From positions 1-64,000 of IMG/VR virus record IMGVR_UViG_3300042445_001604: 64,000 nucleotides of DNA. One strand, 5' to 3'. Source of the stretch: a virus. Shown one piece after another: positions 1 to 64,000 of this stretch (within the stretch, counting starts at the first letter, position 1; each line of letters opens with the position of its first letter). The position numbers were made by a program, and so were the translations under genes. A model generated the notes under the pieces. It searched no databases. It had not been told where the DNA came from and saw nothing but the letters and a program-made list of their open reading frames with translations.

Positions 1-547
1 GCTCCAACATCATGTATGTCAGAATCTGCTCGTTCATGTGGGCGGTCTCAGCAAACTGAGCAAACGAACCACCAACAGTCTTGAAGTCACGGAACATACG
101 CACACCGTCAGCCTTGCGACGGACACGCATATCAATCTTGCCCTGAAGTTCAACAGCACCGTCAAAGAGGGGCATTGAGAGAATCTCTTCCGTGGAAATC
201 ATTTCCAGTTCCGAGTCAATACCCTCTTCTTCGACCCACTCAAGGTAGCCCTCAAGCATGATGCGACCGAGGTCGGCCTCTGAGTCAAAGTCGTGAGTGT
301 CCATCATGTCGAGATGCATGGCATCGCGCTCACCCTCGACAAGACCCTTGTAGGCATCGAGGAGCGGGACTCCAGTCGAGTAGTACTGGTCGAGTGCCTC
401 GTGGACACGCGAACCCAGAGCCAGAGGGCCAGAGTACTTCTTCTGCTTTGGCTTGAGTCGACGGTAGTACGACAGCCACCACTTGCGTCGGCAGTCTTTG
501 AACGTCTGAATTTCAGAGTTTGATAGGGTGTACGGGGAGTCTGTCAT
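1..547 (-). CDS. PD-(D/E)XK (Cas4/RecB-like) exonuclease, 3' end outside window
   Basis: Hand translation from ATG 547: MTDSPYTLSNSEIQTFKDCRRKWWLSYY...GSRVHEAL...LQGKIDMRV...FRDFKT; typical S-x-S..F..C, G..VH, G.ID and DxKT motifs. Not in the ORF track because it is truncated. Confidence 0.85.
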   Translation of the reverse strand, partial: MTDSPYTLSNSEIQTFKDCRRKWWLSYYRRLKPKQKKYSGPLALGSRVHEALDQYYSTGVPLLDAYKGLVEGERDAMHLDMMDTHDFDSEADLGRIMLEGYLEWVEEEGIDSELEMISTEEILSMPLFDGAVELQGKIDMRVRRKADGVRMFRDFKTVGGSFAQFAETAHMNEQILTYMMLE

Positions 548-563
548 TTGTGTCACTTCCTAG

Positions 564-689
564 TTATTTTGATACTGTTACAAGACGACGCTTCTCAGTG
601 TCGAACTTCTTGGGGTACTTCTTGAACCCTTTACCATTCTGTCGGTCGTTGTTTCGTACGCCAGAAGACTTTCCTCTTTTGCCAGCCAT
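564..689 (-). CDS. small basic protein (41 aa)
   Basis: Hand translation MAGKRGKSSGVRNNDRQNGKGFKKYPKKFDTEKRRLVTVSK; fills the gap between helicase and nuclease; AGAGGA upstream. Confidence 0.6.
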   Translation of the reverse strand: MAGKRGKSSGVRNNDRQNGKGFKKYPKKFDTEKRRLVTVSK

Positions 690-691
690 TA

Positions 692-2524
692 CTATTTCCT
701 CTTCTTCTCTGCGGTGAGCATGTCCTTGAGTTTATCACGGTCACGAACAACTTGCTCAAAGTTCTCTGCTTTTGTATCAAGGACGTCGACAACGCGCTCT
801 TCGATAGTTCCCTCGGTGACATAGTCCGTCACGAGGATGCTGTCGTGGATTTCCGAGCCAATACGGTGGACACGGTCTAACGCCTGCTTGTCGTCAACAA
901 GTGACCACGGGCGCTGAAGACGAACCATACGACGGGCTGCGGTCAGCGTGATACCCACACCACCAGCCTGAACGGTGAAGAGAATCCACTTGATTTTGCC
1001 AGCCTGAAAATCGTCAACAGCCTGCTGACGCTCTTCGTCGGTTTGACCACCAGTGATGCGACCATGAGCAATTCCAGCCTTGGTGAGGCGAGCAGAGAGC
1101 AGGTCAATCAACTGGCGAGACACGGCGGATACCGCAACTGAGTCGTCACCAAAGTCACCACTGTCAATGTCGTCCATCAGGGCATCAATCTTGCACGACG
1201 GCTCAGCGAGCGTGGTTTTGGTCTCACCAGTTTCCTCGTCGACCTCCATCGTCGCGTACGAACTTGCAAACTGGAGCAGACGAAGAGTCTGTGTAAGAAC
1301 AGACGGAGCCGTCATAAGTTCGGTGCTCTCTTCGAGTTCCGCAATCATGTGGTCACGCATCTGCTCGTAAGCCTTCTTCTGCTTGGCAGACATCTCGACG
1401 TCACGACGCTGGAACATAATCTCGGGAAGCCACGGAAGTACGCGAGCCTTGAGCATACGACGCATACGCGGGTCAATAGTTGCATGGAACTCGGCGTCCA
1501 TCTGAGCCTTGACACCAATGACCATCAGTCCACCGAACGCATTGAGCATGGTGTCAACGAAACGGTCAAGCCACTTGGACTTGCTAGGCCACTCCTCAGG
1601 GCTAATCCAGTGCAGGATTGACCACAGGTCAAGGACGTTGTTTGCAATAGGTGTACCAGTCAGTGCGTAACGAAAACGCGCGTTACCAGTAGCAGACCAC
1701 AATGCACGAGTCTGCTTGGACTTGGGGTCCTTGGAACGGTGAATCTCGTCAGCAACGACAGAGTGGAACTCAATCTGGTTGAGTTCACGAGGGTGTACCT
1801 CACAGCGAGTAACCGTGACAGCGGGATTTTCGCCACCGCAGTCAGGGCATCGAGCGAGGGAAATTGAACCATACGGAGCCAAACGCGAGTGCGTACGAAG
1901 GCTCTCCCAGTTGATAACCGCAACCTGAGGCTGAGGCTCGTCTTCCTTGGGGTTGATAAAAAGGTCAAACTGGTTTCGACGTTGGACAGCAGTACCACGA
2001 ATGACCTGCACGTTCACCGCAGGCCACCACTTGGTGAACTCGCGTTCCCAGTTCTTTTTGAGAGAATTGGGGCAGACGATAAGCGCAGGGAAAACCTGCT
2101 TGCCCTCGTCATGTAGTTTCTTGAGGGTACGAATAGCCTGAGCAGTTTTACCCAGTCCCGGTTCGTCTGCCAGCAGTGCACGTTCAGCAATGGCAAGATA
2201 CTTCACGCCTGCTCGCTGATGAGGGAACAGGTCAGCGTCGCCCTCGTCGTCGTTCTCAACATCACGCATTGCCATAGACGGGTCTACACGAACTGTACGC
2301 TCATTGGACGCCCACGCCGTGAGGCCGGGACCAATCTCGAGGTCAGCCTTGAACGTCGAGCGAAGAGCGAGACACGAAGCCCACGAAAGGGGAATACGCC
2401 AGACTTCTTCCTTGGGGCTCCATGAAGCACCCGGCAGGCTTTTCACTAACTCTTTAAATCTCCACTCTGCGCGGAGAATAATGTGTTTGCCTGAAGTTGT
2501 ATCAACGTCGACTAATACAGTCAT
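692..2524 (-). CDS. SNF2-family helicase with a Cys/His insertion
   Basis: LADEPGLGKT (Walker A), VADEIH, LTGTPIAN, GGVGITL, QALDRVHRIG; CPDC...CEVH insertion. Confidence 0.92.
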   Translation of the reverse strand: MTVLVDVDTTSGKHIILRAEWRFKELVKSLPGASWSPKEEVWRIPLSWASCLALRSTFKADLEIGPGLTAWASNERTVRVDPSMAMRDVENDDEGDADLFPHQRAGVKYLAIAERALLADEPGLGKTAQAIRTLKKLHDEGKQVFPALIVCPNSLKKNWEREFTKWWPAVNVQVIRGTAVQRRNQFDLFINPKEDEPQPQVAVINWESLRTHSRLAPYGSISLARCPDCGGENPAVTVTRCEVHPRELNQIEFHSVVADEIHRSKDPKSKQTRALWSATGNARFRYALTGTPIANNVLDLWSILHWISPEEWPSKSKWLDRFVDTMLNAFGGLMVIGVKAQMDAEFHATIDPRMRRMLKARVLPWLPEIMFQRRDVEMSAKQKKAYEQMRDHMIAELEESTELMTAPSVLTQTLRLLQFASSYATMEVDEETGETKTTLAEPSCKIDALMDDIDSGDFGDDSVAVSAVSRQLIDLLSARLTKAGIAHGRITGGQTDEERQQAVDDFQAGKIKWILFTVQAGGVGITLTAARRMVRLQRPWSLVDDKQALDRVHRIGSEIHDSILVTDYVTEGTIEERVVDVLDTKAENFEQVVRDRDKLKDMLTAEKKRK

Positions 2525-2566
2525 GTTGGTCCTTTCGTCTTTGTGTTCAATCAGTATACAGCAAAT

Positions 2567-3022
2567 CTACTGCAAAAGTTTTGTAGGCTTCCAGCCCGTA
2601 GAAACCAAGTATAGCAGACCATGCCTGATTGCGTCAAGGGCGTGCCCCTCGCCACCTCGGTACCAGTACTCGAGCAACTTAAGTTTGGGGTTGGGGAACA
2701 TATTCATTGCGTTGGCGGGAAGTTGAAACTTGAGCGACTCAGGGTCTCGTCCTCGGTCAAGAAGAATTACTTTCAGTGCCCCGATGCACTCGAGGCTGTA
2801 CGGTGCTTGTGAGTTCTTTGCGGTCTGCAAGTTGATAGTGAACTTCTCACACACCACCTCAAGTTCGGGGTACTGCATAAAAATCATGCGCGTTTTGTCT
2901 ACAAAGGCGACAAACTCTTCTTCGCCACTCCACATGAGTTCTGGCTCTTTGTCGCGTTCTACAGTAAACAGAGCCATACCCGTGGTCTTGCCGGGGTCAA
3001 TCGCTAGGACGTACCGAGTCAT
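2567..3022 (-). CDS. RuvC-like Holliday junction resolvase
   Basis: VLAIDPGKTTG, VVCE, HALDAIRH; start placed at MTRYV after GGAG. Confidence 0.8.
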   Translation of the reverse strand: MTRYVLAIDPGKTTGMALFTVERDKEPELMWSGEEEFVAFVDKTRMIFMQYPELEVVCEKFTINLQTAKNSQAPYSLECIGALKVILLDRGRDPESLKFQLPANAMNMFPNPKLKLLEYWYRGGEGHALDAIRHGLLYLVSTGWKPTKLLQ

Positions 3023-4868
3023 TTTCATCTCCTGTTGCATACTTGTCGCCCCATGTGCGGAAAGGTCCGTCTACTCCTGCGGTTAGCGGAATGTCCCAGC
3101 CGTCGCGGGTGGTCATGCACTCTTGGACAGTTGCCATAACATCTCGGAGTTCTTCTTTGTTTGCCTGCAACACAATTTCATCGTGCACAGGAACAATGAG
3201 ATGTTCGGTTAGGTCTGCTTGGTCCAACTTCACAAGGTTCTGCTTGAAGATTTCTGCAGCGGTGGATTGAATGAGGTAGTTAGTCAGCGAGTACACGCGG
3301 TCATCGTCGCAGGGGAGTCGTCGACCAGTTCGTGTCTTGACGTAGCCTTGACCCTCGTTACGCAGACGCTCCGTCCCAGCATTCTCAATCTGCGACTGGA
3401 GTTGCTTTACGCCGGGGTAACTTGCGTCAAACGCATCGACAACAGCCTTCATCTGCTCGGTGGCAACTTTTGCAGTCAGAGCCATCTTGTCTACGCCAGC
3501 GCCGTACAACTTTCCATACACGACACCCTTGATAAGTTTACGACGAGCGTCACTCTTCTCAAGAGTTTGGTCTGCGTAGACGTCGCGCATGATGGACGTG
3601 AACACATCTCCACCAGATGCATCGGCTTCGTGGAACAGGCGAATAAGGCTTGGGTCTTGACTCAGGTTAGCCGTAAGACGGAACTCAACTTGGTCGAGGT
3701 CAGACGAGATAATGAAGTGCTCGTCATCTTTGGGCACGAACGCACGACGAACTGTGGCGTCTCCCGACGGAAGAGTCTGCAGAGCAGGGTCAGTAATTGA
3801 CATACGCCCAGTACGAGCACCCAGCGTTCGGATAGATGGGTGAACGTAGCCATTTACATTGTCGTTGATAAAGTTAGAGAAGTACGAAGTTGCCAACTTA
3901 TCAGCCTTGCGTTGCTTCAGAATAAGGTCAGCCAACTGCTGTGCCTCAGGCGAACCGTCGCGCGTGAACAACTGAAGTTGCTCTTTGGTCATGGACTTCT
4001 GCCCAGACGGAGTGGTAGCCGTGATGTTCTCACCCAACTGGTCTTCAAACACACGAACCAACTGAATGTTGCTACCAGAGGACGCACCCTTGTAGTTGTC
4101 AGAAACCCACTTCTTCACCGAGTTGGAATACTCACTGAGTTCTTCCAACTTTTTCTGCGAGTAGTCAAGGTCTACACGAGCGCCGTTGACTTCCATGCGA
4201 GTACAAATACGGCGAGTAGCCATCTCAAGTTCATAAGGAATGCTGTACATCGCACCAGGCGCAAACATCGTGGGGTAGAACTTCTCCCACAGTCGAGTAG
4301 TAAGGACAGTATCTAGTGCGCCATACGCCCAGTACGGTTCAAAGTTCACAGGAACAGTTCCCCACGTCCAGCCGTTCTCCGCAAGCGAGGTGTCTAGCGT
4401 TCCTTGCAGGGCAACAGAGCGGTTGTCAATGTGGAGTGCAGCGAGACGCTTGAGTGCACCTGAGCCCAATGGGTCCATAAGGTGCGCCATAATCATGGTG
4501 TCGTGGGCTTGGTGCCACGGGAGTTCCCAGTCAGACTGGACAGCAAACCAGCGTGCTTCAAATGCAATGTTGTGGCAGATGATGGGACCGTCGTAGTCCT
4601 TCATGCCCTGATAAAAGACGCCTTTCCAGAAGTCCCACGGCAGCGCCCAACCCTGCATGCCATCGCCAACCTGCACCAAACGGATACGTCCGTGCCACGG
4701 TGAAAGAGCGTCCTTGCGAGGATTACCGGGAAGTTCTCCCGTTTCAATGTCGACCGACACAGCATTGTGTGGACGGCGCTCTCCCAGCCACGAGATGAAC
4801 TCGTTGGCTTTTTCTACGCTATCAACAAGGTGCAGTCGGACATCTGAAAGTCCACTATTCTCGTTCAT
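2997..4868 (-). CDS. polA: DNA polymerase, family A, with 3'-5' exonuclease domain
   Basis: Exo motifs VDIET, HNIAFE, YGALD; TGRMS, DLDQVEFR (motif A), RKLIKGVVYGKLYG (motif B), VHDE (motif C). Start moved to MNENS (4868) to avoid a long overlap with the next gene. Confidence 0.93.
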   Translation of the reverse strand: MNENSGLSDVRLHLVDSVEKANEFISWLGERRPHNAVSVDIETGELPGNPRKDALSPWHGRIRLVQVGDGMQGWALPWDFWKGVFYQGMKDYDGPIICHNIAFEARWFAVQSDWELPWHQAHDTMIMAHLMDPLGSGALKRLAALHIDNRSVALQGTLDTSLAENGWTWGTVPVNFEPYWAYGALDTVLTTRLWEKFYPTMFAPGAMYSIPYELEMATRRICTRMEVNGARVDLDYSQKKLEELSEYSNSVKKWVSDNYKGASSGSNIQLVRVFEDQLGENITATTPSGQKSMTKEQLQLFTRDGSPEAQQLADLILKQRKADKLATSYFSNFINDNVNGYVHPSIRTLGARTGRMSITDPALQTLPSGDATVRRAFVPKDDEHFIISSDLDQVEFRLTANLSQDPSLIRLFHEADASGGDVFTSIMRDVYADQTLEKSDARRKLIKGVVYGKLYGAGVDKMALTAKVATEQMKAVVDAFDASYPGVKQLQSQIENAGTERLRNEGQGYVKTRTGRRLPCDDDRVYSLTNYLIQSTAAEIFKQNLVKLDQADLTEHLIVPVHDEIVLQANKEELRDVMATVQECMTTRDGWDIPLTAGVDGPFRTWGDKYATGDENDSVRPSD

Positions 4869-5166
4869 CCTCGGGTGTATCTCCTTCGTCGTTTTCTGTG
4901 TCAAACTCGTCTTCGTCTTCGTAGTACTCGTCATCGTACTCGTAGTCGGCGTCGCCGTCAATCTTATAGTTCAGTTGTTCATCAGGCGATATACCAGAGC
5001 GTGCAGCAATTCCCGCACTAATCATGTCCGATACTACCATACCAGCGACATCAGTGGGGAAACCCACATCGAGAACCTCGTGGTAGATTTCGTGCACCTC
5101 AATAAGGAAAGCCCTGAGCGGACTGGCTACACTGTCGAGAAGTGCTTTCTCGTTTTGCTCTTCCAC
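4855..5166 (-). CDS. hypothetical protein with highly acidic C-terminal tail
   Basis: 103 aa ORF ending DADYEYDDEYYEDEDEFDTENDEGDTPEDERE. Confidence 0.7.
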   Translation of the reverse strand: MEEQNEKALLDSVASPLRAFLIEVHEIYHEVLDVGFPTDVAGMVVSDMISAGIAARSGISPDEQLNYKIDGDADYEYDDEYYEDEDEFDTENDEGDTPEDERE

Positions 5167-5190
5167 ACGGGCCTCTCTGTCGAAAACTCC

Positions 5191-5661
5191 CTATGGAATC
5201 AATTCTATCCTATAAATTTGCTCTATGTTCTGGTCAATTGCGGATGCTTGTTCGAGAAGTCGCTGGGCTACTTTGGTGAGATACCGCGCTCCGTTGTTGT
5301 CGTATTTGTAGAGAGCATCGAGCACAGATTCTGCGTCGTCGCTTACTTGAGCCCAATAGCGGTGCTTCTCAGGGAAAATGTAGGGAACCTGAAGTGTTGG
5401 CTCGCACTCTTCACACGGGAGAGCAGCGTCGCTGAGTTCGGTAATAAACTGCTCTTGAAGTCCGTAACGCTCGACTAACTTACAACCAGCGGTATGGTAA
5501 ACGAGTGAGACGCCAACGCGGGAGAGAACATAGGAACCGTTATCGGTTCGATACAACTTGAACTCAATCCATCGCGTAGAGCCACGCTGGAACGACGAAG
5601 ATTCTCCCAGTTTCTTACCGCTGAACTGGAGAGTTCGCTGTCCGTCTTTTACTTCGTACAT
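5191..5661 (-). CDS. hypothetical protein
   Basis: 156 aa ORF with H..C and CEEC residues; in operon context. Confidence 0.75.
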   Translation of the reverse strand: MYEVKDGQRTLQFSGKKLGESSSFQRGSTRWIEFKLYRTDNGSYVLSRVGVSLVYHTAGCKLVERYGLQEQFITELSDAALPCEECEPTLQVPYIFPEKHRYWAQVSDDAESVLDALYKYDNNGARYLTKVAQRLLEQASAIDQNIEQIYRIELIP

Positions 5662-5752
5662 GGTTTGGGTTCTGTCTTTCGTTGTGTGAATCCGTCAAGA
5701 CCGAGTCTAACACAATATGTAGTGGTAGACGGTAACCTCTGGAACAAGAGCA

Positions 5753-5896
5753 TTAGGGGTTCTCCGACTTCCACGCGAGATACTCTTGGTACATTCGGTT
5801 GGCTGGGTCGGCTGGGATAGACCAGACCTTGCCAGAGTCCTCTGTGTACTTAACGGTAATACCGCCAGTTTCTTCGTTGACTATTTCTTCATACAT
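5753..5896 (-). CDS. small tail-fibre assembly chaperone-like protein (47 aa)
   Basis: Hand translation MYEEIVNEETGGITVKYTEDSGKVWSIPADPANRMYQEYLAWKSENP; the IPxDPxNRxYQEYLAW motif is typical of genes following phage fibres; AGGAG upstream. Confidence 0.7.
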   Translation of the reverse strand: MYEEIVNEETGGITVKYTEDSGKVWSIPADPANRMYQEYLAWKSENP

Positions 5897-5904
5897 TTTG
5901 TCTC

Positions 5905-7467
5905 CTAAAGTTCCGCATCAATTTCAAGCAACCTAGTTGCCGACTGACCCATATAAACATAACTTACTCTTCCAACAACAAAAGTGCCAGTGTATTCAAC
6001 AGCAAAACTTCTTTTTGTGTTGCCAGTTACCGTACAGACTGCAGAACTAATTTGCGAGTCAGTTCCATCCTCTGCAACTCTAAAAGTATCCGCACCACCA
6101 GATATGCTTATTGATGGATTGACTCTTTTTTCCACGTTATATGTTCCCATGAAACGAGCAGTAGCGGTGCTGTGCGTTCCAGTCGGGAATACCGCGCCTA
6201 TACTTTGATTATAGTTTTCATAATATCTAAGACAAGCGGCAAGTTCTCCTTGAGGGTTCGGAGAGTTGCGTCGGAACGGTGTGGCGATAGAGCCTTCTTC
6301 GACCTGAACACCCCAGATATCAATAGTTTGTGTTGCGTTGACGGTGGAAGACTGAAGAGTAAGGATAATGGAGTCATTGCCGTCCGTACCAATAGTTTTA
6401 CCTGATAGTGAAGGCAATGTTACCGTTGCGGTGTAGTTGGCCCACGAAGTGGTCAAGGTCTTTGCGCTACCGTATGTAGCCGTTTGGGAAGATGGACTAC
6501 CGCCTGTCCCAAAGTATTGAGTAAAAATAGGAGTTACTGTTCTTGTTGCGTCCGCCTTTGCCCAAAATGAGACAGTAATGGTCTCACCTGCAAGGGTGCG
6601 AACACTTTCGATGCGCTGCTCAAGTACGTTTGAGAAAGTAGCACCAGTACCAGCAGTTGTTTGATTGTATCTGTAAAAAAATCTACCTTCATATCCAGAG
6701 ACAGGTGCGGTTCCTAAAGTAAACGCCTGTTGTGAGATTGTTCGAACACCAGTACCATCAAACGACGCTCGCCAACGGTCCGCCGAATACGTATTGCTTA
6801 CAGCGCTGGCAAAAGATGTGCCTCGTTGCCAAATATCAAATGCACCGTTGATGATGAAGTTGTATGAGGGCGGAGCCGTGTTGACAAAGTTGGTTCCGTT
6901 GTAGAGAACTGTCTGCCCAGTGGTCACGGATGTAATATCCACATCAGAAAGGTTAGTAAGAGGAGGCGCAATAGTAGTATTGCCAGCCAAAGTCAAACGA
7001 CCCTGAGCATCAACAGTAAAAGTTCCAACCTGTGTTGCCGAACCAAAAGAACCAGCAGTGACTGCATTGTCTATAATTTTAATCGCATTATCAGTGGGGT
7101 CGAAAGCGACAGTCATATACCCGTCCCCGTTCTCAATTCCGTCATAGGGCTCTTCATACTTACCACCGCTAAGAGACAAGTGACCATCTACACCAGTCTC
7201 AATGTCTAAGCCACCGCTGGCAACAATCTCATTGATGATACCGAGATTCTCAGATGTAACCTCTCCTCGACCAATCTTGTCCGATGTGATTGAGCGGTCT
7301 GCGACACTCTCGGTGTTGACTGCCCCCAGTGCAATACTGTCGTTTGTGACAGCATTAGTCTGAGTTCCAGAAACCTGTTGAATTTTCTGTTGCTCTGTGA
7401 CTTTGTCCGTGAGATTGTTGAGTTTATTACCAACCGAACTGTTGGACCGTTTTCGACGACTAACCAC
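5905..7467 (-). CDS. tail fibre / receptor-binding protein with carbohydrate-binding-like domain
   Basis: VTNDSIA/ITSDKI repeats, VDAQGRLT fibre motif, LTNLSDVDI, NFIINGAFDIWQRG...GVQVEEGSIATPF module; last gene of the tail cluster. Confidence 0.8.
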   Translation of the reverse strand: MVSRRKRSNSSVGNKLNNLTDKVTEQQKIQQVSGTQTNAVTNDSIALGAVNTESVADRSITSDKIGRGEVTSENLGIINEIVASGGLDIETGVDGHLSLSGGKYEEPYDGIENGDGYMTVAFDPTDNAIKIIDNAVTAGSFGSATQVGTFTVDAQGRLTLAGNTTIAPPLTNLSDVDITSVTTGQTVLYNGTNFVNTAPPSYNFIINGAFDIWQRGTSFASAVSNTYSADRWRASFDGTGVRTISQQAFTLGTAPVSGYEGRFFYRYNQTTAGTGATFSNVLEQRIESVRTLAGETITVSFWAKADATRTVTPIFTQYFGTGGSPSSQTATYGSAKTLTTSWANYTATVTLPSLSGKTIGTDGNDSIILTLQSSTVNATQTIDIWGVQVEEGSIATPFRRNSPNPQGELAACLRYYENYNQSIGAVFPTGTHSTATARFMGTYNVEKRVNPSISISGGADTFRVAEDGTDSQISSAVCTVTGNTKRSFAVEYTGTFVVGRVSYVYMGQSATRLLEIDAEL

Positions 7468-10400
7468 GCTTATCCACCTCCCACTCAGGGACTACCTTGA
7501 GCGTCACTTTTTCGGGGAACGTCACACCGTCAGGAACGCTGACACTGTACGCCTCAATTTTACGCACAAGAACATTGTCTCGTGGCTCGAGGTCTGTAGC
7601 CAAACGGGCACGAACAAATGCATCGTCAATGACAATCGCGCACCAGTCGCCGGGAGCGTAGGAACCAACAGCAGGCTCAAGCGCACCATTGAGCGCAATA
7701 GTAATTTCTGCGTCTGGCGGACGGGCTTCTTTCATGTATTTATTTGCATAGGCATACAACACATTCTTATCGTCAGTGTTGTCAATCTTTTCGTCGTCAT
7801 CGAGCAGGGGCCACTTACGACCGAATGAGTCAAAGCCCAAAAGTTCGGTATCAGACGCAGCCGAGTAGTTTGCCCCAACATCAGAACCAGCGTCATTCTC
7901 TCCCAAAGCAAAGAATCGAGTAGAAGAGTTTTCTGCCGACTCGTTGATGGCGACGTTTGAGATGTTGCCGGGGTACTCAAAAACATACCTATCTGCACCA
8001 AATCGACTGAGAGGCGACAACTCTCCCGCAGCAGGCGGGTCTGGGTAGTTGATGGGGATGAGCACAAAAGTTTTGGTGAAACTCTGGGTTGTCTCGTCAA
8101 ACGAGCAGTCAATTCGATACTCAAAACCGTCAATGCTGTCAGAGTACTTGTCGAGAGCCTCACCGACGCTGACCAACTCAAAGCCACGGTAGAGGGTTGG
8201 TTTGACATCTACACCAGAGTAGCCACGGGTCGAGAAGTTCAAGCCAATATCAGCATTGCCAGGGAATCCTCCATAGGTCCTAGAAATTGCCACGGGGCGA
8301 ACAACGGCAGAGCCCTTGCCTGCAATTGGATAGACAGGAACATCAGAGTGCGACTTGACAAATGAGAATGAGTTGTCTGCCTCTACGACATCAGTAATTG
8401 TTTTAGTTGCAGCGTTGAACAAGTCTGTGGGTCGGAAGTATGCGTAGTTATTGACCGACTGCGTAGATGAACTGACACCACTAAGGTTTCGGTCTGCACT
8501 GTATGACAAGGCAAGCGGGTTGTCAGTGGGGACAGAAACAACTTGTTTAGTTCCGTTGAACACGCTCATTGCTGACTCAACCGACCCCGATGTCACAGGG
8601 CTGTCTGGAACAGTGCGAAGACCTAAACCAGAAATGTCAACTTTAAACTTGGTATTGGTCGAGGCATCGTAGACGGTGCTGCTAGATGGGATAGGACTGG
8701 GAACCACTACGGTCGGGTAGGGGGAATTGTCGTTATCGCGAAGAGCATCCCCGTTATTCAAGTCGTCGGACCCGCCAGCATCGCCCTGAGAGTAGGTGAA
8801 TGTTTTTGCAGTGGGAGCAGACGCTACAGTGTATTTTCCATTCATAGGACTGAGGTACTGAACAGTTCCAGCCTCTGCTTTAAGTGGCAAGTTACTGACG
8901 ACGTCAGGGTCTCCGACAGAGTAGGAGAGAGAGGTAGGCGTCACAGCAGAGATGGTGTGGCTCCCATCAAAAATACTCTTTACTTGCGTCACTGTAGCGT
9001 TGACTGATGTGGCACCAATTGTGACGTTTTTCTGTGCGTCGGTGGGGCTACTAGCAAACTCAAATTCAACAATTTGACCAGTGACGGTCGTAATGTTTTT
9101 TTCTTTTCGTTGGTCAGCGTCTGGACCATAAAACTTGTTGGCAATAGAAGTCAACGTAATGTCGTCGCCAACTTTGATATTGTGCGCCTCTCCTAGGGTA
9201 AGTTTTATGACGTTCTTTTTTCGGCTTGCAGAAGTTACCGTATACTCTTCTGCCACATTTTTAACCGTAATCTTGTCATTGACAGCCAAACCCATTGTGT
9301 TGGGGACAGTTAAAGTAGCCACGCCTTCGATAAGTCGACGTTGAGTAGATGACGTTGTCTCGTATAGACCCGAAACTGTAATCTCATCGCTCGCTTGGAT
9401 GTTATGGTTAGTTGTTGTAGTGAGAGTGACAACCCCATTGGTACGACTACGCTTGCTCACTCGATAGTTCTCAAGGACGTCAGAGAATGTCAGAGAGGAG
9501 TTCCGCTTGAAGTTGTGTGGTGCGCTGGTTGTGATAATTGCGTAGGAAAACCCCAAAATTGTCCCAGTTTCAACACCAGAAGCAACAGTCTGTTTCGTGT
9601 CAATCTTGTATGTCAAACTTGACGTAGTTGGAATAGTCAGTATTTCAAAAGTCCCATTAAACTTTCCACTGCCACGGGTAGTCCCAGAAATTGTAACTCT
9701 ATTGCCGACAGAAAATCCGTGAGCAGCGGTTGTTGTCAGGGTCACAGTGTTATTTGTCTGTGCAGAATTATTGACGGTCACGCCAGTTTGATTTCCGTTG
9801 ACTACATACTCTATTGCCTGTACGGGAACTGACTCGGTTAGTCCAGAGACACTAATAGTATCTCCCGCCTGAAGATGGTGTTCAGCAGATGCGGTAAGAG
9901 TAGCGAGGGGGTATTTCTCTACAGACCCAACAACAGCAGAGGCAGAACCACTGGCAACAGTTACGTATGTGAAAGTGGTGCTGTCAACAATAGATGCGAC
10001 AATGGCCCCTGTAAGGTTTAGTGCGGTAGCAGTTGTGACCCCAGTAATGTTTACCAACTCGTACTGCGAAAGGTCGTGAGGGGCAGAAGTGTCAACAGTA
10101 ACAACATTTCCTACGCGAGTTATTGTGGAGATGCCAACCGTCGTGTTTTGCGGGTAGTAGTCAATTGAGCGAGTCTTGATTTCGTGATAAGGCGATGCGC
10201 CAGCAACGGTAACAGAGTCTCCGACTGCGTATGAGTGTGGTTCTGCAGTGACAATAGTAACTTTGTCCGATGCGACATACGCTTGAGCAACATCAAAGGA
10301 CGTGGAACTAACTGTTGCTTGAGCATCCCCAAAAGTTGTTGCGGGAATAGCCTGACCAGAACCATTGACATACGAGAATGTTTTTGCCGTAACCTTAGTA

Positions 10401-11731
10401 ATTTTGTAGACCCCGTTGGGAATTCGGCTCCCGTACTGGTAGCCAATCGGAGTCGTGACCTCAACATAGTCGTCTACGGAAAACTCGTGGTCGGTAGCGG
10501 TACTCATTTTAATCTTGCCAAGAACAATTTTTCCGTCTTCGTCAGCAACAGTCGCAGTTGCTGAAACTTTGACTACCTCTTTATCTTTGACAGCGACAGA
10601 GGTCTCAGCAAGTGTCCCGCTCTGTAGGAACGTAAATTTCTTTGGCGTGACAACTCGTCGGACTGGGTGCTCTCCGTTGAGAGTGGAGTCAACATTTTCA
10701 ATACGAACATCTTGACCCTCGGTCAAGTTATGCGGGACGGACGTAGTAATACTGGCTATTCCGTTACTAATCTGCTTGAGAGTGATGTCGGTGTAGTACG
10801 TTACACCAGGTTCAATATAGGCGTTAGGGAATTCAATGCCAGAGAAGTCGTTCATTACGGCGTCAATCAGTTTACGAATGTAGTCATACGTATCTGTGTT
10901 GATAGTAATAGTGAGACCATAGTACGTTCCCTCAGGAATACTTCGCGTAACCGAACCAGTCACGGTTGTCTGGTCGATATTAGAGCCAGTAATTTGCACC
11001 GTAAATAAATTGTTGGCAGAGTCAATAACAGATGCAACAGTAAACCGCCCAGTAAACTCTGCGTACAGTTCAACTACTATATCAACAACGTCACCCTTCT
11101 TCAGGTGATGAAATCCGTCAGTCTCAAATGTGACCGTGTTACTAGAGCGAGTAATTGCTACTACATCCGCGACAGTATTCACATTCTGCATTGTGAAAGT
11201 CCCAGTAGTTGGCGTCTCATCATTTCCAACTTTGTAGTAGTTGTTATGTTTGATGTCGTCTGCACTTTGAAAACTCAAGTAGAACGAAGAGCCAACCCGA
11301 AGAGGTTCGGTCATTCCAAAGTCGAGCGTGATTTTTCCAAGACCATTGGCATCGACAGTAAGAATTCCACCGAACTCGTGGTTCCACGTCTTCCAGATAC
11401 GACGGTGGTAGAAGTAACTAGTGAACTCACTGGCACTCACTTGGAGCGAACGGCTGACAATGTCGTAGTCACGTTGCCAAATAATTCCGCCCCAAACGCA
11501 GACCCCGTCTCGAACAACAAATAGAGCCGTGTTTCCAGGCATTGTTGATTCATAGAGATTGAGTGGTTCCGTTTGAGGGTTGATAGCAATGGAACCACCA
11601 AAACGACCAGCACCCTTAATGGCACGTTCATAGGTGACTCCCTGAAATGGCACTTCAGCAAGAATCTCGTTACTTAAGAGGTCAGCAGTGAAATACCTGT
11701 ATACAGGTGCTTTCGTGTTAGTCTCTGCCAT
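7460..11731 (-). CDS. minor tail (hub/Tal-position) protein with large repeat insertion
   Basis: N-terminus (DLLSNEILAEVP...VWGGIIW...YFYHRRI) and C-terminus (FEYPGNI...SYAPGDW) resemble actinophage minor tail proteins; the middle has many H[GN][LF]xxG[DE]xVx[IV] repeats. Confidence 0.8.
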   Translation of the reverse strand: MAETNTKAPVYRYFTADLLSNEILAEVPFQGVTYERAIKGAGRFGGSIAINPQTEPLNLYESTMPGNTALFVVRDGVCVWGGIIWQRDYDIVSRSLQVSASEFTSYFYHRRIWKTWNHEFGGILTVDANGLGKITLDFGMTEPLRVGSSFYLSFQSADDIKHNNYYKVGNDETPTTGTFTMQNVNTVADVVAITRSSNTVTFETDGFHHLKKGDVVDIVVELYAEFTGRFTVASVIDSANNLFTVQITGSNIDQTTVTGSVTRSIPEGTYYGLTITINTDTYDYIRKLIDAVMNDFSGIEFPNAYIEPGVTYYTDITLKQISNGIASITTSVPHNLTEGQDVRIENVDSTLNGEHPVRRVVTPKKFTFLQSGTLAETSVAVKDKEVVKVSATATVADEDGKIVLGKIKMSTATDHEFSVDDYVEVTTPIGYQYGSRIPNGVYKITKVTAKTFSYVNGSGQAIPATTFGDAQATVSSTSFDVAQAYVASDKVTIVTAEPHSYAVGDSVTVAGASPYHEIKTRSIDYYPQNTTVGISTITRVGNVVTVDTSAPHDLSQYELVNITGVTTATALNLTGAIVASIVDSTTFTYVTVASGSASAVVGSVEKYPLATLTASAEHHLQAGDTISVSGLTESVPVQAIEYVVNGNQTGVTVNNSAQTNNTVTLTTTAAHGFSVGNRVTISGTTRGSGKFNGTFEILTIPTTSSLTYKIDTKQTVASGVETGTILGFSYAIITTSAPHNFKRNSSLTFSDVLENYRVSKRSRTNGVVTLTTTTNHNIQASDEITVSGLYETTSSTQRRLIEGVATLTVPNTMGLAVNDKITVKNVAEEYTVTSASRKKNVIKLTLGEAHNIKVGDDITLTSIANKFYGPDADQRKEKNITTVTGQIVEFEFASSPTDAQKNVTIGATSVNATVTQVKSIFDGSHTISAVTPTSLSYSVGDPDVVSNLPLKAEAGTVQYLSPMNGKYTVASAPTAKTFTYSQGDAGGSDDLNNGDALRDNDNSPYPTVVVPSPIPSSSTVYDASTNTKFKVDISGLGLRTVPDSPVTSGSVESAMSVFNGTKQVVSVPTDNPLALSYSADRNLSGVSSSTQSVNNYAYFRPTDLFNAATKTITDVVEADNSFSFVKSHSDVPVYPIAGKGSAVVRPVAISRTYGGFPGNADIGLNFSTRGYSGVDVKPTLYRGFELVSVGEALDKYSDSIDGFEYRIDCSFDETTQSFTKTFVLIPINYPDPPAAGELSPLSRFGADRYVFEYPGNISNVAINESAENSSTRFFALGENDAGSDVGANYSAASDTELLGFDSFGRKWPLLDDDEKIDNTDDKNVLYAYANKYMKEARPPDAEITIALNGALEPAVGSYAPGDWCAIVIDDAFVRARLATDLEPRDNVLVRKIEAYSVSVPDGVTFPEKVTLKVVPEWEVDKRG

Positions 11732-11767
11732 ACCAGTCTTTCGTTTTACGACAACTCTATTGTACCA

Positions 11768-14605
11768 CTAACCAATCCACCCAGAACGGTAGATAACCTC
11801 CATTTTAGTGTCAGAGTCGCTGGTCACGCGAGTCACACTGTCGGTCGGATTTGCCACGGTCTTCACCGAAACATCCACGTCTGCGGTGGCTGCGGTGTCA
11901 GCAGCAGAAGCAATTGTTGCCGTAGTTCTGGTGAACCTAAACTTTCTTGTGGCAGTGACTGTAGCGGACGTGTCCGCTGCTGAGGTAATAGTCCCTGTAG
12001 CGGTGTGGGTGAAAGTAAGCACGGTGGTCGTCAATCCCCCGGCTAGAACCACCCAAGTCCCATTCAAAACGCCACTACCGTTTGTGCTTCCCGCCAGCAC
12101 AAAGGAGTCACCTGTGGTCAGACCGTGAGCAGTTCCAGTAGTGACAGTTACTGTATACCCAGAGCGAGCAGTGAGAGTGGCGGACGCGGGCGGGTTGATA
12201 GTCCACTGTCCGTTGAACACACCAGAACCGTTTGTGCTTCCTTGGATAGTGACAGTGTCGCCAGACTGGAAGTAGTGGTCTGCCACTGTAGTCACCGTGA
12301 CAACAGTAGTTGCTTGTTCAGTAGCACTAATCGCCGCCTTGAGCCCACCAACTACTGGGTACTTGATTGTTTTGTAGTCAGGGACGACCCGCACAACATC
12401 GTTGCCGATGTTCTTGTTGAATATCTGCTGATTTGTGGTGTTGACAATCGTACCAGTGGCAGCACTTGCTTCTTGACTGGTAGCCACTTTTGCGTAACTT
12501 AGCGTGTAGTCGGTTACGGCAGTGATAGGGCCCTGTGTGACGTTGAACGAAGTCTGACTGAGGTTGGTAGTCGTACCCCCGGATGCGATATCCAACGCAC
12601 CACCCGTGTATGTGGTAGTGGTGTAGGTGAAAGTATCCGTTGACGCACCGGGCACCGTGACACTGGCACCAAGCGTATTGAGTTCGGCGTTGGTTAGGTT
12701 GCCCACCACAATTCCAGATGAAGGGGTAGCCTCTAATAAAGTACCAGAGCGCAGATAGGTGAATGTAAACGGACTAACTATCGTCACCGAGTCGATGGTG
12801 TCAGTAATAATTCCATCAGAGTCGGCAAGGTCTTGATTTGTTTTGTTAGTAACAACTGCAGAACCAGACTCTGCGGAAACCTGCGTTTCGTCAAGGTTGG
12901 TGACAGTCTTTGCATACGTGAAACTGTCAGACTGCACACTAGTAATAGTTGCAGTGGCAGTAGAGAGTTCAGTGTTAGTTGCATTGGTAATTGCCGTCGA
13001 GGCTGCCAAAGTTTGAATGGATGTGTCGAGCGGGGTCCCGTACCCGATATCGGACTCGGACCCTCCGTTAGGGGTCTTGGTAAAGCCGTATTCAGTCCCA
13101 GCCGTAAGGTTGTCCGCTACAAATGTGGTGATGTTAGCGCTAACCACCACACTTACGCCAGTATTTTTATTTGTGACCGTGTAACTAGTTGCACCCGCGT
13201 TAGCAGTCCATGTGACAGTAAGACGCCCAGCAACGGTGGTGCTGGCAACCACACTGGGCGCACCACTAACAGTTATTGCTGTTTCAGCGGCCGAGGCAGA
13301 CGCTACTCCGTATTGGTCAGGTGTTTGAGCAATACCAATCGCGTTGTATGCGCGGACATAATATGAGTACTCGGTACCAACAGTTCGCCCAGTGTGCGAA
13401 TAAGTTGTTCCTGTTCCCGCTTGGTCGACAACAAGCGTGTCCGTGTTGGCATCGTAGATTCGATAACCAGAGATTGTACCACCAGAGTCTGCAGGGGCAG
13501 TCCATGCCAAGTTGAGTACCCCTGATGTAAGGGCATCGGGGGTCACAGTGAGGTTGGTCGGTGCAGTTGGGTTGCCCGATGCCTTACCTGACACTGCTGA
13601 AGACACTGTCCCTGTTCCGTTGACATTGACGGCAGCCACCGTGAACGAGGATGTGGCAAGTTCCGTAAGCCCCGTTACAACATAGTCGGGAGTTGAAGCG
13701 AGCGACGTCCCGCCTAGGGCTCCTTGGTACACACCGTTGACATAGATGTAGTAGTTAGTGATGGCTGAGCCACCGTCGCTAGTTGGCACAGTCCAACTCA
13801 ACTCAACCGCGCCTATAACCGTTGTGCTGGTAGTTGCGGTCAATCCTTGTGGTGCAGTGGGAACAGTTACTGGCGGGGCAATATATGGTGCAGTTGCAGT
13901 AGCCGTATTCGAGTCAACGCTCTGAGTTCCAGCAGTATCGGTAACAAGGTTGCGAGCACGAACAACAAAATTATAGGAAGTGTTGGCAGTAAGACCCGTA
14001 GCAGAGTATGTGGTGCCAGCAGTGCTTCCAAGAAGAGTGTACGTTGAACCAGAGAGTGTGTATACGTTGTAGATGGTGACGGCAGAGCCACCATCATCAG
14101 ACGGGGACAGCCATGAGAGTTCAACCCTGCCTGTCTGTGTTGTACTGGAGGTGGCAGTAAGAGTACGGGGGGCAGTGGGGGACTCTATGTAGGTGTAGGC
14201 ACCACCAATAGTTCCAGCCCATGAGCCAGCACCATTAGAAATAGTAGTTGTACCAGAACCATTTCGACTAAAGTACAAACCGTCACTGTTGTCAGACGTA
14301 CCAAACGCCACAGTTGAGCCATTAGAAATATACAGGGCAGATGTGAGGTCAGCATATCCCGTGGCACCTGGGGTGGAGTCAGCACTACGACTAATCGTGC
14401 CAGTCTTTTTTCCGCCAGCGTAAAGTTTTAGGGTGACAGTTGTTGTGTATCCTGCAACATTGATATTAACGCGCGTGATAAGTTGCGGACCTTTTCCATT
14501 AGCAGCAACACGGCGGGCAGGCACACTGACGTTTGAAGAAAGAATTTGATTGGTGTAGTCAAACCACGAGTTATAGGTTGACCCACCAAAGCCTACATTA
14601 GTCAT
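11768..14605 (-). CDS. minor tail protein with fibronectin type III repeats
   Basis: Three to four PTAPxxL...LSW..P..DGGS.I..Y...Y.F.V.A.N units; ends YRSGWIG. Confidence 0.8.
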   Translation of the reverse strand: MTNVGFGGSTYNSWFDYTNQILSSNVSVPARRVAANGKGPQLITRVNINVAGYTTTVTLKLYAGGKKTGTISRSADSTPGATGYADLTSALYISNGSTVAFGTSDNSDGLYFSRNGSGTTTISNGAGSWAGTIGGAYTYIESPTAPRTLTATSSTTQTGRVELSWLSPSDDGGSAVTIYNVYTLSGSTYTLLGSTAGTTYSATGLTANTSYNFVVRARNLVTDTAGTQSVDSNTATATAPYIAPPVTVPTAPQGLTATTSTTVIGAVELSWTVPTSDGGSAITNYYIYVNGVYQGALGGTSLASTPDYVVTGLTELATSSFTVAAVNVNGTGTVSSAVSGKASGNPTAPTNLTVTPDALTSGVLNLAWTAPADSGGTISGYRIYDANTDTLVVDQAGTGTTYSHTGRTVGTEYSYYVRAYNAIGIAQTPDQYGVASASAAETAITVSGAPSVVASTTVAGRLTVTWTANAGATSYTVTNKNTGVSVVVSANITTFVADNLTAGTEYGFTKTPNGGSESDIGYGTPLDTSIQTLAASTAITNATNTELSTATATITSVQSDSFTYAKTVTNLDETQVSAESGSAVVTNKTNQDLADSDGIITDTIDSVTIVSPFTFTYLRSGTLLEATPSSGIVVGNLTNAELNTLGASVTVPGASTDTFTYTTTTYTGGALDIASGGTTTNLSQTSFNVTQGPITAVTDYTLSYAKVATSQEASAATGTIVNTTNQQIFNKNIGNDVVRVVPDYKTIKYPVVGGLKAAISATEQATTVVTVTTVADHYFQSGDTVTIQGSTNGSGVFNGQWTINPPASATLTARSGYTVTVTTGTAHGLTTGDSFVLAGSTNGSGVLNGTWVVLAGGLTTTVLTFTHTATGTITSAADTSATVTATRKFRFTRTTATIASAADTAATADVDVSVKTVANPTDSVTRVTSDSDTKMEVIYRSGWIG

Positions 14606-14611
14606 ATCTGG

Positions 14612-17458
14612 CTACCTCGCGTACGTCAGGGTCGTGGATGTCGTACCAGTCAGCGTCTTAGTTGCTGTGCCGTCGGCATCGGTAATGGTCTGGTTAGTGA
14701 CGTTAGTGACAGTTCCTGTGTCCCCCATAGAACCGACAGCAGTGTTGCTTCCGTAATACAGATATGTGAATGTGTTGGCGGTGACAGTATTAATGAAGAA
14801 AGTCCCGTTACTTCCCGTATTAGTCACGGCAGCCACCGTAATTTTGTCACCAACATCAAATCCGTGAGCATTAGACGTAATAGTTACCGTGTAATACTCC
14901 CCTGACACAGTTGAGCCACCAAACTTATAGTTAGAAATAGTTTTTGAGACAGGAAGCGTCAGTGTCACAGAATCTTTAGCGGAGAAACCGTGGGCGGACG
15001 AAGTGTCCAGAGTCACCGTAGTAGGAGTGAGAGTCTTGCTTGTGAACGATGACGAGGTTGGAAGTGCAACATCAATTACGTCTCCGACAGAAAAGTTATG
15101 TGGAGTCTGCGTGTGAAGTGTCACAACATTGCTGACCGCTTTTTTCTTCACAACAAAGTTGCTAATAGGCATGACGATTGAGATGCTGTCACCAACAGAG
15201 AACCCGTGAGCCTGAGCGGTTGTCAGCGTAACGGAAGTCGGAGTCGCCGACTTACCCGTGATTGTTGCGGTAAGAGGTAAGGCAACTTGGACCGTGTCGC
15301 TGGTTGCAATCCCGTGAGCACCAGCAGTAGTAATAGTTATCGTGTCTATGCCACCGCTCGGACTGTCAAGCACAACTTTTTTATTCGAAACTGAAGCCTC
15401 AGTAGTAACTTGTACAGTAATCTTGTCGCCAACCGCGTATCCATGAGGCTCTTCGGTGGTAAGAGTTGCCACATTGCTCGTCAATGATTTAATGGCAATG
15501 TCTTTCGACTCGGGAAGCGCCACCGTGACTGACTCGCCGACTCCAAGTTGGTGGGCTCGGTCAAAGACGAGGGTGGCGAGAGAGACGGTGGCAAGCCCCG
15601 TGTCTGGGTCCACGCTCGCAGTGCCACTAGAAGTGTGAGTAAACGAGAATGTATTTGCTGTAACTGCAGTAATTGTCCACGAACCATCGAATGTGTTAGA
15701 CGTTGTCCCCTTGACAATAACTGGATAGTCCACAATAAAGTTGTGGTTGACGGATGTGGTCATCGTGACCGTTGAGCCAGAGCGGACAGATTTAATGATT
15801 GAAAATTCAAGCGTCTCATAAGACTTTTTACGCACCTTGTAAGGCACAATGTTTTCACGGAAGTCAACGTCGTTGTATCCCTGCTCAAACTTGAACCAAT
15901 CAATAAGAGGCTCAAGTTTTGAACGATGACCAGTGGAATCGTCGTTAAAGACAACGGTGTGATTGTAGGTGTCAATACTGAGTACGTCAGCAGTTTGCAA
16001 GCCCGCAGTAGCACCACTCAGGGTCACAGCACTAGAATCTGCGCCAACATAGTCATAAGTAAATGCGTAGGGGGATTCGTTAGAAACAGACGTTACGGTA
16101 ATAACACCATCAGCAGGCGCAAATTGCGGAGAGGGAATGTTTGACACTTCAAGGACATCTCCAACTTCTGCACCAGAGATGTAGTCAGTAACTGCCGTCA
16201 CAACATTGTCTGAGCGTGACACTTCGGTAATGTCGCAGACAGTTCCTGCTCCGCGTAGGCTAAATGCTGTTGTGACAAGTTCTTCAGCGAACTTACTAGT
16301 CGAACTGACAGTAGAGCCAGCGCCCAGCGGGCCAGTCAATTCTACATAGCCAGTGACACGAGTGTTCCCTTCATTTTCCAGACTGACAGAGTCGTTAGCA
16401 CCAGATATAAGAGAACTGGTTCCGTCTTGACTTTCATCGTTCCAGTAGTATTTGACAGGGTCAGGGGCACGCAACGGAATGGAGAACTCGGTTCGTCCAC
16501 GAGCATTGACGGTCTGAATTTGAGGTTGACCAACAAGCCACACCTTAGAGGCCCGAGTCGGCTTCTCATTCGTTCTGAGCCACGCAGACTTTCGTACAAG
16601 ATTGATGGCCTGAATTAGTTTATCGCGAGACTGAGGGATAAAGGACGGGTCTTGTGGAACAAAGACACCAGAAAGAGTAATTTGACGGGCAGAGAATCGA
16701 CCAGAAATATCGTACGAACCGTCCTCGGTACCACGGGTAATGTCGGGGACCTCAGGGGATGCTGTTGTCCACCAGCCATCAATCTCGGTGCACACCCAAA
16801 CAGTCCCATTTTCGTCAATAGTGTTGAGGACCAAGTCAGCAATAGCAATATCAGCATTAAGTTGCATACCCGTAATGTTTGGGACTGGCACTGGCCTGAG
16901 TGCTGTGTTGACTAGTGCAGTTTCTCGGCCTTGAGTAAAGTTATTGAAGAACTCGCCAACAAAATCATCTGCCTCCAACAGCCACCCATCAAGTAGGAAC
17001 ACTTGTTGAGCGAGCCCGATTATCTCCTGTTTTACAGAAAGATATGCTTTTGTGGCAGTACTAGGTGCGACAGCAACTAGTGCTAGTCGTTTCTCTTCCC
17101 AATCGCTACTGATGAGGACATTGACAACATCCGACATATTCGTTGAGATGAGAACGTCTCCATCGGTATACCACTCCACATACAAACGGAGAGAGGTGTC
17201 CTGAGTCTCGGATGGCTGGAATGCAGGAATATATGCATAAACCGAAATCGAATAGCGTTGATTGGGAGACACAGACAATGGGGAAGAACTTCGTATGCCA
17301 GCACCAGCAGACCCAGATACGTTGGTAATTTTGAATGAGGTGCTACCAAAATACGCAGAAGTCTCTTCAACCGATAAGGTTGCCCCACCAAGAGCAGTCC
17401 ACCCAACAGTGCTACTCCCAAAGGCGGAGGGATTAGGAATTAGGTTTGTTCTAGCCAT
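14612..17458 (-). CDS. distal tail (Dit)-like protein with N-terminal CBM-like domain and C-terminal repeats
   Basis: Follows the tape measure gene; NLIPNPS...DGWLLE module; GWW...RQITLSG...LRAPDPVKY...NEGN Dit-like core. Confidence 0.78.
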   Translation of the reverse strand: MARTNLIPNPSAFGSSTVGWTALGGATLSVEETSAYFGSTSFKITNVSGSAGAGIRSSSPLSVSPNQRYSISVYAYIPAFQPSETQDTSLRLYVEWYTDGDVLISTNMSDVVNVLISSDWEEKRLALVAVAPSTATKAYLSVKQEIIGLAQQVFLLDGWLLEADDFVGEFFNNFTQGRETALVNTALRPVPVPNITGMQLNADIAIADLVLNTIDENGTVWVCTEIDGWWTTASPEVPDITRGTEDGSYDISGRFSARQITLSGVFVPQDPSFIPQSRDKLIQAINLVRKSAWLRTNEKPTRASKVWLVGQPQIQTVNARGRTEFSIPLRAPDPVKYYWNDESQDGTSSLISGANDSVSLENEGNTRVTGYVELTGPLGAGSTVSSTSKFAEELVTTAFSLRGAGTVCDITEVSRSDNVVTAVTDYISGAEVGDVLEVSNIPSPQFAPADGVITVTSVSNESPYAFTYDYVGADSSAVTLSGATAGLQTADVLSIDTYNHTVVFNDDSTGHRSKLEPLIDWFKFEQGYNDVDFRENIVPYKVRKKSYETLEFSIIKSVRSGSTVTMTTSVNHNFIVDYPVIVKGTTSNTFDGSWTITAVTANTFSFTHTSSGTASVDPDTGLATVSLATLVFDRAHQLGVGESVTVALPESKDIAIKSLTSNVATLTTEEPHGYAVGDKITVQVTTEASVSNKKVVLDSPSGGIDTITITTAGAHGIATSDTVQVALPLTATITGKSATPTSVTLTTAQAHGFSVGDSISIVMPISNFVVKKKAVSNVVTLHTQTPHNFSVGDVIDVALPTSSSFTSKTLTPTTVTLDTSSAHGFSAKDSVTLTLPVSKTISNYKFGGSTVSGEYYTVTITSNAHGFDVGDKITVAAVTNTGSNGTFFINTVTANTFTYLYYGSNTAVGSMGDTGTVTNVTNQTITDADGTATKTLTGTTSTTLTYAR

Positions 17459-20400
17459 TAGTACATCGAACCCTTACGCATCAACTTTGTAATTTCTTGC
17501 GACACCGCACCAGCAAGTGCACGCTCGTCCATTCCAGGCGACGGGTTGACAGTGATACTGACACCGCCCATGTTCATGCCAAGGCGACTCGCCGCTTCTC
17601 TTACTATACCACGATTGCGCTCTTCCGAGCCCTTACGCCCAGAAACAAAGGCTTCCCAACCAGTTTCAGGTTCGGCAAACTTGTACATTGGACGTGCCAT
17701 TGAGCGGTACACTCCCTCAGCGATACCGCCAGAAGCAAATGCGGTTCCCTTGACGTGGTCGTCAAAACCACCAAACGCCCGAATCATATTGCCACCCACA
17801 CCTCCAACCATTGCAACAGTTCCTCCGACCTTACGAATAAAATCGTTTAAGTTCTTCTGTGCAGTGTCAGTTTTCAATTTAAGTTCAGCCACTGTCAATA
17901 TCGGAACAAAGCCAAGTTGTTTGACAAAGGCGTTAACTTCATCTGCAGAGAGACCAGCATTAATTGCCGTTTGCTTGAGTGCCTCATAGTTTTCCATGTA
18001 GCGTGCAGTTGCTTGTTCTATTGGGACGCCAGATTCAATGTCTTGTTTCATCTTATCTTTGACAGCCTGCGCTGCGGCGATAATAGCAGTTTTATTCGCG
18101 TCTGCTGCTTCAGAGTTCCCGAGGAGTTCTGTACCGTTCTGGCTGAGCGCATCTGACAGTTGACGTTGCGAATCTCGGAAGGCAATGTCGCCCTCAATAG
18201 AGGTTACAACTGTCTCATTGAGGGTCGTCAGGTGGTCTCTGAGTGTCACAACTTTTGGTGAGACACCCTCAGCGGAGGAGCCGACAGCGTCCATAGAGTC
18301 AGCCGTACCATACATACTTGCTGTAGTTGTATCTGCCGAAGAACTTACGCCATCCAAACCAGAAGATGCCGTAGATGTGCCCGTCTCTACCCGAGTACCC
18401 CACTCAAGAACACCATCGCCCAAGCCAAGCAACTCACCAAACCAGTCCACAACAAATGAGATGGCATCAATAAGGAATACCAAGACATTGACTAACAACT
18501 CAATTGCTGGCATCAGCAGGTTCAATATCGTGCCCGCACTTCCAGCCATAAATTCCATCAGTTTACCAAGCAGAGGAATAAGAAGTTTGGCAAGGTTCAT
18601 AATCAGTGGCATTACTGCGTCCACTACCCTCCCAAACAGGGCTGAGAGTTGACTAAATACTGGTGCCAGTCCAGCGAATACAGACTTGATTTTGTCAAAT
18701 GTATCTGTAAAAATTTTCTTGAATTCTTCATTGGAACTCGCAAGTTCCATGAATCCAACAACAAGCGCCGCCACTAGTGTGATGATAGCGCCAATTCCTG
18801 CAGCCTTTAGTGCCAATCCAAGTAGTCTTATAGATGCACCAAGCAAGATGGTCCCCGCCGATGCTAGAGCAGCGGCTGGCCCAACCGTAAACATTTGTGC
18901 AATCAAGCCCAAAAGAATCATTCCTGTTCTACCGATTGCATTGTATAACGGACCAATGAGCACCTTAGAGAACAACTGGAAAATACCAACCGCAGCCGCG
19001 ACTACGGTTATTAGTCCGATGAGTGCACCGACAAGAACATTAAACGCAAACTTTACCCCATTGGCTACAGACTGAAGCGCAAGGAATGTACCAAGTAGCG
19101 GACCAATCTGAGCAAGAAGTGTTTGGAACCACGCCTTCTCAACAAGATTAGCCACTGTAGTTGCGACACTCGTGAGAGTTCCGAGGAACGCGTCAATCTG
19201 CTCTGTGTCCACAAACGCTGCGAAGATTCTGAGAATCTGTACAGTCAACTCCGCAAGGGAGGGGGCAGCGTCAAGTAGTGCCATAGCAATTTTACGGATA
19301 GACGGCTCTGCTTGCTTGAGAATTTCAAACATCTCACCGACAGCGGGGTTAGCACCCATATCAATAAGAATTCGACCCATTTGCCCAAAAAACTCTAGCA
19401 TCGGCTTGACGTTCTCATTGACCGCTGCAAAGTAGTCTTTGAGGCCAGAACCGTTGACCCCGTCACGCAAATCATTGGCTGCACGGAGGCCGTCCGTGAG
19501 CCAGACAACCATCTCTCGGCCCGGAGAACCGTCCCCAAGGTTGGCTCCAATAATCTGACCAATTAGTCGGAATACTTCACCAAAGTACGCACCAAATTCG
19601 GCAGCAGCGTCTCCAGCAGTTTGGAAAAACTGAGCGAGACTTCCATCCTTGTCTAGGTCTTTGAGATAGTTGTTGAAGTTCTCAAAACCCTCCACAATCC
19701 AGTTGACAAATCGCTCCGCAACAGGAGCAGCCGCGTTCATTAGGCGGATAAAAATTTGCGTCAAAAGACCAAATGCTTCAGCCAATGGCCCAAGAAGTCT
19801 TGCTGAGTTTTCAAAGAATATACTAATAAGTTCTATTCCTTCAGCAGACGCCAAGAAATCAGCAACTCGCACTGCAGCAACTCCCAAGGCACCGCCAATT
19901 TTTGCCAGACCGTCTCCAATAGTTGGCAAGACCTTTGTAGCAAAAGTATTAATGGCACCGCTCAGTAGGGGCAAGAATGCAGCAGCCACCTGCTCTTGTA
20001 CTGCCTCAAATAGTGGCTTAAGTTTGAAGACTTCTTTAACAAACTCTTTTTGAGACTTAGTGAGACCCTCAAATGGGTCAGCCCCGCCCCCTGCTGTAGC
20101 GCTCTTGCGAGCCTCAGCAAGTGCTCGCTCTGCCTCGAGTTGTGCGCGGAGCCCATCACGGACTGTGCGGGCAAGGTCTGCTTCTGCTTCAGCCAATTCA
20201 CGGCGAGCATCGATGACATCTTGAGTTCCCTCGACGCCACTCTCTACGTACCGCTCTTGCTCGGCAGCAATGTCTGCGTTGGCATCTAGCGCCTGACGAT
20301 ACTGCAGTTCTGCTTGGGCGAACGCAAGTTCTGCCTCACGGCGGATACGCGAGTTTGGCGGGAGGTCCTGCACGCGGGCGAGTTCTTCTCTAGCCCGTTC

Positions 20401-21087
20401 AAGGTCAAGCGCTGCGCCACGCTCAGCGAGGGCTGCACGCTCGGCTTCAAAACCTAGTTGCTGGAGTTCTTCTCGACCAGCCTCGAGTGCGTCATTTAGA
20501 TTGAGTTGTGCGTCGGTAATTCGGTTGTTAGCATTGATAATTGATTCATTGTTTTGCTCGATGACCTGCGCAAGACGTTCCTGTGCTCGGCGGATTGCGT
20601 CAGTTGCCTTGGCAGCGCCACCACCACCCTTGCCCATTGCGCCAAGGGCCTGCATTACCCCACCTAGGGCAATCTTGGCAGACAGCATTGCCAGTCCCAT
20701 TGCACTCAGTACGTTACCAAGAACAATCAGAGACGAACCAGCAGCACCAGCAGCGCCCACAATAGACACCAGAGACCCGATGAAGGCAGAGATTGCCCCC
20801 ACTAGACCAGAAATCATTGGACCCAAAACAAAACCTGTCTTGGTCAGTTTCTGCCACGTCTCCCGAGCACGTTCCGCTTCAGGATACATTTTTCTAAGAC
20901 CGTCAGCCAATTTACCGACAGAGTTGTTGGCACCAGACTTGTTGAATCCCTGAGAGAACCTCTCTCCCAGATTCTTACCAGCCCGGCTCCCGATAGCATC
21001 AAGTCCGCCGAATCCGTCGCTAATATCCTTACGCACTTTATTTGTTATAGCACGTACTATAATGCTGGCTTCGCCTACAACAGCCAC
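17458..21087 (-). CDS. tape measure protein
   Basis: 1209 aa, Ala/Gly/Leu-rich helical protein with coiled coil and hydrophobic stretches; C-terminal FASGG...FAEPETGWEAFV; follows the chaperone pair. Confidence 0.9.
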   Translation of the reverse strand: MAVVGEASIIVRAITNKVRKDISDGFGGLDAIGSRAGKNLGERFSQGFNKSGANNSVGKLADGLRKMYPEAERARETWQKLTKTGFVLGPMISGLVGAISAFIGSLVSIVGAAGAAGSSLIVLGNVLSAMGLAMLSAKIALGGVMQALGAMGKGGGGAAKATDAIRRAQERLAQVIEQNNESIINANNRITDAQLNLNDALEAGREELQQLGFEAERAALAERGAALDLERAREELARVQDLPPNSRIRREAELAFAQAELQYRQALDANADIAAEQERYVESGVEGTQDVIDARRELAEAEADLARTVRDGLRAQLEAERALAEARKSATAGGGADPFEGLTKSQKEFVKEVFKLKPLFEAVQEQVAAAFLPLLSGAINTFATKVLPTIGDGLAKIGGALGVAAVRVADFLASAEGIELISIFFENSARLLGPLAEAFGLLTQIFIRLMNAAAPVAERFVNWIVEGFENFNNYLKDLDKDGSLAQFFQTAGDAAAEFGAYFGEVFRLIGQIIGANLGDGSPGREMVVWLTDGLRAANDLRDGVNGSGLKDYFAAVNENVKPMLEFFGQMGRILIDMGANPAVGEMFEILKQAEPSIRKIAMALLDAAPSLAELTVQILRIFAAFVDTEQIDAFLGTLTSVATTVANLVEKAWFQTLLAQIGPLLGTFLALQSVANGVKFAFNVLVGALIGLITVVAAAVGIFQLFSKVLIGPLYNAIGRTGMILLGLIAQMFTVGPAAALASAGTILLGASIRLLGLALKAAGIGAIITLVAALVVGFMELASSNEEFKKIFTDTFDKIKSVFAGLAPVFSQLSALFGRVVDAVMPLIMNLAKLLIPLLGKLMEFMAGSAGTILNLLMPAIELLVNVLVFLIDAISFVVDWFGELLGLGDGVLEWGTRVETGTSTASSGLDGVSSSADTTTASMYGTADSMDAVGSSAEGVSPKVVTLRDHLTTLNETVVTSIEGDIAFRDSQRQLSDALSQNGTELLGNSEAADANKTAIIAAAQAVKDKMKQDIESGVPIEQATARYMENYEALKQTAINAGLSADEVNAFVKQLGFVPILTVAELKLKTDTAQKNLNDFIRKVGGTVAMVGGVGGNMIRAFGGFDDHVKGTAFASGGIAEGVYRSMARPMYKFAEPETGWEAFVSGRKGSEERNRGIVREAASRLGMNMGGVSITVNPSPGMDERALAGAVSQEITKLMRKGSMY

Positions 21088-21100
21088 GACAACTACCCTT

Positions 21101-21565
21101 CTATCCTAGGGGTGCGTCAAGAACCCCGCCAAAGGGTTTAGGACTGCTTGGGTCGAAGTCGGTCGGGGGAACGTAGCCCTTTGTGGGAGGCTTGAGCGGG
21201 TCAACAGGAGTTAGGTCTTCGAACGGCTCATCCAGTGAGTCTGCTCCAGAGATGCCACCAGAGTATGAACCACTGGCACCAGAACTTTGTGCTACTCGAA
21301 AATACCTGTACGAACGACCGTACATGTCGGAGTACATCTTTTTTCGGAATCCTTCGCGCGTCTGAAGATGCTCTTGGCTCACGAAAACAGAGTCTTCTTC
21401 GAAGATGTAGTGGATAACGTCTAGCATATCGCTGTACTCCATCTCCTTCAAATTTAGTCCGTGTATGAGGGCTTTACCGTTGACGTAAGGCCAGAGGTCA
21501 ATTGCCCAAGTTAAGAGGCCTCTGGCTGCTGTTCCGGGCGTGACGAATACTCTCCCATGAGCCAC
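21101..21565 (-). CDS. tail assembly chaperone, downstream (gpT-like) frame
   Basis: Overlaps the upstream chaperone in the -1 frame and sits just before the tape measure gene; true start uncertain. Confidence 0.6.
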   Translation of the reverse strand: MAHGRVFVTPGTAARGLLTWAIDLWPYVNGKALIHGLNLKEMEYSDMLDVIHYIFEEDSVFVSQEHLQTREGFRKKMYSDMYGRSYRYFRVAQSSGASGSYSGGISGADSLDEPFEDLTPVDPLKPPTKGYVPPTDFDPSSPKPFGGVLDAPLG

Positions 21566-21852
21566 CCAACAATTTCGCTGAGGGTCTCGACTGTGACGAC
21601 GCGGTCAGGGTCATTTGTTAGTTCTTCGAATCGGTCAAAACTTTCCTTTACAAGGACGTTCTGAAAGAACTCGTTAATCATCTTTGCAGCAGCAGCAGGG
21701 TCATCGCTTGATGCGTCAACAGCCATGTTGAGCATTGCCTTGCCTTGAAGTTGAGGACGGCACTGAAACTCTTCTCCGTGAATACGGAACGCAATCGGCT
21801 CATCGCTGTTGAGTCCAGTTCCCTTGCCAAAATCTTTAAATCGAGCGACCAT
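21511..21852 (-). CDS. tail assembly chaperone (gpG-like)
   Basis: 113 aa; position upstream of tape measure; C-terminal IVGWLMGEYSSRP; AGGAG RBS. Confidence 0.75.
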   Translation of the reverse strand: MVARFKDFGKGTGLNSDEPIAFRIHGEEFQCRPQLQGKAMLNMAVDASSDDPAAAAKMINEFFQNVLVKESFDRFEELTNDPDRVVTVETLSEIVGWLMGEYSSRPEQQPEAS

Positions 21853-21925
21853 TGTTTTGTCTCCTTGTTGTATTCGTTAAATGTGACTTACGTCTTGTAT
21901 ACATTCTACCCCATAAAGCATTCAA

Positions 21926-22330
21926 CTATCCCCTAAAGTGGATGAGTTGAGCACTAAGATACGGGTTAGGTTTTGTTCCTGGGTGCATCACAGAGTTTCT
22001 AAAAATAACAACTCCGCGTTGCTGGAAGCGAAGGGCCTTACCTTCGTTTGGCACAATTATGTGGGGCCGAGTTCCTTGATGATGCATGAGGGCGTGGGGG
22101 GCACTGGCTTTTAGACCAGCGTACTGACCAGTAGCATTTCTCAAGTGATACCAAGAAATACTTTTTTGTAGTCTACCCGTGCGGACACCAACCATCCGCC
22201 TAGCACCAGTAAGCGCTGGGATTCTTTTACTTTCTATGTGTCTCCACAGACCACCATTTGGCTTGTTAAGTTCTACCTCAACATTTCTTGCTATAGCGCT
22301 GGTATTTATGTTGAGCGACACGCTAAACAT
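21926..22330 (-). CDS. HK97 gp10-like neck/tail completion protein
   Basis: VRTGRLQKSI, HQGTRPHII, VMHPGTKPNPYL motifs. Confidence 0.75.
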   Translation of the reverse strand: MFSVSLNINTSAIARNVEVELNKPNGGLWRHIESKRIPALTGARRMVGVRTGRLQKSISWYHLRNATGQYAGLKASAPHALMHHQGTRPHIIVPNEGKALRFQQRGVVIFRNSVMHPGTKPNPYLSAQLIHFRG

Positions 22331-22839
22331 TAGGGGACCGCCATTGTTATTTCAAGAGTTGATGTTTGGAATCCGCCCTCAGGGCCCTCAGCAGCGAGAG
22401 TGGCAATGACGCCAAGCCCGTAACCTGTCTCGTCCCAGACATCGAGGTCGTTGATGGACTGCATCAGAACCCAAGAATCGACAGCGGCGATTTCAGATGA
22501 CGCCGAGATAGAATCTCCTGTCGGAGCGCGACCATTTACCCCAACTGTGGGGACCTCTCGTGAAATAGAGATGCTTAGGGTCGCACTACGTGGGTTGTTG
22601 CATCGACGTGGCTCAGTTGCTTGGTCCCCAGGGGAGCCCAAGTACATCTGAAGAAAAGAAACAACAAGTTGCTCACAGTCAATTGCAGGCTGTCCAATCA
22701 TCCAGTATTGACGCTTCGGGAGTGGCACACCGTATGATTCAAACACAGTAACGACTCGAGCGAGGACGGCATCCAACATAACCTTCAGGTCAAGAGCGCC
22801 CTCGTCGATGTCATAGTCTCCGAGTTTGACGTAAGACAT
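22330..22839 (-). CDS. putative tail terminator / head-tail protein
   Basis: 169 aa; position in the head-tail block; C-terminal GPEGG motif. Confidence 0.55.
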   Translation of the reverse strand: MSYVKLGDYDIDEGALDLKVMLDAVLARVVTVFESYGVPLPKRQYWMIGQPAIDCEQLVVSFLQMYLGSPGDQATEPRRCNNPRSATLSISISREVPTVGVNGRAPTGDSISASSEIAAVDSWVLMQSINDLDVWDETGYGLGVIATLAAEGPEGGFQTSTLEITMAVP

Positions 22840-22841
22840 TA

Positions 22842-23000
22842 TTACGCCTCGTCTGCTACCTCAACCTCGGCCTCAACGACCTCGGCTACGGGTTCAAAAA
22901 ATCGCGGAGCAACCTTCTCAGGTGCAAACCTTTGGGGTGCAACAGGAGTGGCGGGTTTTGCGTTGGGCATGTCACCAGAGGTGAAGTTTGTCATAGCCAT
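22842..23000 (-). CDS. small Pro/Glu-rich protein (52 aa)
   Basis: Hand translation MAMTNFTSGDMPNAKPATPVAPQRFAPEKVAPRFFEPVAEVVEAEVEVADEA; AGGA RBS; fills the gap exactly. Confidence 0.6.
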   Translation of the reverse strand: MAMTNFTSGDMPNAKPATPVAPQRFAPEKVAPRFFEPVAEVVEAEVEVADEA

Positions 23001-23014
23001 GTGTTTTTCCTAAC

Positions 23015-24079
23015 TTATGAAAGTGAAATCTGGAGGTTTCCAGAAGCCAATGATACTAGTGTACCGTTCTTCTCTGCATACAAGTCCCATACGCCTGGGT
23101 CTACTGCACGCAAGACGTTATAGGCGTCTACGTAGTTGATAGTCACCCCAATTGTCTGAGCACCAGTGTTGAGAACCACCTGAGAAGAGGGGATATTCGC
23201 TGAAACAGTTTCACTCCAGTTATAGACAGTGACGCTCAGGGTCCAACCCGCTTCAGAGAGCAGAAATGCCCCACCGACGCTTGCAAGCGGGAGTGTGACA
23301 GAGTCAGAACCACCTGCAGGAATCTCGAGGTCGAGCGATGACGTGGCGAATTTTAAGGGCTTCGGATTGTACCGACGACCCCTTGGAACGTCTACAGAGA
23401 AGACTCGTGACCGCTGAGAGGCCTTTGCGGGGTTGGCAGTCTTGAGGAACAAATCGACCTCGTAGACACCAGTTTTGATGTCATCAATGAAGTCTTGGGA
23501 ATCCAAGAGGGTGTACGAAACTCCCTGACGAGAGATTGATGTAACGCGTCGGGGCAGAGCACAATCCTCATCGCCAGCCCAGAGTTTCGCGAACTCACGA
23601 GCCAACGTCCGCGCAGCCATACGACCAGCAACGGGCGGGGGAGTTCCGTACGAGTATGTAATTTCTACGTTGTAAGGGTTCCACAGCGTTGCGTTGTAGA
23701 ACTGAATCGTAGAGTTGTCAACAAGGACATAGTCACTGGGAGAAATAACGGTTCCGTTGTCGAGACGAACAGTGTGAATTTCCGTCACAGGGCGGGCACG
23801 AAGTCGAATACGCGCCTCAGGCGACGTCCACTCCTGTGCGTAAAGCATGACATTTCGAACCTCGCCCTTGTACAGCGTGGCAATGTTGGTCTTAGTCGAA
23901 AGGCCTGGAAGAGTTCCAATAGTGTTTCGGATGTAGCGTTCAGTAGTCGTCCCAGTACCAAAGTACTTACGACCAGACATTGCCCACAACAGGTACGACG
24001 CAACTCGGCATGCCTCTTCGGCATACTCAGAGTTAGACATGTCGCCAAGTTCACTTGGCTGAACCCATAATGCGGTCAT
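23015..24079 (-). CDS. head-to-tail adaptor with C-terminal extension
   Basis: ASYLLWAMSGRKY, YSYGTPPP, CALPRRVTSISRQGVS, TGVYEVDLFL..NP; resembles cluster-B-type adaptors. Confidence 0.75.
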   Translation of the reverse strand: MTALWVQPSELGDMSNSEYAEEACRVASYLLWAMSGRKYFGTGTTTERYIRNTIGTLPGLSTKTNIATLYKGEVRNVMLYAQEWTSPEARIRLRARPVTEIHTVRLDNGTVISPSDYVLVDNSTIQFYNATLWNPYNVEITYSYGTPPPVAGRMAARTLAREFAKLWAGDEDCALPRRVTSISRQGVSYTLLDSQDFIDDIKTGVYEVDLFLKTANPAKASQRSRVFSVDVPRGRRYNPKPLKFATSSLDLEIPAGGSDSVTLPLASVGGAFLLSEAGWTLSVTVYNWSETVSANIPSSQVVLNTGAQTIGVTINYVDAYNVLRAVDPGVWDLYAEKNGTLVSLASGNLQISLS

Positions 24080-24154
24080 GCTACATCCTGTCTATAAAGT
24101 GAACGGTGGTGCGCCCATGAGAAGTCCCACAGACGCACCACCTTGGAGGTCCGA

Positions 24155-25222
24155 TTAGGAGGTCGGGTCTTCCACGGAGTTGATGATGTAATCGATGGGG
24201 TTGTCAGCGTTGTACTCGAGGTTACCGGGTACGTTGAAGTCATCGTTGAGGTTGACATCGTCCGCGTCAGGCAATGCGAGCGTTGCGACCTCGACGTACT
24301 GACGTGCAGCGGCAGCCAGACCAGAAGCAGGCGCGTTCGAGGAGATTATGCTTCCCGAACGAGCGAAACTGAAGGTGTCGGTGGTTACCTGAGTGATGGT
24401 CTGAACACCATTGAGGGCAGCGTTGCAACCAGAAACGGTAACAACCTGTCCAACCTTGAATCCGTGTGCAGCAGAGGTGAGCGTACCCAAAATCGCGGTT
24501 GCAGCCTCGTTAGAGACAGTTTTCGTCGAAGCATCGTACCACTGGTAGAAGCCCTTGACTCCAGTAGGTGCCCAGTCCGAACGAGCGTACGAATAGGGGC
24601 GCTCTGAAGCAACAGGGAATTCCCAGCGTCCGTCGAGTCCGTCTCCGAACAACGAGTTTCCGAGTCCGTAGCCTTCGAAGGTGTTGGCGAGCATGCCGTT
24701 TTCGATAACACGGTCACCCGACTGACGCATCTTGACGTACGGGAAGACCCAGTGGAAGTAGGGGTTGTCCTCGTCCTTCTTGCCACCCTTGATGGCGAAC
24801 GACCAAGCCTCAATGGCAACACCGTTACCAGCAGGGTCGTCTCCAACGCCGGGCGAAGCCCAACCAATCGAGAGGGTCGAAGCAGCCGAGTTGGCAAGCG
24901 ACGAACCGTAGTTCTTGCGGAGCAAGAGACCACCCGAGAGAAGGTTGGTGAGTTCGGGGTCGGGCTCACAGATGGCGAGTTCCATCGTGATTCGCTTGAG
25001 TGTGTCAGGGGCCTTGTAAGAAACACAGATGGCTCCATTAGCGCTCTTTTCCGTCATCTCGTCGCCCTCTTCATATTCGGGGGTAAACGAGAGACGCATG
25101 AATGCCGAGGTGACATACGAGTCACCAGGGTTGTTCAGCAGTGCACCAGTCGAGTCAAGGCGGGTAACGCGAATTGACACACCCTGAATGCTGGCTGCAT
25201 ATTCCTGAGTTGCAGTAGCCAT
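24155..25222 (-). CDS. major tail protein
   Basis: IRVTRLD..G, EYEEGDE..EKSANG..C, YFHWVFP; followed by a hairpin at about 24105-24142. Confidence 0.85.
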   Translation of the reverse strand: MATATQEYAASIQGVSIRVTRLDSTGALLNNPGDSYVTSAFMRLSFTPEYEEGDEMTEKSANGAICVSYKAPDTLKRITMELAICEPDPELTNLLSGGLLLRKNYGSSLANSAASTLSIGWASPGVGDDPAGNGVAIEAWSFAIKGGKKDEDNPYFHWVFPYVKMRQSGDRVIENGMLANTFEGYGLGNSLFGDGLDGRWEFPVASERPYSYARSDWAPTGVKGFYQWYDASTKTVSNEAATAILGTLTSAAHGFKVGQVVTVSGCNAALNGVQTITQVTTDTFSFARSGSIISSNAPASGLAAAARQYVEVATLALPDADDVNLNDDFNVPGNLEYNADNPIDYIINSVEDPTS

Positions 25223-25248
25223 TTAGACTATCTCCTTAGTTGTTGTGG

Positions 25249-26346
25249 TTATGCCGTCAGGTCTACCCGGACAGCGAGGTGTATTGAGGTGTCAAAGTAA
25301 ACCGCTGCGGGGCGGATTGCCTTTAGTCTCATGTCATTCTGGTTACCTGCCACGTCATAAGCCTGTGACAAGTTATCGTTGACGACATCAACATCACCAA
25401 GATAAGTCTTGACAGTGCCAGTGGCGTACATCCATTTGCTGTCGTCATCGCCCATCATCTGGATAAATCCAGTGACCGACTCTGACGAAGCGTTAGTGAG
25501 ACCCGAAATTGTGATGGTTACCGTGTCGGCGTCGATTCTGGTTACAACAGAAGTTCCGACAAGGTCATCCTCAGAAATGTTTGCCCCAGTAACACTAAAC
25601 TTCACTACATCACCGTTGACAAGTCCGTGAGCACTCGCGGTGTTGATTGTGAGGGTGTTGCCACCTGTGATAGCAGCCGTGGAGGTGGCAATGCGCGGTC
25701 CATCTCCCGAGTATCCACTACCAACAATGACAGGAGTTCCGCCCATTGTCTGGAGGTGGTCCTTGTCTTTGTTGTGGAACAGCATGTTTGAGTTGCTCGA
25801 CAAGAGTGCCATGACGTCGCGCGTCATGTGGATGATTCCCTGCTCTCCACCGTGTGAAGTAGTTGCAATCGTGTGCTCTAGAAGTGCCAGTGCCCGCTTT
25901 GGCGAAAGCGCTGTACCTGAGTTGAGAACCGAAGCAGTGGAGCCGATAAGTGCTTTGTTGTCCTCAGACTGAGCGATACGAACATCGCCGTTCCACAACT
26001 CGCGCTCCATTGCTTTTTGAGTAACGCCCTCTAATTGACGCTTGAGACGAGCAATTCGGTCAAGTCCTAAAAATCCAAGTCCAGAGCGAACTTCGTCGAT
26101 TTCGATGAAGAACGGCTTGATTTCGTCGTAATAGTTGACAGTGGCATTGTTTACAAGAACATAACTATTGGTGTCTGTGTCGTCCCAGTTAGTGAGGGTG
26201 TCAACAGTTGTTTCATATTCCTGAGAAAATCCTCTAATCCAGCGGTCTTCGTCAGCCGAGTTTTCGGGCTTGACGACAGCAAGCAAACCAAAAGCGGAGG
26301 GCACGATAGCGGGTGCCTCTACAACGCCATTATTTGGGAAAGCCAT
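25249..26346 (-). CDS. second capsid protein (likely vertex/pentamer protein)
   Basis: Immediately after the major capsid gene; FGLL.V, QKAMERELW.G, GGTPVIVGSGY, WMYATG; same arrangement as the hexamer/pentamer pair of cluster B mycobacteriophages (from recall, not searched). Confidence 0.65.
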   Translation of the reverse strand: MAFPNNGVVEAPAIVPSAFGLLAVVKPENSADEDRWIRGFSQEYETTVDTLTNWDDTDTNSYVLVNNATVNYYDEIKPFFIEIDEVRSGLGFLGLDRIARLKRQLEGVTQKAMERELWNGDVRIAQSEDNKALIGSTASVLNSGTALSPKRALALLEHTIATTSHGGEQGIIHMTRDVMALLSSNSNMLFHNKDKDHLQTMGGTPVIVGSGYSGDGPRIATSTAAITGGNTLTINTASAHGLVNGDVVKFSVTGANISEDDLVGTSVVTRIDADTVTITISGLTNASSESVTGFIQMMGDDDSKWMYATGTVKTYLGDVDVVNDNLSQAYDVAGNQNDMRLKAIRPAAVYFDTSIHLAVRVDLTA

Positions 26347-26380
26347 GTGATGAATCCTTAAAGTTTAGGTTTTGTCCTGT

Positions 26381-26414
26381 AGCAGGGGTGACCTCCGAAG
26401 AGGCCACCCCCGCT
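26381..26414 (-). terminator. GC-rich hairpin (UUCG loop) after the major capsid gene
   Basis: Minus strand AGCGGGGGTGGCCTC-TTCG-GAGGTCACCCCTGCT. Confidence 0.6.
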
Positions 26415-26433
26415 GACGAGGGTTATCGAACTA

Positions 26434-28353
26434 TTAGAGTTCGATGGTTGCTGCTGCGGTTCCACCAGTGGTGTCGCGGAGGGCTGCTGCCGCACCGTTG
26501 ACGCTGATGGTCGAGGTGATGGCGAGAGACTCGACACCAACCTTTGCGACGCCTTCGAAGGTTTCAACGAACATCTTGTAGTCGTTGGTTCCGACGAGGG
26601 TCGAGTCGCGGATGATACCGAGGTCCAGCGTTCCACCGTCGAGGAACAAGAAGGTTCCTTCGGCGAACAGGTACCACGTGAACGAGTTTGCGAACCCAGT
26701 GAGTGCTGCTGCACCCTGCGAGGCGTAAACACCGAGGTCGAGCGACGGAATCAGGTCGATGTTTGCCTGAGCGACGAAACCGTCGATTTCAGAGTTCGAG
26801 ATTCCGAGGTTCGAGTCACCGGGCATGTTCAGGATGAGGTCAGCCGACATAGCGTCGTAAACCCATGCAGGAACAATTGCCTTCAACTGAGTGTCAGCCG
26901 CGATGCGGTGACGCGAACGGTATCCTGCTGCTGCACGGCGCAACTGAACGAGGAAGTCGCGACCAAAACCGATGAGGTTGGTGGTCGTAACAGCCGTCGA
27001 AGCGGTTCCGATTGCGGAGGTGAGGTTCTGCTCAGCCTCACGTGCGTGCTGGATGAGTCCGAGTTCGTTGTGACGAGCAAGGAGTTCCGGGTACGCACGA
27101 GTGAACAGGTTACCGAACTGCATCTGGAGGGTCACAGCGTCAGTGTTAGCCGTGGTCTCCGTAGCAGCCGAAACCGTGAGGCTCGCCTTGGTGTCGCTTG
27201 ACGGAGTGATGTCCGTCGCGTTGCTCCAGATTCCAACCGCGTTCGCGTAAGACGAAAGCACGGGCGGAACGACGAAGCGGATACCGCCACGGTCTGCCTG
27301 GAAACGGGGGAGAGCGTCACGCACGGGGCGGACGTTCGTACCGAGACCAAAGACGTCGTACTTCACCTGGAAAGGCGTAGCGTGTCCACCCGATGCAACG
27401 AGTGCTTCGGCTCCGACGACGTTCTGAATCTTGGCGAGGTTGGCTTCGGCGTCTGTGGTCAGAACGCGGTCTTCCGGGTAAGACGTTGAGAACGATGCCA
27501 CGATGTGCTGTTCTCCGTCTCCTCCATTAACGCGACGGAGGGTGTGGAGACGCTTCTCCATTGCCTCGGCTACGCCGTGGAGGTCTTTGATGGTGCTGCC
27601 AGCCGTGTAACCGGGGATGTCAGCGCCAGCCGTGATTGCCACGGATGCGAACGCAACTTCCTCGGCGACGGGACGACGGTCAGCGGGAGCCTCGAAGGCA
27701 CCTTCTGCTGCGGCGGTCACTGTTGCCTCTTCCTGCGCCTCTTCGGACGCAATTTCTTGGGGGGTTTCTTGAATTGATGCTTCTGCTTCTGCAGGAGCGT
27801 CTTCGGCTTCTCCGTCTTCAGGGTCTGCTGAAGCGACAACAGCGTCATCCGCTGCCTCTACTTCTGCTTCTCCATCTTCGGGGTCACCAGAGTTTGATGC
27901 TTCGGCGAGTTCGTCAACTTCGACCGACGCTTCGGCTACTGCCTCTTCGTCAACCGATGCCTCGGACTCGTCCTCTGCCTCAATGGAAGTCTCGTCGACC
28001 GAATACTTGGTCATCTCGTCTTCCTTTGCTTCGTCAGCCATCGGAGCCTTTTCGGCATCCTCGGCTTCCTCTGCTGGCACAACTTCTTCGCTAGGCATGT
28101 CTTCACCCTTGACGCGCATTGCAGCCTCGGCTGCTTGCTGGGTGAGTTCTACTGCCATCGTCTCACGACGTGTCATTTCGCCACGAACCGTGTCGAGCAT
28201 GTCTGCGAGTTCAGTCATGGCAGCAACATTGTCCGAAGTCTGCTCTTCCGATGCATACCTGTCGAACTCAGCGACCATGTTGTCTGCCAGTTCGGTGATT
28301 GCTTCATCACCGAGTTCTGCCAGTTGGTCTAACTGTGATTTGATGCTGTCCAC
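26434..28353 (-). CDS. major capsid (hexamer) protein with acidic N-terminal scaffold
   Basis: About 210 aa acidic helical N-terminus, then ALVASGG, RPVRDALPRFQA.RGGI, GNL..RAYPEL, FLDGGTLDLGIIRDSTL..TNDY..F.ETFE. Confidence 0.88.
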   Translation of the reverse strand: MDSIKSQLDQLAELGDEAITELADNMVAEFDRYASEEQTSDNVAAMTELADMLDTVRGEMTRRETMAVELTQQAAEAAMRVKGEDMPSEEVVPAEEAEDAEKAPMADEAKEDEMTKYSVDETSIEAEDESEASVDEEAVAEASVEVDELAEASNSGDPEDGEAEVEAADDAVVASADPEDGEAEDAPAEAEASIQETPQEIASEEAQEEATVTAAAEGAFEAPADRRPVAEEVAFASVAITAGADIPGYTAGSTIKDLHGVAEAMEKRLHTLRRVNGGDGEQHIVASFSTSYPEDRVLTTDAEANLAKIQNVVGAEALVASGGHATPFQVKYDVFGLGTNVRPVRDALPRFQADRGGIRFVVPPVLSSYANAVGIWSNATDITPSSDTKASLTVSAATETTANTDAVTLQMQFGNLFTRAYPELLARHNELGLIQHAREAEQNLTSAIGTASTAVTTTNLIGFGRDFLVQLRRAAAGYRSRHRIAADTQLKAIVPAWVYDAMSADLILNMPGDSNLGISNSEIDGFVAQANIDLIPSLDLGVYASQGAAALTGFANSFTWYLFAEGTFLFLDGGTLDLGIIRDSTLVGTNDYKMFVETFEGVAKVGVESLAITSTISVNGAAAALRDTTGGTAAATIEL

Positions 28354-28475
28354 TGTACCTCCTCTAGGCCAGTTGGGGTATTGAATACCAATACCTTATG
28401 GATAGTCTGAGGTAAAGGGACTGGCACAAATAGATTATGCAAGGCACTCCACCCAGAGTCTATATTACACTACTT

Positions 28476-31400
28476 TTAGGTCAACAATCGCAGAAGTCGG
28501 TTGAATTGAGACGAAACTTCCCCTTGGTTGTACACGTCACTTCCTGACATGAAACCTCGGAGTTCCTTCGTTGCAATGTCGGCTTCTTCTTTGCCAATCT
28601 TGTCCTCGACACGAGTGATGAGGTCTTTTGCAAGACTCTTCAACGTGGCGGGGAGGTCGCTAAATCGCACTTTGGTCGCTTGGTTCTCAAACGGAAGTGG
28701 AAGGTTAGCAATCGTCCTACCCAACTCAGTAGTTGTGGCACGAACATTTTCAACCGACTTGGCGTTGAGTGCGCCAGAGTCGAGCCTGTCGATAGTGTTG
28801 ATGAGGTCAGACGCGGACTTGACAGCCCCCGCATAGTTACCAACATTACCGATAAGATTTTCTGCTTCTGCAATCTTGTCAATGACATCTTGGTTACCAG
28901 AAGTACCAAGGTCCTGCCTCAACCGAGCAAGCACGAGACGGAATCGACCCTGAACGTCGCGAGGCTGAGTCTTACCGGGAACATACTTCCCGTCCTCACC
29001 CATTGGAGTGCCCTCTACCTCGACGTTGACTTCACCGCTAGGTGCAACAATCTCTTGTCCTTCGGCGGGAGCCTTTGCTTCGTTCTGAGGAGCCTGAGTT
29101 TGCGGTGCAGGAGCGGGCGTAGGCTGGTCAACTTCAGAAATTGCACGGTCAATAGCCTGTCCTGGAACAGGAACAACCTTCTTCACCAACTTCTCAAGTT
29201 CAGCATCGACGGACGAAGCGAAAGCCTCAAACTCCTCGTTGCTTAGTTCAAGCGGGAGTTGCGAGGTCGCAATCCCGCTAGATGCTTTTTTTGGGTCGGT
29301 CTCCGAAACTGCTCCGAGATTATCAAACTCCGCGAGTTTCTCCCGCATTCGGTCCAAGTCAGCAGACGCAGTCATTGCCTTCTTAATCCATGTCTCAGGA
29401 ATGAGGTCTGGCTTCTTGAGGGAGCGTGCACGCTTGATGATGTGCTTCTTGACCTCACCGCGCTCAGAGTCCTTAGCGCGACCGAATGCCTTGATGGCGT
29501 TCTTCAGGTCACCCTCGTTACGAATCGGGTACGCACCATCAGGAAGGGCTTCACCCTTCTTGGCGAGATTCTTTCGCTGCGCGGGCGAGAACTCAGCAAA
29601 CTGCATGACAGCGTCGAAAGACTCGACGAGTTCGTCAGTGGATTCAACACTGGCAACAATTGCTTCGAGAACACCACTCTTGTTGAGGTCTGCGAATACG
29701 GTCTCGTACACCATGTAGGCGTCCTGACCATCTTGGTACTCGTGACCCTCAGAGTAAGCCTCTTCGTAGTGAGGAGCAATAGCAACCATCAACTGCCACT
29801 GCCATCTCTGGTGGGCTTCAATACGCCCCGCAATAAGGTCGGCAAGACCCTGCTGGTTGCTCGAGTTGGCAACGTCAAAAGCCATCTTCATCTTGTCGAT
29901 GATGATGCCGTTTCCAATGCTGAGGTCGTAGGACATGGTCTGGCACATGGCGTCCTTGAGAGGACGGTTTTCAATGTCAGTGTTGTTGGCAAAGTCTTCG
30001 ATGTCGAACGGAGCAACGTGACCAAGAACCCGAATTCCTTCGGCAATGGGGTCCGCAGACGCGCTAACATCTTCGTAAATCTTTCCAAAGAGACGGTGGT
30101 ACTCAGGGAAGTTTGCACCCTCGACATTCCAGTGGTGTCCCTGAGCGCGGTGTGCAAAAGCGACGACATCTGCAAGCAAGTCCTTGAGGGTGTCAGCAAG
30201 TGCAATGTTTCCGTGCGAGTAAGAGTTGCTTTCGCTTTCCTGAACATATGAATAGTTGAACTCTGCACCCTTGACGCGAGCAGTCAGTTCCGAAATCTTG
30301 TCCGAAAGAGTCAACTTCTCCAACTTAGCGATACGCGAGTTGAGGTCCGCCATTGGGTCAGCCTTCATACGAGCGAGAGTGGCCGCACCCGCCGCTACCA
30401 ATGCGGTAACCTGACCCGACGCAACCATAGCGCGGGCAATGGGGAATCCGGGGACGTTAACTTGGCAGACAGCAACGAGTTCAAGTGAACCACCGATAGG
30501 ACGCCAGTCACCAGACGGTGCCGAAGCACGGAGGGTGCGGATTTGCTCAGGCTGAACTCCGGGGCGAAGTGCTCCAGCAACCCAAATTCCAAATCGGTCC
30601 TCACCAGCGTGAACGTCAGCAACGGCGCTCGCGGTGTCGTCGTAGTGCTTGACTGCGTCAGCAGCACTTGCATAGAGAGAAGCGTGTCCACCAGCAAGCG
30701 TCAACTGTCCCACAGGAATATCTGCACCTTCAGCGGTACGGCAAACACCAGTGTGAAAGTAGCCATACTTGCTCTTGCTACGCGGGGGCTTTACACCGTT
30801 CGAGAGACCGATGTGACTAGTTGACCACGAAGCAATGTGCCCAAAGACACGTCCCTCATCATCAACAGTAAGTGGGGTTGCCTTGCCAAGTTTCGGGTCC
30901 GTGAACCAGTCCTTGGGAGGCGAAACGGGGATAGCACTCGCAACAAGACCGCACGCCATGATGGCTGCAGCATCTTGTGGGTCTACCTCATCGGTGTAAA
31001 TACCGTCTTGCATGATTTGCTCCTCTGGGGCGAATTCGTCCCCGTTGTCTGGCATGTAAATTTTGCACTCTTGGAATGCAGGCTTTGGTACTATTGTAAC
31101 AGCCATTACACGTGCCTTATTTATGTTGATACGGCTCTTCTTGATTTTTTTCTTGCCACTATCTTTAGCAGCGGCTTCTTTGTCTTCATCTTCTTCCGCC
31201 TCGAAGCGGTCCATGTCCGCTGAGACGCCACTGATGAATCCGTTACGGACGAGGCGTTCTGCTTCGCGCCCATATGCTCCAGTGTCGAACACACCGAAGG
31301 CATTTCCAATACCGCCCTCTACGCGTTCCATGTGGTCAATACGACCGACAACTACTGAGCCGTCGTGACCGTCACCAGTCTTGTACTGCCACAAAAGCGG

Positions 31401-34400
31401 AAGTGGGAGTTCGCGAAGTTCAATAGCACCCTTCGTGAACATACGTCCGTCTCCAGACTCCATTCCCTCAGGGATTACGAGAGGAATGTAGAAGCGTGCG
31501 CCCCCACTCATTTGACCGCCAGCAACAAGCGTGCTTGCCTCACCCTTTGACGACTTAGGGTGGCTTGCAGGAAGCAGGTCGTTGTCAGTCGTGTACTTCT
31601 TGTTCTTGGGCGAACCAGACTTGAGAAGGTGCAGGTAGGCGTTGACACGGGCCATTGCCCACGAGTTGCGGTTCTGGTCGGGGCGGTGGCTGGTCGAGAA
31701 TGCTCCAGCACCACGGCGATAAACTGCCTTAAGAGTGGTGATGCTGGTCTTACGTCCAGTGTCAGCCTTCTTGTTGTGCTCCGTGACCTTCTTGCTGAGC
31801 GACTTCTCGATGGCGTCGGTGAAAGTTACACCCTTACCAGTGCCAGCAGAGCCCTTTTTGTTCTTGTCGGAACCCTTGATGCGGTCCTTCTTGGGGGCTG
31901 GCTTTGAGCCTGCAGTAGCAGTAACTCCCATGCTCTTATAGACCTTGGCCTTGATGGTCATTTCCCCACCTATGCGACGCGCAACTGAGCGGTGGTGTCC
32001 ATCGATAATCTCAGGCTCTCCGTCTTCGTCAATCCAAACCTTGATTGGCTTGTCTGAGTTGAGAACTTCTTCTACTCGCCTCATGTTAACCGTGCTCTGA
32101 GTAGGAACAAGGTCAGACAACGCAATCTCGTCTTCGTAGTCTTCCTCGGCCTCGTCGGCGTAGTCTTTGACACTTTCTGGGAGGTCATAAGCAGGCTTAG
32201 CAAAGAACTCATCGACACCGACATTTACGTCATCGCCAACCTGATAAGTTGCACCTGCTGTAATAGGTCCACCAACAGCCCATGCGTTGCAGGTACGTGA
32301 GGCGGCGCACTTGAAGTCGAGTGCTTCGCAATAGCCGAGTTCTGCCTGAGAGATTGCAGCGTCTGCATCAATCTCCTGAGACCCGCCCTGCTCAATACCC
32401 GTGGAGATGCAGTCCAGCATTTGCGGAGTGCGAATAAAGAAGACGCAGTTACCGCAGACGCTCTTTTTTGCTTCTTCCGAAGAAGTCTTCCACTTGTCTG
32501 CTTTTTCCTGCCAGAAGTCATCATTCGGCTCCATCGGGTTGAGGGGGCCGTAACCGACGTTATCAATAGCGTTCTGACGGTTCTTGAGGTTGAGTTCAAT
32601 GTTCTGCGTGGCAGGAGGACATGTTTCCCCGTCGACTGCTGCAGTCAAAGGCATGTCCTCGAGGAGGAGGTCGGTCTCAGGGCTGTACCCAAGGTCAGTG
32701 TTGGTCCGACCAGCAATAAAGTTCACCTTGTCGATGGCATCCTGACGACGAGCGCTGAGAACCATCAGAGTGTTGATTTCATCCGAATCACGGAGAACAT
32801 CAGCACTGAACATACGACCGTCGACCTCTTGGTACGAAAGTTCGCGGTTACGCTTGTCTCCGGGCCACATGCCGTTCATTTCCTTGTGACGGAGAGCACA
32901 GTAACCCTTTGAGCGAGCACCGAGATATTTCTTGAGGTTGCGGACACAGCGAGTCCAGTCACCAGGAGTTCCCCAGCGAATCTTAAGACCACCCTTGCCG
33001 ACAGTCCAGTACTTGCGAAGTTCTTCAGCATTGCCCTTGTTACGGTCAAGACCGCCCGCTGCTACCAGAGCCGAGAAGTCATACTTCTCACCAAGAAGAA
33101 CTGCAACAGCAAAGTCGAGGCTGTAACCAGATGCGGTAACAGGTACTTCTTCCTTTGCACTCTCGCCAGTCTCCTGCGACATGTCAACCTGCTTGAGAAC
33201 GTCGTTGAGGACGGTCTCGTCAAGCGGAACAACGGGGGGAGGTGTAGCCGAGTTGAGGTCAGAAAGAGTCTGCACATCCTTAACCCACGCTCCCTGCTGA
33301 CGAGTCCACACCATTGGAGCAGTCGACTTCGAATTCTCAGGAATAAGAACCGACAACTGCATAACAGCACGGGGGTCATCAGGAGAGACAATAGCCATAT
33401 AGATAGGCTGAACATCCGTGGTTTCGGGAGTGAGTTCTACGGCTTGGTCACCAGCAGAAGTAATCGGGTTGTACCAGATTGAACCATTTCCGCCAGAAGC
33501 CCTGTCCTGCTTCTTCAGCCAGTTCTTAAGAAGTGGGTGCTTATAGGCGTCAACAGAAAGTTTCTGTCCAGCAGCCTTCTCCAACTTCCGACCAGCAGGG
33601 CCGACGTCAGTAGAACTTGACGGAGTACGAGAATCTACTGGAGCAGTTGGAGCATAGTCCCTGAACTGTGCACGCTGAGAAGAAACCCACGAAGGCCAAT
33701 CAGCGAGCATGTTATGCAAGTCAGCAGGAGTAAGTGCAGGAAGAGTCCCTGGCAGTTGAGCAATCGGTCGCCCCATCGGGGTACGAGGCTCGCCAACAAT
33801 TCCAGAAAGGTCAAGCGGGTTGTACGTGTCGGGAAGAGGAGTGGGAGTAGTTGGGTAGACGTCCTGTCGTGGTTCGCGCACCTGTTGTCCAGCAACTCGA
33901 ACAGTGCTTCCGTCGTCAAGTTTGACATTGACAGTTCCAGTGGCACGGTCTGTGCTGGTGATGTTTCCCTGCTTGGAGTTATCTCCGCCCACGGCAACGC
34001 GGTCACCAGTCTTTGCAAACTGCCCCGAAGCGTTACGAACCTGACTTTGAGCAGCCTTGGCGCGTTCTTCGGGAGTGTACTCGGCATTAGCCTTAGTGGT
34101 GTCACCAGCAGCAGTCATCGCAAGGTTGACAATGTTCCAGTCAATCTCGGGAAGAGCGTCCATCGCCATACGGGCTTCTTCTTCGCCATCGTCAAGGTCT
34201 TCGACGGAAACAGTGCGGAACGGGTCCTCTTGGAAAAGAGCAGCAATGGTGATTGCAGATTCTGGGTCAATTGTGACGTGAGTCTTCTCGACATAGTCGT
34301 CTGCCCCGTCAAGGTCAGTGTCACGAGCCCAAATATCTGCGTGCATGCTACCGAGGTCATCCCACGAGCCGTTGTCCCACACGTAGACGTTTCCGTCATC

Positions 34401-35126
34401 GTCAATCTTGTAGAGACGGTCGATTCCCGAGCCGTCAAGACGGACACGAGCAATAAAGTCAGGGGCGTACACATCGTCACGACCGAAGTCGTTGATGTCG
34501 CCAACATACTGGTCGTTGTACGCCTGTGCGTCAGGGACAGCCTCGTATGTGGGAAGTGTGTAGCCGTCAGCAGTAATCGCCTTCTTATTTTCAGACTCGA
34601 CAATTGCGGACGCCCAACGCTGACCAGCGTCGCCACCCCACAGAGCCCATGCGATACGTCCGTTCGAGGGGAAGCCGTCTTCCTTCGGGCTCCAGCCCTT
34701 ACCCTTCTTGTCAACTTCGTGACGAGGGAAATACTTAGCAATGTGACGAACCTTCTCGAGGCCAATCTGTCCACCCTTAGCAAGAGTGCGAGCAGAGTTG
34801 AGGCCAACAGGCGTCCCACCACGGTTATTCTTCTTGCGCCATTCAAGAGCCTTCTTGGCTTCAGACTGGACGCCAGACGGGATAGTGTACTTGCGACCTG
34901 ATGACGCTATAACACCAATATCCAACATAGAGAGAGACGCTTCAGCAAGTTCTACCGCCGAATCGGGAACTGGAATGTCGTGCTCAGAAATGCTCCAAGA
35001 TTGTTCTGAAGACAACACATCAGTGCGCCCAGTCTTGAGGACCATGTTCAGAGCAGGGTCAATGATGGCACCATTGCGCTCATCAGCGAAGAAAAGAAGG
35101 CTTCCGTTGCTTCCTACGTATTCCAC
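28476..35126 (-). CDS. giant multidomain capsid maturation protease (includes Dps/ferritin-like, ParB-like and Cys-rich HiPIP-like modules)
   Basis: Directly upstream of the major capsid gene; protease-like GDGR.F, LPLPLLWQ..GHDGS.VVGRI, GVSAD and a second unit GRVFGHIA...SGDWR; Dps HHWNVEG..F..YH.LF...DPIAE; ParB-like PTQ...IIDGHHR. Confidence 0.85.
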   Translation of the reverse strand: MEYVGSNGSLLFFADERNGAIIDPALNMVLKTGRTDVLSSEQSWSISEHDIPVPDSAVELAEASLSMLDIGVIASSGRKYTIPSGVQSEAKKALEWRKKNNRGGTPVGLNSARTLAKGGQIGLEKVRHIAKYFPRHEVDKKGKGWSPKEDGFPSNGRIAWALWGGDAGQRWASAIVESENKKAITADGYTLPTYEAVPDAQAYNDQYVGDINDFGRDDVYAPDFIARVRLDGSGIDRLYKIDDDGNVYVWDNGSWDDLGSMHADIWARDTDLDGADDYVEKTHVTIDPESAITIAALFQEDPFRTVSVEDLDDGEEEARMAMDALPEIDWNIVNLAMTAAGDTTKANAEYTPEERAKAAQSQVRNASGQFAKTGDRVAVGGDNSKQGNITSTDRATGTVNVKLDDGSTVRVAGQQVREPRQDVYPTTPTPLPDTYNPLDLSGIVGEPRTPMGRPIAQLPGTLPALTPADLHNMLADWPSWVSSQRAQFRDYAPTAPVDSRTPSSSTDVGPAGRKLEKAAGQKLSVDAYKHPLLKNWLKKQDRASGGNGSIWYNPITSAGDQAVELTPETTDVQPIYMAIVSPDDPRAVMQLSVLIPENSKSTAPMVWTRQQGAWVKDVQTLSDLNSATPPPVVPLDETVLNDVLKQVDMSQETGESAKEEVPVTASGYSLDFAVAVLLGEKYDFSALVAAGGLDRNKGNAEELRKYWTVGKGGLKIRWGTPGDWTRCVRNLKKYLGARSKGYCALRHKEMNGMWPGDKRNRELSYQEVDGRMFSADVLRDSDEINTLMVLSARRQDAIDKVNFIAGRTNTDLGYSPETDLLLEDMPLTAAVDGETCPPATQNIELNLKNRQNAIDNVGYGPLNPMEPNDDFWQEKADKWKTSSEEAKKSVCGNCVFFIRTPQMLDCISTGIEQGGSQEIDADAAISQAELGYCEALDFKCAASRTCNAWAVGGPITAGATYQVGDDVNVGVDEFFAKPAYDLPESVKDYADEAEEDYEDEIALSDLVPTQSTVNMRRVEEVLNSDKPIKVWIDEDGEPEIIDGHHRSVARRIGGEMTIKAKVYKSMGVTATAGSKPAPKKDRIKGSDKNKKGSAGTGKGVTFTDAIEKSLSKKVTEHNKKADTGRKTSITTLKAVYRRGAGAFSTSHRPDQNRNSWAMARVNAYLHLLKSGSPKNKKYTTDNDLLPASHPKSSKGEASTLVAGGQMSGGARFYIPLVIPEGMESGDGRMFTKGAIELRELPLPLLWQYKTGDGHDGSVVVGRIDHMERVEGGIGNAFGVFDTGAYGREAERLVRNGFISGVSADMDRFEAEEDEDKEAAAKDSGKKKIKKSRININKARVMAVTIVPKPAFQECKIYMPDNGDEFAPEEQIMQDGIYTDEVDPQDAAAIMACGLVASAIPVSPPKDWFTDPKLGKATPLTVDDEGRVFGHIASWSTSHIGLSNGVKPPRSKSKYGYFHTGVCRTAEGADIPVGQLTLAGGHASLYASAADAVKHYDDTASAVADVHAGEDRFGIWVAGALRPGVQPEQIRTLRASAPSGDWRPIGGSLELVAVCQVNVPGFPIARAMVASGQVTALVAAGAATLARMKADPMADLNSRIAKLEKLTLSDKISELTARVKGAEFNYSYVQESESNSYSHGNIALADTLKDLLADVVAFAHRAQGHHWNVEGANFPEYHRLFGKIYEDVSASADPIAEGIRVLGHVAPFDIEDFANNTDIENRPLKDAMCQTMSYDLSIGNGIIIDKMKMAFDVANSSNQQGLADLIAGRIEAHQRWQWQLMVAIAPHYEEAYSEGHEYQDGQDAYMVYETVFADLNKSGVLEAIVASVESTDELVESFDAVMQFAEFSPAQRKNLAKKGEALPDGAYPIRNEGDLKNAIKAFGRAKDSERGEVKKHIIKRARSLKKPDLIPETWIKKAMTASADLDRMREKLAEFDNLGAVSETDPKKASSGIATSQLPLELSNEEFEAFASSVDAELEKLVKKVVPVPGQAIDRAISEVDQPTPAPAPQTQAPQNEAKAPAEGQEIVAPSGEVNVEVEGTPMGEDGKYVPGKTQPRDVQGRFRLVLARLRQDLGTSGNQDVIDKIAEAENLIGNVGNYAGAVKSASDLINTIDRLDSGALNAKSVENVRATTTELGRTIANLPLPFENQATKVRFSDLPATLKSLAKDLITRVEDKIGKEEADIATKELRGFMSGSDVYNQGEVSSQFNRLLRLLT

Positions 35127-35132
35127 GATGAC

Positions 35133-35768
35133 CTACTCTACGGGGGTTACGTAGTCGGAAATTTCCTCAGCCGTGAGGTTCTTCTGGTCAAACATGTTGA
35201 CCAGTTCCTCTGCGGTTTCAGGGTTCACCATGTGTGGTGTAGTCAAGTCAAAAGAGGAGTCACCTGGAGAAATAGCAAGCCAAACACCACCGACGCGCTT
35301 GTAGTTGCCAAACTCATTCATATACATGAGTCCGACGACATTGTCGTCATCATTCGTGAGGGCGTAGAACTGCTCTCCGCCGTCTTTGAAATAGTTAGCC
35401 ATTGACTGTTCTCTTTCTTCCTTGGTGAGGTGGTTCTCTGGACTAATCAGAGCCTTGACGGCCTGAACAGGCAACGAGATACCGTATTGTGATAAAGCAA
35501 TCCCATCTTCTTCGAAGACAGGACGAATAGTGTAGTCACCCTCAGAAGTTGAGAATGACATCTTTTCTATGATACTACGCTCTGCGAAAGTAGGACTCTC
35601 GAATACGAGGTCTTCTCCGTCAGGAATAGCGACAGCAATGTCAGAAGTACCCGACGGAACATATGCGTAAAGAATCGGAGTTGCTTTTCCGTCGTCAGAC
35701 TTACCAAGCATTCCGATGCTTGGATAGACGAGGCGTCCTTCAGGGCGCTGAGCCACCGTGTTCTCCAT
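35133..35768 (-). CDS. hypothetical protein (head region)
   Basis: 211 aa ORF in operon context. Confidence 0.7.
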   Translation of the reverse strand: MENTVAQRPEGRLVYPSIGMLGKSDDGKATPILYAYVPSGTSDIAVAIPDGEDLVFESPTFAERSIIEKMSFSTSEGDYTIRPVFEEDGIALSQYGISLPVQAVKALISPENHLTKEEREQSMANYFKDGGEQFYALTNDDDNVVGLMYMNEFGNYKRVGGVWLAISPGDSSFDLTTPHMVNPETAEELVNMFDQKNLTAEEISDYVTPVE

Positions 35769-35790
35769 TCGCTACAAGTACTCTTTTATT

Positions 35791-36165
35791 CTACCGTACT
35801 ATTTCATCGCCGTCATCGACCAAATCGGGTTCTTCCCCAAGTCCCATCTGCTCAAGAGTGGGAACTTCTCCGTTGTAGACAACGTCAGAGTCCTCGAACA
35901 AAACTGAGATAGCCCACACCAAGGTGTAGATATCTTGAGTTGTTGCGGGAAGGAAGGGACCTTCAGGGGCCGCACTGATAGTAGTTCGGTCAGGAGCAGC
36001 GTAGTAGATGAACTTATCGAGCGCATCAATAGTATCCTGAACTGTCTCGCCCTCCTTGGGGATAAGCGATTCGGCTTTGGGGTCCCATGTAAAAGTATTA
36101 CCGTCGACAGTAATATCTACTGGCTCGGTATATTCTTTTTCTAGGTCTTCGTTTTCAATGTCCAT
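35791..36165 (-). CDS. acidic hypothetical protein
   Basis: 124 aa ORF directly downstream of the 2249 aa gene. Confidence 0.7.
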   Translation of the reverse strand: MDIENEDLEKEYTEPVDITVDGNTFTWDPKAESLIPKEGETVQDTIDALDKFIYYAAPDRTTISAAPEGPFLPATTQDIYTLVWAISVLFEDSDVVYNGEVPTLEQMGLGEEPDLVDDGDEIVR

Positions 36166-36189
36166 GATTATAGGTTACACTCCATCTGC

Positions 36190-39100
36190 TTATCCGATTA
36201 CGTCTGCACTGGGAATCTCAGTGGTCATGGACGAGTCCGTGTACCACTTGCCAGTTGCCATGTCAAAGAACAGGTCCTCTGCCATGTACTTCTTGTTCTC
36301 TGACTTTGAACCAAGACCTTGAGTCGGGCTCCAATCAGAGAGAAGAAGGAGAAGTCCCATACCGAAGTGCTTGACCTGCTCGTCGAACTGCTCTACGGGA
36401 CGACCATAGGTTTTAGCGTTCTTGATTTCGTCAGTCATTTCCTTATCGGTGTACCACTTACCAGTTGACTCATTTTGGAAAAGCGCCGAGGAATTAGCAG
36501 CAAAGGCTCTTCCGTTATACTTGCTGGCGTACACAACCATTCCGTCTCCAACAGATGATTGCCCATTGTGTCCAAAGATATCCTGCATAACCATCGTGGC
36601 AACTTCGGAGTACTTGTTGTTTGGCGAGAAGAAGTTCTCTGCGTCAGAAAACAGACCTCTTTCGCCGTACTGCTTGAGCAGGTAGTTAGACACAAAACCG
36701 TTTACTGTGTTAAATCCTTTTTCCTTACCGACACGGGTGCTACCAGTCGCACTTGCAAGTTGAGGCAAAACATCGCTTCCGTCCTTGTCCGTTGAGACAA
36801 GGCGGTCGTAGAGCCAAGCGTGCTCAAGTTGCGCCACGTTGGGGCTAACTTCTTGGATGACATGCCACAACTCGTGAAGGAATACGTCAGTGTACGGATT
36901 TTCGTAGGCACTCTGGAACTGTATGCCTCCCTGTGAGCGACCGTGCTCTCTAGAGACGGCAATCTTGTAGTGTCCAGAGTACTTTCTCATGTTCCCTCGG
37001 CCCTTAGTCGGAGCGACCACTAGTTGCATCTTATTGTTCTGCATAATCTCTGCCAACTGAAGAAGAATTGCTCGAGGAACTCGGTTAAAGGCTTCCTGGA
37101 TTGCTTTGCCCATTTCGCCTCTCTCAGTAATAGAAGACCCACCGTATGAAGAGCGAATTCCAAGAGCAGACATTGACACATTGTCAAACTCGACTCCGAG
37201 TTCTTTCAGAGTGTCAACTGTTGCCTTGTCGTGGGCAATTTTACTGTCTTTGAAGAACTTCTTAAGTACCTCGCGGTGCGCTTCGAGTTGCTCTTTGGCT
37301 TTCTTCTTAGTGCGAAGCATTTCTTCTACTTTTTGTTTAATCTCGGGACTATTCGCCATTGCGTAGATAAGAGCAGCGCCGTCTCTCGACCAAGGACTCA
37401 AGAGGTCACCAAAGTCTGGTGCATCTGATGTCAGCGTCTCTCCAAGCCCACGAATTTTTTTGTAGTCTACGTTGAAATTTTCATCGACGTATCCATCGCC
37501 AGCCATCTTCTTGATAATCAGTTGAATGTCTTCTTCGGTATAACCAAAGTTAGTGGCGTTTCCTAAACTAAAACTAGATATCTCTTTGAGTCGGTCAGCC
37601 TCTTTCGTGATAGCGGCCTCTGCTTTTGAAACATCTTCGTAGGTTTCGATTCCTTGATAGCCACGCTGACGCAGTTCATCGACAACACGTTGCTGTGCAA
37701 GTCCCCATGCCTCGGAGCCAAACTCCATCATCTGGTCCTTGAGAGCACTAGCCTCTTCGGTAGGCTTCGTACCTTTGTAGGTCCTATTTGTACCAATCTT
37801 GACATCCGCAGGGTTACTGTTTGCAGGGAGTCTCTTTCTATCATCCTGCTTGAGGCCATATGAGCCTAAGTTCATAGTGGATGCTGTTTGAGCCACTCTG
37901 CCCGCCAGTGAGTTATCACCAGCGGATTTGGTAGTCTCTTCAGTTCCGTCAGTCTGCGAAGCAACAATAGCCGCTGCGTCGGCAAGTCCGCCCAGTACCT
38001 GAGCGGCGTCGGGGTTTCCGTTGCGCTCTTCCTCTTCCGCGACAACACGAGCAAGTTCAGCCGCTTGGTCAATAGGCTTTGCAGGGGTGCGGTCAGGCGA
38101 GTTACGGAGTTCCTGAATAATGTCAGCAACTTCCTCCCTCGAGTAGACACCTGACATGTCCTTGCCATCCATGACACCGAGGTAATAGTTCATCAAACCT
38201 GAGTTGCCACTTACGCTGGCATCCTTGGTTGCGAGAAGTTCAAGAATCTCGTTCAACTGTGCAGGCGTTGCACTATTTTCAGGGTACTCAGGGTAAATCA
38301 AAACTGGAATTGTCTCGTTCGGTGTGGATACCGTGTACGCAGCATTCTCAACCGTATATGTTCCATCGGTCTGGCGAACAGCAACCGTGTTCTGGACAAG
38401 CAACCCATCAGAACTAACTTGGACAGGTGCAATAACAGGGGCGACTGTCAACGTCAAATCTTCAGTGAACAGCGAAATAAAATCGCCAGGAACTACTTCA
38501 GAAGGTCGCTTTTGTACTGTCTCTCCCGCTACGCCAAGAGGCTTCTCAGGAATAACAGTTCCGTCAGGAAGAACAAGGTCAGAGTTCTCGTCTCGCTGGG
38601 CGGTCTGACGCTCAGGCTTGACTGCAGGCGCGAGGGGTGGAAGAGGTTGAGGAAGCAACTCTTGGGCATCGATACCATCAGCATCTGTGCCGTATCCAGC
38701 GCGGGGGTCAGTGTACCCATCCTTATACTTCACTCGCTCGGAGCCATCAGTACCAGTAGCGGTCTCAATCAAACGGTTGTTACGAGTAGTGGTGATTTGG
38801 AATCGTCCATCCTCCCACTGAACCATGATGTAGTCCGTGTAGCGGTAACCACCATTAGCGTCGACATATCCAAGACGCTTGACAACCTTACCGCGACGCC
38901 TAATGTCGACCTTGAAACTAGGAACATAATCAACGGTATCGCCAACCTCCAGCGGAGTCCGCTGGTCAAACGAGATGCCCTCGCCATGAGAGTCAAGAGC
39001 CTGCTGATTTGAAATTTGAGCGTCATAGGCCGACGCAACTGCGTATAGGTAGTCAATGTCAATTCCAAGGTTTAAATCCTTGAACATTGCACCCTCGTTT

Positions 39101-42100
39101 AGACGCTTAACAGCCTTCCCCATCCACACATCATCGTGGCGGTACTTTCCGAGGTAGCGGAAGATTTCGCGCATAACCAAGTCACTCGCACGGTTGACTT
39201 CCTGAGTCGACGACGGTGATGCACCGAGGAGTCCAAGAACGCTTGCCGTCGTGTTGCGGTCAAGTTGGAGGTCCTTAGAGTGAGTGTAGTACCCAAGGTC
39301 TTCGTCAAACTCATCCGTCTTCATACGAATCTTGGTGGCACCAGACCTAAACCAAGCAACAGGCCCACCAGTCTTGAAGAACGAGTGGTGGAACTTAGTC
39401 ATCTCACGGCGGTAAGTGCGGAATGCTCCCAAAGCCGACTGGTTCATACGACCAGCACGAGAAGACTGAACTTTGCCAGTCTTAGTGTTCGTGATGCGGA
39501 CATAGGTGTAGTAGTACTCGTTGGGAGTCTTTGTGACGACTACCTCAAACTTATACTTAGTTCCCTTGTCCTTACCAGACTTAGATGTGTACTCGTGAGT
39601 CTCGGTGACAAGTTCGTCTTCAGAGCGACGCTCCGAGTTCGGGAAGAGTTCCTGCATCTTGTCCAAGACGTCAAAGACGACACCCTCCTTCTGAAGTTTG
39701 AGCATCTTCTTGAGGTCACCATAAGTGATGTGACGCCAGCGAGAAACCTCAGCAGCATCTTCTGGCGACAAGGCATCGTCTTGCGGGGTATTGAACGAGA
39801 AAGCATTCTTAGCCTCATCGATTAGGTCTCCAGAGTCATCGTACCCAAAGCCGTCGGTGATGTAGATAAGTTCGTCTTTATCGACGTTACTGCCACGTTC
39901 CATGTAGCGAATCATTTCGCTGGAGTCTTTACCCTTGTTGAGACGCTTGTTGTTCAGAGGCTTAGAGGTGTCGTACCACTTGCCGTCCTCGTCAAGAATA
40001 AACTCCTGCATGACACCAAACTCATCCAAGAAACGAATGTGGTTGTACTCAGATGAACCCGAAATGATAACATCACGCCAGTCACTGCGATAGCCAGTCT
40101 CGAGGTCTACAACATCTTCGCCCATCTCGTCGGCGATTTTCTTCTTCGCGTCATCGTTGCCCTTGAACCCATCATCGACGGAGTCCATGTCAACACCCTT
40201 GTCAACAAGGCGCTTGCGGAAGTCAGCAAGAGGAATTTCGACAATGCTAGAACCAAGAGCCTCGGGCGAACCAAAGTTCTCCAGTGAAACTACGACGTTC
40301 TCTCGACCATTCTGGATGGCTTCAGTGTAGAGGTCAACAAGTTCTTCTTGGCTAGTACCCGCAACGAATGCGCTCAGTGCTTCCTCGGCGGTAGCAGGCT
40401 TGGCGTTGTCAGTTCCCTCACGGGTAACGTCAGGGTTCTGAGCGCGGTAAGCGTTGAGAGCGTCTACGTTAGAAGTGTTGCCGTTCTTTGCGTCCAACTG
40501 ACCAGCAATGAAGAGGTCAGTGTCAAAACCACGGCTCGACAGAGCAACAACCAAAACGCGAGTCGAGTAGTTTTTGCCACCAATGATGACAGACTTCTTG
40601 CCATTCTTGATTGCATCAGCGAGAGCGTCCTGCAAGTCGGTTTCGGAAACCCCGTCAAGGCTCTTCGCACGGCGAAGTTCAGTGGCTGAAGGGAGAGAGT
40701 TGAGGTTGTATGAACCCAGCATTAGTTCGGGAGCAGGAGCAATCTCCGTGACCGTCTCAGCGGGAGTCTTCTGTTGGTTGATTTGAGACTGAATCTCGTT
40801 GCGGATGCCATCAATGCTTCCGCCGTCATAGACGCCCGCGTAGTAGTACTCCTTGCCATTCTCGTCGACGAACGAGATTGACCACTTGAGACCGCCATCC
40901 TCTCCATCAAGGGCATCAAAAATTTGCACAGAGTATTGGACATTTCCGTTTTCCCAGACGTTGTCGGGGTAGTTGAGAAGTTCATCAAGACGGTCCATGT
41001 GGACATCTTCGAGAAGTTGCTCAGGAGACGTTACATTTGCTTCGGGCTCTTCGGGAGAGGCGTCAGCATCAATCTCACCCTGCAGTTGGTCACGAACCAA
41101 ATCGCGGGCAGTGAGACCCTTGTCGCGGTCACCCATACCAATGAACATGCCATCAGAAGTTAGCGGGAAACTAAGGTTGTACTCTTTCAGGTTGCCTTCA
41201 GAGTCTGTGTACTCAATACCAATGTTGATGGTATCGCCCTCGTCAGCATCCTCAATGACATAAGCAGAAACTCGGACGTTCCCAAACGTGGCACTATTCT
41301 CAAAACCCTGCTCAGCAAAAAGGGCGATAGTGTCAAAAATGTCGCCTTCGAGAAGTTGGTTGGGGTCAGTAATGCCCTCTCCGCCATCTTCAGGTGCGGG
41401 GGTTGTGGGAGGTGTGGGGGGCTGATTGTCGCCACCGTCACTATCCGAGAGAGAGCGGATTTCCGCGATGGCATCGTCCATCTCATCCTTGGGGAAGTAG
41501 CGAGCCGAGTTATCTCCGTCGAGAATAGACTGGTACAACTTATCGCGGACAAGGCCAACAGGAAGGTCGCCGTTCTCGTTAACGAGTTTTGCGCGAAGCA
41601 GGTCAGCAATTTCTTGAGTCTGCTCGACAGTTCCATTGCCTTCGGGGCTAGGCTCTGCTGACGGGTTGTCAAAATGCTGTTCGTTGGTCTGCGTGTTCTT
41701 CCATGCGTGCAACTGACGAACAAAGTTTGCCTTACCCATACGGTTTCCAGGCAGAAGTTGCTGAGCATCAATTTCAGTCCCGAGGGGAAGGTCATTCAGG
41801 ATGTTGCGCGAAACGCGGTTTCCGTCTGCGTCGCGGAAGGTGACGTCTCCTTCAAGACCGAAGGGGTTCTCGCTAGTCGGAGCAGGGGTAACTACCTCTT
41901 CTACAACGGGAGTCTCGGTGGGGGGAGTTACTTCTTCTGTGGCAGGAATCTCTGCAACAGGAGCGGTAGCCTCAGCCTTGCTGGGGTCACGGATAAAGTC
42001 AGGATTCTCGAACTGGTCCTCGTGCTCGTCAATGCGGAGTTCCCACTCGTCGCTAACGAGGTCGTAGCGAGCGCGAGTGGCTTCATCCATACCTGAAGTC

Positions 42101-42939
42101 CTGCCACCGAAGACGCGCTCAAACTGAGCAACCTCTTTACCGAGGTCTTTGTTCGACATACCAGCAGGGTCAGCCTTAGGGGCCTCGGGAGTTGCGTCGG
42201 TCGGAAGTGTGGCTACAGGGGCTTTGTTAGCGAGGTCGCGTGCACGAGAGAGTTGTGCATCCGTCATAGTCTCTCTGTCAAAATCTGTGGGGACATAGTC
42301 CTTACGCGTCATGTCAATAGCGTGGACAGCCTTCATCGCCTCGCCAAGGTCATCTACCGACTGGACAGTGTTCTGGGGGTCGATGTTGTCGACTACGTCA
42401 TATCCGCCAAATTCGTTCGGCTCAATCGTGATGTCGCCATCCTCAGAGATGAACGCACCATCAATGTCAGGGTGCTCCATAAAGTCTGGCGGAATTTCCT
42501 GAAACTCGAGGTCTTCAATGTTGGGGAAGTTGCCAAAAGAACTTGGGTTCTTAAGGTCAATGCCCTTACTGGCAAGATAATCTCCCGGCAAAACAGCCTG
42601 GACACTGGACGACTTAGTGCCCATGTCCGAAGCAAGATTAACTGGGTAACGATAGAAACCTTCGGGCACACTGCCGTCTTCGGAATTGACATGGAACCAA
42701 CCCATGTTCTCGCCACGGTCAGAACCACCAACAAAGCGCGAGAACGTAGCAACAGGAATACCATTCTGGCGCATGACAAGTCGCATGAGACCAAACATGA
42801 AAGCAAACTTGCCCTCGTCATCACGACGCTGAAGACGGGCACGAGCCGAACGAGCAGCGAACGAGTTACCACCCGAATACGCGCTCGCAAGGATTGCGTT
42901 CAAGCGGGCGGTGAGGTCTGTGTTATCGCGGTTGTCCAT
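36190..42939 (-). CDS. giant putative internal head/ejected protein with C-terminal HExxH metallopeptidase-like motif
   Basis: 2249 aa between portal and protease; VFLHELWH then a downstream E (YSEV); N-terminal QRRDDEGKF. Confidence 0.7.
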   Translation of the reverse strand: MDNRDNTDLTARLNAILASAYSGGNSFAARSARARLQRRDDEGKFAFMFGLMRLVMRQNGIPVATFSRFVGGSDRGENMGWFHVNSEDGSVPEGFYRYPVNLASDMGTKSSSVQAVLPGDYLASKGIDLKNPSSFGNFPNIEDLEFQEIPPDFMEHPDIDGAFISEDGDITIEPNEFGGYDVVDNIDPQNTVQSVDDLGEAMKAVHAIDMTRKDYVPTDFDRETMTDAQLSRARDLANKAPVATLPTDATPEAPKADPAGMSNKDLGKEVAQFERVFGGRTSGMDEATRARYDLVSDEWELRIDEHEDQFENPDFIRDPSKAEATAPVAEIPATEEVTPPTETPVVEEVVTPAPTSENPFGLEGDVTFRDADGNRVSRNILNDLPLGTEIDAQQLLPGNRMGKANFVRQLHAWKNTQTNEQHFDNPSAEPSPEGNGTVEQTQEIADLLRAKLVNENGDLPVGLVRDKLYQSILDGDNSARYFPKDEMDDAIAEIRSLSDSDGGDNQPPTPPTTPAPEDGGEGITDPNQLLEGDIFDTIALFAEQGFENSATFGNVRVSAYVIEDADEGDTINIGIEYTDSEGNLKEYNLSFPLTSDGMFIGMGDRDKGLTARDLVRDQLQGEIDADASPEEPEANVTSPEQLLEDVHMDRLDELLNYPDNVWENGNVQYSVQIFDALDGEDGGLKWSISFVDENGKEYYYAGVYDGGSIDGIRNEIQSQINQQKTPAETVTEIAPAPELMLGSYNLNSLPSATELRRAKSLDGVSETDLQDALADAIKNGKKSVIIGGKNYSTRVLVVALSSRGFDTDLFIAGQLDAKNGNTSNVDALNAYRAQNPDVTREGTDNAKPATAEEALSAFVAGTSQEELVDLYTEAIQNGRENVVVSLENFGSPEALGSSIVEIPLADFRKRLVDKGVDMDSVDDGFKGNDDAKKKIADEMGEDVVDLETGYRSDWRDVIISGSSEYNHIRFLDEFGVMQEFILDEDGKWYDTSKPLNNKRLNKGKDSSEMIRYMERGSNVDKDELIYITDGFGYDDSGDLIDEAKNAFSFNTPQDDALSPEDAAEVSRWRHITYGDLKKMLKLQKEGVVFDVLDKMQELFPNSERRSEDELVTETHEYTSKSGKDKGTKYKFEVVVTKTPNEYYYTYVRITNTKTGKVQSSRAGRMNQSALGAFRTYRREMTKFHHSFFKTGGPVAWFRSGATKIRMKTDEFDEDLGYYTHSKDLQLDRNTTASVLGLLGASPSSTQEVNRASDLVMREIFRYLGKYRHDDVWMGKAVKRLNEGAMFKDLNLGIDIDYLYAVASAYDAQISNQQALDSHGEGISFDQRTPLEVGDTVDYVPSFKVDIRRRGKVVKRLGYVDANGGYRYTDYIMVQWEDGRFQITTTRNNRLIETATGTDGSERVKYKDGYTDPRAGYGTDADGIDAQELLPQPLPPLAPAVKPERQTAQRDENSDLVLPDGTVIPEKPLGVAGETVQKRPSEVVPGDFISLFTEDLTLTVAPVIAPVQVSSDGLLVQNTVAVRQTDGTYTVENAAYTVSTPNETIPVLIYPEYPENSATPAQLNEILELLATKDASVSGNSGLMNYYLGVMDGKDMSGVYSREEVADIIQELRNSPDRTPAKPIDQAAELARVVAEEEERNGNPDAAQVLGGLADAAAIVASQTDGTEETTKSAGDNSLAGRVAQTASTMNLGSYGLKQDDRKRLPANSNPADVKIGTNRTYKGTKPTEEASALKDQMMEFGSEAWGLAQQRVVDELRQRGYQGIETYEDVSKAEAAITKEADRLKEISSFSLGNATNFGYTEEDIQLIIKKMAGDGYVDENFNVDYKKIRGLGETLTSDAPDFGDLLSPWSRDGAALIYAMANSPEIKQKVEEMLRTKKKAKEQLEAHREVLKKFFKDSKIAHDKATVDTLKELGVEFDNVSMSALGIRSSYGGSSITERGEMGKAIQEAFNRVPRAILLQLAEIMQNNKMQLVVAPTKGRGNMRKYSGHYKIAVSREHGRSQGGIQFQSAYENPYTDVFLHELWHVIQEVSPNVAQLEHAWLYDRLVSTDKDGSDVLPQLASATGSTRVGKEKGFNTVNGFVSNYLLKQYGERGLFSDAENFFSPNNKYSEVATMVMQDIFGHNGQSSVGDGMVVYASKYNGRAFAANSSALFQNESTGKWYTDKEMTDEIKNAKTYGRPVEQFDEQVKHFGMGLLLLLSDWSPTQGLGSKSENKKYMAEDLFFDMATGKWYTDSSMTTEIPSADVIG

Positions 42940-42998
42940 GTTTTCTTTCTCCGTGAGTGGTAAGTCTAAATCTCTGGATAGTATATCAGTTAGAGTTG

Positions 42999-43523
42999 TT
43001 ATACGATGCGGGCAAGTACGTCAGGAGCGCTGGCTCGGAGACGCACTACGGCGAACTTGTATTCGGCAGAAGCAGGGTCGTTAGCAAGAACCGACGCAAC
43101 CAAAGCCTTGGTTTGGGGATTGGCATTGAGGGTTCCAGCCTCCCAAGCAGCACGTTCTTCGACATATGCCGACGCCGTCAGGGCCTCGTCAGTGTTCGGA
43201 AGAAGGGGGTGCCCGAGGGGGAGCAGGTCAATGTGGGGAGTAGTCGCATTGTTCTGGGTAGCCACGGACAAGAAGTTCTCAACTGCTCGGATAATGCCGA
43301 AAGTAGCCGACTTTTTGTCCTGCCCAACGCGAGCGTTGTTCTCGCGGATAACAACCTCGCGGACGGCATACGGCAAAACGTGACGGGCAGGAGCAACCTG
43401 CGAGTTGGCGCTGGCAGTAAGGGCGAGTGCGTACTCAGTGAGAGACGGGGTACGACCCAAAGAAATGCGCTTAAGTTGTACGGGCCCGTTGTCAATAAGA
43501 GCGTTCAGGTCATCTTCATACAT
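42999..43523 (-). CDS. hypothetical head-region protein
   Basis: 174 aa; DLLPLGHP matches DLLPASHP of the 2216 aa protein; two ALTASA motifs. Confidence 0.7.
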   Translation of the reverse strand: MYEDDLNALIDNGPVQLKRISLGRTPSLTEYALALTASANSQVAPARHVLPYAVREVVIRENNARVGQDKKSATFGIIRAVENFLSVATQNNATTPHIDLLPLGHPLLPNTDEALTASAYVEERAAWEAGTLNANPQTKALVASVLANDPASAEYKFAVVRLRASAPDVLARIV

Positions 43524-43525
43524 AG

Positions 43526-44023
43526 TTAGTTACCCTTCTTGGGGAGCAGGTCGGCATCATGTGCGCTGTACAGGTCGACAGCGAGTGAGCGGGTGCGCTC
43601 AAATGGGTTGTCGTTCTCGCGGACGGCGCGGAGCCATGTCGCACGGAACGCGGGAATGACCTCAAAGCCAAGACCAGCGTAAGCAGTGATAGCAAAGATA
43701 GCATGCTCAGGGGTCACATAAAAAGACTCATCTTTGACGGTGATGTTCGTCCCAGCAGACACAGCACCAGCAGTAAGAGTCTGCAAGTCCATGTCCTCGT
43801 TACTGCGGGACTTGAGGTGGTCGAGAACACGAGTCATCGCCGTCTCGTGAATCGAGAGCGAGTCAGAGCCCTTGCTCGACGCAGCGCCTCGGTAGTAGAC
43901 GGTCTTGAGTTCCGACAGCGAGCAGTCGCGGGCATAGTCGCCAGCCTTACTACGACGGGCAAGAGAGACGAGTTCTTCCTCGGTGGTCGAAGAAAAATGA
44001 AGTCGGCGTGATGGTATTGACAT
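43526..44023 (-). CDS. hypothetical head-region protein
   Basis: 165 aa; LKTVYYRGA...AMTRV matches LKAVYRRGA...AMARV of the 2216 aa protein. Confidence 0.7.
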   Translation of the reverse strand: MSIPSRRLHFSSTTEEELVSLARRSKAGDYARDCSLSELKTVYYRGAASSKGSDSLSIHETAMTRVLDHLKSRSNEDMDLQTLTAGAVSAGTNITVKDESFYVTPEHAIFAITAYAGLGFEVIPAFRATWLRAVRENDNPFERTRSLAVDLYSAHDADLLPKKGN

Positions 44024-45705
44024 TACTGTGGCTCCGCTAATGGAATAGGTGGTGCGTCGGTCGGGGGTGCTGCAGACGGGGTAATAGGTTCGGGGGTGGG
44101 CTCAGGCGCAGGAGTTGCCTCTTCGGCAGGAGCAGGAGTTGCCTCCCCGCCAGCGAGGGCATCTGCAATCTCGGGCGTAATCGGTGCAGGCGAGTTAGCC
44201 TGCTGTGAGGCGCGGGCTGCTTGGAACAACTCAGGGGCAATCGTGTTGAGCAGAGCCTCAGAAAGTTCAGGCGTAATGGCTCCACGCTGGAACAAAAGGC
44301 GCAAGGCGATTTCCGTAGGCTCAGGAGCATCAGCATCCGAGAAGCCGTGAGTACGACGCCACGTGTCCAAGGAGATTGCCATTTTCTCGAACCCAGAGTC
44401 AGCATCAGCAGCGCGGTCATTGCGAGTTGAGATGGCGCTGGGGTCAAACCAGACGACAATGCGCTGAACATCTGCTTCCTCGTAGCCGATGGACTTCAGA
44501 TACGGACGAAGATAAACGACAGTCAGAGCATCGGAGATGAGGAGGAGAAGGGGTTCGATGTGCGCCTTGTAGAGACTCTCATCAATCTGTACGGCGTTCG
44601 AGTAGCGGACGTTGGCAAGGCCAGTGACAATGTCTTTGGGGACATCGAGTCCCTGAAGGATGCGCTCGAGAACACGGTCAGCACGCTGAGCAAGAGCAGG
44701 GTCGAAAGAACGCTCAAATTTAAATTGCTTGATTTTATCGCCAAGTTCAGCAGGTCCTCGAATAATCAGTGGTACAACGGCGGAAGCGGATGATTCGTCG
44801 CTGATGGGGGTCGTCATCGCGTCGATGAGTTGGTCTTCGAACTCATCCTCGGCAGACTCAGGAGTGTTGACGATATCGTCAGCGGGGTCGAACGGGTAGT
44901 CGGGGTCGGCTGCTGCGGAAGTAGACAGTCCGTCAGGAAGATAGAGAGCACCAGCGTTGAGACGCGAGCGAGCCGTAGCGCGGAAGGTACGGTTCAGAAG
45001 GAGGAGTTCATCGCAGAGGTCGAGCAGACCCTTAAGGCTGGACTCGGCGTCCTCCGAGTAACGGGGGTGGCTACGCCAGATGCGACCAACGAACGCAGTG
45101 TTCGGAAGTTTGATAACGCCCTTCTTGCTGGCGTTTGACGAAGCAGCCTGTGCGAGGTCTGCACGAGGAACGATGGTGACGTTACCCCGCTGGTCGACGG
45201 TAAGTTCGTCAGTCGAACGGATATCCCAACTTTCAGGAAGACCAGTTCCAATAAGTTCGGGACGCTGAACGAGGTAGCACTCACCCGTGACGTTGAGGTT
45301 GAGGGCAGCGTCGCGGAGAAGTCCCGCCTGTCCGCCGTATGCGGAGTTGAGACGCTCAAGTGCACGCTCGGCAGCGCTGGAAAGTTGTGGCTCAACGGTG
45401 CTGGAGTTCCTGATGGGGACAGGAGCCTCGGCGGGGTCGTCGATTACAGCAGTGTAAAGACGAACACGAGAGACAACAGAAGCGACGAGGTTGAATGCAT
45501 ATTTGATTTCGCCGATGGCGTCGTAATACTCCCACGCCTCGCCCTGCCACTTGTTAGCATAGGCAGAACGGCGGTCCCGAAACTGCTCCATTTCCCTCTT
45601 GTCATCGATGCGAAGAGTAGATGCAGCAGCGGTAAGCGGTCGCGGAATAGAGTACAAAGGGGTGATTGTAGGGATGAACCCCTCACCCTTACGGAATACA
45701 GCCAT
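44023..45705 (-). CDS. portal protein
   Basis: WQ.EAWEYYD.IGEI, NL.V.GECY, RIWRSHPR, RSRLNAG, SA.VPLII.GP, GLDVP; Pro-rich C-terminus. Confidence 0.88.
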   Translation of the reverse strand: MAVFRKGEGFIPTITPLYSIPRPLTAAASTLRIDDKREMEQFRDRRSAYANKWQGEAWEYYDAIGEIKYAFNLVASVVSRVRLYTAVIDDPAEAPVPIRNSSTVEPQLSSAAERALERLNSAYGGQAGLLRDAALNLNVTGECYLVQRPELIGTGLPESWDIRSTDELTVDQRGNVTIVPRADLAQAASSNASKKGVIKLPNTAFVGRIWRSHPRYSEDAESSLKGLLDLCDELLLLNRTFRATARSRLNAGALYLPDGLSTSAAADPDYPFDPADDIVNTPESAEDEFEDQLIDAMTTPISDESSASAVVPLIIRGPAELGDKIKQFKFERSFDPALAQRADRVLERILQGLDVPKDIVTGLANVRYSNAVQIDESLYKAHIEPLLLLISDALTVVYLRPYLKSIGYEEADVQRIVVWFDPSAISTRNDRAADADSGFEKMAISLDTWRRTHGFSDADAPEPTEIALRLLFQRGAITPELSEALLNTIAPELFQAARASQQANSPAPITPEIADALAGGEATPAPAEEATPAPEPTPEPITPSAAPPTDAPPIPLAEPQ

Positions 45706-45720
45706 TGAACCGCTTTCGTC

Positions 45721-46011
45721 TTAGTTGTCGAGTTTTGCGCTGATGTAGCCAGTGACGGCAGATAGTGCAAGCACGCACGCGACAGGTAAAGTTACCGTTG
45801 GTACTATTGTATAGCATATAAATATGAATGTTCCCGCGTACATGCTCAAACAGTAGTAGCAGGTGAACAGATAGCCGAACTGGGTGCTCGGTGAGACCTT
45901 CGAGAAGAACCAGTTTCGGGGTGCGTCGAGTAGACGGTCTTCGATGAGAAGTCGACAAATTCGGTAAGTCGCCAGCGCAAGAATGACGAACTCAAACAGT
46001 GAGGGAATCAT
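45721..46011 (-). CDS. DUF1360-like membrane protein
   Basis: LATYRI.RLL.ED....PR, L.TC.YC.S; start MIPSL after GGAGG. Confidence 0.75.
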   Translation of the reverse strand: MIPSLFEFVILALATYRICRLLIEDRLLDAPRNWFFSKVSPSTQFGYLFTCYYCLSMYAGTFIFICYTIVPTVTLPVACVLALSAVTGYISAKLDN

Positions 46012-46345
46012 ACGGCCTCCAAGTTCGAAGTCGTGAACCACAACCACACGAGTTGTCCTTGCGGAAAGAAAAACGCTTCCCTTGAACCGTCGTGACAGTG
46101 TAGTCGTCACCCTTGGTTGCAGAGCCGTGGAATGTGGTGGGGCTGATTTCCTCTTTGAAGACGAGAGACGGCCCGTGCGGAGAGTCTTGAGCAATAAGAA
46201 TGTGCGTATCAGTGACGACGATGCGAACAGAATTCATACGGCGGACGGACGGATGATTCGGGGTCGAGTTCGAGGTGATGGGCTCTCGATAGTCCGAACC
46301 AGCAAGAACAAACAAGGCGGGAAAAACGTCGCACTTTACTTTCAT
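45992..46345 (-). CDS. hypothetical protein
   Basis: 117 aa with C-terminal CGCGSRLR.W. Confidence 0.7.
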   Translation of the reverse strand: MKVKCDVFPALFVLAGSDYREPITSNSTPNHPSVRRMNSVRIVVTDTHILIAQDSPHGPSLVFKEEISPTTFHGSATKGDDYTVTTVQGKRFSFRKDNSCGCGSRLRTWRPYDSLTV

Positions 46346-46872
46346 TTGGCTACCTTACCAAGACGCTTCGCCATTGCGCGATAAGTGACGCCAGTCGCGT
46401 CGGCGAGTTCCTGAACCGTCACACCGTCGGCGTGGAGTTCTTTAGTCAGGTCAGTCAGCCAGAGGTTAGCAAGACGCGCTGGATGGTTGGGAGACATCTT
46501 TGAACGGAAAGTCTTAGCGTGCGGGCCGAGTGTCTGTAGTTTGTCGCGGTCCTCCTCAGAGATACCTGGCGAAACGGGACGCTTGGGGATGTACGTCTCG
46601 GGAGTCACGAGGGTCGGCGACGGAGGAGTATGTTCAAGGACGTCGGGACGGCTGTAAAGATGAGCCCGCTCGACCCACGTACGGACGGTCGAACGGGGAC
46701 GAGGATGCGGGAGGGCTTCCCCGATGGAGCGGAGGGGCCAACCTGCCTGATAGAGGACGAGGCAACGTACATCTATATCGCGTTGGTCCTTGAGGGTACG
46801 CAGGAACTCCACCTCTGGGAGGGGGATAGATTGTCCTCTGGCTGGCCTGCGAGTCATTGTTTTAGTATACAC
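46342..46872 (-). CDS. double helix-turn-helix DNA-binding protein
   Basis: AGWPLRSIGEAL...RSTVRTW and GVTVQELADATGVTYRAMAKRL; paralogous to 54312-54839. Confidence 0.75.
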   Translation of the reverse strand: MYTKTMTRRPARGQSIPLPEVEFLRTLKDQRDIDVRCLVLYQAGWPLRSIGEALPHPRPRSTVRTWVERAHLYSRPDVLEHTPPSPTLVTPETYIPKRPVSPGISEEDRDKLQTLGPHAKTFRSKMSPNHPARLANLWLTDLTKELHADGVTVQELADATGVTYRAMAKRLGKVAK

Positions 46873-47059
46873 CGGGACTAGTTATGTACTGTGGAGAAGT
46901 TGTAGTACCTTAAGGAATTTTGGATTTGACCCCGGAGTAGGCACCGGGGGGTCCGGGCCTGCAGCCCAATTGGTTTCCTAAAAAAGTGGCCGCCTATGCC
47001 AACACCAACGCAATTCCAAAACGCAATTCGCAACGCGAAAAAAATAATTATTCACGCGA

Positions 47060-47650
47060 ATTACTGACAGCCAGCCAGCGATTACACTCACGCGACTAGC
47101 CAGCCAGCCCACTAGGCAGACAGCCCACTAGCCAACGCCTAGTGACAGCCAGCCCACCAGCCAGCGAGACAGAGTAGCCCACGACAGCCAGCCCATTACA
47201 GCCCATTACAGCCCACTAGACAGCCAGCCAGCCCACGACAGCCCACTAGCCCACGACAGCCCGTCACAGCCCCGCCTAGCCCCGTTTACGACCGCCAGCC
47301 ACGACAGCCCACGACAGCCCCAGAATAGGCACACCGCACGATTACGATAGCCAGCCACGACAGCCCGCCTACGCCTACGACCGACAGCCCCAGCCACCCG
47401 CCAGCCACCCGCTACCGTCACGCGACAGCCAGCCCACGACAGCCAGCCCCAACGCTCTCGCAACGCTCACGCGATAATGACAACGACAGCCCGACCACCA
47501 CGACAGACAGACCACGCGACCGACCGACACAGATACAGACAGACCACCCACGACCACCAGACAGACCGCGCAAAAACTTACCCGCACCCGCGCCGATACC
47601 CGCGCCCGACAGCCAGCCCGCGCCCGCACGGCAAGGCGCGACACGCCCGA
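47060..47650. repeat. non-coding, T-poor low-complexity tract of ACAGCC/CAGC repeats
   Basis: More than a dozen GACAGCC(C/A) units; strong C/A strand bias; no credible ORF. Confidence 0.8.
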
Positions 47651-47742
47651 GATAAAAAATAGTTTGTAATGTCAGCGGTATGGTGTATGTTAGGTACTAC
47701 CGAGTTAGTCAACCGACATACTCACCAAACAAAGGAAACAAA

Positions 47743-48039
47743 ATGACGAACACCACCGTCCTCAACGCCGAAGCCCAGCGGGCAGTATCGGCACTCGAAA
47801 CCGCCCGCAAGATGGTTGCCGAAGCCAAGCGTATCGAAGACGCGGCAAAGGCAGTCCTCAACGAAGCACTCACCGAAGCCAACGCAACGCACGGCACGGA
47901 CAGCAACGGCACGGTTCTCGTGGAGCGCGTGACCAGCACGAACACCTCGTTCGACCGCAAGACCCTCGAAGCGCTTTACAAGGAAGCATTCGACGCCACC
48001 ATTCGCGTTACGACCTACACCAAACTCGTCACCAAGTAA
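47743..48039 (+). CDS. small early protein, paralog family A (copy 1)
   Basis: AAAGGA RBS, upstream promoter and downstream hairpins; similar to 58949 and 61467. Confidence 0.8.
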   Translation: MTNTTVLNAEAQRAVSALETARKMVAEAKRIEDAAKAVLNEALTEANATHGTDSNGTVLVERVTSTNTSFDRKTLEALYKEAFDATIRVTTYTKLVTK

Positions 48040-48427
48040 CGCCACCGCCCGCCCCGCAAGGGGCGGGCAACCCCAAGCCCACACCGCCACGACCTAGCCC
48101 CGAAGCCCCCCGCCAGCCCACCAGCCAGCGGGGGGTTTCGCGTTGCCCGCCCCAGCCACCGACACCAGCCCGCCACGACACCGCGCACACCGACCGCGTA
48201 CGCCCGCGCACCGCGCACCGCGCCCCGCCACGCGCCCGCCACGCGCCCACGCCCGCCGACCCCGAAACGCGCCCGACCGACCGCGCACACACCCGCGCCC
48301 CAAAGTATATGTTTTTTGAGCGACCGCGCCCACCACCCGCGCAACCACCGCGCTACTTGCGAATGTCCGCGCTATGGTGTAGACTGATTACATCAGCAAG
48401 ACACCACGAACAAAGGACACAAACAAA

Positions 48428-48601
48428 ATGAGCACCACCCCCACCTACACCGTCTGGTCAAGCGGAACTCTCGCGCAGACCAACGCGGAAACCGAAGTTT
48501 ACTTTTTCCGTTTCGATTGGGTGAATGTCTGGGCGACCAACGCAGACACCGCTAGGGCAATTGTTCTCCAACTTATGGAAGACGAATTCGCAAAGCGCTA
48601 A
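48428..48601 (+). CDS. small protein (57 aa), paralog family B (copy 1)
   Basis: Hand translation MSTTPTYTVWSSGTLAQTNAETEVYFFRFDWVNVWATNADTARAIVLQLMEDEFAKR; promoter, RBS and terminator present. Confidence 0.8.
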   Translation: MSTTPTYTVWSSGTLAQTNAETEVYFFRFDWVNVWATNADTARAIVLQLMEDEFAKR

Positions 48602-48743
48602 CGCGCCACGCGGGCGGGCGGGGAAACCCGCCCGCTTTCGCGTACCCGCCCACGACACGCCCGACACTCTCACCGCTTGACTTTTGTTTGATACCGTGAT
48701 AGACTTGCGATAGCAAGTCACCACAACGAAAGGACAAACCAGA

Positions 48744-48875
48744 ATGAACGTCATTCTCACCGCCACCTACACGGACGGCACAGTCGAAACATTCACCACC
48801 AAGCGCGGACAGCACTACCGCCTAGTCCAAGCACTACGCAACGCGGGCGCGACCGTCACGGGCGTACTCGCCTAG
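48744..48875 (+). CDS. small protein (43 aa)
   Basis: MNVILTATYTDGTVETFTTKRGQHYRLVQALRNAGATVTGVLA; promoter, GAAAGGA RBS and terminator present. Confidence 0.75.
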   Translation: MNVILTATYTDGTVETFTTKRGQHYRLVQALRNAGATVTGVLA

Positions 48876-49070
48876 CACACGCACCACGCAACGCCCGCCG
48901 AGAGATTGGCGGGCGTTTTGCGTTTCCCGTCCGCGCACCCGTGCCCGCCGACCACGCTCAAAAAAGGTGTACTTTCCCCGCGCCCACCCGCCGACGTCGT
49001 GGATACTTGACAAACGCCCGCGCTACTGGTATGATGATGTCATCAGCAACACCAAACAAGGAGATACAAA

Positions 49071-49268
49071 ATGACCAGCACCCCCGCCACCGTTCTCGGT
49101 TCGGTTATGATTACCGCCGTCCTCGCGAACGGTATGCCCGTGAAAATGGTTCAGCACGTCGGTAACGAAAACGTGCTTGACGACTACCGCGAGATGTACG
49201 CTACTCTCGTCGCGCTTGGCAAGTACCAGAGCGCCACCGTCGAAGCATACGGCTACCGCAACGCCTAA
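49071..49268 (+). CDS. small protein (65 aa)
   Basis: AAGGAG RBS, promoter and terminator. Confidence 0.78.
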   Translation: MTSTPATVLGSVMITAVLANGMPVKMVQHVGNENVLDDYREMYATLVALGKYQSATVEAYGYRNA

Positions 49269-49414
49269 CACGCGCCACACGAACGCCCCGCCGAAACGCG
49301 GGGCGTTCGCTTTTGTCCGCGACACGCCAACACCGTAAGCACTTGCGAATGTCTGCCGTCTATGGTATACTAAAAGTAAGAAGCAACACCACACCAAACA
49401 AAGGACAAAACGAA

Positions 49415-49552
49415 ATGACCACCGTCACCGCCAACTTTGGAAACCGCACCGAGAGCGTAGACGTCCCCGACGCCTACATTGACGACGTGATTGACGACTA
49501 CTTTGCGAATGGCGCGATTACCGTCACGACCAACAGCGACGCACTCGTCTAA
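49415..49552 (+). CDS. small acidic protein (45 aa)
   Basis: MTTVTANFGNRTESVDVPDAYIDDVIDDYFANGAITVTTNSDALV; promoter and RBS. Confidence 0.75.
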   Translation: MTTVTANFGNRTESVDVPDAYIDDVIDDYFANGAITVTTNSDALV

Positions 49553-49759
49553 CGCCCGCCAGCGACGCCCCCGCCGAAACGCGGGGGCGTTGTCGTTTGC
49601 GCTCATCGCGACCGCGCAACACCCGCGCCCCGCGTTGCTCAAAAAACATATACTTTTGCCCGCGCACCGCGAGCGCCCCGCGACACGATAAAACGGTACG
49701 ACTTGCGAAAATAAATAATCCCTGGTAGAGTGGTGGTACACCACGACGAAAGGAACACA

Positions 49760-50032
49760 ATGACAAACGCCGAACTAAAACGAGAAATTCGCACGGAACT
49801 CAAACGCGCTGGCGAATGGGTATCCAAAAGTTCTACCACCGCAGTACGCAGTTTTCACAACGCAACTAGCGGGTGGAACATTAGCGAGTTTGCTGGGAAT
49901 GTCCAACTCAACTATGTTCGAAACGGAATGGGCGCGACAACGCAGGACGACTTGGCGCGAGCGTTTGCTATTCTCGCAAACGCTGGGCTAGGCGTAGAGA
50001 TTAGGGACAACCGAGTGTTTGTGTCCGCATAA
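49760..50032 (+). CDS. small protein (90 aa)
   Basis: GAAAGGA RBS, promoter and terminator. Confidence 0.78.
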   Translation: MTNAELKREIRTELKRAGEWVSKSSTTAVRSFHNATSGWNISEFAGNVQLNYVRNGMGATTQDDLARAFAILANAGLGVEIRDNRVFVSA

Positions 50033-50240
50033 GCAATCGTCAAACCGAGCGGGCGGGGAGAAATCCCCGTCCGTTTTCTTTTTGCGTAACCGCGCACCCC
50101 CCGCGCCCGCCGACCACGCTCAAAAAAGGTATACTTTTTCGACCCCGCCCCACCGCGACCGTCACGATTAGGTTGTGTCGGCAGTAGATGATATACTTGA
50201 CACAACGCGGGAAACCGCCTAACCAAAGGACACAAACGAA

Positions 50241-50534
50241 ATGACCACCACATACCCCACACGCGTAATGGACACCCCTACGCTTCTCAACCAAATCGGG
50301 CAGATGAACTTCCTAGCCATCTCTGGCGGGCGTATTGCCTACGACAACAACAACGGCGTTATCTTGCCCGTATCGAACGGCTACATTGTCCGTATCGTCC
50401 TCGCTGGAAACGACACCTACCGAGTAACGCGCGAATACAAGCGTGGCACTTACACCGTCAAGCGCGAGTGGACAGATGTTTACTGTGACGAAATCGGGGA
50501 AATCGCGTATCTCGCTTCTTGCTTCCGCGACTAA
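50241..50534 (+). CDS. small phage protein (97 aa)
   Basis: AAAGGA RBS; LLNQIG...AISGGR...L..NDTY.V...DVYCDEI pattern; terminator. Confidence 0.8.
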   Translation: MTTTYPTRVMDTPTLLNQIGQMNFLAISGGRIAYDNNNGVILPVSNGYIVRIVLAGNDTYRVTREYKRGTYTVKREWTDVYCDEIGEIAYLASCFRD

Positions 50535-50626
50535 AAATCAAAACGCAAACGCCCGCGCTAACCACGCGGGCGTTCTGCTTTTACCCGCGCAACCGCGAGC
50601 GCCGAAAGTATATGTTTTTTGAGTGA

Positions 50627-52036
50627 CTACCGCGAGCCGAAAATACGCCCGCCCGTACGCCCACCGCGTCCGAGCGTAATGCGCCGTCCCGCGACAGACT
50701 TAGCCGTAATGTTCCCGCCCAAAAACCCAGCGGGTGGTTTGATGAGCAACGCCGTGAGCGCGTGAACGAGCGCGTCCACGCGGTCTGGGGATTTTCCCTC
50801 GCCCGGTATCCACGACGTCATTTGACTTTCTAGTTCCGCGAGAAACCCTATGTGATGTACGCGCCCTTGTTCGTAGGCGAGCGTAATCGGTTCTGCCCTC
50901 AACGCTTTTCCGTACTTCGAGTGAACTTCCAACACTTGGATTGTCGGGTCGATTGTTTGGATTGCGTTACGCACTAACGCCCCACCTTGATTGACTTCTG
51001 CGACGACGGGGCAACCCCACTTGCGAGCCATTGCCACAACCCGTTCTGCCCACACCGTAGGCGAGCCAAGCACCGAAGCGTCCTCAATTACCCACGATTG
51101 ACGTTTGTATAGGTCGCGTTCACCCGTGCTTGCGACGACGACGATACCGCACTCATCACGGGGATTTTCAGCAACCGACGGGTCTACGCCGATTACGCGC
51201 AACGGTACTGATGACGGCATACCGTTTTGACGATTGTTTTCGATTAGTTCGTCCGTCCACAACGCGCCCTCAACCGCGTCCAACATTTCACCGTAAAGTT
51301 CTTGACGGGCTAACCGCGTACCTTCGTAAACGCCCGTGATTGCGTCTATGTATGATGACGACAAGTTGCCCGCGTTATCCATTGTTGAGCCACGCGATAC
51401 CCAGATTTTTCCTGTCTTGTCCGCTTCGCCCAACAAGTCATATAAAAGTTTTACGCGCTTCGGCGTTGTTGTTGCCAAGATTTGTGGATTGCTTCCGAGT
51501 CGAGTAGCGACGCGCAAGTTATCCCACGACGACATTCCCGCTGCGTCTGGCGTCTGACGCCACGCTGCAACTTCGTCTGCCCACGAGTAGTTTGCTTGGA
51601 CACCACGCAAGGAGTCTGGTTCATCTGCCGTGCCGAGCAACGCGACGTTTCCGTTTGGCCAGGTCAGACGGCGCTTCGACGGTTCATACAACGGCATCTC
51701 CGACGGCGGGGATACACTCATAATTCCCGAATCGCCCTCAACCAAAACGTCACGCACGTCCGCTGCGGTACGAGCAACTAAAAGGAAACGCAACTTTCCC
51801 TCTGATGTTACTCGCGCTTTTTCGCGTACCCATTCAGCAGCCGAGCGCGTCTTACCCGCGCCACGTCCTGCGAGAAACAAACCAACATTCCACGACGAAT
51901 CTTTCGGCGGGATTTGTTCGGGTCGTCCCCAAAAGTCCCACGCCCATAGTAAGTTGTCTGGGTCTATGCCCGCCATTGCTTCGGCGCGTTCTGCTTCGGG
52001 GAGTGCCGCTACGATTTGCGCGAGTGATTGTGCCAT
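50627..52036 (-). CDS. terL: terminase large subunit
   Basis: RPEQ, LAGRGAGKTR (Walker A), LRG, WADE (Walker B), ATTTPK, RQELYGE, IGVDP, AEVNQGG, SPDRVDA nuclease motifs. Confidence 0.95.
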   Translation of the reverse strand: MAQSLAQIVAALPEAERAEAMAGIDPDNLLWAWDFWGRPEQIPPKDSSWNVGLFLAGRGAGKTRSAAEWVREKARVTSEGKLRFLLVARTAADVRDVLVEGDSGIMSVSPPSEMPLYEPSKRRLTWPNGNVALLGTADEPDSLRGVQANYSWADEVAAWRQTPDAAGMSSWDNLRVATRLGSNPQILATTTPKRVKLLYDLLGEADKTGKIWVSRGSTMDNAGNLSSSYIDAITGVYEGTRLARQELYGEMLDAVEGALWTDELIENNRQNGMPSSVPLRVIGVDPSVAENPRDECGIVVVASTGERDLYKRQSWVIEDASVLGSPTVWAERVVAMARKWGCPVVAEVNQGGALVRNAIQTIDPTIQVLEVHSKYGKALRAEPITLAYEQGRVHHIGFLAELESQMTSWIPGEGKSPDRVDALVHALTALLIKPPAGFLGGNITAKSVAGRRITLGRGGRTGGRIFGSR

Positions 52037-52133
52037 TTACTCATCATACCACTCAAAAAACCTATACTTCTGGCAACCGCCTGCCGAGCAAAAGAAAAAC
52101 CCCCCGCCCGTAGGCGAGGGGCTGGGGGAAGAC

Positions 52134-52301
52134 TTAGTAGTCTTCGCGCGGGTCGTACCCGCCTGCCCCACGCGCCACATTGTGGCACGGAAGACAGCGT
52201 TCCACGGGGTCGCCCGCGTGGAAGAACAGCACGGGGGAAAAGTCCCCGCATGCCTCGCACTCGCGCTCGCGAGTGAAGGGGTTTTCGTCAAGGTCGAACA
52301 C
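52134..52301 (-). CDS. small zinc-finger protein
   Basis: GTG start after GAAAGGA; CEAC...CLPC. Confidence 0.65.
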   Translation of the reverse strand: MFDLDENPFTRERECEACGDFSPVLFFHAGDPVERCLPCHNVARGAGGYDPREDY

Positions 52302-52475
52302 GAGAAAATCCTTTCGGTTGGTGGAACACCAGACTAACACACATCACACACAAAGTCAAGTCCCGACGCACCGCGTAGCCCCCCGCGCTGAAAGTATATG
52401 TTTTTTGAGTAGCCACCCCGAAGTCCGCCCCAAAAGGAAAACCCCCCGCTTCCGCGAGGGGCTTCCGTGTCCGCG

Positions 52476-52727
52476 TTACCGCGAGCGACGAGCGTAGCGA
52501 GGGGCGCGATAAGTTACCGCGTTCCAAGCGAACAGAATTACCGAGATGGTCAGCGCACCGATTGCTTCTGCGAGCGCCATACCGCCGACATAGAACTCAA
52601 AACTTTCGCCGTACTTGATTGCGTCGGTGATGAGAATGAGCGAGATAAATCCCGCAACGCCCAGAAAGAAAAGGGCGACGCCCGCGCGTACTTTCCGCGC
52701 GGAGTTGGTGTTGGTGGTGTTTGTCAT
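52476..52727 (-). CDS. two-TM membrane protein, leaderless
   Basis: Two hydrophobic helices; TTGACA-18-TATACT-6 nt-ATG. Confidence 0.75.
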   Translation of the reverse strand: MTNTTNTNSARKVRAGVALFFLGVAGFISLILITDAIKYGESFEFYVGGMALAEAIGALTISVILFAWNAVTYRAPRYARRSR

Positions 52728-52731
52728 AGGA

Positions 52732-52923
52732 CTAGTATATCACTTTGTCCAGCGCAATGTCAAATGGTTCGAAGCCGAGCGCGTTGCCAATTTCGATACC
52801 GTTTGTGCGAGCGTAAATGCGAGCATTCACGAGCGAGTTCGACGTGATTTTCACCGTGTCGTATTCGAGTGCCGTCACGCCGAGCGCTTCGAACTCGAAT
52901 GTGTATGCGTTGTTATTTGTCAT
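52732..52923 (-). CDS. small protein, leaderless
   Basis: TTGACA-17-TATAGT-6 nt-ATG; starts MTNNNAY. Confidence 0.7.
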   Translation of the reverse strand: MTNNNAYTFEFEALGVTALEYDTVKITSNSLVNARIYARTNGIEIGNALGFEPFDIALDKVIY

Positions 52924-53080
52924 ACACCCACTATACCAAGTAACGTAGCGTTTGTCAAGTCGCAAGATGAGCGTGTCGCCAACCCCCGCCCGCTACTCAA
53001 AAAACATATACTTTCCCCGACGCCCGTCGCAGGAAACACGGAAGCCCCCCACCCAAAGGTGAGGGGCTTCTTTGCGAGGA

Positions 53081-53185
53081 CTACTCGCCGTAGTAGCCGT
53101 AGTCCTCGTCCGTGCCAAACCCCGCGCTGGCGAGCGCGTCGGCGTCCGCCCAAGCGTCGTCGCCGTCGTAGTCGTCAAAGTCCAT
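53081..53185 (-). CDS. very acidic 34 aa peptide
   Basis: Hand translation MDFDDYDGDDAWADADALASAGFGTDEDYGYYGE; own promoter, GAAAGGGGG RBS and terminator. Confidence 0.75.
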   Translation of the reverse strand: MDFDDYDGDDAWADADALASAGFGTDEDYGYYGE

Positions 53186-53359
53186 TGTCCCCCCCTTTCG
53201 TCGTTGCCACCAGTCTACCCCATAGCACCGACAAAGTCAAGCAACGACACACCGAGCGAGGCTCATCACCCGCGCACGGAAAGTACACCTTTTTTGAGCC
53301 ACGCCCCGCGCACAGCAAAACGCCCGCCGTTTCCAGCGGGCGCTTGCGAGAGGCGGGCG

Positions 53360-53812
53360 TTACACCCGCGAGGCGCACACCGGGCCGATACCCGCGCTAA
53401 CCGACTTCGGGTCGGTGAGGAACGCGCTACACACACAGCAGATACCCGTTTCCACGCCCCACGCTTTCGCTTCGTCAAGGGTCATACGGTCGTCAGCGGT
53501 GATGAGGCGCATTGCGCCCTGCTCGAAAACGAACGTGTTGTTCGCCCAGTCGAGTTTCTTGGCGTAGAGGCGTCCGCTCTCACGCGAACGCTGAATGCGG
53601 TAAATGTCGCCGTTTGCGAGGCGGTACATTCCGAGTTCGAGTTCGACGAACGAAACCCGCGAGGCGGGCTTGGGCATTGCGAGCAAAAACTCAATGAGTT
53701 CGCTCGCTTCGCGGACGGTCAAGCCAGCCGACTTGCGCTCGGCAAGGTCGTACTCGCGCTCACTCGCGAGCGAGGTGAGGAACGAAATTTGCTTGGGAGT
53801 TGCGGGGTTCAT
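53360..53812 (-). CDS. DUF6011-like zinc-binding protein
   Basis: ATPKQISFL N-terminus; GICCVC...LTDP.S...GIGPVCA. Confidence 0.8.
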   Translation of the reverse strand: MNPATPKQISFLTSLASEREYDLAERKSAGLTVREASELIEFLLAMPKPASRVSFVELELGMYRLANGDIYRIQRSRESGRLYAKKLDWANNTFVFEQGAMRLITADDRMTLDEAKAWGVETGICCVCSAFLTDPKSVSAGIGPVCASRV

Positions 53813-54013
53813 CTTGTGTCCTTTCGGTGGTGGGTGCTTCGTGCTTCCAGTCTAACACACACCTACGACAAACGCAAGTCACGACACACATTCGGCGTTT
53901 CCGCGAGCGCCGACGGCGCACCCGCGCTCGCCCCGCGCGAAAGTATATGTTTTTTGAGCCAGCGGGGAAAAGAAAAACCCCCGCGCAAGGAGAATACGCG
54001 GGGGGCTTTCTTT

Positions 54014-54124
54014 TTAGAGTTGGATACGCTCTCCCGTGATGATGTTCACCACGACCGCACCCGGCCCGAACGCTGCTTCCATTTCGTAGCGTTCCTCGTC
54101 AGAGATTTCGCGCTTGTCGCTCAT
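54014..54124 (-). CDS. 36 aa peptide
   Basis: Hand translation MSDKREISDEERYEMEAAFGPGAVVVNIITGERIQL; promoter, GAAAGGGA RBS and terminator. Confidence 0.75.
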   Translation of the reverse strand: MSDKREISDEERYEMEAAFGPGAVVVNIITGERIQL

Positions 54125-54311
54125 TTCTCGTCCCTTTCTCTTTTGATTTGTTATCACTAGTCTACACTATCTGTTTTGATTTGTCAAGTCAGACCGCACA
54201 TTGTCTTTGTCAATGTATAAAGTGTGTCGCGCTAGATTTTTAGTACTGTTAGTGATACAATGCTAGACCGCAAAAAGAAAACCCCCGCATAGCGGGGGCT
54301 TCTTTGTCAGG

Positions 54312-54839
54312 TTATGACTTTGATTTCAGCACTTGGTATGAGCCACCGTCGCCGTTCAGTTGGGGCATATACCCGTACCGAGCCAGACGGAAACGGATAC
54401 TCGCGGGCGTTACGCCCAACCGCTTTGCCAGACGATAAATTGTCACGCCCTCGACCGTCCGAGCGTGGTTGAGTAGTCGTGAAAACTCCTCGCCCTCTGC
54501 CCGAAACGCGGGAGATTTTCCGCGCACTTGGGAAGCGAGTGGACGCAATTCACGCAACCGCGCAAGTGTGTCCGCGTTCGGCTCGGTGTAAACGGGCTTC
54601 ATCTTTTCGGCAACGACGGGCGGAAGCGGGATTTCGTCGAACACAATTCCAACGGTGTTTACCGTCGCAATTTGTCGTACTCGTTCCCGCGTAATTCCCG
54701 TTGCTTCGGATATGGACTGTAATGTCCAACCCGCGTTTCGTAGTGCTGTGATGTAATCGTTTCGTTCGTTGATACCTAGCGTTGTGAACTTTTCGTGGAC
54801 TTCGCTAGGCAAGGTTAGGTTTGTTTTGCGAAACCGCAT
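54312..54839 (-). CDS. double helix-turn-helix DNA-binding protein (sigma70 region 4-like first HTH)
   Basis: AGWTLQSISEATGITRERVRQI and GVTIYRLAKRLGVTPASIRFRL; start MRFRK after GAAAGGA. Confidence 0.82.
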   Translation of the reverse strand: MRFRKTNLTLPSEVHEKFTTLGINERNDYITALRNAGWTLQSISEATGITRERVRQIATVNTVGIVFDEIPLPPVVAEKMKPVYTEPNADTLARLRELRPLASQVRGKSPAFRAEGEEFSRLLNHARTVEGVTIYRLAKRLGVTPASIRFRLARYGYMPQLNGDGGSYQVLKSKS

Positions 54840-54953
54840 TGCTTGTGTCCTTTCGTTGATTATTAGTATTGACTTCACTAGCCTAACACGACCAAATAAA
54901 AAAGTCAAGCCCGCCACGCGCAACCGCACGACGGACTTGACTTTTGTTAGAGA

Positions 54954-55379
54954 CTATGCTAGAATTAGTTTGACTGTCCTGTCCCCAGCGAAAAGGGATT
55001 TTAGAAACTCTGCGTCGATTTCTCCGTCGCCCAACTTCTTATCGGCACGATACGCTTTCACCGCGTTGAGTGTCAATGCTTCGTAATAACCGGGCTTTGC
55101 TTGACGGACAATTTCGTAGCCCAAGTCAAACAAACGACGCTGAACTTGCCAAACCGACATTGACGTTTTGCTTTTTTTGTTCTCGAAAATAATGTTGCGC
55201 TCTAAAACTTCGACAAGTTCCGACGGCGCACTTTCCGCAGGACTTGTGACAGCAATTTCCTCGGCGGGTGTCGGCGCGATTTCTTCCTCGACTACCGCGA
55301 ACATTTTGTCTTCGTCGGAAAGTACATCTTTTTTGAGTGACGACGGCGTGGTCGGCACGGGAGTTTTCTCATCTGACAT
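54954..55379 (-). CDS. peptidoglycan-binding-domain protein
   Basis: VWQVQRRLFDLGY...Y...T.NAVKAYR..KL.DGEID; start MSDEK after AAAGGA. Confidence 0.7.
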   Translation of the reverse strand: MSDEKTPVPTTPSSLKKDVLSDEDKMFAVVEEEIAPTPAEEIAVTSPAESAPSELVEVLERNIIFENKKSKTSMSVWQVQRRLFDLGYEIVRQAKPGYYEALTLNAVKAYRADKKLGDGEIDAEFLKSLFAGDRTVKLILA

Positions 55380-55381
55380 TG

Positions 55382-55552
55382 TTATTCCTTTTGTGAGAGT
55401 ACGGAGAGAGTAATGCTTCCAAGTCCCAAGACAACCGCAAGTCCCGTCATTGACGGAATAAAGATTGCTGTGGAGATGGCGACGACAATCAAGACAACCG
55501 AAATTACGGAAAGCCACGAGATGTCGCGGAGAATGATAAGTAGTCTGTTCAT
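55382..55552 (-). CDS. small two-TM membrane protein, leaderless
   Basis: Two hydrophobic segments; TGTGG-TACGAT-6 nt-ATG. Confidence 0.65.
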   Translation of the reverse strand: MNRLLIILRDISWLSVISVVLIVVAISTAIFIPSMTGLAVVLGLGSITLSVLSQKE

Positions 55553-55595
55553 TCTGCTATCGTACCACAATTACTTTGTGTAACAACGGCGCGTG

Positions 55596-55790
55596 TTACT
55601 CGTCGCGCAAAGCACGGCGCAACTTTGCCCCGCGTGTCCGCGCTCGGCGTTCACCCGCGTTGGCGTGTGTTCCTGCGCCGTTCCCGCGAGAACGCTCAAC
55701 GATTACGGCGTTGAGTTCACGCGCGTGGGCGTTGCGAACAGACAAGTTCGCCATACCCAAGACGGGCTTTTGCTTTTTGTTCTTTGCCAT
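55596..55790 (-). CDS. small basic protein
   Basis: 64 aa, Arg/Lys-rich; promoter and AAAGGA RBS. Confidence 0.75.
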   Translation of the reverse strand: MAKNKKQKPVLGMANLSVRNAHARELNAVIVERSRGNGAGTHANAGERRARTRGAKLRRALRDE

Positions 55791-55884
55791 TTCGTTTCCT
55801 TTCTCGTGGCGTAGTTACAGTATACCATTTGGCTACTGCGTTGTCAAGTAAGAAAGGGGCGAGATTTCTCTCGCCCCCGACTTG

Positions 55885-55980
55885 TTAGTCATTCCAAGCG
55901 TGGCCCGGAAACGCTTGCTTCATTTCGCGTTCCCAGCAAGGGAAGCACTTTCCCTCGTCGTTGTGTTCGCAGTTCGTCAT
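55885..55980 (-). CDS. 31 aa Cys/His peptide
   Basis: Hand translation MTNCEHNDEGKCFPCWEREMKQAFPGHAWND; promoter and RBS. Confidence 0.65.
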   Translation of the reverse strand: MTNCEHNDEGKCFPCWEREMKQAFPGHAWND

Positions 55981-56094
55981 TGCGTGTCCTTTCGTTGTGG
56001 TGTACCACCAGTCTACTACATACCTACGACATTGTCAAGTACCGACGGCGCACCCGCGCTGGGGGAAAGTATATGTTTTTTGAGTACGGCGCGA

Positions 56095-56259
56095 AAAAAG
56101 AAACGCGAGAGATTTTTCTCCCGCGTTCCGATTTGTCAAGTTTAGGGTGAGCATTTGTTTCGAGCAGACGCACATACTCAGGTGCGGAGAGCCGTCTGTT
56201 ATGTTGCTAAACTGTTCGGCTCTCTTACAGTTTAGGGTGGTAGCCCACACTTTGGCTAC
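56095..56259 (-). ncRNA. candidate structured (pseudoknotted) non-coding RNA of about 165 nt
   Basis: Own promoter TTGACA(56294)-17-TAGTAT and U-tailed terminator; three stems plus GAGAGC/GCTCTC loop pairing; no RBS-led ORF. Confidence 0.6.
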
Positions 56260-56295
56260 ATCTAAATACTAGCACACGGCAATCCAAATGTCAAG

Positions 56296-56583
56296 TTAGG
56301 ACATTGGTGGTGTCGTCGTCAAGTCGTAGTTTCGGAAACGGACTTCGTGCGCGAACAACATCACTTCGGGATTTACGGTGGAGATAGTCGCAATCTCAAC
56401 TATGTCGCCCTGAACCATATGCTTCACGACTTCCCGTGACAACGCTCGTGCTGGCGCGACAAAAAACTTCCGCCCCTTTTCGTCCGCCATAAAGAATGAA
56501 CCGACGAACCCAATGGTCATTGGATTTCGTAGCACTCGCCCCGCGAGTATGCTGGTCTTTTGGTCTGCTGAGTATTTTGCCAT
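56296..56583 (-). CDS. small protein, possible OB/cold-shock-like fold, leaderless
   Basis: TTGACA-17-TACCGT-6 nt-ATG; GF...KFFV...GDIVEI pattern. Confidence 0.65.
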   Translation of the reverse strand: MAKYSADQKTSILAGRVLRNPMTIGFVGSFFMADEKGRKFFVAPARALSREVVKHMVQGDIVEIATISTVNPEVMLFAHEVRFRNYDLTTTPPMS

Positions 56584-56702
56584 ACCCCGACGGTACAACA
56601 TCACCCGCGCATTGTCAAGCCCCGCGTTACTCAAAAAAACTATACTTTTGATTTCCCGGCCAAAAAAGAAACGGGGGACTTTCGCCCCCCGCCCTTTCCT
56701 TT

Positions 56703-56918
56703 TTACTCGTCGATTTCGATACCGTTAGCGACGGCGATTTCGTTGAGCCACGCGAGCGCGTCCTGCCGAGCGCGAAGTCCTCGTCCGAAGTCCTCGCCCG
56801 TAAGACGCTTGACGACCGAGAGTGCGGGTTCACGGGTGAGCGTCATACGCGACGTGTCCCACGTCTTGATTTCGATTTTGAGTGCTTGGCGCATTAGCAC
56901 CAATTGGATTTCGTTCAT
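56703..56918 (-). CDS. small protein (71 aa)
   Basis: Start MNEIQ after GAAAGGA; promoter and terminator. Confidence 0.78.
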   Translation of the reverse strand: MNEIQLVLMRQALKIEIKTWDTSRMTLTREPALSVVKRLTGEDFGRGLRARQDALAWLNEIAVANGIEIDE

Positions 56919-57110
56919 TTCACTTCCTTTCGTCGTGGTGTCTTGCTTTGTAGTTTCAGTATACACCCCACCACCGACATTGTCAAGTCCTGACGAAAAA
57001 ATCTTTTCTGACATAATCCCAAAAATCCAAAAGTATACCTTTTTTGAGCAACTGCCGACCGCGCACGGGAAACCCGCCCGCGCTCTCGCGTGGGCGGGCG
57101 ACCGCGCCGA

Positions 57111-57344
57111 TTAGGAGAGAGCGTCTGCTCGCTCGTGGAAAATCTCGGAGTGTGCGTCCATTGACTTCTTGATAATGGCGTCCACCGTGGCGATAACCGT
57201 CTGGACTTCGTCCTCGGAGAGCGTACGGTACTGGGCGGTGAACAGCGCGTTCATCATAGCCGACCGCGCGTCCGAAGCGCCGAAACCGTGCCCGAGAGCG
57301 TACATCATATTCCCGTGGCGGATAGTGTTGTCGAGAGTGTTCAT
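57111..57344 (-). CDS. small protein (77 aa)
   Basis: AAAGGA RBS; leader shared with the gene starting at 58158. Confidence 0.78.
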   Translation of the reverse strand: MNTLDNTIRHGNMMYALGHGFGASDARSAMMNALFTAQYRTLSEDEVQTVIATVDAIIKKSMDAHSEIFHERADALS

Positions 57345-57455
57345 TTTGTGTCCTTTGTTTGTGGTGACTTGATACTCTCATCTTACCGGGCACCTACGAC
57401 ATTGTCAAGTCCATAGCCAAAAGAAAAAGCGGGGACATTTCTGCCCCCGCTAGTC

Positions 57456-57782
57456 CTAGCCCGCGTAGTTCACGCCGTAGTGCGCGTGGACGGCGTCGGG
57501 GAAACGGTTGTCCCGTAGGTACTGCTGACCGTCCGTCGTGAGCGTCACGTCAAGATACTGACCGCAATCGCACGCCGTCGGGGAGTCGGACTCGATTTCT
57601 CCGAAGTGGTCGGAGTGAGCGTAAGCACCGCTCTCGTGTTCCGCCGTGAACGACGGGTACTCGAAGTGGAGTCCGTTTTCGGTGGCGTACTCGCGAGCGC
57701 ATTTCTCGCACGCGATGGCGATGAAGTCGCCCGCCCCGTCACCGATTACCCACGGTTCCGTGATGAAAAGAATGTTGTCCAT
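57456..57782 (-). CDS. small zinc-binding protein
   Basis: Start MDNIL after AAAGGGG; CEKC...CDCG. Confidence 0.75.
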   Translation of the reverse strand: MDNILFITEPWVIGDGAGDFIAIACEKCAREYATENGLHFEYPSFTAEHESGAYAHSDHFGEIESDSPTACDCGQYLDVTLTTDGQQYLRDNRFPDAVHAHYGVNYAG

Positions 57783-57981
57783 TCTGTTCCCCTTTTCTTT
57801 GTAGTTATCAAGTCCAGCAATTGCTGGTAGTAACCACTTTACACTAGTTCGACCAAAAGCGCAATACCAAAAATTCTCGGGCGTGTCACCCGCGCACCTA
57901 CCGCGCACAAAAGTACACCTTTTTTGAGCGCACCGCGATAGGCGGGCGGGGCTTGCGCCCGCACCCGCCCGACCGCCCGCG

Positions 57982-58158
57982 TTAGCGGGTGACGGTCGCG
58001 CTGTCCAGCAATCGGCGAACAATCGCTTCAGCGGTGTCGCCGTCCGTTGCCCAGACGTCAACCCAGCCGAAACGGAAAAAGCGCAATGACGACATAGCGT
58101 CAATCTGCGCGATAGTGTTGTTCGACCAGATGACATATTCGGGAATGGTGTTGTCCAT
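57982..58158 (-). CDS. small protein (58 aa), paralog family B (copy 2)
   Basis: Hand translation MDNTIPEYVIWSNNTIAQIDAMSSLRFFRFGWVDVWATDGDTAEAIVRRLLDSATVTR. Confidence 0.8.
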   Translation of the reverse strand: MDNTIPEYVIWSNNTIAQIDAMSSLRFFRFGWVDVWATDGDTAEAIVRRLLDSATVTR

Positions 58159-58284
58159 TTTGTGTCCTTTGTTTGTGGTGACTTGCTTACAGTATGAGTA
58201 TACCGCGTGTGTTTGTGTTTGTCAAGTTGTGGGGAGAGAGTGCGGGCGGGGAGATTATTCTCACCCGCCCGCGTAGCCACCACG

Positions 58285-58500
58285 CTACATCTTGATTGCG
58301 TAGACCTTCGTCTGACGCGCGTACCGAATAAGCGCAACCTTTACGCCTAGTTCGATTGAGTCCGACTTGTTCGTCGCTTGTCCGTGTCCTGCCAGACCTT
58401 GTACGATAAAGTCCTTGTCCTCGTCCCAAGCCTTCTGAACTTCTGCTTGTGACTTGTAGTCGCGCCCGTAGGCGGGGACTAGATTTATTGTCGTGAACAT
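58285..58500 (-). CDS. small phage protein (71 aa)
   Basis: L.PAYGRDYKS..EV..AW...KDF; promoter and RBS. Confidence 0.8.
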   Translation of the reverse strand: MFTTINLVPAYGRDYKSQAEVQKAWDEDKDFIVQGLAGHGQATNKSDSIELGVKVALIRYARQTKVYAIKM

Positions 58501-58575
58501 TATGTTCCCTTCGTCGTGTGGTGTTTGGTATTTAGTTGTAGGTACAGTCTAGCGCATACTGCTCGACTTGTCAAG

Positions 58576-58722
58576 TCAAGCGGGGAGTAAGTCCTCGAAC
58601 GGGACGACCGCAAAATACGACTTGTCCCAATAGACCAGAGCCGTACCTGCGCTCGCGTCCTCAACTACTTCTCCTACTGCCGTGAACGGGACGAGTCCCG
58701 TGTCGCCTATGTAGATGACCAT
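58576..58722 (-). CDS. small beta-rich protein (48 aa)
   Basis: Hand translation MVIYIGDTGLVPFTAVGEVVEDASAGTALVYWDKSYFAVVPFEDLLPA; promoter and RBS. Confidence 0.7.
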   Translation of the reverse strand: MVIYIGDTGLVPFTAVGEVVEDASAGTALVYWDKSYFAVVPFEDLLPA

Positions 58723-58948
58723 TGTGTTTCCCTTCGTCGTGTGGTGTGACTTGCTACTGCCACTCTACTCTGACCGCAATCAAAAGTCAAGCGTCGCTGA
58801 CGCGGGCGTGTCGTCACCGCGCACCGCGCTCGCTCAAAAAACCTATACTTTTGGACGGCGCAAGAGAATCCCCCGCGCGGACAAAGGGGAAACAAAACCG
58901 CGCGGGGGAAGTTTGGGGAGAGGGGACTTTCGTCCCCCCTCGGACGGC

Positions 58949-59236
58949 TTACGCCGTGACGAGAACCGTGAAGTTCGTCGTCTTGGCGAGCGCGTTGTAA
59001 AGGTCGGCGTCGGCGTCCTTGAGGTCGCTTGCGCTGACGGTGACGCGCGTGCGCTCGCTCACCTTGAGGACGGTGACGCCCGCGAGGGTCGCAACCGTGG
59101 CGTCGCCGAGAATCTGGCGGATACGCGCCTCGGCGTCCTTCTTGGCGTTCTCCGCGTCGCGGATAACCGCCTTGGCGTCCTCGAAGTCCTTGAGGGCTTT
59201 TGCGCCCTCGAGGTCGAGGGAGATGGTGTTCGTCAT
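58949..59236 (-). CDS. small early protein, paralog family A (copy 2)
   Basis: Start MTNTIS after GAAAGG; clearly similar to 61467. Confidence 0.82.
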   Translation of the reverse strand: MTNTISLDLEGAKALKDFEDAKAVIRDAENAKKDAEARIRQILGDATVATLAGVTVLKVSERTRVTVSASDLKDADADLYNALAKTTNFTVLVTA

Positions 59237-59403
59237 TGTGGTAGTGCCTTTCGTTTGAGGGAGAGCCAATCTCGCCCTGTGATATCAGTATACATACGAC
59301 CACGGACATTGTCAAGTCGAAACGCAAAAAACTTTTTTTATTTTTGACTTGACTTTGTCCGAGGACTATGATACACTTATGGAACAACGACGAAAGGGAA
59401 AAA

Positions 59404-59511
59404 ATGAATTGCTCAACCTGCGAGAAGTCGCTCGAAACCGAAAACCACGAGCCTTGCGCTAATCTCCGATTTGCGCTCGCCATTCTCCAAGTTCCACTCC
59501 CCCGACGATAA
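59404..59511 (+). CDS. 35 aa Cys/His peptide
   Basis: MNCSTCEKSLETENHEPCANLRFALAILQVPLPRR; TTGACT-17-TACACT promoter and GAAAGGG RBS. Confidence 0.65.
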   Translation: MNCSTCEKSLETENHEPCANLRFALAILQVPLPRR

Positions 59512-59661
59512 GGACGGCGCGAGCGGGCGGGCTTCGGCTCGCTCGCTTTCCCGCGCCCGCGCTCGGCGCGACAAAAGTACACCTTTTTTGAGCGAGTGCC
59601 CGCGCCCGCGAGCGGAAACGCGAAACGCCCGCACCTTTCGGCACGGGCGTCGCGTCGTCGG

Positions 59662-59847
59662 CTACTGAACGAACCAAGTCCCGACTTTGTTGCCATTCTC
59701 GTCCCGCGTCGTCCCGCCGATAATCGTCGAGCCGGGCGTGATGGAGAAATTGGCGACGGACTCCGCGACGCGCCGAATGGCGTCCGCGAGGTCGTGCTCG
59801 TCTTTCATTGCGTCATTCCCGAGGGAGATGGTGAGTTCGAACTTCAT
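59662..59847 (-). CDS. small phage protein (61 aa)
   Basis: MKFELTI..GNDA...RDENGNKVG.W; RBS present. Confidence 0.78.
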   Translation of the reverse strand: MKFELTISLGNDAMKDEHDLADAIRRVAESVANFSITPGSTIIGGTTRDENGNKVGTWFVQ

Positions 59848-59936
59848 TGTCTTACCTTTCGTCGTTGTGGTGTGTTGCTGTCTAACCATTGTAACACAGA
59901 GCGCGGACAAACACAAGTCTGCCCGCGCTCGGTGTG

Positions 59937-60134
59937 TCAAACGTCAGTCGAGTAGTCGAAAGACTGTTCGTGCGCTACGCCACAGTAGATACATTCCTCA
60001 ACCGACGCGAGAGCGAATCCGCGCGGAAAGTATGTGTGAAGTGCGACCTGCGGGAAATAGTCATTCTCGTCCTCGGCGCACGCGCTAAAGATGAATTCCA
60101 TTTCGTCTTGGTGAAGTGGCTCGTTGTTGTCCAT
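59937..60134 (-). CDS. small acidic Cys-containing protein
   Basis: Promoter and GAAAGG RBS; CIYCG. Confidence 0.7.
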   Translation of the reverse strand: MDNNEPLHQDEMEFIFSACAEDENDYFPQVALHTYFPRGFALASVEECIYCGVAHEQSFDYSTDV

Positions 60135-60328
60135 TGTGTTGCCTTTCGTCGTTGTGGTGTAGTACCACTCTACCAGGGACTACCGACATTCGCAAGTCTG
60201 CCGAGCGTCGGCGCGTCGCCCCGCGCCCGCCAGCGGGCGAAAGTATACCTTTTTTGAGCGGGTGTCGGCGCGTGGCGGGCGACGGCGCGAGAAACGCGAG
60301 CGCGAGTTTCCCCGCGCCCGCGCGTCCC

Positions 60329-60745
60329 CTATTCCGCGTCCTCGTTGTTCGCGTCGAGCGTGAAAGTGAATACTCCCGTGCCCGTCGGCTCGTCGTGCGA
60401 CCACCGCACGGCAGTCAGCGCAGTCCCGTCGAAACGGTATTCGATACGGTATTCCCCGTTGATAGTCATAGCCGAGTGAATATCCCGCGCCGATACCGAC
60501 GCCCAGCCCGCGCGTCGTTGCCAGCCCATTCCCGTACCGTCAATACGGATAGTCGTCGCGTCGTCCGCGCCGATTACCGCGAGCCACGGCTTGTAGGCGT
60601 TCTCGATGAAGTCGTCCCACGCCGTGTCGTAGCACCCGAAACACTCCGTGCCGTCTGACGGGCGAAACTCGCCAGTTTCCTCGTCGTAAATTTCACACTC
60701 GCACTCTGTGGTGAGTGTGACTGTGGTGAGCGTTGTTTCAGTCAT
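60329..60745 (-). CDS. small phage protein (138 aa)
   Basis: Start MTETT after GAAAGGA; CEC...CFGC, MGW..R.G, SHDEPTG. Confidence 0.78.
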   Translation of the reverse strand: MTETTLTTVTLTTECECEIYDEETGEFRPSDGTECFGCYDTAWDDFIENAYKPWLAVIGADDATTIRIDGTGMGWQRRAGWASVSARDIHSAMTINGEYRIEYRFDGTALTAVRWSHDEPTGTGVFTFTLDANNEDAE

Positions 60746-60798
60746 TCTGTCTTTCCTTTCGTCGTGTGGTGGTGCGTTGTCTTGCCAGTATAGCACAA

Positions 60799-61008
60799 TT
60801 ACTTTCCGAGCGCAAGTCGCGCGTCCAATTTTGTTTCGATTAGTTTCAGCGTGAGAGCGTCCGCGCGTCCAGCGTCCGCGTAGGCGTATCCGCGTGAAGT
60901 GTCGTGCGCTTGGTGGATTACCGCACGATAAGTCCCGCCGACCTTGCCGAGATAGCGAACAACATAGTCCGCGCCCCTGTATGAGATAGTGACTTTGTGG
61001 TGTTTCAT
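60799..61008 (-). CDS. small protein (69 aa)
   Basis: Start MKHHK after GAAAGGA. Confidence 0.7.
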   Translation of the reverse strand: MKHHKVTISYRGADYVVRYLGKVGGTYRAVIHQAHDTSRGYAYADAGRADALTLKLIETKLDARLALGK

Positions 61009-61180
61009 TGTCTTTCCTTTCGTTGTGTCTTGCGTGTATCTCCATTGTAGCGACGACCACGGACACGAAACTAAATTGCCCGCGCGTCGTCCCGCGCGTC
61101 CCGCGCCACTCAAAAAACCTATACTTTCACCGCGCACGGCAGAAGCCCCACCCTTTCGGGTGAGGCGACCGCGCGAGGCG

Positions 61181-61360
61181 TTAGACCAGCGTCTGTGGCG
61201 CGACCGAGAAGTTCTCGATAAGGAATTCGTAGGCGCGAGCGCGACCCTCTGACCACTCTGCCATTACGACCATACCGAGTTCCGCGTACCGCGCGGATTT
61301 GGTGCGGTTATCCTCTGCCATTTCTTTCAGAAGTGATAGGGGTACGGAGACCATTTCCAT
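61181..61360 (-). CDS. small protein (59 aa)
   Basis: Start MEMVS after GAAAGGA; promoter. Confidence 0.7.
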   Translation of the reverse strand: MEMVSVPLSLLKEMAEDNRTKSARYAELGMVVMAEWSEGRARAYEFLIENFSVAPQTLV

Positions 61361-61466
61361 TGTGTATCCTTTCGTCGTGGTGTCGTTCATAAGTTCAGTC
61401 TAGCGCATTGTCCGCGCGTTGTCAAGTTGGGGAGAGAGGGCGCGTTTCCGCGCCCCCTCTGACCGC

Positions 61467-61760
61467 TTACGCGGTGACGAGGACGGTGAAGTCCGTGACC
61501 TTTGCGAGGCGGTTGTAGAGTGCTTCGTCCGCTTCTTTGACCGCGCTGGCGGTAATCGAAACGCGTGTCCGTGCGCTTACGCGAACGGCGGTGATGCCCG
61601 CAATCGTGCCAGCGGTAGCCGTGCCGAGAGCCTCGCGGATAACTGCTTCCGCTTCGGTCTTGACTGCTTCCGCTTCGCGGATAACGCGCTTCGCTTCCTC
61701 GAAGCGGTGGAGTGCGCTGACCGCTTCTAGGTCGAACGCGACGGTGGTCGTGGTGTCCAT
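61467..61760 (-). CDS. small early protein, paralog family A (copy 3)
   Basis: Start MDTTT after GAAAGGA; ends LYNRLAKVTDFTVLVTA. Confidence 0.82.
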   Translation of the reverse strand: MDTTTTVAFDLEAVSALHRFEEAKRVIREAEAVKTEAEAVIREALGTATAGTIAGITAVRVSARTRVSITASAVKEADEALYNRLAKVTDFTVLVTA

Positions 61761-62008
61761 TCTGTATTTCCTTTCGTTGAGGGAGAGCCAATCTCGCCCT
61801 ATGTCATTGAGTTTAGCGTATGTCGTTTTGTTTGTCAAGTCCATTCGCAAACTTTCTTTATTGAGTTATGTCGAAAGTCTATCCGCGACCACGGACACGA
61901 AACTCGACCGCGCACGGCGACGGCGAAAAGTATACCTTTTTTGAGCGACCGCACGGCGCGGAAAACGACGAACGCCCTGCCCTTTCGAGCAGAGCGTCCG
62001 CGCGTTGG

Positions 62009-62359
62009 TTAGGAGAGCGGTGCGCCAGCGTAGAGCAAGTCCGCGACCAATTCCGCGACCTGCTCGTCAGTCAGACCGAGAGTTTCGCCGTCGTCGTCCG
62101 CGCCACCCGTGATGATAGCGTTTCCGACGATTACATCTACCGCGCCGAACGCCGATACGAATAACCGAGTTGCGAGAACATTCGGCGCAAGTCCGTCGAG
62201 TTTCCCTTCCTCGTTTACCCAGAGCGTCAGACCGCTCGGAAGCGATACCGCTTCAATCATTCCGCCGACCGCACGAGAGAGCGTCGCGTATGACACAAAC
62301 TCGTCCGTGTCCTGCTCGACCTCGACAGTGCTGTCGGTGGTCAGTACTACTGCTTTCAC
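62009..62359 (-). CDS. DUF3846-like protein
   Basis: VGGMIEAV, LWVNEEGKL.GL.PN..AT, IVGNAIITG; GTG start after GAAAGGA. Confidence 0.82.
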   Translation of the reverse strand: MKAVVLTTDSTVEVEQDTDEFVSYATLSRAVGGMIEAVSLPSGLTLWVNEEGKLDGLAPNVLATRLFVSAFGAVDVIVGNAIITGGADDDGETLGLTDEQVAELVADLLYAGAPLS

Positions 62360-62529
62360 TTTGTTTCCTTTCGTCGTGTGTTTGTCCTGCCCTATCAGTA
62401 TAGCGACTATCTCGCCACTTGTCAAGTCTGACCGCACGATAGTTTTGCGGGCGCGTCGCCACTCAAAAAACCTATACTTTCGAGCGACGAAAAAAGGACG
62501 GGCGCTTTCGCGCCCGCCCCCGTCACCCG

Positions 62530-62667
62530 TTAGAGAAACTCAATCGGGTCGCGGTCCTCGAAAATATCTTCGAGTTCCGAGAGCGAAAACCCGTCAGAGT
62601 TTTCCCAGAAGTCCGAGAGTGCTTCGCGGATACGGTCGCCCTGCTCGTCGGTCGTGTGCTTGTCCAT
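62530..62667 (-). CDS. acidic 45 aa peptide
   Basis: Hand translation MDKHTTDEQGDRIREALSDFWENSDGFSLSELEDIFEDRDPIEFL; promoter, RBS and terminator. Confidence 0.7.
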   Translation of the reverse strand: MDKHTTDEQGDRIREALSDFWENSDGFSLSELEDIFEDRDPIEFL

Positions 62668-62709
62668 TGTGTCACCGTCCTTTCGTCGTGTCGTGGTGTA
62701 CTACCCACC

Positions 62710-62982
62710 TTACACTATGACGGTCGGTCTGTCAAGTTCACCCGTCAAGTGGTCGAGTTCGGTCATCACCACGCCAGCACGGGCGAGTATCTGCCCGACG
62801 GTCACACCTAACGCGCTCGCCACCCGTTCGAGTAGTTCGCTGGACATTTCCTTTTTTCCGTGCTCGACGTTGTTCAGGTGTCCGACGGCAACGTGAGCGA
62901 GCGACGCCACCGTTACTCCGTAGAGTTGTTGCTCGGTTCGCATTTCGCGTATCGTGTACCCGACGGCTTCTCTCATCAGCAT
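62710..62982 (-). CDS. XRE-family HTH protein resembling actinobacterial ClgR
   Basis: LMREAVG.TIRE.R...VA..AHVAVGHL..VEHGKKE.SSELL..VASALGV; leaderless start. Confidence 0.8.
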   Translation of the reverse strand: MLMREAVGYTIREMRTEQQLYGVTVASLAHVAVGHLNNVEHGKKEMSSELLERVASALGVTVGQILARAGVVMTELDHLTGELDRPTVIV

Positions 62983-62986
62983 ACGG

Positions 62987-63283
62987 TTACAATACCACGC
63001 GGTCGAGTGCGTCGTCGAAGAAGTCCTCGGCGAGTCCTGAGAAGGCGCTCGCCGTTGTGCTGAAAGAGTAGACGGCTCGGTCGGTCGAGTCGAGTACGCA
63101 CTTGGCGAGTACCGCGCTTCGCGCAATCGCGTCGGGCAGACTGGCGTACCATTCGTCCCACGCGTTCACCACGCCGTCGTCCCACGCCAAACGGTAGCCG
63201 TTCTCACCGTCGTCGAGTTCGGTAATCGTCACCCGCGCGTCGTCCACGGGGAAGTCAATCAGAAGTTGCTCGTCGTATCCCAT
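62987..63283 (-). CDS. acidic hypothetical protein
   Basis: Start MGYDE overlapping the upstream stop. Confidence 0.7.
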   Translation of the reverse strand: MGYDEQLLIDFPVDDARVTITELDDGENGYRLAWDDGVVNAWDEWYASLPDAIARSAVLAKCVLDSTDRAVYSFSTTASAFSGLAEDFFDDALDRVVL

Positions 63284-63696
63284 TACTCGCCGTCCTTCCA
63301 AAGGTCGCCGTCCGCGCCGTAATGTTTCCAAAGCACCTCGGCTTGGGCAATCGCTTCGTCGAGTTCGTGAAAGACTTCGTTCAGGTCTTGGTCGCCGTCC
63401 TTGCGAGAGCAAACCTCAAACCACGGGTTGTTGTCCCAAATGAAGTAGTCCTCGCCCTTGTCCGCGAACGCTTGGAGTTCCGCGTCCGTGTTGATACCGA
63501 AGTCCCGCAGGTCGTCGGTGTACCGCACGACCGAGTATTCGTCGTCAGTTGATTTGCGAATGTTGATTCGCATTTCACCATTCCGCGCGACATAGAAGCG
63601 CGGGTCGGGGAGAGTGCTGTCTTGCCAAACGATTTCGTAGTCGCTCGACCAAGTGTAGAAGCAAGCGTCTTGCTCGTACTGCTTGACTTCACTCAT
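63283..63696 (-). CDS. acidic hypothetical protein
   Basis: Start MSEVK after GAGGTGG; WDNNPWFEV motif. Confidence 0.75.
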   Translation of the reverse strand: MSEVKQYEQDACFYTWSSDYEIVWQDSTLPDPRFYVARNGEMRINIRKSTDDEYSVVRYTDDLRDFGINTDAELQAFADKGEDYFIWDNNPWFEVCSRKDGDQDLNEVFHELDEAIAQAEVLWKHYGADGDLWKDGE

Positions 63697-63833
63697 TAGT
63701 CCACCTCGCAGAAGTGGTTTGCCATTGAGATTTCGAGTTCCTCGGAAGTCGCGCCCTTGTCGTCCTTGCCACAGTTGTCGCAAGTCACCGCGTAGGTCAC
63801 GCCCTCTGTCGGAGTGTGTGGGTTTAGTTCCAT
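63696..63833 (-). CDS. small zinc-binding peptide
   Basis: Start MELNP after GAAAGGA; CDNC...H.C. Confidence 0.65.
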   Translation of the reverse strand: MELNPHTPTEGVTYAVTCDNCGKDDKGATSEELEISMANHFCEVD

Positions 63834-64000
63834 TGTGTTTCCTTTCGTCGTTTGTTTTTCCATTGTAGCAGGAAAGGGGACGGGACGCAAATCGCGCCCC
63901 GCCCCGCGTGTCTTACACGAACATCATTGAGGTTACGAGCGTGTCCTCTTTGTGGTCGTTGTGGTACGAGGTCGTGGACTTCGAGAAGTCAACCTCGATA

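Follow-up and report, generated by a model that had tools for sequence, protein, structure and literature searches.

The prohead proteases of phages T4 (gp21) and phiKZ (gp175) cut after Glu, and so does that of SPN3US (PMC7411985). In all three phages the protease recognizes a consensus site in numerous head and internal proteins, but these substrates are mostly encoded by separate genes and carry N-terminal propeptides, whereas the protein analyzed here, P0001, is one chain of about twelve modules that contains the enzyme. The herpesvirus assemblin precursor pUL26 contains two or three sites and has a single scaffold partner; the R site of assemblin reads YLQA-T and the M site VQA-S (PMC4498786). 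P0001 is instead a string of unrelated modules, and shows no sequence-level relationship to this protein of a eukaryotic virus. Polyvalent proteins (Iyer, Burroughs, Anand, de Souza, Aravind 2017; PMC5512222) resemble P0001 in that a single virion-associated polypeptide, whose gene lies among head genes, combines many unrelated domains, a ParB-type hub domain among them, with an embedded peptidase predicted to separate the domains; those with assemblin-like peptidases were predicted to be processed. In that study the assemblin-like peptidases are 'always at the C termini' and a cleavage code is not given, whereas in P0001 the protease is internal, two protease-like domains stand in tandem, with Dps and roughly 400 more residues after them, and a defined linker motif is common to P0001, the capsid protein and the portal. 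Dps is not mentioned in the text of that study. Fusions that join the protease to MuF, scaffold or capsid genes in actinophages (Microbacterium clusters EE, EG and EL, and cluster B mycobacteriophages; PMC7302621) come from the same host phylum as P0001, and in cluster B and several of the Microbacterium phages the protease belongs to the same family as well. The fusions are assumed to be processed but, unlike P0001, join two or three partners, and neither a cleavage motif nor cargo modules were described for them.

The window analyzed here is a stretch of 64,000 nucleotides from the 83-kb genome of an uncultured actinobacteria phage. The gene for P0001 has the portal-side head genes on one side and the major capsid gene on the other, and the roughly twelve unrelated modules of P0001 include two protease-like domains (one of them a capsid protease), a Dps mini-ferritin, a ParB-like domain of ParB/sulfiredoxin fold, DUF5824, a Cys-rich module and several modules of no known type. 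One long ORF is kept in relatives (2100 aa in P0002 and 2361 aa in L006). The modules and the strict matches to the pattern [LIVM][TV]A[ASG][GA], hereafter the tag, are as follows:

28476..35126, minus strand: predicted head polyprotein P0001, 2216 aa, a single ORF with a GTG start (ORF list and translation)
34578..35126, minus strand: residues 1-183, beta-rich (1-66) and helical (78-182), phrog_2859 by PHROG match
34119..34577, minus strand: residues 184-336, alpha/beta fold (AF2 model, motif position)
34104..34118, minus strand: strict site MTAAG, residue 337, ending the module 184-336
33141..34103, minus strand: residues 342-662, SH3/KOW-like beta unit, helix, long disorder and alpha/beta 559-651 (AF2)
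33126..33140, minus strand: strict site VTASG, residue 663, ending the region 342-662
33054..33068, minus strand: strict site LVAAG, residue 687, which with site 663 brackets a peptide of about 24 residues
32649..33053, minus strand: helical module, residues 692-826, phrog_6439, conserved KGYC...WTRC...KIRW
32265..32633, minus strand: Cys-rich module, residues 832-954
32250..32264, minus strand: strict site ITAGA, residue 955, ending the Cys-rich module
31923..32249, minus strand: ParB/sulfiredoxin-fold module, residues 960-1068, DGHHR motif
31530..31922, minus strand: DUF5824 module, residues 1069-1199 (Pfam PF19141, 31.6 bits versus a cut-off of 25)
31515..31529, minus strand: strict site LVAGG, residue 1200, ending the DUF5824 module
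30948..31514, minus strand: protease domain 1, residues 1205-1393, HK97/T4 gp21/assemblin fold, conserved His1254 and Ser1302
30933..30947, minus strand: strict site LVASA, residue 1394, between the two protease-like domains
30429..30932, minus strand: domain 2, residues 1399-1566, most conserved and family-defining
30387..30428, minus strand: twin strict sites MVASG (residue 1567) and LVAAG (residue 1576), C-terminal end of domain 2
29661..30386, minus strand: Dps (mini-ferritin) module, residues 1581-1822 (Pfam Ferritin, 38.6 bits versus a cut-off of 24.5)
29376..29645, minus strand: small conserved module, residues 1828-1917, ALPDG-x-YPI ... HI-x-KRA
29361..29375, minus strand: strict site MTASA, residue 1918, ending the module 1828-1917
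28479..29360, minus strand: C-terminal part, residues 1923-2216, a Pro/Ala/Gln linker and then a conserved domain (about 2037-2216)

With expectations computed from shuffles, nine strict sites were observed in P0001 versus 0.31 expected and four in the capsid protein versus 0.25 expected; all remaining proteins longer than 150 aa in the 83-kb genome had zero to one each. Of the 120 possible orders of the five positions, the true one is the commonest, ahead of all other 119. Position-specific constraints are sharp: in the head-versus-tail tolerance table position 3 is Ala, essentially fixed, and position 4 is Ala, Ser or Gly, and PLTAAV and AIVASV qualify as relaxed matches to the consensus. 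Synonymous codons at the tag vary freely, which points to selection at the peptide level. The motif was derived post hoc from P0001 itself, after looking at the protein, so that the p-value of P0001 is inflated and it is the capsid protein, the relatives and the tail control that carry the evidential weight. All 13 strings listed for P0001 in the preliminary description were found in the translation, on the minus strand and about 10 nt or less from where it had placed them (AITADG at residue 183, AMTAAG 336, PITSAG 554, PVTASG 662, ALVAAG 686 and 1575, PLTAAV 826, PITAGA 954, VTATAG 1068, TLVAGG 1199, AMVASG 1566, AIVASV 1822 and AMTASA 1917). By the tolerance table AITADG, PITSAG and VTATAG fall outside the enriched consensus, yet they lie within predicted linkers; conversely, the strict site LVASA at residue 1394 was missing from that list.

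The enrichment in head versus tail genes, proposed earlier as a check, came out in favor of the earlier interpretation. Among 80 related IMG/VR loci, taking genes upstream of the capsid gene as head and downstream genes as tail, 305 sites were found in head genes versus 17.5 expected and 259 in capsid proteins versus 18.3, while tail genes had 34 versus 31.2; the tag thus exceeds expectation 14-17-fold in head genes and matches it in tail genes, in counts from loci that are phylogenetically non-independent. Outside the protease region, 150 representatives of 50%-identity clusters contained 222 sites (16.0 expected) in about 150 unrelated flanking contexts. The same head pattern was seen in DSL-LC01 and in four cultured phages, Cece and Pumpernickel of Microbacterium, Atuin of Arthrobacter and Sixama of Gordonia, and across thousands of proteins the tag co-occurs with the domain-2 family. 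Mycobacteriophage Phunky, a distant family member (cluster B1), showed no tag enrichment, with LTAAS only at two N-termini, indicating that the specificity is clade-limited.

Other head proteins of the window carry the tag or a near-match to it:

26434..28353, minus strand: major capsid protein, 639 aa, phrog_777
45622..45636, minus strand: portal site LTAAA, residue 24 (portal gene 44023-45705)
43526..44023, minus strand: 165-aa head ORF with a DUF5824-like N-part, site LTAGA at residue 83 and a C-module
42999..43523, minus strand: 174-aa head ORF with LTASA at residues 35 and 115 and LVASV at residue 141
42880..42894, minus strand: near-match ILASA, residue 16 of the 2249-aa protein (gene 36190-42939)

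The strings quoted earlier for the portal (PLTAAA, residue 23), the capsid protein (TVTAAA 211, AITAGA 239 and ALVASG 317) and the two small ORFs (ALTASA twice in the 174-aa ORF, TLTAGA in the 165-aa ORF) are all present. For the 2249-aa protein, which had also been said to carry the motif, AILASA does occur at residue 15, but it is an N-terminal near-match, with no strict site in the protein and no site in the rest of it; ILASA is possibly the end of an N-terminal propeptide. In Cece gp68 LTAAG is found at residue 9, and the position of the portal site is kept in Cece, Pumpernickel and Sixama. The capsid protein has a scaffold-like N-terminal helix and a variable acidic spacer, and the tag marks its scaffold/capsid junction. 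Of its strict sites, the one at residue 172 is variable, while 212 (VTAAA), 240 (ITAGA) and 318 (LVASG) are nearly invariant in 72 distinct relatives; site 318, in a conserved stretch, could be structural instead of a cut site.

Within P0001 the sites fall in linkers, in line with the domain boundaries anticipated for AlphaFold models. All nine sites in residues 1-1200 are inside segments of pLDDT<50, which make up 32% of that region, and the three sites around the protease are likewise in low-confidence stretches (pLDDT<50, AF2). Sites 663 and 687 both lie in the low-pLDDT stretch 652-694, and the module 1-183 ends at the weak site AITADG, in the low-pLDDT stretch 183-209 (AF2). The linkers 422-453 and 489-558 have no good site. 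Relatives gained, lost, duplicated or split off modules exactly at sites. The ParB/sulfiredoxin-fold module (Foldseek matches to sulfiredoxin and the ParB N-domain with prob 1.0 and rmsd 2.2-2.8 over about 80 residues; weak Pfam ParBc_2 match) is deleted in the 94%-identical relative P0002. The Dps module (PDB Dps chains at E down to 2.8e-12; NCBIfam DpsA), which ends at the relaxed site IVASV (residue 1823), is missing from the DSL-LC01 orthologue, and the module 1828-1917 is duplicated in the relative P0009. In many IMG/VR relatives, as in DSL-LC01, the Cys-rich module is encoded at the C-terminal end of a separate gene, and these stand-alone versions end ...GGPIT(D/E)xx-stop, without the A-G-A half of the site. 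DUF5824 is in a different gene in DSL-LC01, where it is followed by ITAGA and the same C-module as in the 165-aa ORF. Homology coverage steps at about residue 555, within the region 342-662, and the helical module 692-826 ends at the relaxed site LTAAV (residue 827).

The embedded prohead protease claimed earlier was borne out, as domain 1 has the T4 gp21/herpes assemblin fold. Domain 2 is a confident beta-rich domain (AF2) in which His, Tyr and Asp are invariant and the motif SGDWRP occurs (alignment A1), and its weak ESM Atlas look-alikes include Peptidase_S80/S77, Mu-like_Pro and 'head processing protein'. Both domains are flanked by sites: LVASA at 1394 aligns to a site at residue 22 of the stand-alone Sixama gp79, and the twin sites 1567/1576 are at least 90% conserved across the family and lie in a pLDDT<50 stretch (359-385 of the AF2 model). 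In Gordonia phage Sixama domain 1 (S78) was not detectable, while the tag and domain 2 are present, so the responsible enzyme could be either domain.

In every computational test the tag behaves like the cutting site of the protease, and we treat it as a predicted site. Since domain 1 has the assemblin fold and assemblins cut Ala-Ser/Thr bonds, the best reading is that P0001 is a self-processing polyvalent head protein whose modules are joined by disordered linkers with the tag small-[LIVM]-[TV]-A-[ASG]-[GA], and we consider this likely. The analogy drawn earlier to T4 gp21 and phiKZ gp175 thus held for the principle but not for the specificity. Our search for proteomic or biochemical data on processing returned none for the source phage or, in the literature searched, for its relatives. 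A chance or compositional artefact of Ala-rich sequence, which the choice of the motif after looking at P0001 might suggest, is hardly conceivable in view of the shuffles, the permutations, the tail control and the independent relatives. If the tag were simply a preferred flexible inter-domain linker, inherited with shuffled modules in a 240-kDa chain that works uncut, its placement in disordered linkers rich in small residues would be expected; the strict order and residue constraints, the roughly 150 unrelated flanking contexts, the lack of enrichment in tail-protein linkers, and its presence in the portal N-terminus and the capsid scaffold region, neither of which links shuffled modules, make this highly improbable.

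A docking or capsid-targeting peptide, binding the shell interior, the scaffold or the protease and loading the chain uncut, would fit a tag that is head-specific and multivalent and that occurs close to the N-terminus in the portal, the giant protein and the stand-alone proteases. Its models are the binding part of the T4 capsid-targeting sequence and the encapsulin cargo-loading peptide. The putative ferritin-like cargo recalls encapsulins, in which, as would be the case in this head, an HK97-fold shell surrounds a ferritin-superfamily protein; their cargo is loaded via a C-terminal peptide without proteolysis. Unlike encapsulins, this system is a tailed phage, and it has genes for portal, terminase and tail. 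Docking alone is unlikely, as the capsid protein has the tag within its own sequence, where scaffold and capsid parts meet, both protease-like domains have it on either side in the manner of self-release sites, stand-alone modules lack its downstream half, and it resembles assemblin Ala-Ser/Thr sites; docking and cutting are also compatible, the T4 targeting sequence ending in a cut site. That another enzyme cuts the tag, such as a host protease or the 2249-aa protein with its putative zincin-like HExxH end, is suggested by the lack of a detectable domain 1 in Sixama, but this phage still has domain 2; the co-occurrence with the domain-2 family, the conserved positions at which the tag flanks domain 2, and an Ala-small core that fits assemblin-type specificity render this very unlikely.

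For self-processing we infer the following course. The P0001 chain would be built into the procapsid alongside the capsid protein, which brings its own scaffold-like N-terminus. The prohead protease would then cleave the tag; the analogy with assemblin Ala-Ser/Thr sites makes the bond behind the invariant Ala the most likely point of cutting. Cutting would free the protease domains, chop the scaffold region of the capsid protein at three to four sites, trim about 26 residues off the portal and process the two small head proteins. From P0001 about 11-12 fragments would be released, and those that fold would probably remain within the head, as internal or ejected proteins; the earlier proposal of about ten proteins released from one gene thus fits in its multi-module chain, with a somewhat higher product count. 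As each module has its own cut-site linker, modules could be moved, lost, duplicated or split without harm, and shuffling of this kind is seen among the relatives. Rather than cargo, the C-terminal modules, which are widely conserved, may be parts used in assembly. The C-terminal part of P0001 is a candidate capsid- or scaffold-binding end, and its conserved domain (about 2037-2216) is a separate 183-aa gene in DSL-LC01.

The contig of which the window covers the initial 64 kb is a phage sequence of 83,366 bp. Its head module consists of the following genes:

44023-45705, minus strand: portal (phrog_776)
after the portal, minus strand: a 165-aa ORF and a 174-aa ORF
36190-42939, minus strand: 2249-aa protein without a PHROG match
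between the 2249-aa protein and the polyprotein, minus strand: a 124-aa ORF and a 211-aa ORF
28476-35126, minus strand: 2216-aa polyprotein
26434-28353, minus strand: major capsid protein (phrog_777), then adaptor and tail genes

The polyprotein gene is placed between the portal and major capsid genes, all three on the minus strand, which is the position of a prohead-protease gene. It had no match in a megablast search against phage records. The closest named relatives are the lake metagenome phage DSL-LC01, the Microbacterium phages Cece, Pumpernickel, Big4, A3Wally and Zooman (~190 kb), Arthrobacter phage Atuin, and Gordonia phages such as Sixama.

A short tag, [LIVM][TV]A[ASG][GA], recurs along the polyprotein and is probably a cleavage site, an assignment that is well supported computationally. 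The motif strings listed in the preliminary description were all present, about 10 nt or less from where it had placed them. Shuffling gave an expectation of 0.31 strict tags in the polyprotein and 0.25 in the capsid protein, where nine and four were observed, respectively; all other proteins of the genome above 150 aa contain none or one each. When the five positions were permuted in all 120 ways, the true order was the commonest, both in the polyprotein and in head genes of relatives. A head-vs-tail substitution table defined the tag as a small residue followed by L/I/V/M, T/V (sometimes A), A, A/S/G and A/G (weakly V), with its Ala essentially fixed. By this table PLTAAV and AIVASV were retained from the preliminary description as relaxed sites, PITSAG, AITADG and VTATAG fell off the consensus, and a strict site at residue 1394, which had been missed, was added.

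As the motif was defined on the polyprotein itself, the polyprotein's own statistics are circular and the weight rests on independent sets. Searching the whole library with the polyprotein's protease region gave 4,278 cluster representatives with E of 0.001 or less. In homologous chains of 295-2357 aa the position of the protease was highly variable. In the best 150 of these representatives (84.6 thousand residues) the strict tag occurred 222 times outside the protease region, against 16.0 expected, in about 150 unrelated flanking contexts. We also retrieved 80 IMG/VR loci with the capsid protein, which are mutually related. A test for motif enrichment in head over tail proteins, proposed in the preliminary description, was positive there: genes upstream of the capsid gene carried 305 sites vs 17.5 expected and the downstream tail genes 34 vs 31.2. 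The capsid proteins of these loci contained 259 sites vs 18.3 expected, and their minus-strand ORFs none vs 2.2. The head-only pattern was found also in the cultured phages Cece, Pumpernickel, Atuin and Sixama, and in DSL-LC01, and every portal of these five has a site at about residue 25.

An origin of the pattern at the DNA level, for instance as a recombination signal, was ruled out by the synonymous codon positions beneath the tag, which vary freely, including Ser TCN/AGY and Leu CTN/TTG, and which place the constraint on the peptide and not on the DNA. An N-terminal leader plus tag shared across head genes was weak in the IMG/VR flanks, with 11 cases in 157, of which most were the polyprotein. 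In Phunky, a cluster B1 mycobacteriophage and distant family member, there was no tag enrichment. Phunky (4441-8933 of its locus) has the protease family in common at about 31% identity, and its only tag-like strings are LTAAS at portal residue 24 and at residue 42 of a MuF-protease fusion. The specificity in Phunky may be a variant one that acts on few substrates.

In the major capsid protein, a conserved helical N-terminus is followed by an acidic spacer whose length varies widely, and conservation restarts exactly at the tags VTAAA (residue 212) and ITAGA (240); a third, LVASG, lies at 318. All three sites are nearly invariant among 72 distinct capsid proteins. The layout is the pattern expected of a scaffold (delta) region that is lost on maturation, and LVASG may be a further cut site or, alternatively, structural. 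The capsid protein had no match among PDB sequences, so there is no solved relative to mark the mature N-terminus. The spacer itself (window 27640-28100, about residues 85-240) joins the scaffold-like helix to the capsid fold; it varies greatly in length and sequence between two conserved flanks, and the capsid proteins of relatives measure 642 to 733 aa.

Along the polyprotein the tags lie between modules. An AlphaFold model of residues 1-1199 (60-row alignment, mean pLDDT 62) showed folded blocks between segments with pLDDT < 50 that account for 32% of its length, and all nine sites that the preliminary description had listed in this part fell within such segments. Sites 1200, 1567 and 1576 lie in stretches with pLDDT < 50 in the model of residues 1200-1602. 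Some linkers have no site. Steps up or down in homology coverage along the polyprotein coincide with sites. Across the 150 representatives, 85% of sites were three residues or less from a homology breakpoint vs 39% of random positions. The modules between tags also move, duplicate and disappear. In DSL-LC01, as in many IMG/VR relatives, the Cys-rich module (827-956, between LTAAV and ITAGA) forms the C-terminus of a gene of its own. These stand-alone versions end ...GGPIT(D/E)xx-stop; the module is kept and the A-G-A half of the tag is absent. The ParB-like module (about 960-1067) is absent from a 94%-identical relative, Dps is missing from the DSL-LC01 orthologue, the DUF5824 module of DSL-LC01 is located in a different gene and followed by ITAGA, and module 1828-1917 is duplicated in the relative P0009. 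If all eleven strict or relaxed sites were cut, about twelve products would result, with lengths from 9 to 339 residues. The DSL-LC01 orthologue (OQ999401, 11695-17366) is annotated as four genes of 244, 603, 851 and 183 aa, the 244-aa gene as 'high potential iron-sulfur protein'; its module order differs, with the Cys-rich module first, no Dps, and DUF5824 in a gene upstream of the giant protein.

The protease region comprises two confident domains. Domain 1 (residues 1205-1393) has the assemblin/gp21-like fold by which an HK97-type prohead serine protease (MEROPS S78) is recognised. Its Pfam Peptidase_S78 score of 17.1 bits (E 0.006) is below the curated cut-off of 21, with relatives scoring 18.9-19.5 bits, and it is at best a divergent S78 member. 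Of 25 sequences, 24 keep the putative catalytic His1254 and Ser1302, which lie inside the S78-matching stretch. A profile of the protease region had no match among PDB sequences, and Foldseek alone gave weak rows (E at least 0.009). Domain 2 (about residues 1399-1557; window 30429-30932 corresponds to residues 1399-1566), distinct from the S78-like domain, defines the 'capsid maturation protease' family and is its best-conserved part; its His, Tyr and Asp are invariant, and it contains the string SGDWRP. Nothing in the PDB lists covered it; in the ESM Atlas it lay near Peptidase_S80/S77, Mu-like protease and 'head processing protein' clusters, below the recognition threshold. Comparison of the two domains by hhalign gave a probability of 2.6%, with no sign of relation, which leaves an origin of the pair by tandem duplication unsupported. 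Some other phages encode domain 1 as a small gene of its own. Of the two domains, Sixama has just domain 2, and S78-like sequence was not detected in its whole record, yet the tag is kept. Domain 2 stands alone in Sixama gp79 and in many proteins of 300-400 aa.

Strict sites bracket domain 1 (1200 and 1394) and domain 2 (1394 and 1567/1576), and conservation of the twin site that follows domain 2 reaches 90% or more. This is the arrangement that self-release sites would have. Assemblin cuts after Ala and before Ser/Thr (YLQA-T, VQA-S; PMC4498786), which would make the bond after the tag's invariant Ala the likeliest scissile bond. The best PHROG match of the protease region, phrog_859 (E 3e-87), covers the two protease-like domains and is labelled 'portal protein', an annotation probably carried over from fusion proteins.

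Among the remaining modules the Dps identity is secure by homology. Pfam Ferritin (PF00210) scored 38.6 bits vs a cut-off of 24.5, the best PDB match was 8ff9 (E 2.8e-12) with many more Dps chains, HW-x-V-x-G...H...D-x-x-AE is visible in the sequence, and NCBIfam DpsA matches were under their equivalog cut-offs. In the window (29780-30210) the signature reads HW-N-V-E-G..F...H and D-P-I-A-E. Read by eye against the E. coli Dps pattern, the residue at the position of Asp67 appears to be Gly. The fold of the module at about 960-1067 is that of the ParB N-domain and sulfiredoxin: Foldseek matched it to both with prob 1.0, TM(target) 0.56-0.66 and an rmsd of 2.2-2.9 across some 80 residues. The module contains IIDGHHRS, with Pfam ParBc_2 at only E 0.022. 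DUF5824 was above its Pfam cut-off, and the remaining modules had no named family in PHROG, Pfam or NCBIfam.

The pieces of the polyprotein may plausibly be head cargo. We further propose a joint reading, tentatively and at somewhat less than an even chance, which combines plug-and-play cassettes, a metal/redox/DNA set delivered to the host and a possible split of labour between the two protease-like domains. Any folded module between two tags would be loaded into the procapsid together with the protease and then released, and the phages of this clade would thus be free to swap, duplicate and split cargo genes. The capsid would bring the Dps mini-ferritin, the Cys-rich module and the ParB/sulfiredoxin-like domain into the host. 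Within the joint reading, domain 2 could possibly be a not-yet-recognised type of prohead protease that reads the tag. An encapsulin encloses ferritin, and the present capsid would likewise enclose Dps. An encapsulin is a shell without portal or tail, with a C-terminal cargo peptide, a description that does not fit the present phage, which has portal, head-tail adaptor, major tail and tape-measure genes.

The general idea of processed polyvalent head proteins is already known. Polyvalent proteins (Iyer et al., 2017) combine unrelated domains in one phage or plasmid polypeptide, here a protease, Dps, a ParB/Srx fold, DUF5824 and unnamed modules, and are encoded among virion and packaging genes, as is the polyprotein. 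Their embedded peptidase is predicted to separate the domains; here the peptidase fold is present and separation is suggested by the motif only. Assemblin-like peptidases were noted in them at a C-terminal location and processing was predicted, with no site given (Iyer et al., PMC5512222). In T4, phiKZ and SPN3US many head proteins are processed at a consensus (PMC7411985), and fusions involving the protease were noted in Microbacterium phages (PMC7302621). Literature searches turned up no account of the tag, none of a Dps module within a protein of this kind, and no cleavage motif or virion mass spectrometry for the polyprotein family, including in papers on DSL-LC01, Microbacterium phages and Rosebush. 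The tag provides a concrete candidate cleavage code for a very large actinophage head protease family (the 4,278 representatives), which includes hundreds of cultured SEA-PHAGES isolates. If true, the code would make mature termini of capsid, portal and internal proteins predictable from sequence, account for the modular turnover of the giant 'capsid maturation protease' genes, identify likely virion-carried proteins (among them Dps, the ParB/sulfiredoxin-like domain and DUF5824), and provide a natural design for putting foreign proteins into phage heads.

The 2249-aa protein has no strict tag, its sole near-match being ILASA at residue 16; Cece gp68 has LTAAG at residue 9. The 2249-aa protein may lose a short N-terminal propeptide and otherwise stay whole. 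The 165-aa ORF (43526-44023) resembles a miniature two-module protein, a DUF5824-like part followed by LTAGA and a C-module, and this C-module recurs after DUF5824 and ITAGA in a 347-aa DSL-LC01 protein (397-1440 of that phage's locus). A 190-aa plus-strand ORF (42957-43529) overlaps the 174-aa minus-strand ORF almost fully; the latter is probably the real gene, as it fits the operon and contains three tag-like sites.

Follow-up and report, generated by a model that had tools for sequence, protein, structure and literature searches.

What is the function of a 19-bp sequence that an uncultured phage of lake actinobacteria (G000) repeats 23 times, in near-identical, asymmetric and AT-rich copies, over 20 kb of its 83-kb record? 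The window, i.e. the whole stretch of 64,000 nucleotides that was analysed (positions 1–64000 of the 83366-bp record), contains the sequence CTCAAAAAA-NN-TRTACTTT between 48302 and 62480 as 20 exact copies and one copy with 1 mismatch. The expected number is 0: 100 dinucleotide-preserving shuffles of the window gave no exact match. A search tolerating up to 3 mismatches returned only that one extra site (52052–52070, last T replaced by C), for a total of 21, and found none in 1–48301 or 62481–64000. These results reproduce what a sequence-only reading of this DNA had reported, namely 21 copies in the window (9 on the plus strand, 12 on the minus strand), with CA, GG, CC, AC and GA as centres and no copy in the first 48 kb or the last 1.5 kb; the spacing, given there as about 300–1450 bp, is 284–1447 bp. 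Two more sites lie past the window, at 64687 (minus strand) and 68449 (plus strand, one mismatch). The regional confinement claimed for the window therefore extends to the whole record, where all 23 sites fall within 20.2 kb (48302–68467) and none lies elsewhere, while this interval leaves out half of the record's intergenic DNA. A megablast search against a phage collection gave no match. A T-poor tract of CAGCC repeats adjoins the start of the array, which coincides with the divergence of late and early genes; the region is called early on the basis of its sigma-70-like promoters.

The features of the window are listed below (co- and anti-oriented refer to gene direction).

47500–64000, plus strand: zone of strand-polar CCGCGC enrichment that accompanies the sites and continues to ~68.5 kb in the record
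48302–48320, minus strand: 19-bp site, centre CA, anti-oriented to plus-strand genes
48957–48975, plus strand: 19-bp site, centre GG (TGTAC arm), co-oriented; terminator 33–40 nt upstream, -35 element 31 nt downstream
49638–49656, plus strand: 19-bp site, centre CA, co-oriented
50119–50137, plus strand: 19-bp site, centre GG, co-oriented
50605–50623, minus strand: 19-bp site with centre CA, located 3 nt after the stop codon of terL, at a convergent junction with plus-strand genes
50627–52036, minus strand: terminase large subunit gene (terL; Terminase_6N and Terminase_6C), within the array, with one site on each side
52052–52070, plus strand: one-mismatch 19-bp site, centre CC, lying 15 nt upstream of the start codon (ATG) of terL, with TTGCCA on one side and TGGTATGAT on the other
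52391–52409, minus strand: 19-bp site, centre CA, co-oriented, inside a 340-bp unit that the relative G001 lacks
52996–53014, plus strand: 19-bp site, centre CA, anti-oriented
53280–53298, minus strand: 19-bp site, centre GG (TGTAC), co-oriented
53940–53958, minus strand: 19-bp site, centre CA, co-oriented
55319–55337, minus strand: intragenic 19-bp site, centre GA (TGTAC), 45 nt into the gene of a 141-aa protein with a PG-binding domain
56066–56084, minus strand: 19-bp site, centre CA, co-oriented
56630–56648, plus strand: 19-bp site, centre AC, anti-oriented; in G001 this position has two sites, around an extra 833-bp unit
57030–57048, minus strand: 19-bp site, centre GG, co-oriented, with the p77 gene on one side and the p71 gene on the other
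57910–57928, minus strand: 19-bp site, centre GG (TGTAC), co-oriented
58833–58851, plus strand: 19-bp site, centre CC, anti-oriented
59574–59592, minus strand: 19-bp site, centre GG (TGTAC), co-oriented
60240–60258, minus strand: 19-bp site, centre GG (CA in G001), co-oriented
61109–61127, plus strand: 19-bp site, centre CC, anti-oriented
61927–61945, minus strand: 19-bp site, centre GG, co-oriented
62462–62480, plus strand: 19-bp site, centre CC, anti-oriented; terminator stem ending 14 nt upstream, -35 element 36 nt downstream

The extended consensus of the element is Y-R-CTCAAAAAA-NN-T-R-Y-A-Y-T-T-Y. Its 17 arm positions are invariant, the central dinucleotide is variable and the flanks are GC-rich. 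The two arms are not dyad-related: in the consensus, read by eye, only 2–3 of 8–9 mirrored positions are complementary. On the gene map made here, 22 of the 23 sites are non-coding (20 of 21 in the window, as the sequence-only reading had counted) and the sole genic copy is that at 55319. The setting is also as first described, an AT-rich island in a GC-rich spacer with a terminator on one side and a promoter on the other; 15 to 17 of the 19 bp are A or T, including an A6 tract, and the surrounding spacers have 55–70% GC.

Such an island could act through its structure and without a reader, either as an A-tract bend or as a melting island that absorbs supercoils between strong promoters; in a second form of this explanation, a host nucleoid protein that binds AT-rich DNA, such as Lsr2, would nucleate there. 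The location of the sites, where transcription-generated supercoils meet, would suit this role. However, 17 invariant positions and a concerted switch at two of them in a relative (see below) exceed what bending or AT-richness needs. In the sampled bacterial genomes there are only single chance copies among the matches listed, and the same holds for a scan of metagenome contigs. Both forms of this explanation are considered very unlikely.

A stable terminator hairpin is found 5–46 nt upstream of the site in about 20 of the 23 cases, and the typical site lies after the terminator of a small gene and before the sigma-70-like promoter of the next one. The sites track terminators rather than promoters. 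At 65–69 kb one strong terminator and one site occur together, and the short promoter-only spacers at 64.7–78 kb have no site; many identical promoters are without a site, and promoters of this type that have none number at least 14. The next -35 element is 11–88 bp downstream of the site, at a variable distance and with the site in either orientation, so the element is not a fixed part of the promoter, in agreement with the sequence-only reading. One copy (52052) does overlap a promoter, that of terL, from -14 to -32. With respect to gene direction, 15 sites of G000 are co-oriented and 8 anti-oriented (binomial p = 0.21), and the ratio is 11:11 in G001 and ~9:9 in a second relative, G002. In line with the sequence-only reading, orientation therefore does not follow transcription.

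The sequences of related phages show which parts of the element are constrained. In a comparison of G000 with G001 (~85% identity), 4 of the 357 arm positions are mismatched and the homologous 60-nt flanks diverge by 12.5% (arms versus flanks, p = 6e-16); the centre differs in 12 cases out of 42, and indels in the flanks reach right up to the site. By this comparison of sequences, the arms are under purifying selection. In G002, whose TerL is ~98% identical, 18 sites out of 18 have TACAYTTY in place of TRTACTTT with the same left arm, and position -1 is A, versus R in G000. The three sites of a fourth contig, L212, are all of the G002 type, and the cognate motif thus differs between related phages, the variant right arm being present at every site of G002 and L212. 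The switch includes the intragenic copy: the 55319 site encodes SLKKDVLS in G000 and SLKKGTLS in G002, i.e. two nonsynonymous changes that track the arm variant. The motif, conserved in G001, is missing in about 80 more distant relatives (DSL-LC01, G003, G004 and ~75 others identified by TerL).

The explanation that we prefer, with about even confidence, is that the 19-bp element is a cis-acting docking site for a bipartite, lineage-specific DNA-binding protein, the whole forming an operator array at the boundaries of transcription units. The existence of a dedicated trans-acting reader is supported by the purifying selection on the arms and by the concerted arm variant in a close relative. 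We infer that a protein binds, what kind of protein it is and what its binding does. One sequence-specific protein would read the site as double-stranded DNA, and the phage lineage itself would most likely encode it. Given that the two arms differ in sequence and are separated by 2 bp, this reader would probably be a monomer with two DNA-binding modules, as in stoperator repressors, or a heterodimer. The transcription units would be self-contained, with the site at their boundary, just 3' of the intrinsic terminator and before the next promoter; in this position the bound protein would act as a boundary element, that is, as a roadblock to RNA polymerases that read through and/or as an insulator between crowded strong promoters. 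Two copies may also regulate directly, by occluding the terL promoter and, at 55319, by a roadblock within the 5' end of the PG-binding gene. Sites 30–90 bp upstream of the -35 element are poorly placed for classical repression, which counts against a docking site. The sequence-only reading had proposed a regional DNA-marking system, with shut-off, looping or anchoring of first-injected DNA as conjectural roles, "rather than ordinary operators"; this last point went too far, since binding sites of an operator-like kind are still the simplest interpretation. It had overlooked that terminators and not promoters are what the sites track, that the centre depends on orientation, that one copy lies on the terL promoter and that a strand-polar CCGCGC motif occurs alongside.

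The search for the reader covered 64 small proteins with Pfam and PHROGs, and no binder of the site was found among them. The sole Pfam HTH protein in this set (HTH_23, 171 aa, two HTH regions) adjoins the portal gene and was rejected, being a family-wide core protein that is present in motif-less relatives and does not co-vary with the motif; for the same reasons, including its portal neighbour, it is probably terminase-small-subunit-like. An XRE-like protein of 90 aa (62710–62982) was also rejected: its recognition helix groups G001 with G002 and not with G000, and hence does not co-vary with the site. Two proteins do co-vary with the type of site, p77 (57111–57344; 99% vs 56%) and p71 (56706–56918; 83% vs 59%). 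p77 is acidic and all-helical, has only lineage-restricted homologs and shows no DNA-binding domain or fold. The AlphaFold2 model of p71 is a three-helix structure (pLDDT 87) with no PDB fold match at E < 1, and no DNA-binding domain was detected. Neither was retained as the binder. The lineage-specific p64 (55599–55790) is basic (pI 11.9), and its matches in the ESM Atlas are unnamed clusters only.

The central dinucleotide depends on orientation: only co-oriented sites have G at position 10 and only anti-oriented ones have CC (Fisher p = 0.003 in G000), and the rule also holds in G001 and G002. This implies that something directional and linked to transcription also constrains the site. One candidate is the host RNA polymerase holoenzyme, which could directly engage the right arm as a -10-like element (TAnnnT), a phage factor maybe reading CTCAAAAAA; in that case the site would work as a promoter that has no -35 element, as a pause site or as a trap for the polymerase. 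Indeed, every site carries such a hexamer on the motif strand (TATACT/TACTTT in G000, TACATT/TACACT in G002), the concerted changes of G002 affect the "nnn" positions, and position 10 would be -14 of the hexamer, with G in sense-facing and CC in antisense-facing sites. The phage's own promoters are often TGGTATACT or TGGTATGAT, and those of leaderless terL and of the 46857 operon resemble the centre plus the right arm. However, orientation with respect to genes is random, five G000 sites have TGTACT and lack the critical A, no known sigma-A element corresponds to the invariant 9-bp block at -15 to -23, and the downstream genes are already served by canonical promoters. The centre rule is equally explained by selection against spurious antisense initiation from a -10-like protein site. 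Direct engagement of the polymerase is therefore regarded as rather unlikely.

The sites also bound self-contained units, which raises the question of whether they are recombination linkers, i.e. cassette boundaries for the gain, loss and shuffling of small genes, like integron attC sites or the PeSL elements of T4. The extra 833-bp unit of G001 lies between two direct sites where G000 has one, an inverted pair brackets terL, and several breakpoints of homology between genomes are 14–45 bp from a site. However, 8 of 14 breakpoints near sites compares with ~40% expected at random in spacers, by a rough hand estimate; the 340-bp unit specific to G000 lies between inverted sites, which cannot give a deletion; hybrid-arm sites, flanking inverted repeats and clear target duplications are all absent; and no recombinase was found among the proteins scanned in 83 kb. 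Identity over 19 bp would promote exchange passively anyway. Unlike attC, the sites have no inverted repeats and are in mixed orientation. Arbiol, Comeau and Krisch reportedly described in 2010 the PeSL cassettes of T4-type phages as small early genes that each carry a promoter and a stem-loop, located in a hyperplastic region of module exchange. The present arrays of small genes, each with a promoter and a stem-loop, are similar, but PeSL are the promoter and hairpin themselves and are not known to have a separate, invariant protein-type site between the two. Overall, a recombination function has only a slim chance of being correct.

Related proposals were rejected. The central dinucleotide is not that of a serine recombinase site, as the arms are not pseudo-palindromic, both polarities are represented among the CA-centred sites and hybrid-arm sites are absent. 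Inversion of sites in situ does not account for the differences in orientation, which coincide with a non-homologous terminator–site part of the spacer as a whole. A mobile repeat was dismissed because flanking direct repeats barely exceed the between-site background (p = 0.048) and flanking inverted repeats are absent, so neither target-site duplications nor inverted repeats surround the sites; within sites, inverted repeats score lower than the background measured between sites. The short Logan contigs of four lake metagenomes show no clear joints at sites, and one apparent loose end is a cross-match between two sites. Among the public runs listed, none that contain the sequence is from RNA.

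The array is a variation on dispersed-site arrays already known in actinobacteriophages. The stoperators of Cluster A (L5, Bxb1) are asymmetric 13–14 bp sites, present in ~20–35 intergenic copies throughout the genome, mostly oriented with transcription as required to block elongation, and read by a monomeric two-domain repressor in a temperate immunity system (PMC6550527, PMC9283540). The cognate motifs track the divergence of the repressor between phages (PMC6550527). Like stoperators, the present sites are short, asymmetric, mostly intergenic, numerous and near-invariant within a genome, with a consensus that shifts between relatives. Unlike them, they are bipartite, measure 19 bp, take either orientation, lie within 20 kb and are linked to terminators, and neither a repressor nor an integrase was found among the proteins of the 83 kb (about half of the genome). 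The contrast that the sequence-only reading had drawn with stoperators thus stands as regards orientation (15:8), the asymmetry being common to both.

Cluster O mycobacteriophages have a 17-bp repeat (TGTTCGGNNNCCGAACA), with more than 30 copies over the whole genome and a higher density in one genome arm; it is a perfect dyad (7-bp inverted arms), invariant in the arms and variable in the centre, with GC-rich DNA immediately on either side; about one third of the copies are genic, and two copies flank a gene that has a single copy beside it in relatives (PMC4351075). A binding protein is presumed, and the function is unexplained (PMC4351075). The present site similarly has invariant arms, a variable centre and GC-rich flanks, and an extra unit lies between two copies in the relative G001, at a place where G000 has a single copy. 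It differs by the absence of dyad symmetry, by its single genic copy out of 23 and by following terminators. The BIME or RIP elements of enterobacteria are known from host chromosomes, not from phages; they are extragenic, 3' of transcription units and in either orientation, with an asymmetric AT-rich IHF site flanked by REP units, which are GC-rich palindromes in inverted pairs. The present sites share the extragenic location after the 3' ends of transcription units, the free orientation and the AT-rich site with GC-rich flanks, but their flanks carry a strand-polar hexamer instead of inverted repeats.

Of the dispersed sites known in actinobacteriophages, those whose role is understood are limited to the oriented stoperators that temperate Cluster A phages carry. 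What this case adds is a comparative set with strong purifying selection and a concerted switch of specificity between near-identical phages, along with the tight coupling to terminator–promoter junctions and a centre that senses the direction of transcription. With this set, the purpose of such repeats becomes amenable to testing. Should the sites prove to be boundary or insulator elements for dense autonomous genes, they would offer a natural and compact means of isolating transcription units, and would show how host take-over genes are organised in large lytic phages of abundant freshwater Actinobacteria.

The strand-polar hexamer may point to another type of function. On the plus strand, CCGCGC and GCGCGG are in a ratio of 87:13 inside the array and 13:17 outside, with the same polarity where genes are on the plus strand (20:1) and on the minus strand (63:12). 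The sites and CCGCGC could thus belong to a system that acts on DNA and not on transcription, for the pacing or anchoring of entering DNA, protection from end-processing nucleases, or replication; the CAGCC tract at the array start would fit. The 19-bp sites closely track terminators, however, which are a transcriptional landmark, and no known mechanism requires both elements, so that little probability is given to this proposal. It is also quite unlikely, if slightly less so, that the orientation-free site and CCGCGC are one two-part cis code that marks 20 kb next to the divergence point or putative genome end, and is read by a dedicated, co-evolving bipartite protein in a DNA-level process new to phages, for example one that insulates dozens of autonomous micro-operons topologically, or one that paces the entry of the first-entering DNA and protects it. 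The two elements do co-occur, both regionally and phylogenetically: the polarity of CCGCGC is common to G001 and G002 and is not seen in DSL-LC01 (17:22), and half of the CCGCGC copies are at most 60 bp from a 19-bp site.

The bipartite element CTCAAAAAANNTRTACTTT, an asymmetric 19-bp site whose two arms flank a central dinucleotide (positions 10-11), has 20 exact matches in the window, compared to none in 100 dinucleotide-preserving shuffles. A search allowing up to 3 mismatches adds a single site (52052-52070), whose final base is C. The 21 sites (9 on the plus strand, 12 on the minus strand) are spaced by 284-1447 bp, with CA, GG, CC, AC or GA as centres; these exact and mismatch-tolerant searches reproduce the number, strand split, spacing and set of centres given by a sequence-only reading of this DNA. 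Two further sites lie beyond the window, at 64687 (minus) and 68449 (plus, one mismatch), and none is found elsewhere in the whole 83,366-bp record. All 23 sites are confined to 20.2 kb, a span which holds only half of the intergenic DNA of the record, the remaining half having none, so that the regional confinement claimed from the window holds for the record. Conservation extends slightly past the 19 bp: A or G invariably occupies position -1, C and T predominate at -2, and 22 of the 23 sites have C or T at +1.

The record (CheckV completeness of 49%) belongs to a siphovirus-like phage and has matches to DNA polymerase I, helicase, tape measure protein, major head protein, portal protein and large terminase. 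Its major capsid protein shares 68% identity with the one from Actinomycetia phage DSL-LC01, whose genome was assembled from a lake metagenome (PMC10611076), and about 50-55% with the counterparts in large Microbacterium and Arthrobacter phages. The public runs which contain the sequence are lake-water metagenomes.

Gene layout of the record
1 to 46.9 kb, minus strand: virion and replication genes
about 47.0-47.65 kb: T-poor CAGCC-type repeat tract, between the diverging gene sets
47.7-50.5 kb, plus strand: seven small genes
50627-52036, minus strand: terL (terminase large subunit gene), convergent with the plus-strand small genes
beyond terL, up to 81 kb, minus strand: about 60 mostly small genes

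The small genes are stereotyped, with a promoter, a shared leader and GC-rich hairpin terminators. Their TTGACA-N17-TAnnnT promoters number 26, against 5.6 expected, and the leader, ACGACGAAAGGAAAC, is present in 23 copies. As a conserved leader and ribosome-binding block, (C/A)ACGACGAAAGGAAAC precedes 23 small genes, from 49742 to 64000 and further up to 70.1 kb of the record; it is shared by DSL-LC01 (ACGACGAAAGGACAA) and recalls the start-associated sequences of Cluster K phages. The repeat tract (47040-47650) consists of about 600 bp of T-poor CAGCC / CACGACAGCCC repeats with no ORF, and sits exactly where the leftward virion genes and the rightward small genes diverge. Two motif-bearing relatives, G001 and G002, retain its composition and not its sequence. 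The tract may represent a packaging site, an end of the genome or an origin region.

Read along transcription, a stop codon comes first, then a terminator hairpin, a GC-rich stretch, the site, another GC-rich stretch and the -35. In about 20 of 23 cases, the site is preceded at 5-46 nt by the end of a stable hairpin (-18 to -36 kcal/mol). The next downstream -35 lies 11-88 bp away (mostly 27-46 bp), with no favoured distance. Site-bearing spacers measure 150-250 bp; promoter-only spacers of 75-110 bp, which are especially frequent at 64.7-78 kb, have no site. The only strong terminator of the 65-69 kb stretch is followed 12 nt later by the only site there. About seven terminators have no site, most of them in compact spacers. 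Thus, the site follows the junctions between terminator and promoter and does not form part of the promoter: the fixed place within promoters that would have spoken against the sequence-only reading is not seen, given the variable distance to the -35. Three copies are placed differently.

Special copies of the site
50605: 3 nt beyond the terL stop, at the convergent junction
52052: flanked by a -35-like TTGCCA and an extended -10 (TGGTATGAT), with the terL ATG 6 nt after the -10
55319: intragenic, in the 5' end of a gene encoding a peptidoglycan-binding domain

The start of terL, with an ATG 6 nt after an extended -10, is predicted to be leaderless, and a protein bound to site 52052 would cover positions -14 to -32 of its promoter. 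The -10 hexamers TATGAT and TATACT, each with an ATG 6 nt later, occur at 52037-52051 (terL) and 46858-46875 (operon of a 171-aa protein and the portal), and both promoters look leaderless and -35-less; the small genes, by contrast, combine a -35 with a leader and an SD. The segment 46870-46970 is nearly identical across three genomes. The 425-bp spacer at 59237-59661 has two plus-strand promoter-like sites (59344, 59349) aimed at site 59574, against the gene direction, and possibly forms a small unit that is divergent or antisense. Upstream of the last site, on the minus strand, a tRNA-like T-arm and CCA end (GGGTTCGATTCCC...CACCA) lies at an estimated 68.53-68.56 kb of the record (about 4530-4560 of L064), where ARAGORN calls no tRNA.

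G001 is a second IMG/VR contig (65.5 kb), syntenic with the present phage (G000) at 80-90% nucleotide identity, with 22 exact sites within the equivalent 19.5 kb. Differences between the two were counted only for site pairs with homologous flanks.

Differences between G000 and G001
arms: 4 of 357 positions (1.1%)
homologous 60-nt flanks: 12.5% (p = 6e-16 versus the arms)
centre dinucleotide: 12 of 42

Indels extend right to the site edges. The 19-bp feature is real, strongly selected and lineage-specific. A mobile or duplicated repeat was rejected as its origin: flanking direct repeats barely exceed the between-site background (p = 0.048), and inverted repeats fall below it. The site might instead serve for the recombination of cassettes, as a unit of 833 bp specific to G001 has a site on either side, the two in direct orientation, and 8 of 14 homology breakpoints fall no more than 55 bp from a site, although chance in the spacers would give about 40% by a rough hand estimate; however, inverted sites bound a unit specific to G000, and no hybrid-arm site was found.

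The right arm also changes in concert. G002, whose TerL is about 98% identical and whose contig spans the equivalent of 32-64.5 kb, has 18 sites with the left arm of G000, but its right arm reads TACAYTTY in 18 of 18 copies where G000 and G001 have TRTACTTT, and position -1 is A in 17 of 18. Even the intragenic copy has switched (GATGTAC to GGTACAC), which converts SLKKDVLS to SLKKGTLS. A fourth contig from the sample of G002 (L212) has three sites, of the G002 type. The motif was not found in DSL-LC01, in two other relatives (G003, G004) or in the roughly 75 other TerL relatives fetched. Several motif-less relatives pair the same leader with another promoter of strict orientation, CTAAAG(A/T)TGTTATAAT; in loci of relatives (L071, L103 and L147; DSL-LC01 20-45 kb), 10-16 copies each of the promoter-like block (T)CTAAAG(A/T)TGTTATAAT drive the small-gene arrays.

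Stoperators and their repressors are known to show coordinated shifts of this kind, in which a few positions change throughout the genome from one very close relative to another (PMC6550527). Without a reader specific to the lineage, the switch seen across these contigs would be difficult to account for. A host factor could also read the site, but among the matches listed from sampled bacterial genomes there were only single chance copies. The most economical reading, to which we give an even chance, views the sites as an operator-like array for a single DNA-binding protein with an asymmetric site, acting at the boundaries of autonomous transcription units and directly controlling terL; its mechanism of action we can only infer. 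The shut-off, looping and anchoring functions put forward in the sequence-only reading are speculative. The array resembles stoperators (PMC6550527, PMC9283540) and the unexplained repeats of Cluster O (PMC4351075). However, it lacks the dyad symmetry of the latter, and it fails the orientation rule that defines the former, in keeping with the contrast to mycobacteriophage stoperators drawn earlier.

Indeed, sites with and against the local gene direction number 15:8 in G000 (p = 0.21), 11:11 in G001 and about 9:9 in G002, and the independence from gene direction first described in the window extends to three genomes. In spacers whose site is oriented differently from one genome to another, the half holding terminator and site shows no homology; these are replacements, and inversion in place was rejected. 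The centre does follow orientation. T is absent from positions 10 and 11 in all three genomes; G at position 10 (GG, GA) is restricted to co-oriented sites and CC to anti-oriented ones, CA being seen in both. This rule is valid in the three genomes, in plus-gene and minus-gene parts alike (Fisher p = 0.003 for G000 alone), and orthologous sites change from CA to GG only if co-oriented and from CA to CC only if anti-oriented. Since positions 12-17 read TAnnnT, position 10 is equivalent to -14 of a -10-like hexamer; the promoters of the phage itself favour TGGTAT... We infer that G at position 10 may be tolerated for spurious starts in sense and excluded for antisense ones. The rival view, in which the site is read by RNA polymerase itself, draws its main support from the centre rule and the -10-like TAnnnT.

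A second, strand-polar element accompanies the 19-bp site.

CCGCGC:GCGCGG counts on the plus strand
G000, array (47.5-68.5 kb): 87:13
G000, elsewhere: 13:17
G000, plus-gene part of the array: 20:1
G000, minus-gene part of the array: 63:12
DSL-LC01, array: 17:22

The same bias is found in G001 (73:13) and G002 (68:12). Half of the CCGCGC copies found in the array have a 19-bp site no more than 60 bp away, and typically sit 7-30 bp to the low-coordinate side of that site, regardless of its orientation. As the bias is limited to the array, present in G001 and G002 and missing in DSL-LC01, the two elements co-occur both regionally and phylogenetically. In spacers, CCCGCGC on the plus strand is biased 35:2, independently of gene direction.

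Among candidates for the binding protein, 17 small proteins are restricted to the motif-bearing lineage and common to G000, G001 and G002; their genes start at 47743, 52476, 52732, 55382, 55596, 56703/56918, 57111, 57456, 58285, 58576, 58949, 59662, 59937, 61467, 62530, 62710 and 64438. The sole Pfam HTH protein (171 aa, 46345-46857, minus strand, just upstream of portal) was rejected because it is a core gene of the whole family (44-94% conserved) which does not co-vary with the motif; its N-terminal HTH_23 is connected through a proline-rich linker to a second HTH at the C-terminus, and it may be a small terminase or another core DNA-binding protein. Similarly, an XRE-like 90-aa protein (62710-62982, minus strand) does not co-vary with the motif. 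Its gene overlaps the stop of the upstream gene and holds the promoter of the next gene within its 3' end, and its recognition helix in G000 differs from that in G001 and G002. Two of the 17, p77 (57111-57344) and p71 (56706-56918), flank site 57030 and have diverged far more in G002 than in G001: p77 is 99% identical in G001 versus 56% in G002, and p71 83% versus 59%. No DNA-binding domain was found in either, and the confident three-helix model of p71 had no match among solved folds. A very basic 64-aa protein is a further candidate, without support.

Three paralogous proteins of 95-98 aa, with an N-terminal coiled coil and a β-rich C-terminus, are encoded at 47743-48039 (plus), 58949-59236 (minus) and 61467-61760 (minus). 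They are probably the three members of the scanned protein set which match PHROG 434 ("RecE-like exonuclease"). The 47743 paralog is the only small gene that is present in 4 of 4 motif-bearing contigs and in no motif-less relative.

Follow-up and report, generated by a model that had tools for sequence, protein, structure and literature searches.

Why should a slot in a row of small early phage genes be occupied by a promoter and a terminator with no usable gene between them? The question arises at one place in the window, the whole stretch of 64,000 nt that was analysed, which runs from the start of an 83,366-bp IMG/VR viral contig (CheckV completeness ~49%). From ~52 to 78 kb the minus strand of this contig is a row of self-contained units, each built on the plan TTGACA-17-TAnnnT, leader or leaderless ATG, small ORF and GC hairpin terminator. 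The leaders are of a conserved type (...ACGACGAAAGGA-N6-ATG), while in leaderless units the ATG stands 6-7 nt after the -10 element with no leader; the three units of this kind in Table 1 are likely to give leaderless mRNAs, which are common in Actinobacteria. A 19-bp site often ends a unit, after its terminator, and its pattern, CTCAAAAAA-NN-TATACTTT, is found after terminators, in either orientation, at many intergenic places. The unit that concerns us consists of a consensus promoter of the host sigma-A/sigma-70 type and a strong terminator bracketing ~165 nt that hold no usable ORF. Our reading is that this mobile early promoter/terminator cassette has a non-coding cargo, most likely a small structured RNA; it would be a small early RNA of a phage, standing alone in a shuffling cassette of the PeSL-like kind, and we put the probability of this at about 0.38.

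The source is a lake-water actinophage. Public runs that hold DNA of the contig are lake-water metagenomes, and the portal protein is nearest to those of actinophages (69% identity to Actinomycetia phage DSL-LC01 and 66% to Microbacterium phage Pumpernickel). The phage has a siphovirus-like structural module and encodes a large terminase. A related portal is encoded by more than 570 IMG/VR contigs, and full genomes of the family measure ~125-160 kb, with terminal repeats in one; the two closest relatives, G003 and G001, have portals 92-97% identical to that of this phage. The unit is the same to the letter in contigs of four independent lake runs, so it is a real sequence and not an assembly artefact; the flanks of these copies are just as identical, and the copies are therefore uninformative on selection. 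A further contig of 46.6 kb with a 67%-identical portal (RFTL01000005.1) is binned in the 1.6-Mb MAG Actinomycetota bacterium WB4_1_1172, which may be a hint of the host lineage or a binning artefact.

The limits of the unit agree with those given in the preliminary description, which had placed a promoter, a 5' hairpin and a U-tailed terminator here and had seen the whole as occupying a gene slot in the early array; all of these elements are where it put them, and promoter and terminator belong to the same class as those of the neighbours. The -10 element is TG-extended, the -35 element starts 1 nt past the stop codon of the upstream 95-aa gene, and the promoter class is shared with ~38 other minus-strand promoters of the array. 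The terminator is among the strongest in the array, and the predicted 3' end gives an expected RNA length of ~162-165 nt.

Table 1. Features of the unit, its neighbourhood and the corresponding slots of relatives; positions are those of the window unless another locus (L097, L098) is named.
Feature	Position	Strand	Details
Promoter	56266..56294	minus	-35 TTGACA 56294-56289; 17-nt spacer; -10 TAGTAT 56271-56266
Predicted +1	G56259	minus	7 nt after -10; predicted from the spacing in leaderless units
5'-terminal hairpin	56240..56259	minus	GTAGCC / 8-nt loop / GGCTAC; -8.2 kcal/mol alone; pair probability ~0.9
Repeat copy 1	56229..56239	minus	CACCCTAAACT; last 7 nt are the 5' strand of stem S1
Stem S1	56235-56227 / 56215-56207	minus	CTAAACTGT / ACAGTTTAG; 9 perfect bp; 11-nt loop AAGAGAGCCGA
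Stem S2	56224-56217 / 56194-56187	minus	GAGAGCCG / CGGCTCTC; 8 nt; 5' strand in S1 loop
Third hairpin	56165..56198	minus	CAGAC/GTCTG + GCAC/GTGC, bulge GGCTCTCC; pair probability <=0.03
Repeat copy 2	56149-56139	minus	11 nt, 90 nt from copy 1
Internal TTGACA	56139-56134	minus	runs on from repeat copy 2; single-stranded stretch before terminator
Intrinsic terminator	56094..56129	minus	13-pair stem 56129-56100, 4-nt loop, U6 tail
19-bp array site	56066..56084	minus	CTCAAAAAACATATACTTT; after the unit's terminator, as after other cassettes
Upstream 95-aa leaderless gene	56296..56583	minus	no terminator of its own; predicted OB fold
Leaderless units	56618, 52958, 52763	minus	ATG 6-7 nt after -10 hexamer
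Gene for protein with two sigma-70 region 4-type HTH motifs	54315-54839	minus	Pfam PF04545, E = 8e-7
Leader hairpin of two paralogous early genes	~61800-61770, 59280-59250	minus	AGGGCGAG-ATTGG-CTCTCCCT; directly before SD
Slot occupant in G003	L097 9518-9634	minus	38-aa CxxC/Cys-rich protein cassette
Slot occupant in G001	L098 8077-8196	plus	39-aa highly acidic protein cassette

Is the unit really without a gene? The sequence agrees with the earlier statement that both the AAAGGA leader and a leaderless ATG gene are absent from it. We scanned the 83-kb contig with a crude script for promoter-to-terminator units that have neither an SD-led nor a leaderless ORF, and among ~45 units this was the only one that lacks a usable ORF. 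The same scan found no gene-less unit in the relatives' loci or in whole related genomes, a result limited by the small number of promoters of the scanned type in distant relatives. Neighbouring units use leaderless translation, and one frame is open across the whole body of the unit, so that a small protein must be considered, either from a 71-aa GTG frame or as a micro-peptide such as the start-stop ATG-TAG at the 5' end. The only ATG near the start, at 56261, stands 4 nt past the -10 element, as against 6-7 nt in the leaderless units, and TAG follows it immediately; no start codon in the unit is preceded by an SD. The 71-aa ORF does run through the terminator, as had been described: it extends over 56035-56250 and, past the terminator, also crosses the 19-bp site and the promoter of the next unit; its final 25 codons consist of terminator, 19-bp site and the spacer that precedes this promoter. 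In G003 these same non-coding elements yield an identical 'peptide' tail behind a real gene, so that the frame is a chance product of conserved non-coding DNA. Searched against proteins, the 71-aa ORF gave no homologue, no gene is called here in the protein collection, and by our estimate chance leaves one of three frames open over 57 codons in ~18% of cases. Taken with the open frame and the leaderless neighbours, these findings make a coding function highly improbable.

The slot that the unit occupies is one where close relatives differ. In alignments with the two closest relatives the 95-aa gene on one side and the downstream region on the other reach 80-90%, and the slot between them does not align. 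G003 and G001 have cassettes for small proteins in that place (Table 1), while three metagenome contigs (L105-107) have no slot cassette at all and pass straight to terminators and another gene. A census of the slot through the 95-aa gene in IMG/VR and JGI metagenomes found seven loci, and the unit was in none of them. Promoter spacer, body and terminator stem of the unit all differ from the relatives' slot cassettes, and the sequences are alike again only from the T-tract and the 19-bp site onward, where query positions 201-261 are 90% identical to G003; T-tract through 19-bp site is the stretch that is kept where cassettes are swapped. Because spacer, body and terminator stem are all different, the unit arrived whole and is no decayed copy of the relatives' genes. 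The slot is hypervariable, and the unit was exchanged as a whole in the manner of PeSL cassettes. A 31-aa Cys-rich micro-gene (window 55885-55980, minus strand) lies in or next to this variable slot.

PeSL cassettes of T4-type phages combine strong sigma-70-like early promoters and stem-loop terminators with small ORFan genes (Arbiol et al. 2010, PMC2839356). The array described here is likewise dense in promoters and terminators, and its occupants are swapped from one close relative to the next, the breakpoints falling at promoter and terminator. It differs in belonging to a lake actinophage with a siphovirus-like module rather than to a T4-type myovirus, and in having a unit whose cargo is non-coding. 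We therefore say by analogy that the unit works like a PeSL cassette, and do not count it as a member of that class, for which a T4-type phage and encapsidated mini-circles are required.

The mobility of the slot also admits a less functional explanation, one that we regard as almost as likely as a structured RNA. Recombination at promoter and terminator boxes could have left both elements working around an idle stretch of filler, perhaps transcribed into an RNA without a task, as a transient state of a slot with fast turnover. T4-type PeSL cassettes shuffle in exactly this way (PMC2839356), and the different states of the slot in relatives, a 38-aa gene, a 39-aa gene and no cassette, fit such a history. 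So does a possible scar: the 9-mer AACTTGACA that includes the unit's own -35 (56289-56297) recurs before the terminator (56134-56142), 155 nt away, as a recombination joint might leave it. The pair may indeed be such a joint; the evidence is weak, however, given that the same 9-mer is found at 6 of the ~38 promoters. The internal TTGACA within the second copy belongs to a promoter-like match in which the terminator loop serves as '-10'. Bacteriophage genomes are compact, and that this is the sole gene-less unit among ~45 is a further point against idle filler.

The origin of the body itself bears on the same choice. An Rfam search, which the preliminary description had proposed as a check, found no Rfam 15 family, be it of riboswitches, ribozymes, tRNA-like, 6C, Y-RNA-like or other RNAs, at the gathering threshold; with E values up to 10 admitted, the best sub-threshold score was 18.9 bits against a cut-off of 92, and a scan of the unit for tRNA and tmRNA found nothing. 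A blastn search of 50,697 INPHARED phage records with a 901-nt query (55800-56700) gave no match, and exact patterns for four parts of the body found unrelated AT-rich coding matches or none in IMG/VR. Among relatives, blastn of the body found nothing in 50 related phage records, blastn and tblastx revealed no similarity to any cassette in 1.2 Mb of the relatives' loci, and a single-sequence covariance model (R1) found nothing in 47 related records, with a self-control score of 173.9 bits. Bacterial genomes gave only chance-level blastn matches; two samples of 401 genomes each were covered, one from the class and one from the order of the Actinomycetota MAG that contains a related phage contig. 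One identity of 18 nt occurs in these actinobacterial genomes, where by our estimate ~4-5 such identities are expected by chance, and it sits in a conserved coding stretch, presumably of glutamate synthase. By these comparisons the body of the unit is an orphan in all of the collections searched. An orphan body is what a leftover of shuffling would be expected to show, and it also counts against a structured RNA, as does the absence of the unit from the two closest relatives. The lack of residual DNA or translated similarity to any cassette in the 1.2 Mb of relatives, on the other hand, argues against a leftover.

The internal order of the unit argues that its cargo is more than filler. Every element claimed for it is present in the sequence as placed: the 9-bp stem, a complement of its loop (8 nt), the CAGAC/GTCTG and GCAC/GTGC pairs, and the 11-nt direct repeat with copies 90 nt apart (56239-56229 and 56149-56139). 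The complement of the S1 loop, which is the 3' strand of S2, lies 22 nt downstream, and the 11-nt repeat has no more than these two copies in the contig. We counted as an arrangement of the S1/S2 type any perfect stem of 8 bp or more with a loop that finds a perfect complement, 7 nt or longer, no farther than 40 nt downstream. When the 129-nt body was shuffled 20,000 times with its dinucleotides preserved, none of the products contained one; a 9-bp hairpin appeared in 58 of the shuffles and an 11-nt direct repeat in 50. The arrangement in the unit is the sole occurrence on both strands of the 83-kb contig. Related phage DNA (1.16 Mb, or 2.3 Mb on both strands) contains seven, all of them in coding or low-complexity sequence and none in a cassette, and seven in 2.3 Mb corresponds to a chance of ~4e-4 for one given stretch of 129 nt. 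The sequence pattern of the unit is non-random. Hairpin, loop complement and repeat are three independent non-random features within 129 nt, which speaks against a leftover of recombination.

What the RNA would look like is less straightforward. In nested folding the GC-rich 8-bp helix GAGAGCCG/CGGCUCUC has a pair probability of ~1, and the AU-rich 9-bp stem S1 and the third hairpin have probabilities of ~0; the only elements that stay stable across all folds are the 5' hairpin and the terminator. For the 3' domain, which is ambiguous, the computed folds prefer, every time, a hairpin other than the one drawn in the preliminary description. The minimum free energy has a z-score of -2.15 for the body alone and of -4.1 for the whole RNA with its terminator, so that the body alone is modestly structured. 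This modest score, and the position of the proposed helices outside the nested ensemble, count against a structured RNA.

S1 and S2 can by their positions coexist only as an H-type pseudoknot and would otherwise be mutually exclusive. The H-type geometry (S1 of 9 bp, S2 of 7-8 bp, loops of ~2, 1 and 12 nt) spans the stems, and in stem 1, loop 1, stem 2 and loop 3 these dimensions are similar to those of knots of the IBV type. The S2 duplex has an energy of -14.0 kcal/mol, or -11.6 kcal/mol with initiation included. If S1 is imposed and the strands of S2 are kept free, the remainder of the RNA folds at -46.5 kcal/mol, which together with S2 (-11.6) amounts to ~ -58 kcal/mol before any extra knot penalty, as compared with -52.9 kcal/mol for the best nested fold. 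On these energies the knot should be competitive unless the extra cost of closure exceeds ~5 kcal/mol, and we estimate its stability to be about that of the nested fold. Order of synthesis should favour the knot, since S1 is complete before the partner strand of S2 is transcribed. The pseudoknot proposed earlier is plausible as a prediction: it keeps the support of two long helices that are compatible only as a knot, and against it stands the absence of S1 from the nested ensemble. A second knot, between GUG in the loop of the 5' hairpin and CAC just past its stem, is possible and would have only 3 bp.

The suggestion that the second repeat copy competes for the 9-bp stem is borne out in part. 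That copy can pair with the 3' strand of S1 over 7 bp; the helix is AU-rich, closes a loop of 61 nt and is too weak to count at equilibrium. The related idea of a switch finds no footing in such a helix, and nothing downstream depends on the unit's terminator because the next gene has a strong promoter of its own.

Among known systems the nearest actinophage precedent is a non-homologous one. The cluster A mycobacteriophages L5, D29 and StarStuff produce abundant, stable early non-coding RNAs from Pleft, encoded in a 500-bp region at the genome end that is conserved within the cluster, and their expression has been shown (PMC5712189). Both cases concern an actinophage, a strong early promoter, an ORF-less stretch and an RNA that is, or for our unit is presumed to be, stable; the present unit differs as a 165-nt orphan that lies within a cassette array and whose RNA is predicted. 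Homology to the right-end transcript of L5 and D29 was rejected, the search of the 50,697 phage records with 55800-56700 having given no match. Knots of the IBV type are frameshift elements and classical H-type pseudoknots with a long stem 1 (PMC10321173). The knot of our unit is by comparison predicted only, and as there is neither an ORF nor a slippery site a frameshift signal is ruled out.

Exonuclease-resistant knots of the coremin or xrRNA-C kind are defined by a 4-bp hairpin with a YGAD or YGNNAD loop, a spacer of ~10 nt and a second hairpin (PMC10520033, PMC10321173). The unit is like them in being a predicted knot-like RNA, and the ...TAAACT... that it repeats is reminiscent of a stretch of the coremin spacer. 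When the contig was scanned for the pattern, no YGAD or YGNNAD hairpin was found in the unit; its helices are far longer, and we rejected this identity. The unit also recalls the pRNA of phi29 in its size class, its presumed early expression and a hairpin loop complementary to a bulge. That pRNA is an early RNA of ~170 nt in which a hairpin loop is complementary to a bulge loop of the same molecule or of another. The phage described here differs in its large terminase and in its large, repeat-ended genome type, which are not those of phi29-type packaging, and the unit has no Rfam match.

If the unit does encode a small structured RNA, host RNA polymerase would transcribe it early. In the nascent RNA the 5' hairpin and the 9-bp stem would form first, the downstream GC-rich strand would then enter the loop, and the product would be a compact and probably stable RNA that acts in trans. 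An antisense RNA directed at the phage's own early genes was considered and rejected, its complementarity being at chance level: the longest Watson-Crick run with the 26-kb array is 11 nt, and the mode for shuffled queries is 10-11 nt. As the RNA finds no target above chance among these transcripts, we think that it more likely binds or titrates a protein than acts as an antisense regulator. What counts for a structured RNA, then, is that this is the sole gene-less unit, that its promoter and terminator are of the array's class, that its pattern is non-random, and that the energetics of S1 and S2 allow the knot. We consider doubtful the more specific proposal that an H-type pseudoknot (9 + 8 bp) with the 5' hairpin forms a mobile cassette RNA serving as a stable decoy that binds protein, for instance for a host nucleic-acid-sensing defence or an RNase, or as a partner of the OB protein encoded upstream.

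That protein deserves mention in its own right. The 95-aa product has no Pfam match; its structure model (pLDDT 81) matches the OB domains of IF1, SSB and the anticodon-binding part of LysRS in Foldseek at E ~1e-3, and it is predicted to be an OB fold. The gene forms nine 90%-identity clusters in metagenomes. Since it lacks a terminator of its own, its transcript should run through the RNA unit to the unit's terminator, and the unit's sequence would then double as the 3' end of the mRNA for the OB-fold protein. Relatives without the unit keep the gene, and a partnership of the OB-fold protein with the RNA is therefore no more than an idea.

A role in cis is unlikely in our estimate. One version of it concerns a repeated 7-mer. 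CTAA(A)CT occurs in three direct copies and one inverted copy within 170 nt; one abuts the -35 element, and the set includes a palindrome just past the start site. These could be regulator sites, or the unit could be a put-like antitermination RNA or a replication-priming transcript. A put-like RNA makes the transcribing polymerase ignore downstream terminators, and every gene downstream of the unit ends in a terminator that an antiterminating leader might target. The gene for a protein with two HTH motifs of the sigma-70 region 4 type (Table 1), an early product that may be a phage transcription regulator, is 1.5 kb from the unit. Against a cis element, the 7-mer is not enriched elsewhere in the contig, the unit closes with one of the strongest terminators of the array, the next gene is driven by its own promoter, the closest relatives lack the unit, and no antiterminator family of Rfam matches it.

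Least probable of all is an anti-defence RNA that imitates a CRISPR repeat (Racr) or a type III antitoxin (ToxI-like). A stand-alone, promoter-driven RNA with a predicted structure in the early region would suit this role, and a hairpin with a ...CTAAAC tail, like GCAC/GTGC with a ...GAAAC tail, loosely recalls class 1 repeats. A ToxI-like or phage pseudo-ToxI element needs tandem repeats of a whole unit of 34-45 nt, and TRF finds no tandem repeat here, where 11 of 90 nt are repeated; this also speaks against the antitoxin mimic processed at the repeats that the preliminary description had suggested. An RNA anti-CRISPR, as a solitary repeat unit, should closely resemble a CRISPR repeat of the host; no multi-copy, array-like match turned up in the ~800 sampled actinobacterial genomes, a weak negative for a sample drawn by the class and order of the MAG. 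Of the broader claim of an early functional RNA, the self-contained non-coding unit stands, and its three named forms, decoy, antitoxin mimic and switch, have no specific support.

As a single orphan sequence from an uncultured phage the unit is a candidate and not a discovery. If it is real and functional, freshwater actinophages, from which, to our knowledge, hardly any regulatory RNA has been described, pass on RNA genes in the same cassettes by which their tiny early proteins are shuffled. It would also provide a compact pseudoknot, open to design, for tests of RNA stability or of decoy function.

A minor observation concerns two paralogous early genes on the minus strand, with promoters at 61838 and 59315, that share a leader hairpin (Table 1). 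This hairpin includes GGCUCUCC, which could pair with the S1 loop; by our estimate a loop-to-leader match of 7-9 nt is expected by chance over ~2 kb of leaders. The same hairpin contains the 8-mer GGCTCTCC, which is present in the RNA unit too.
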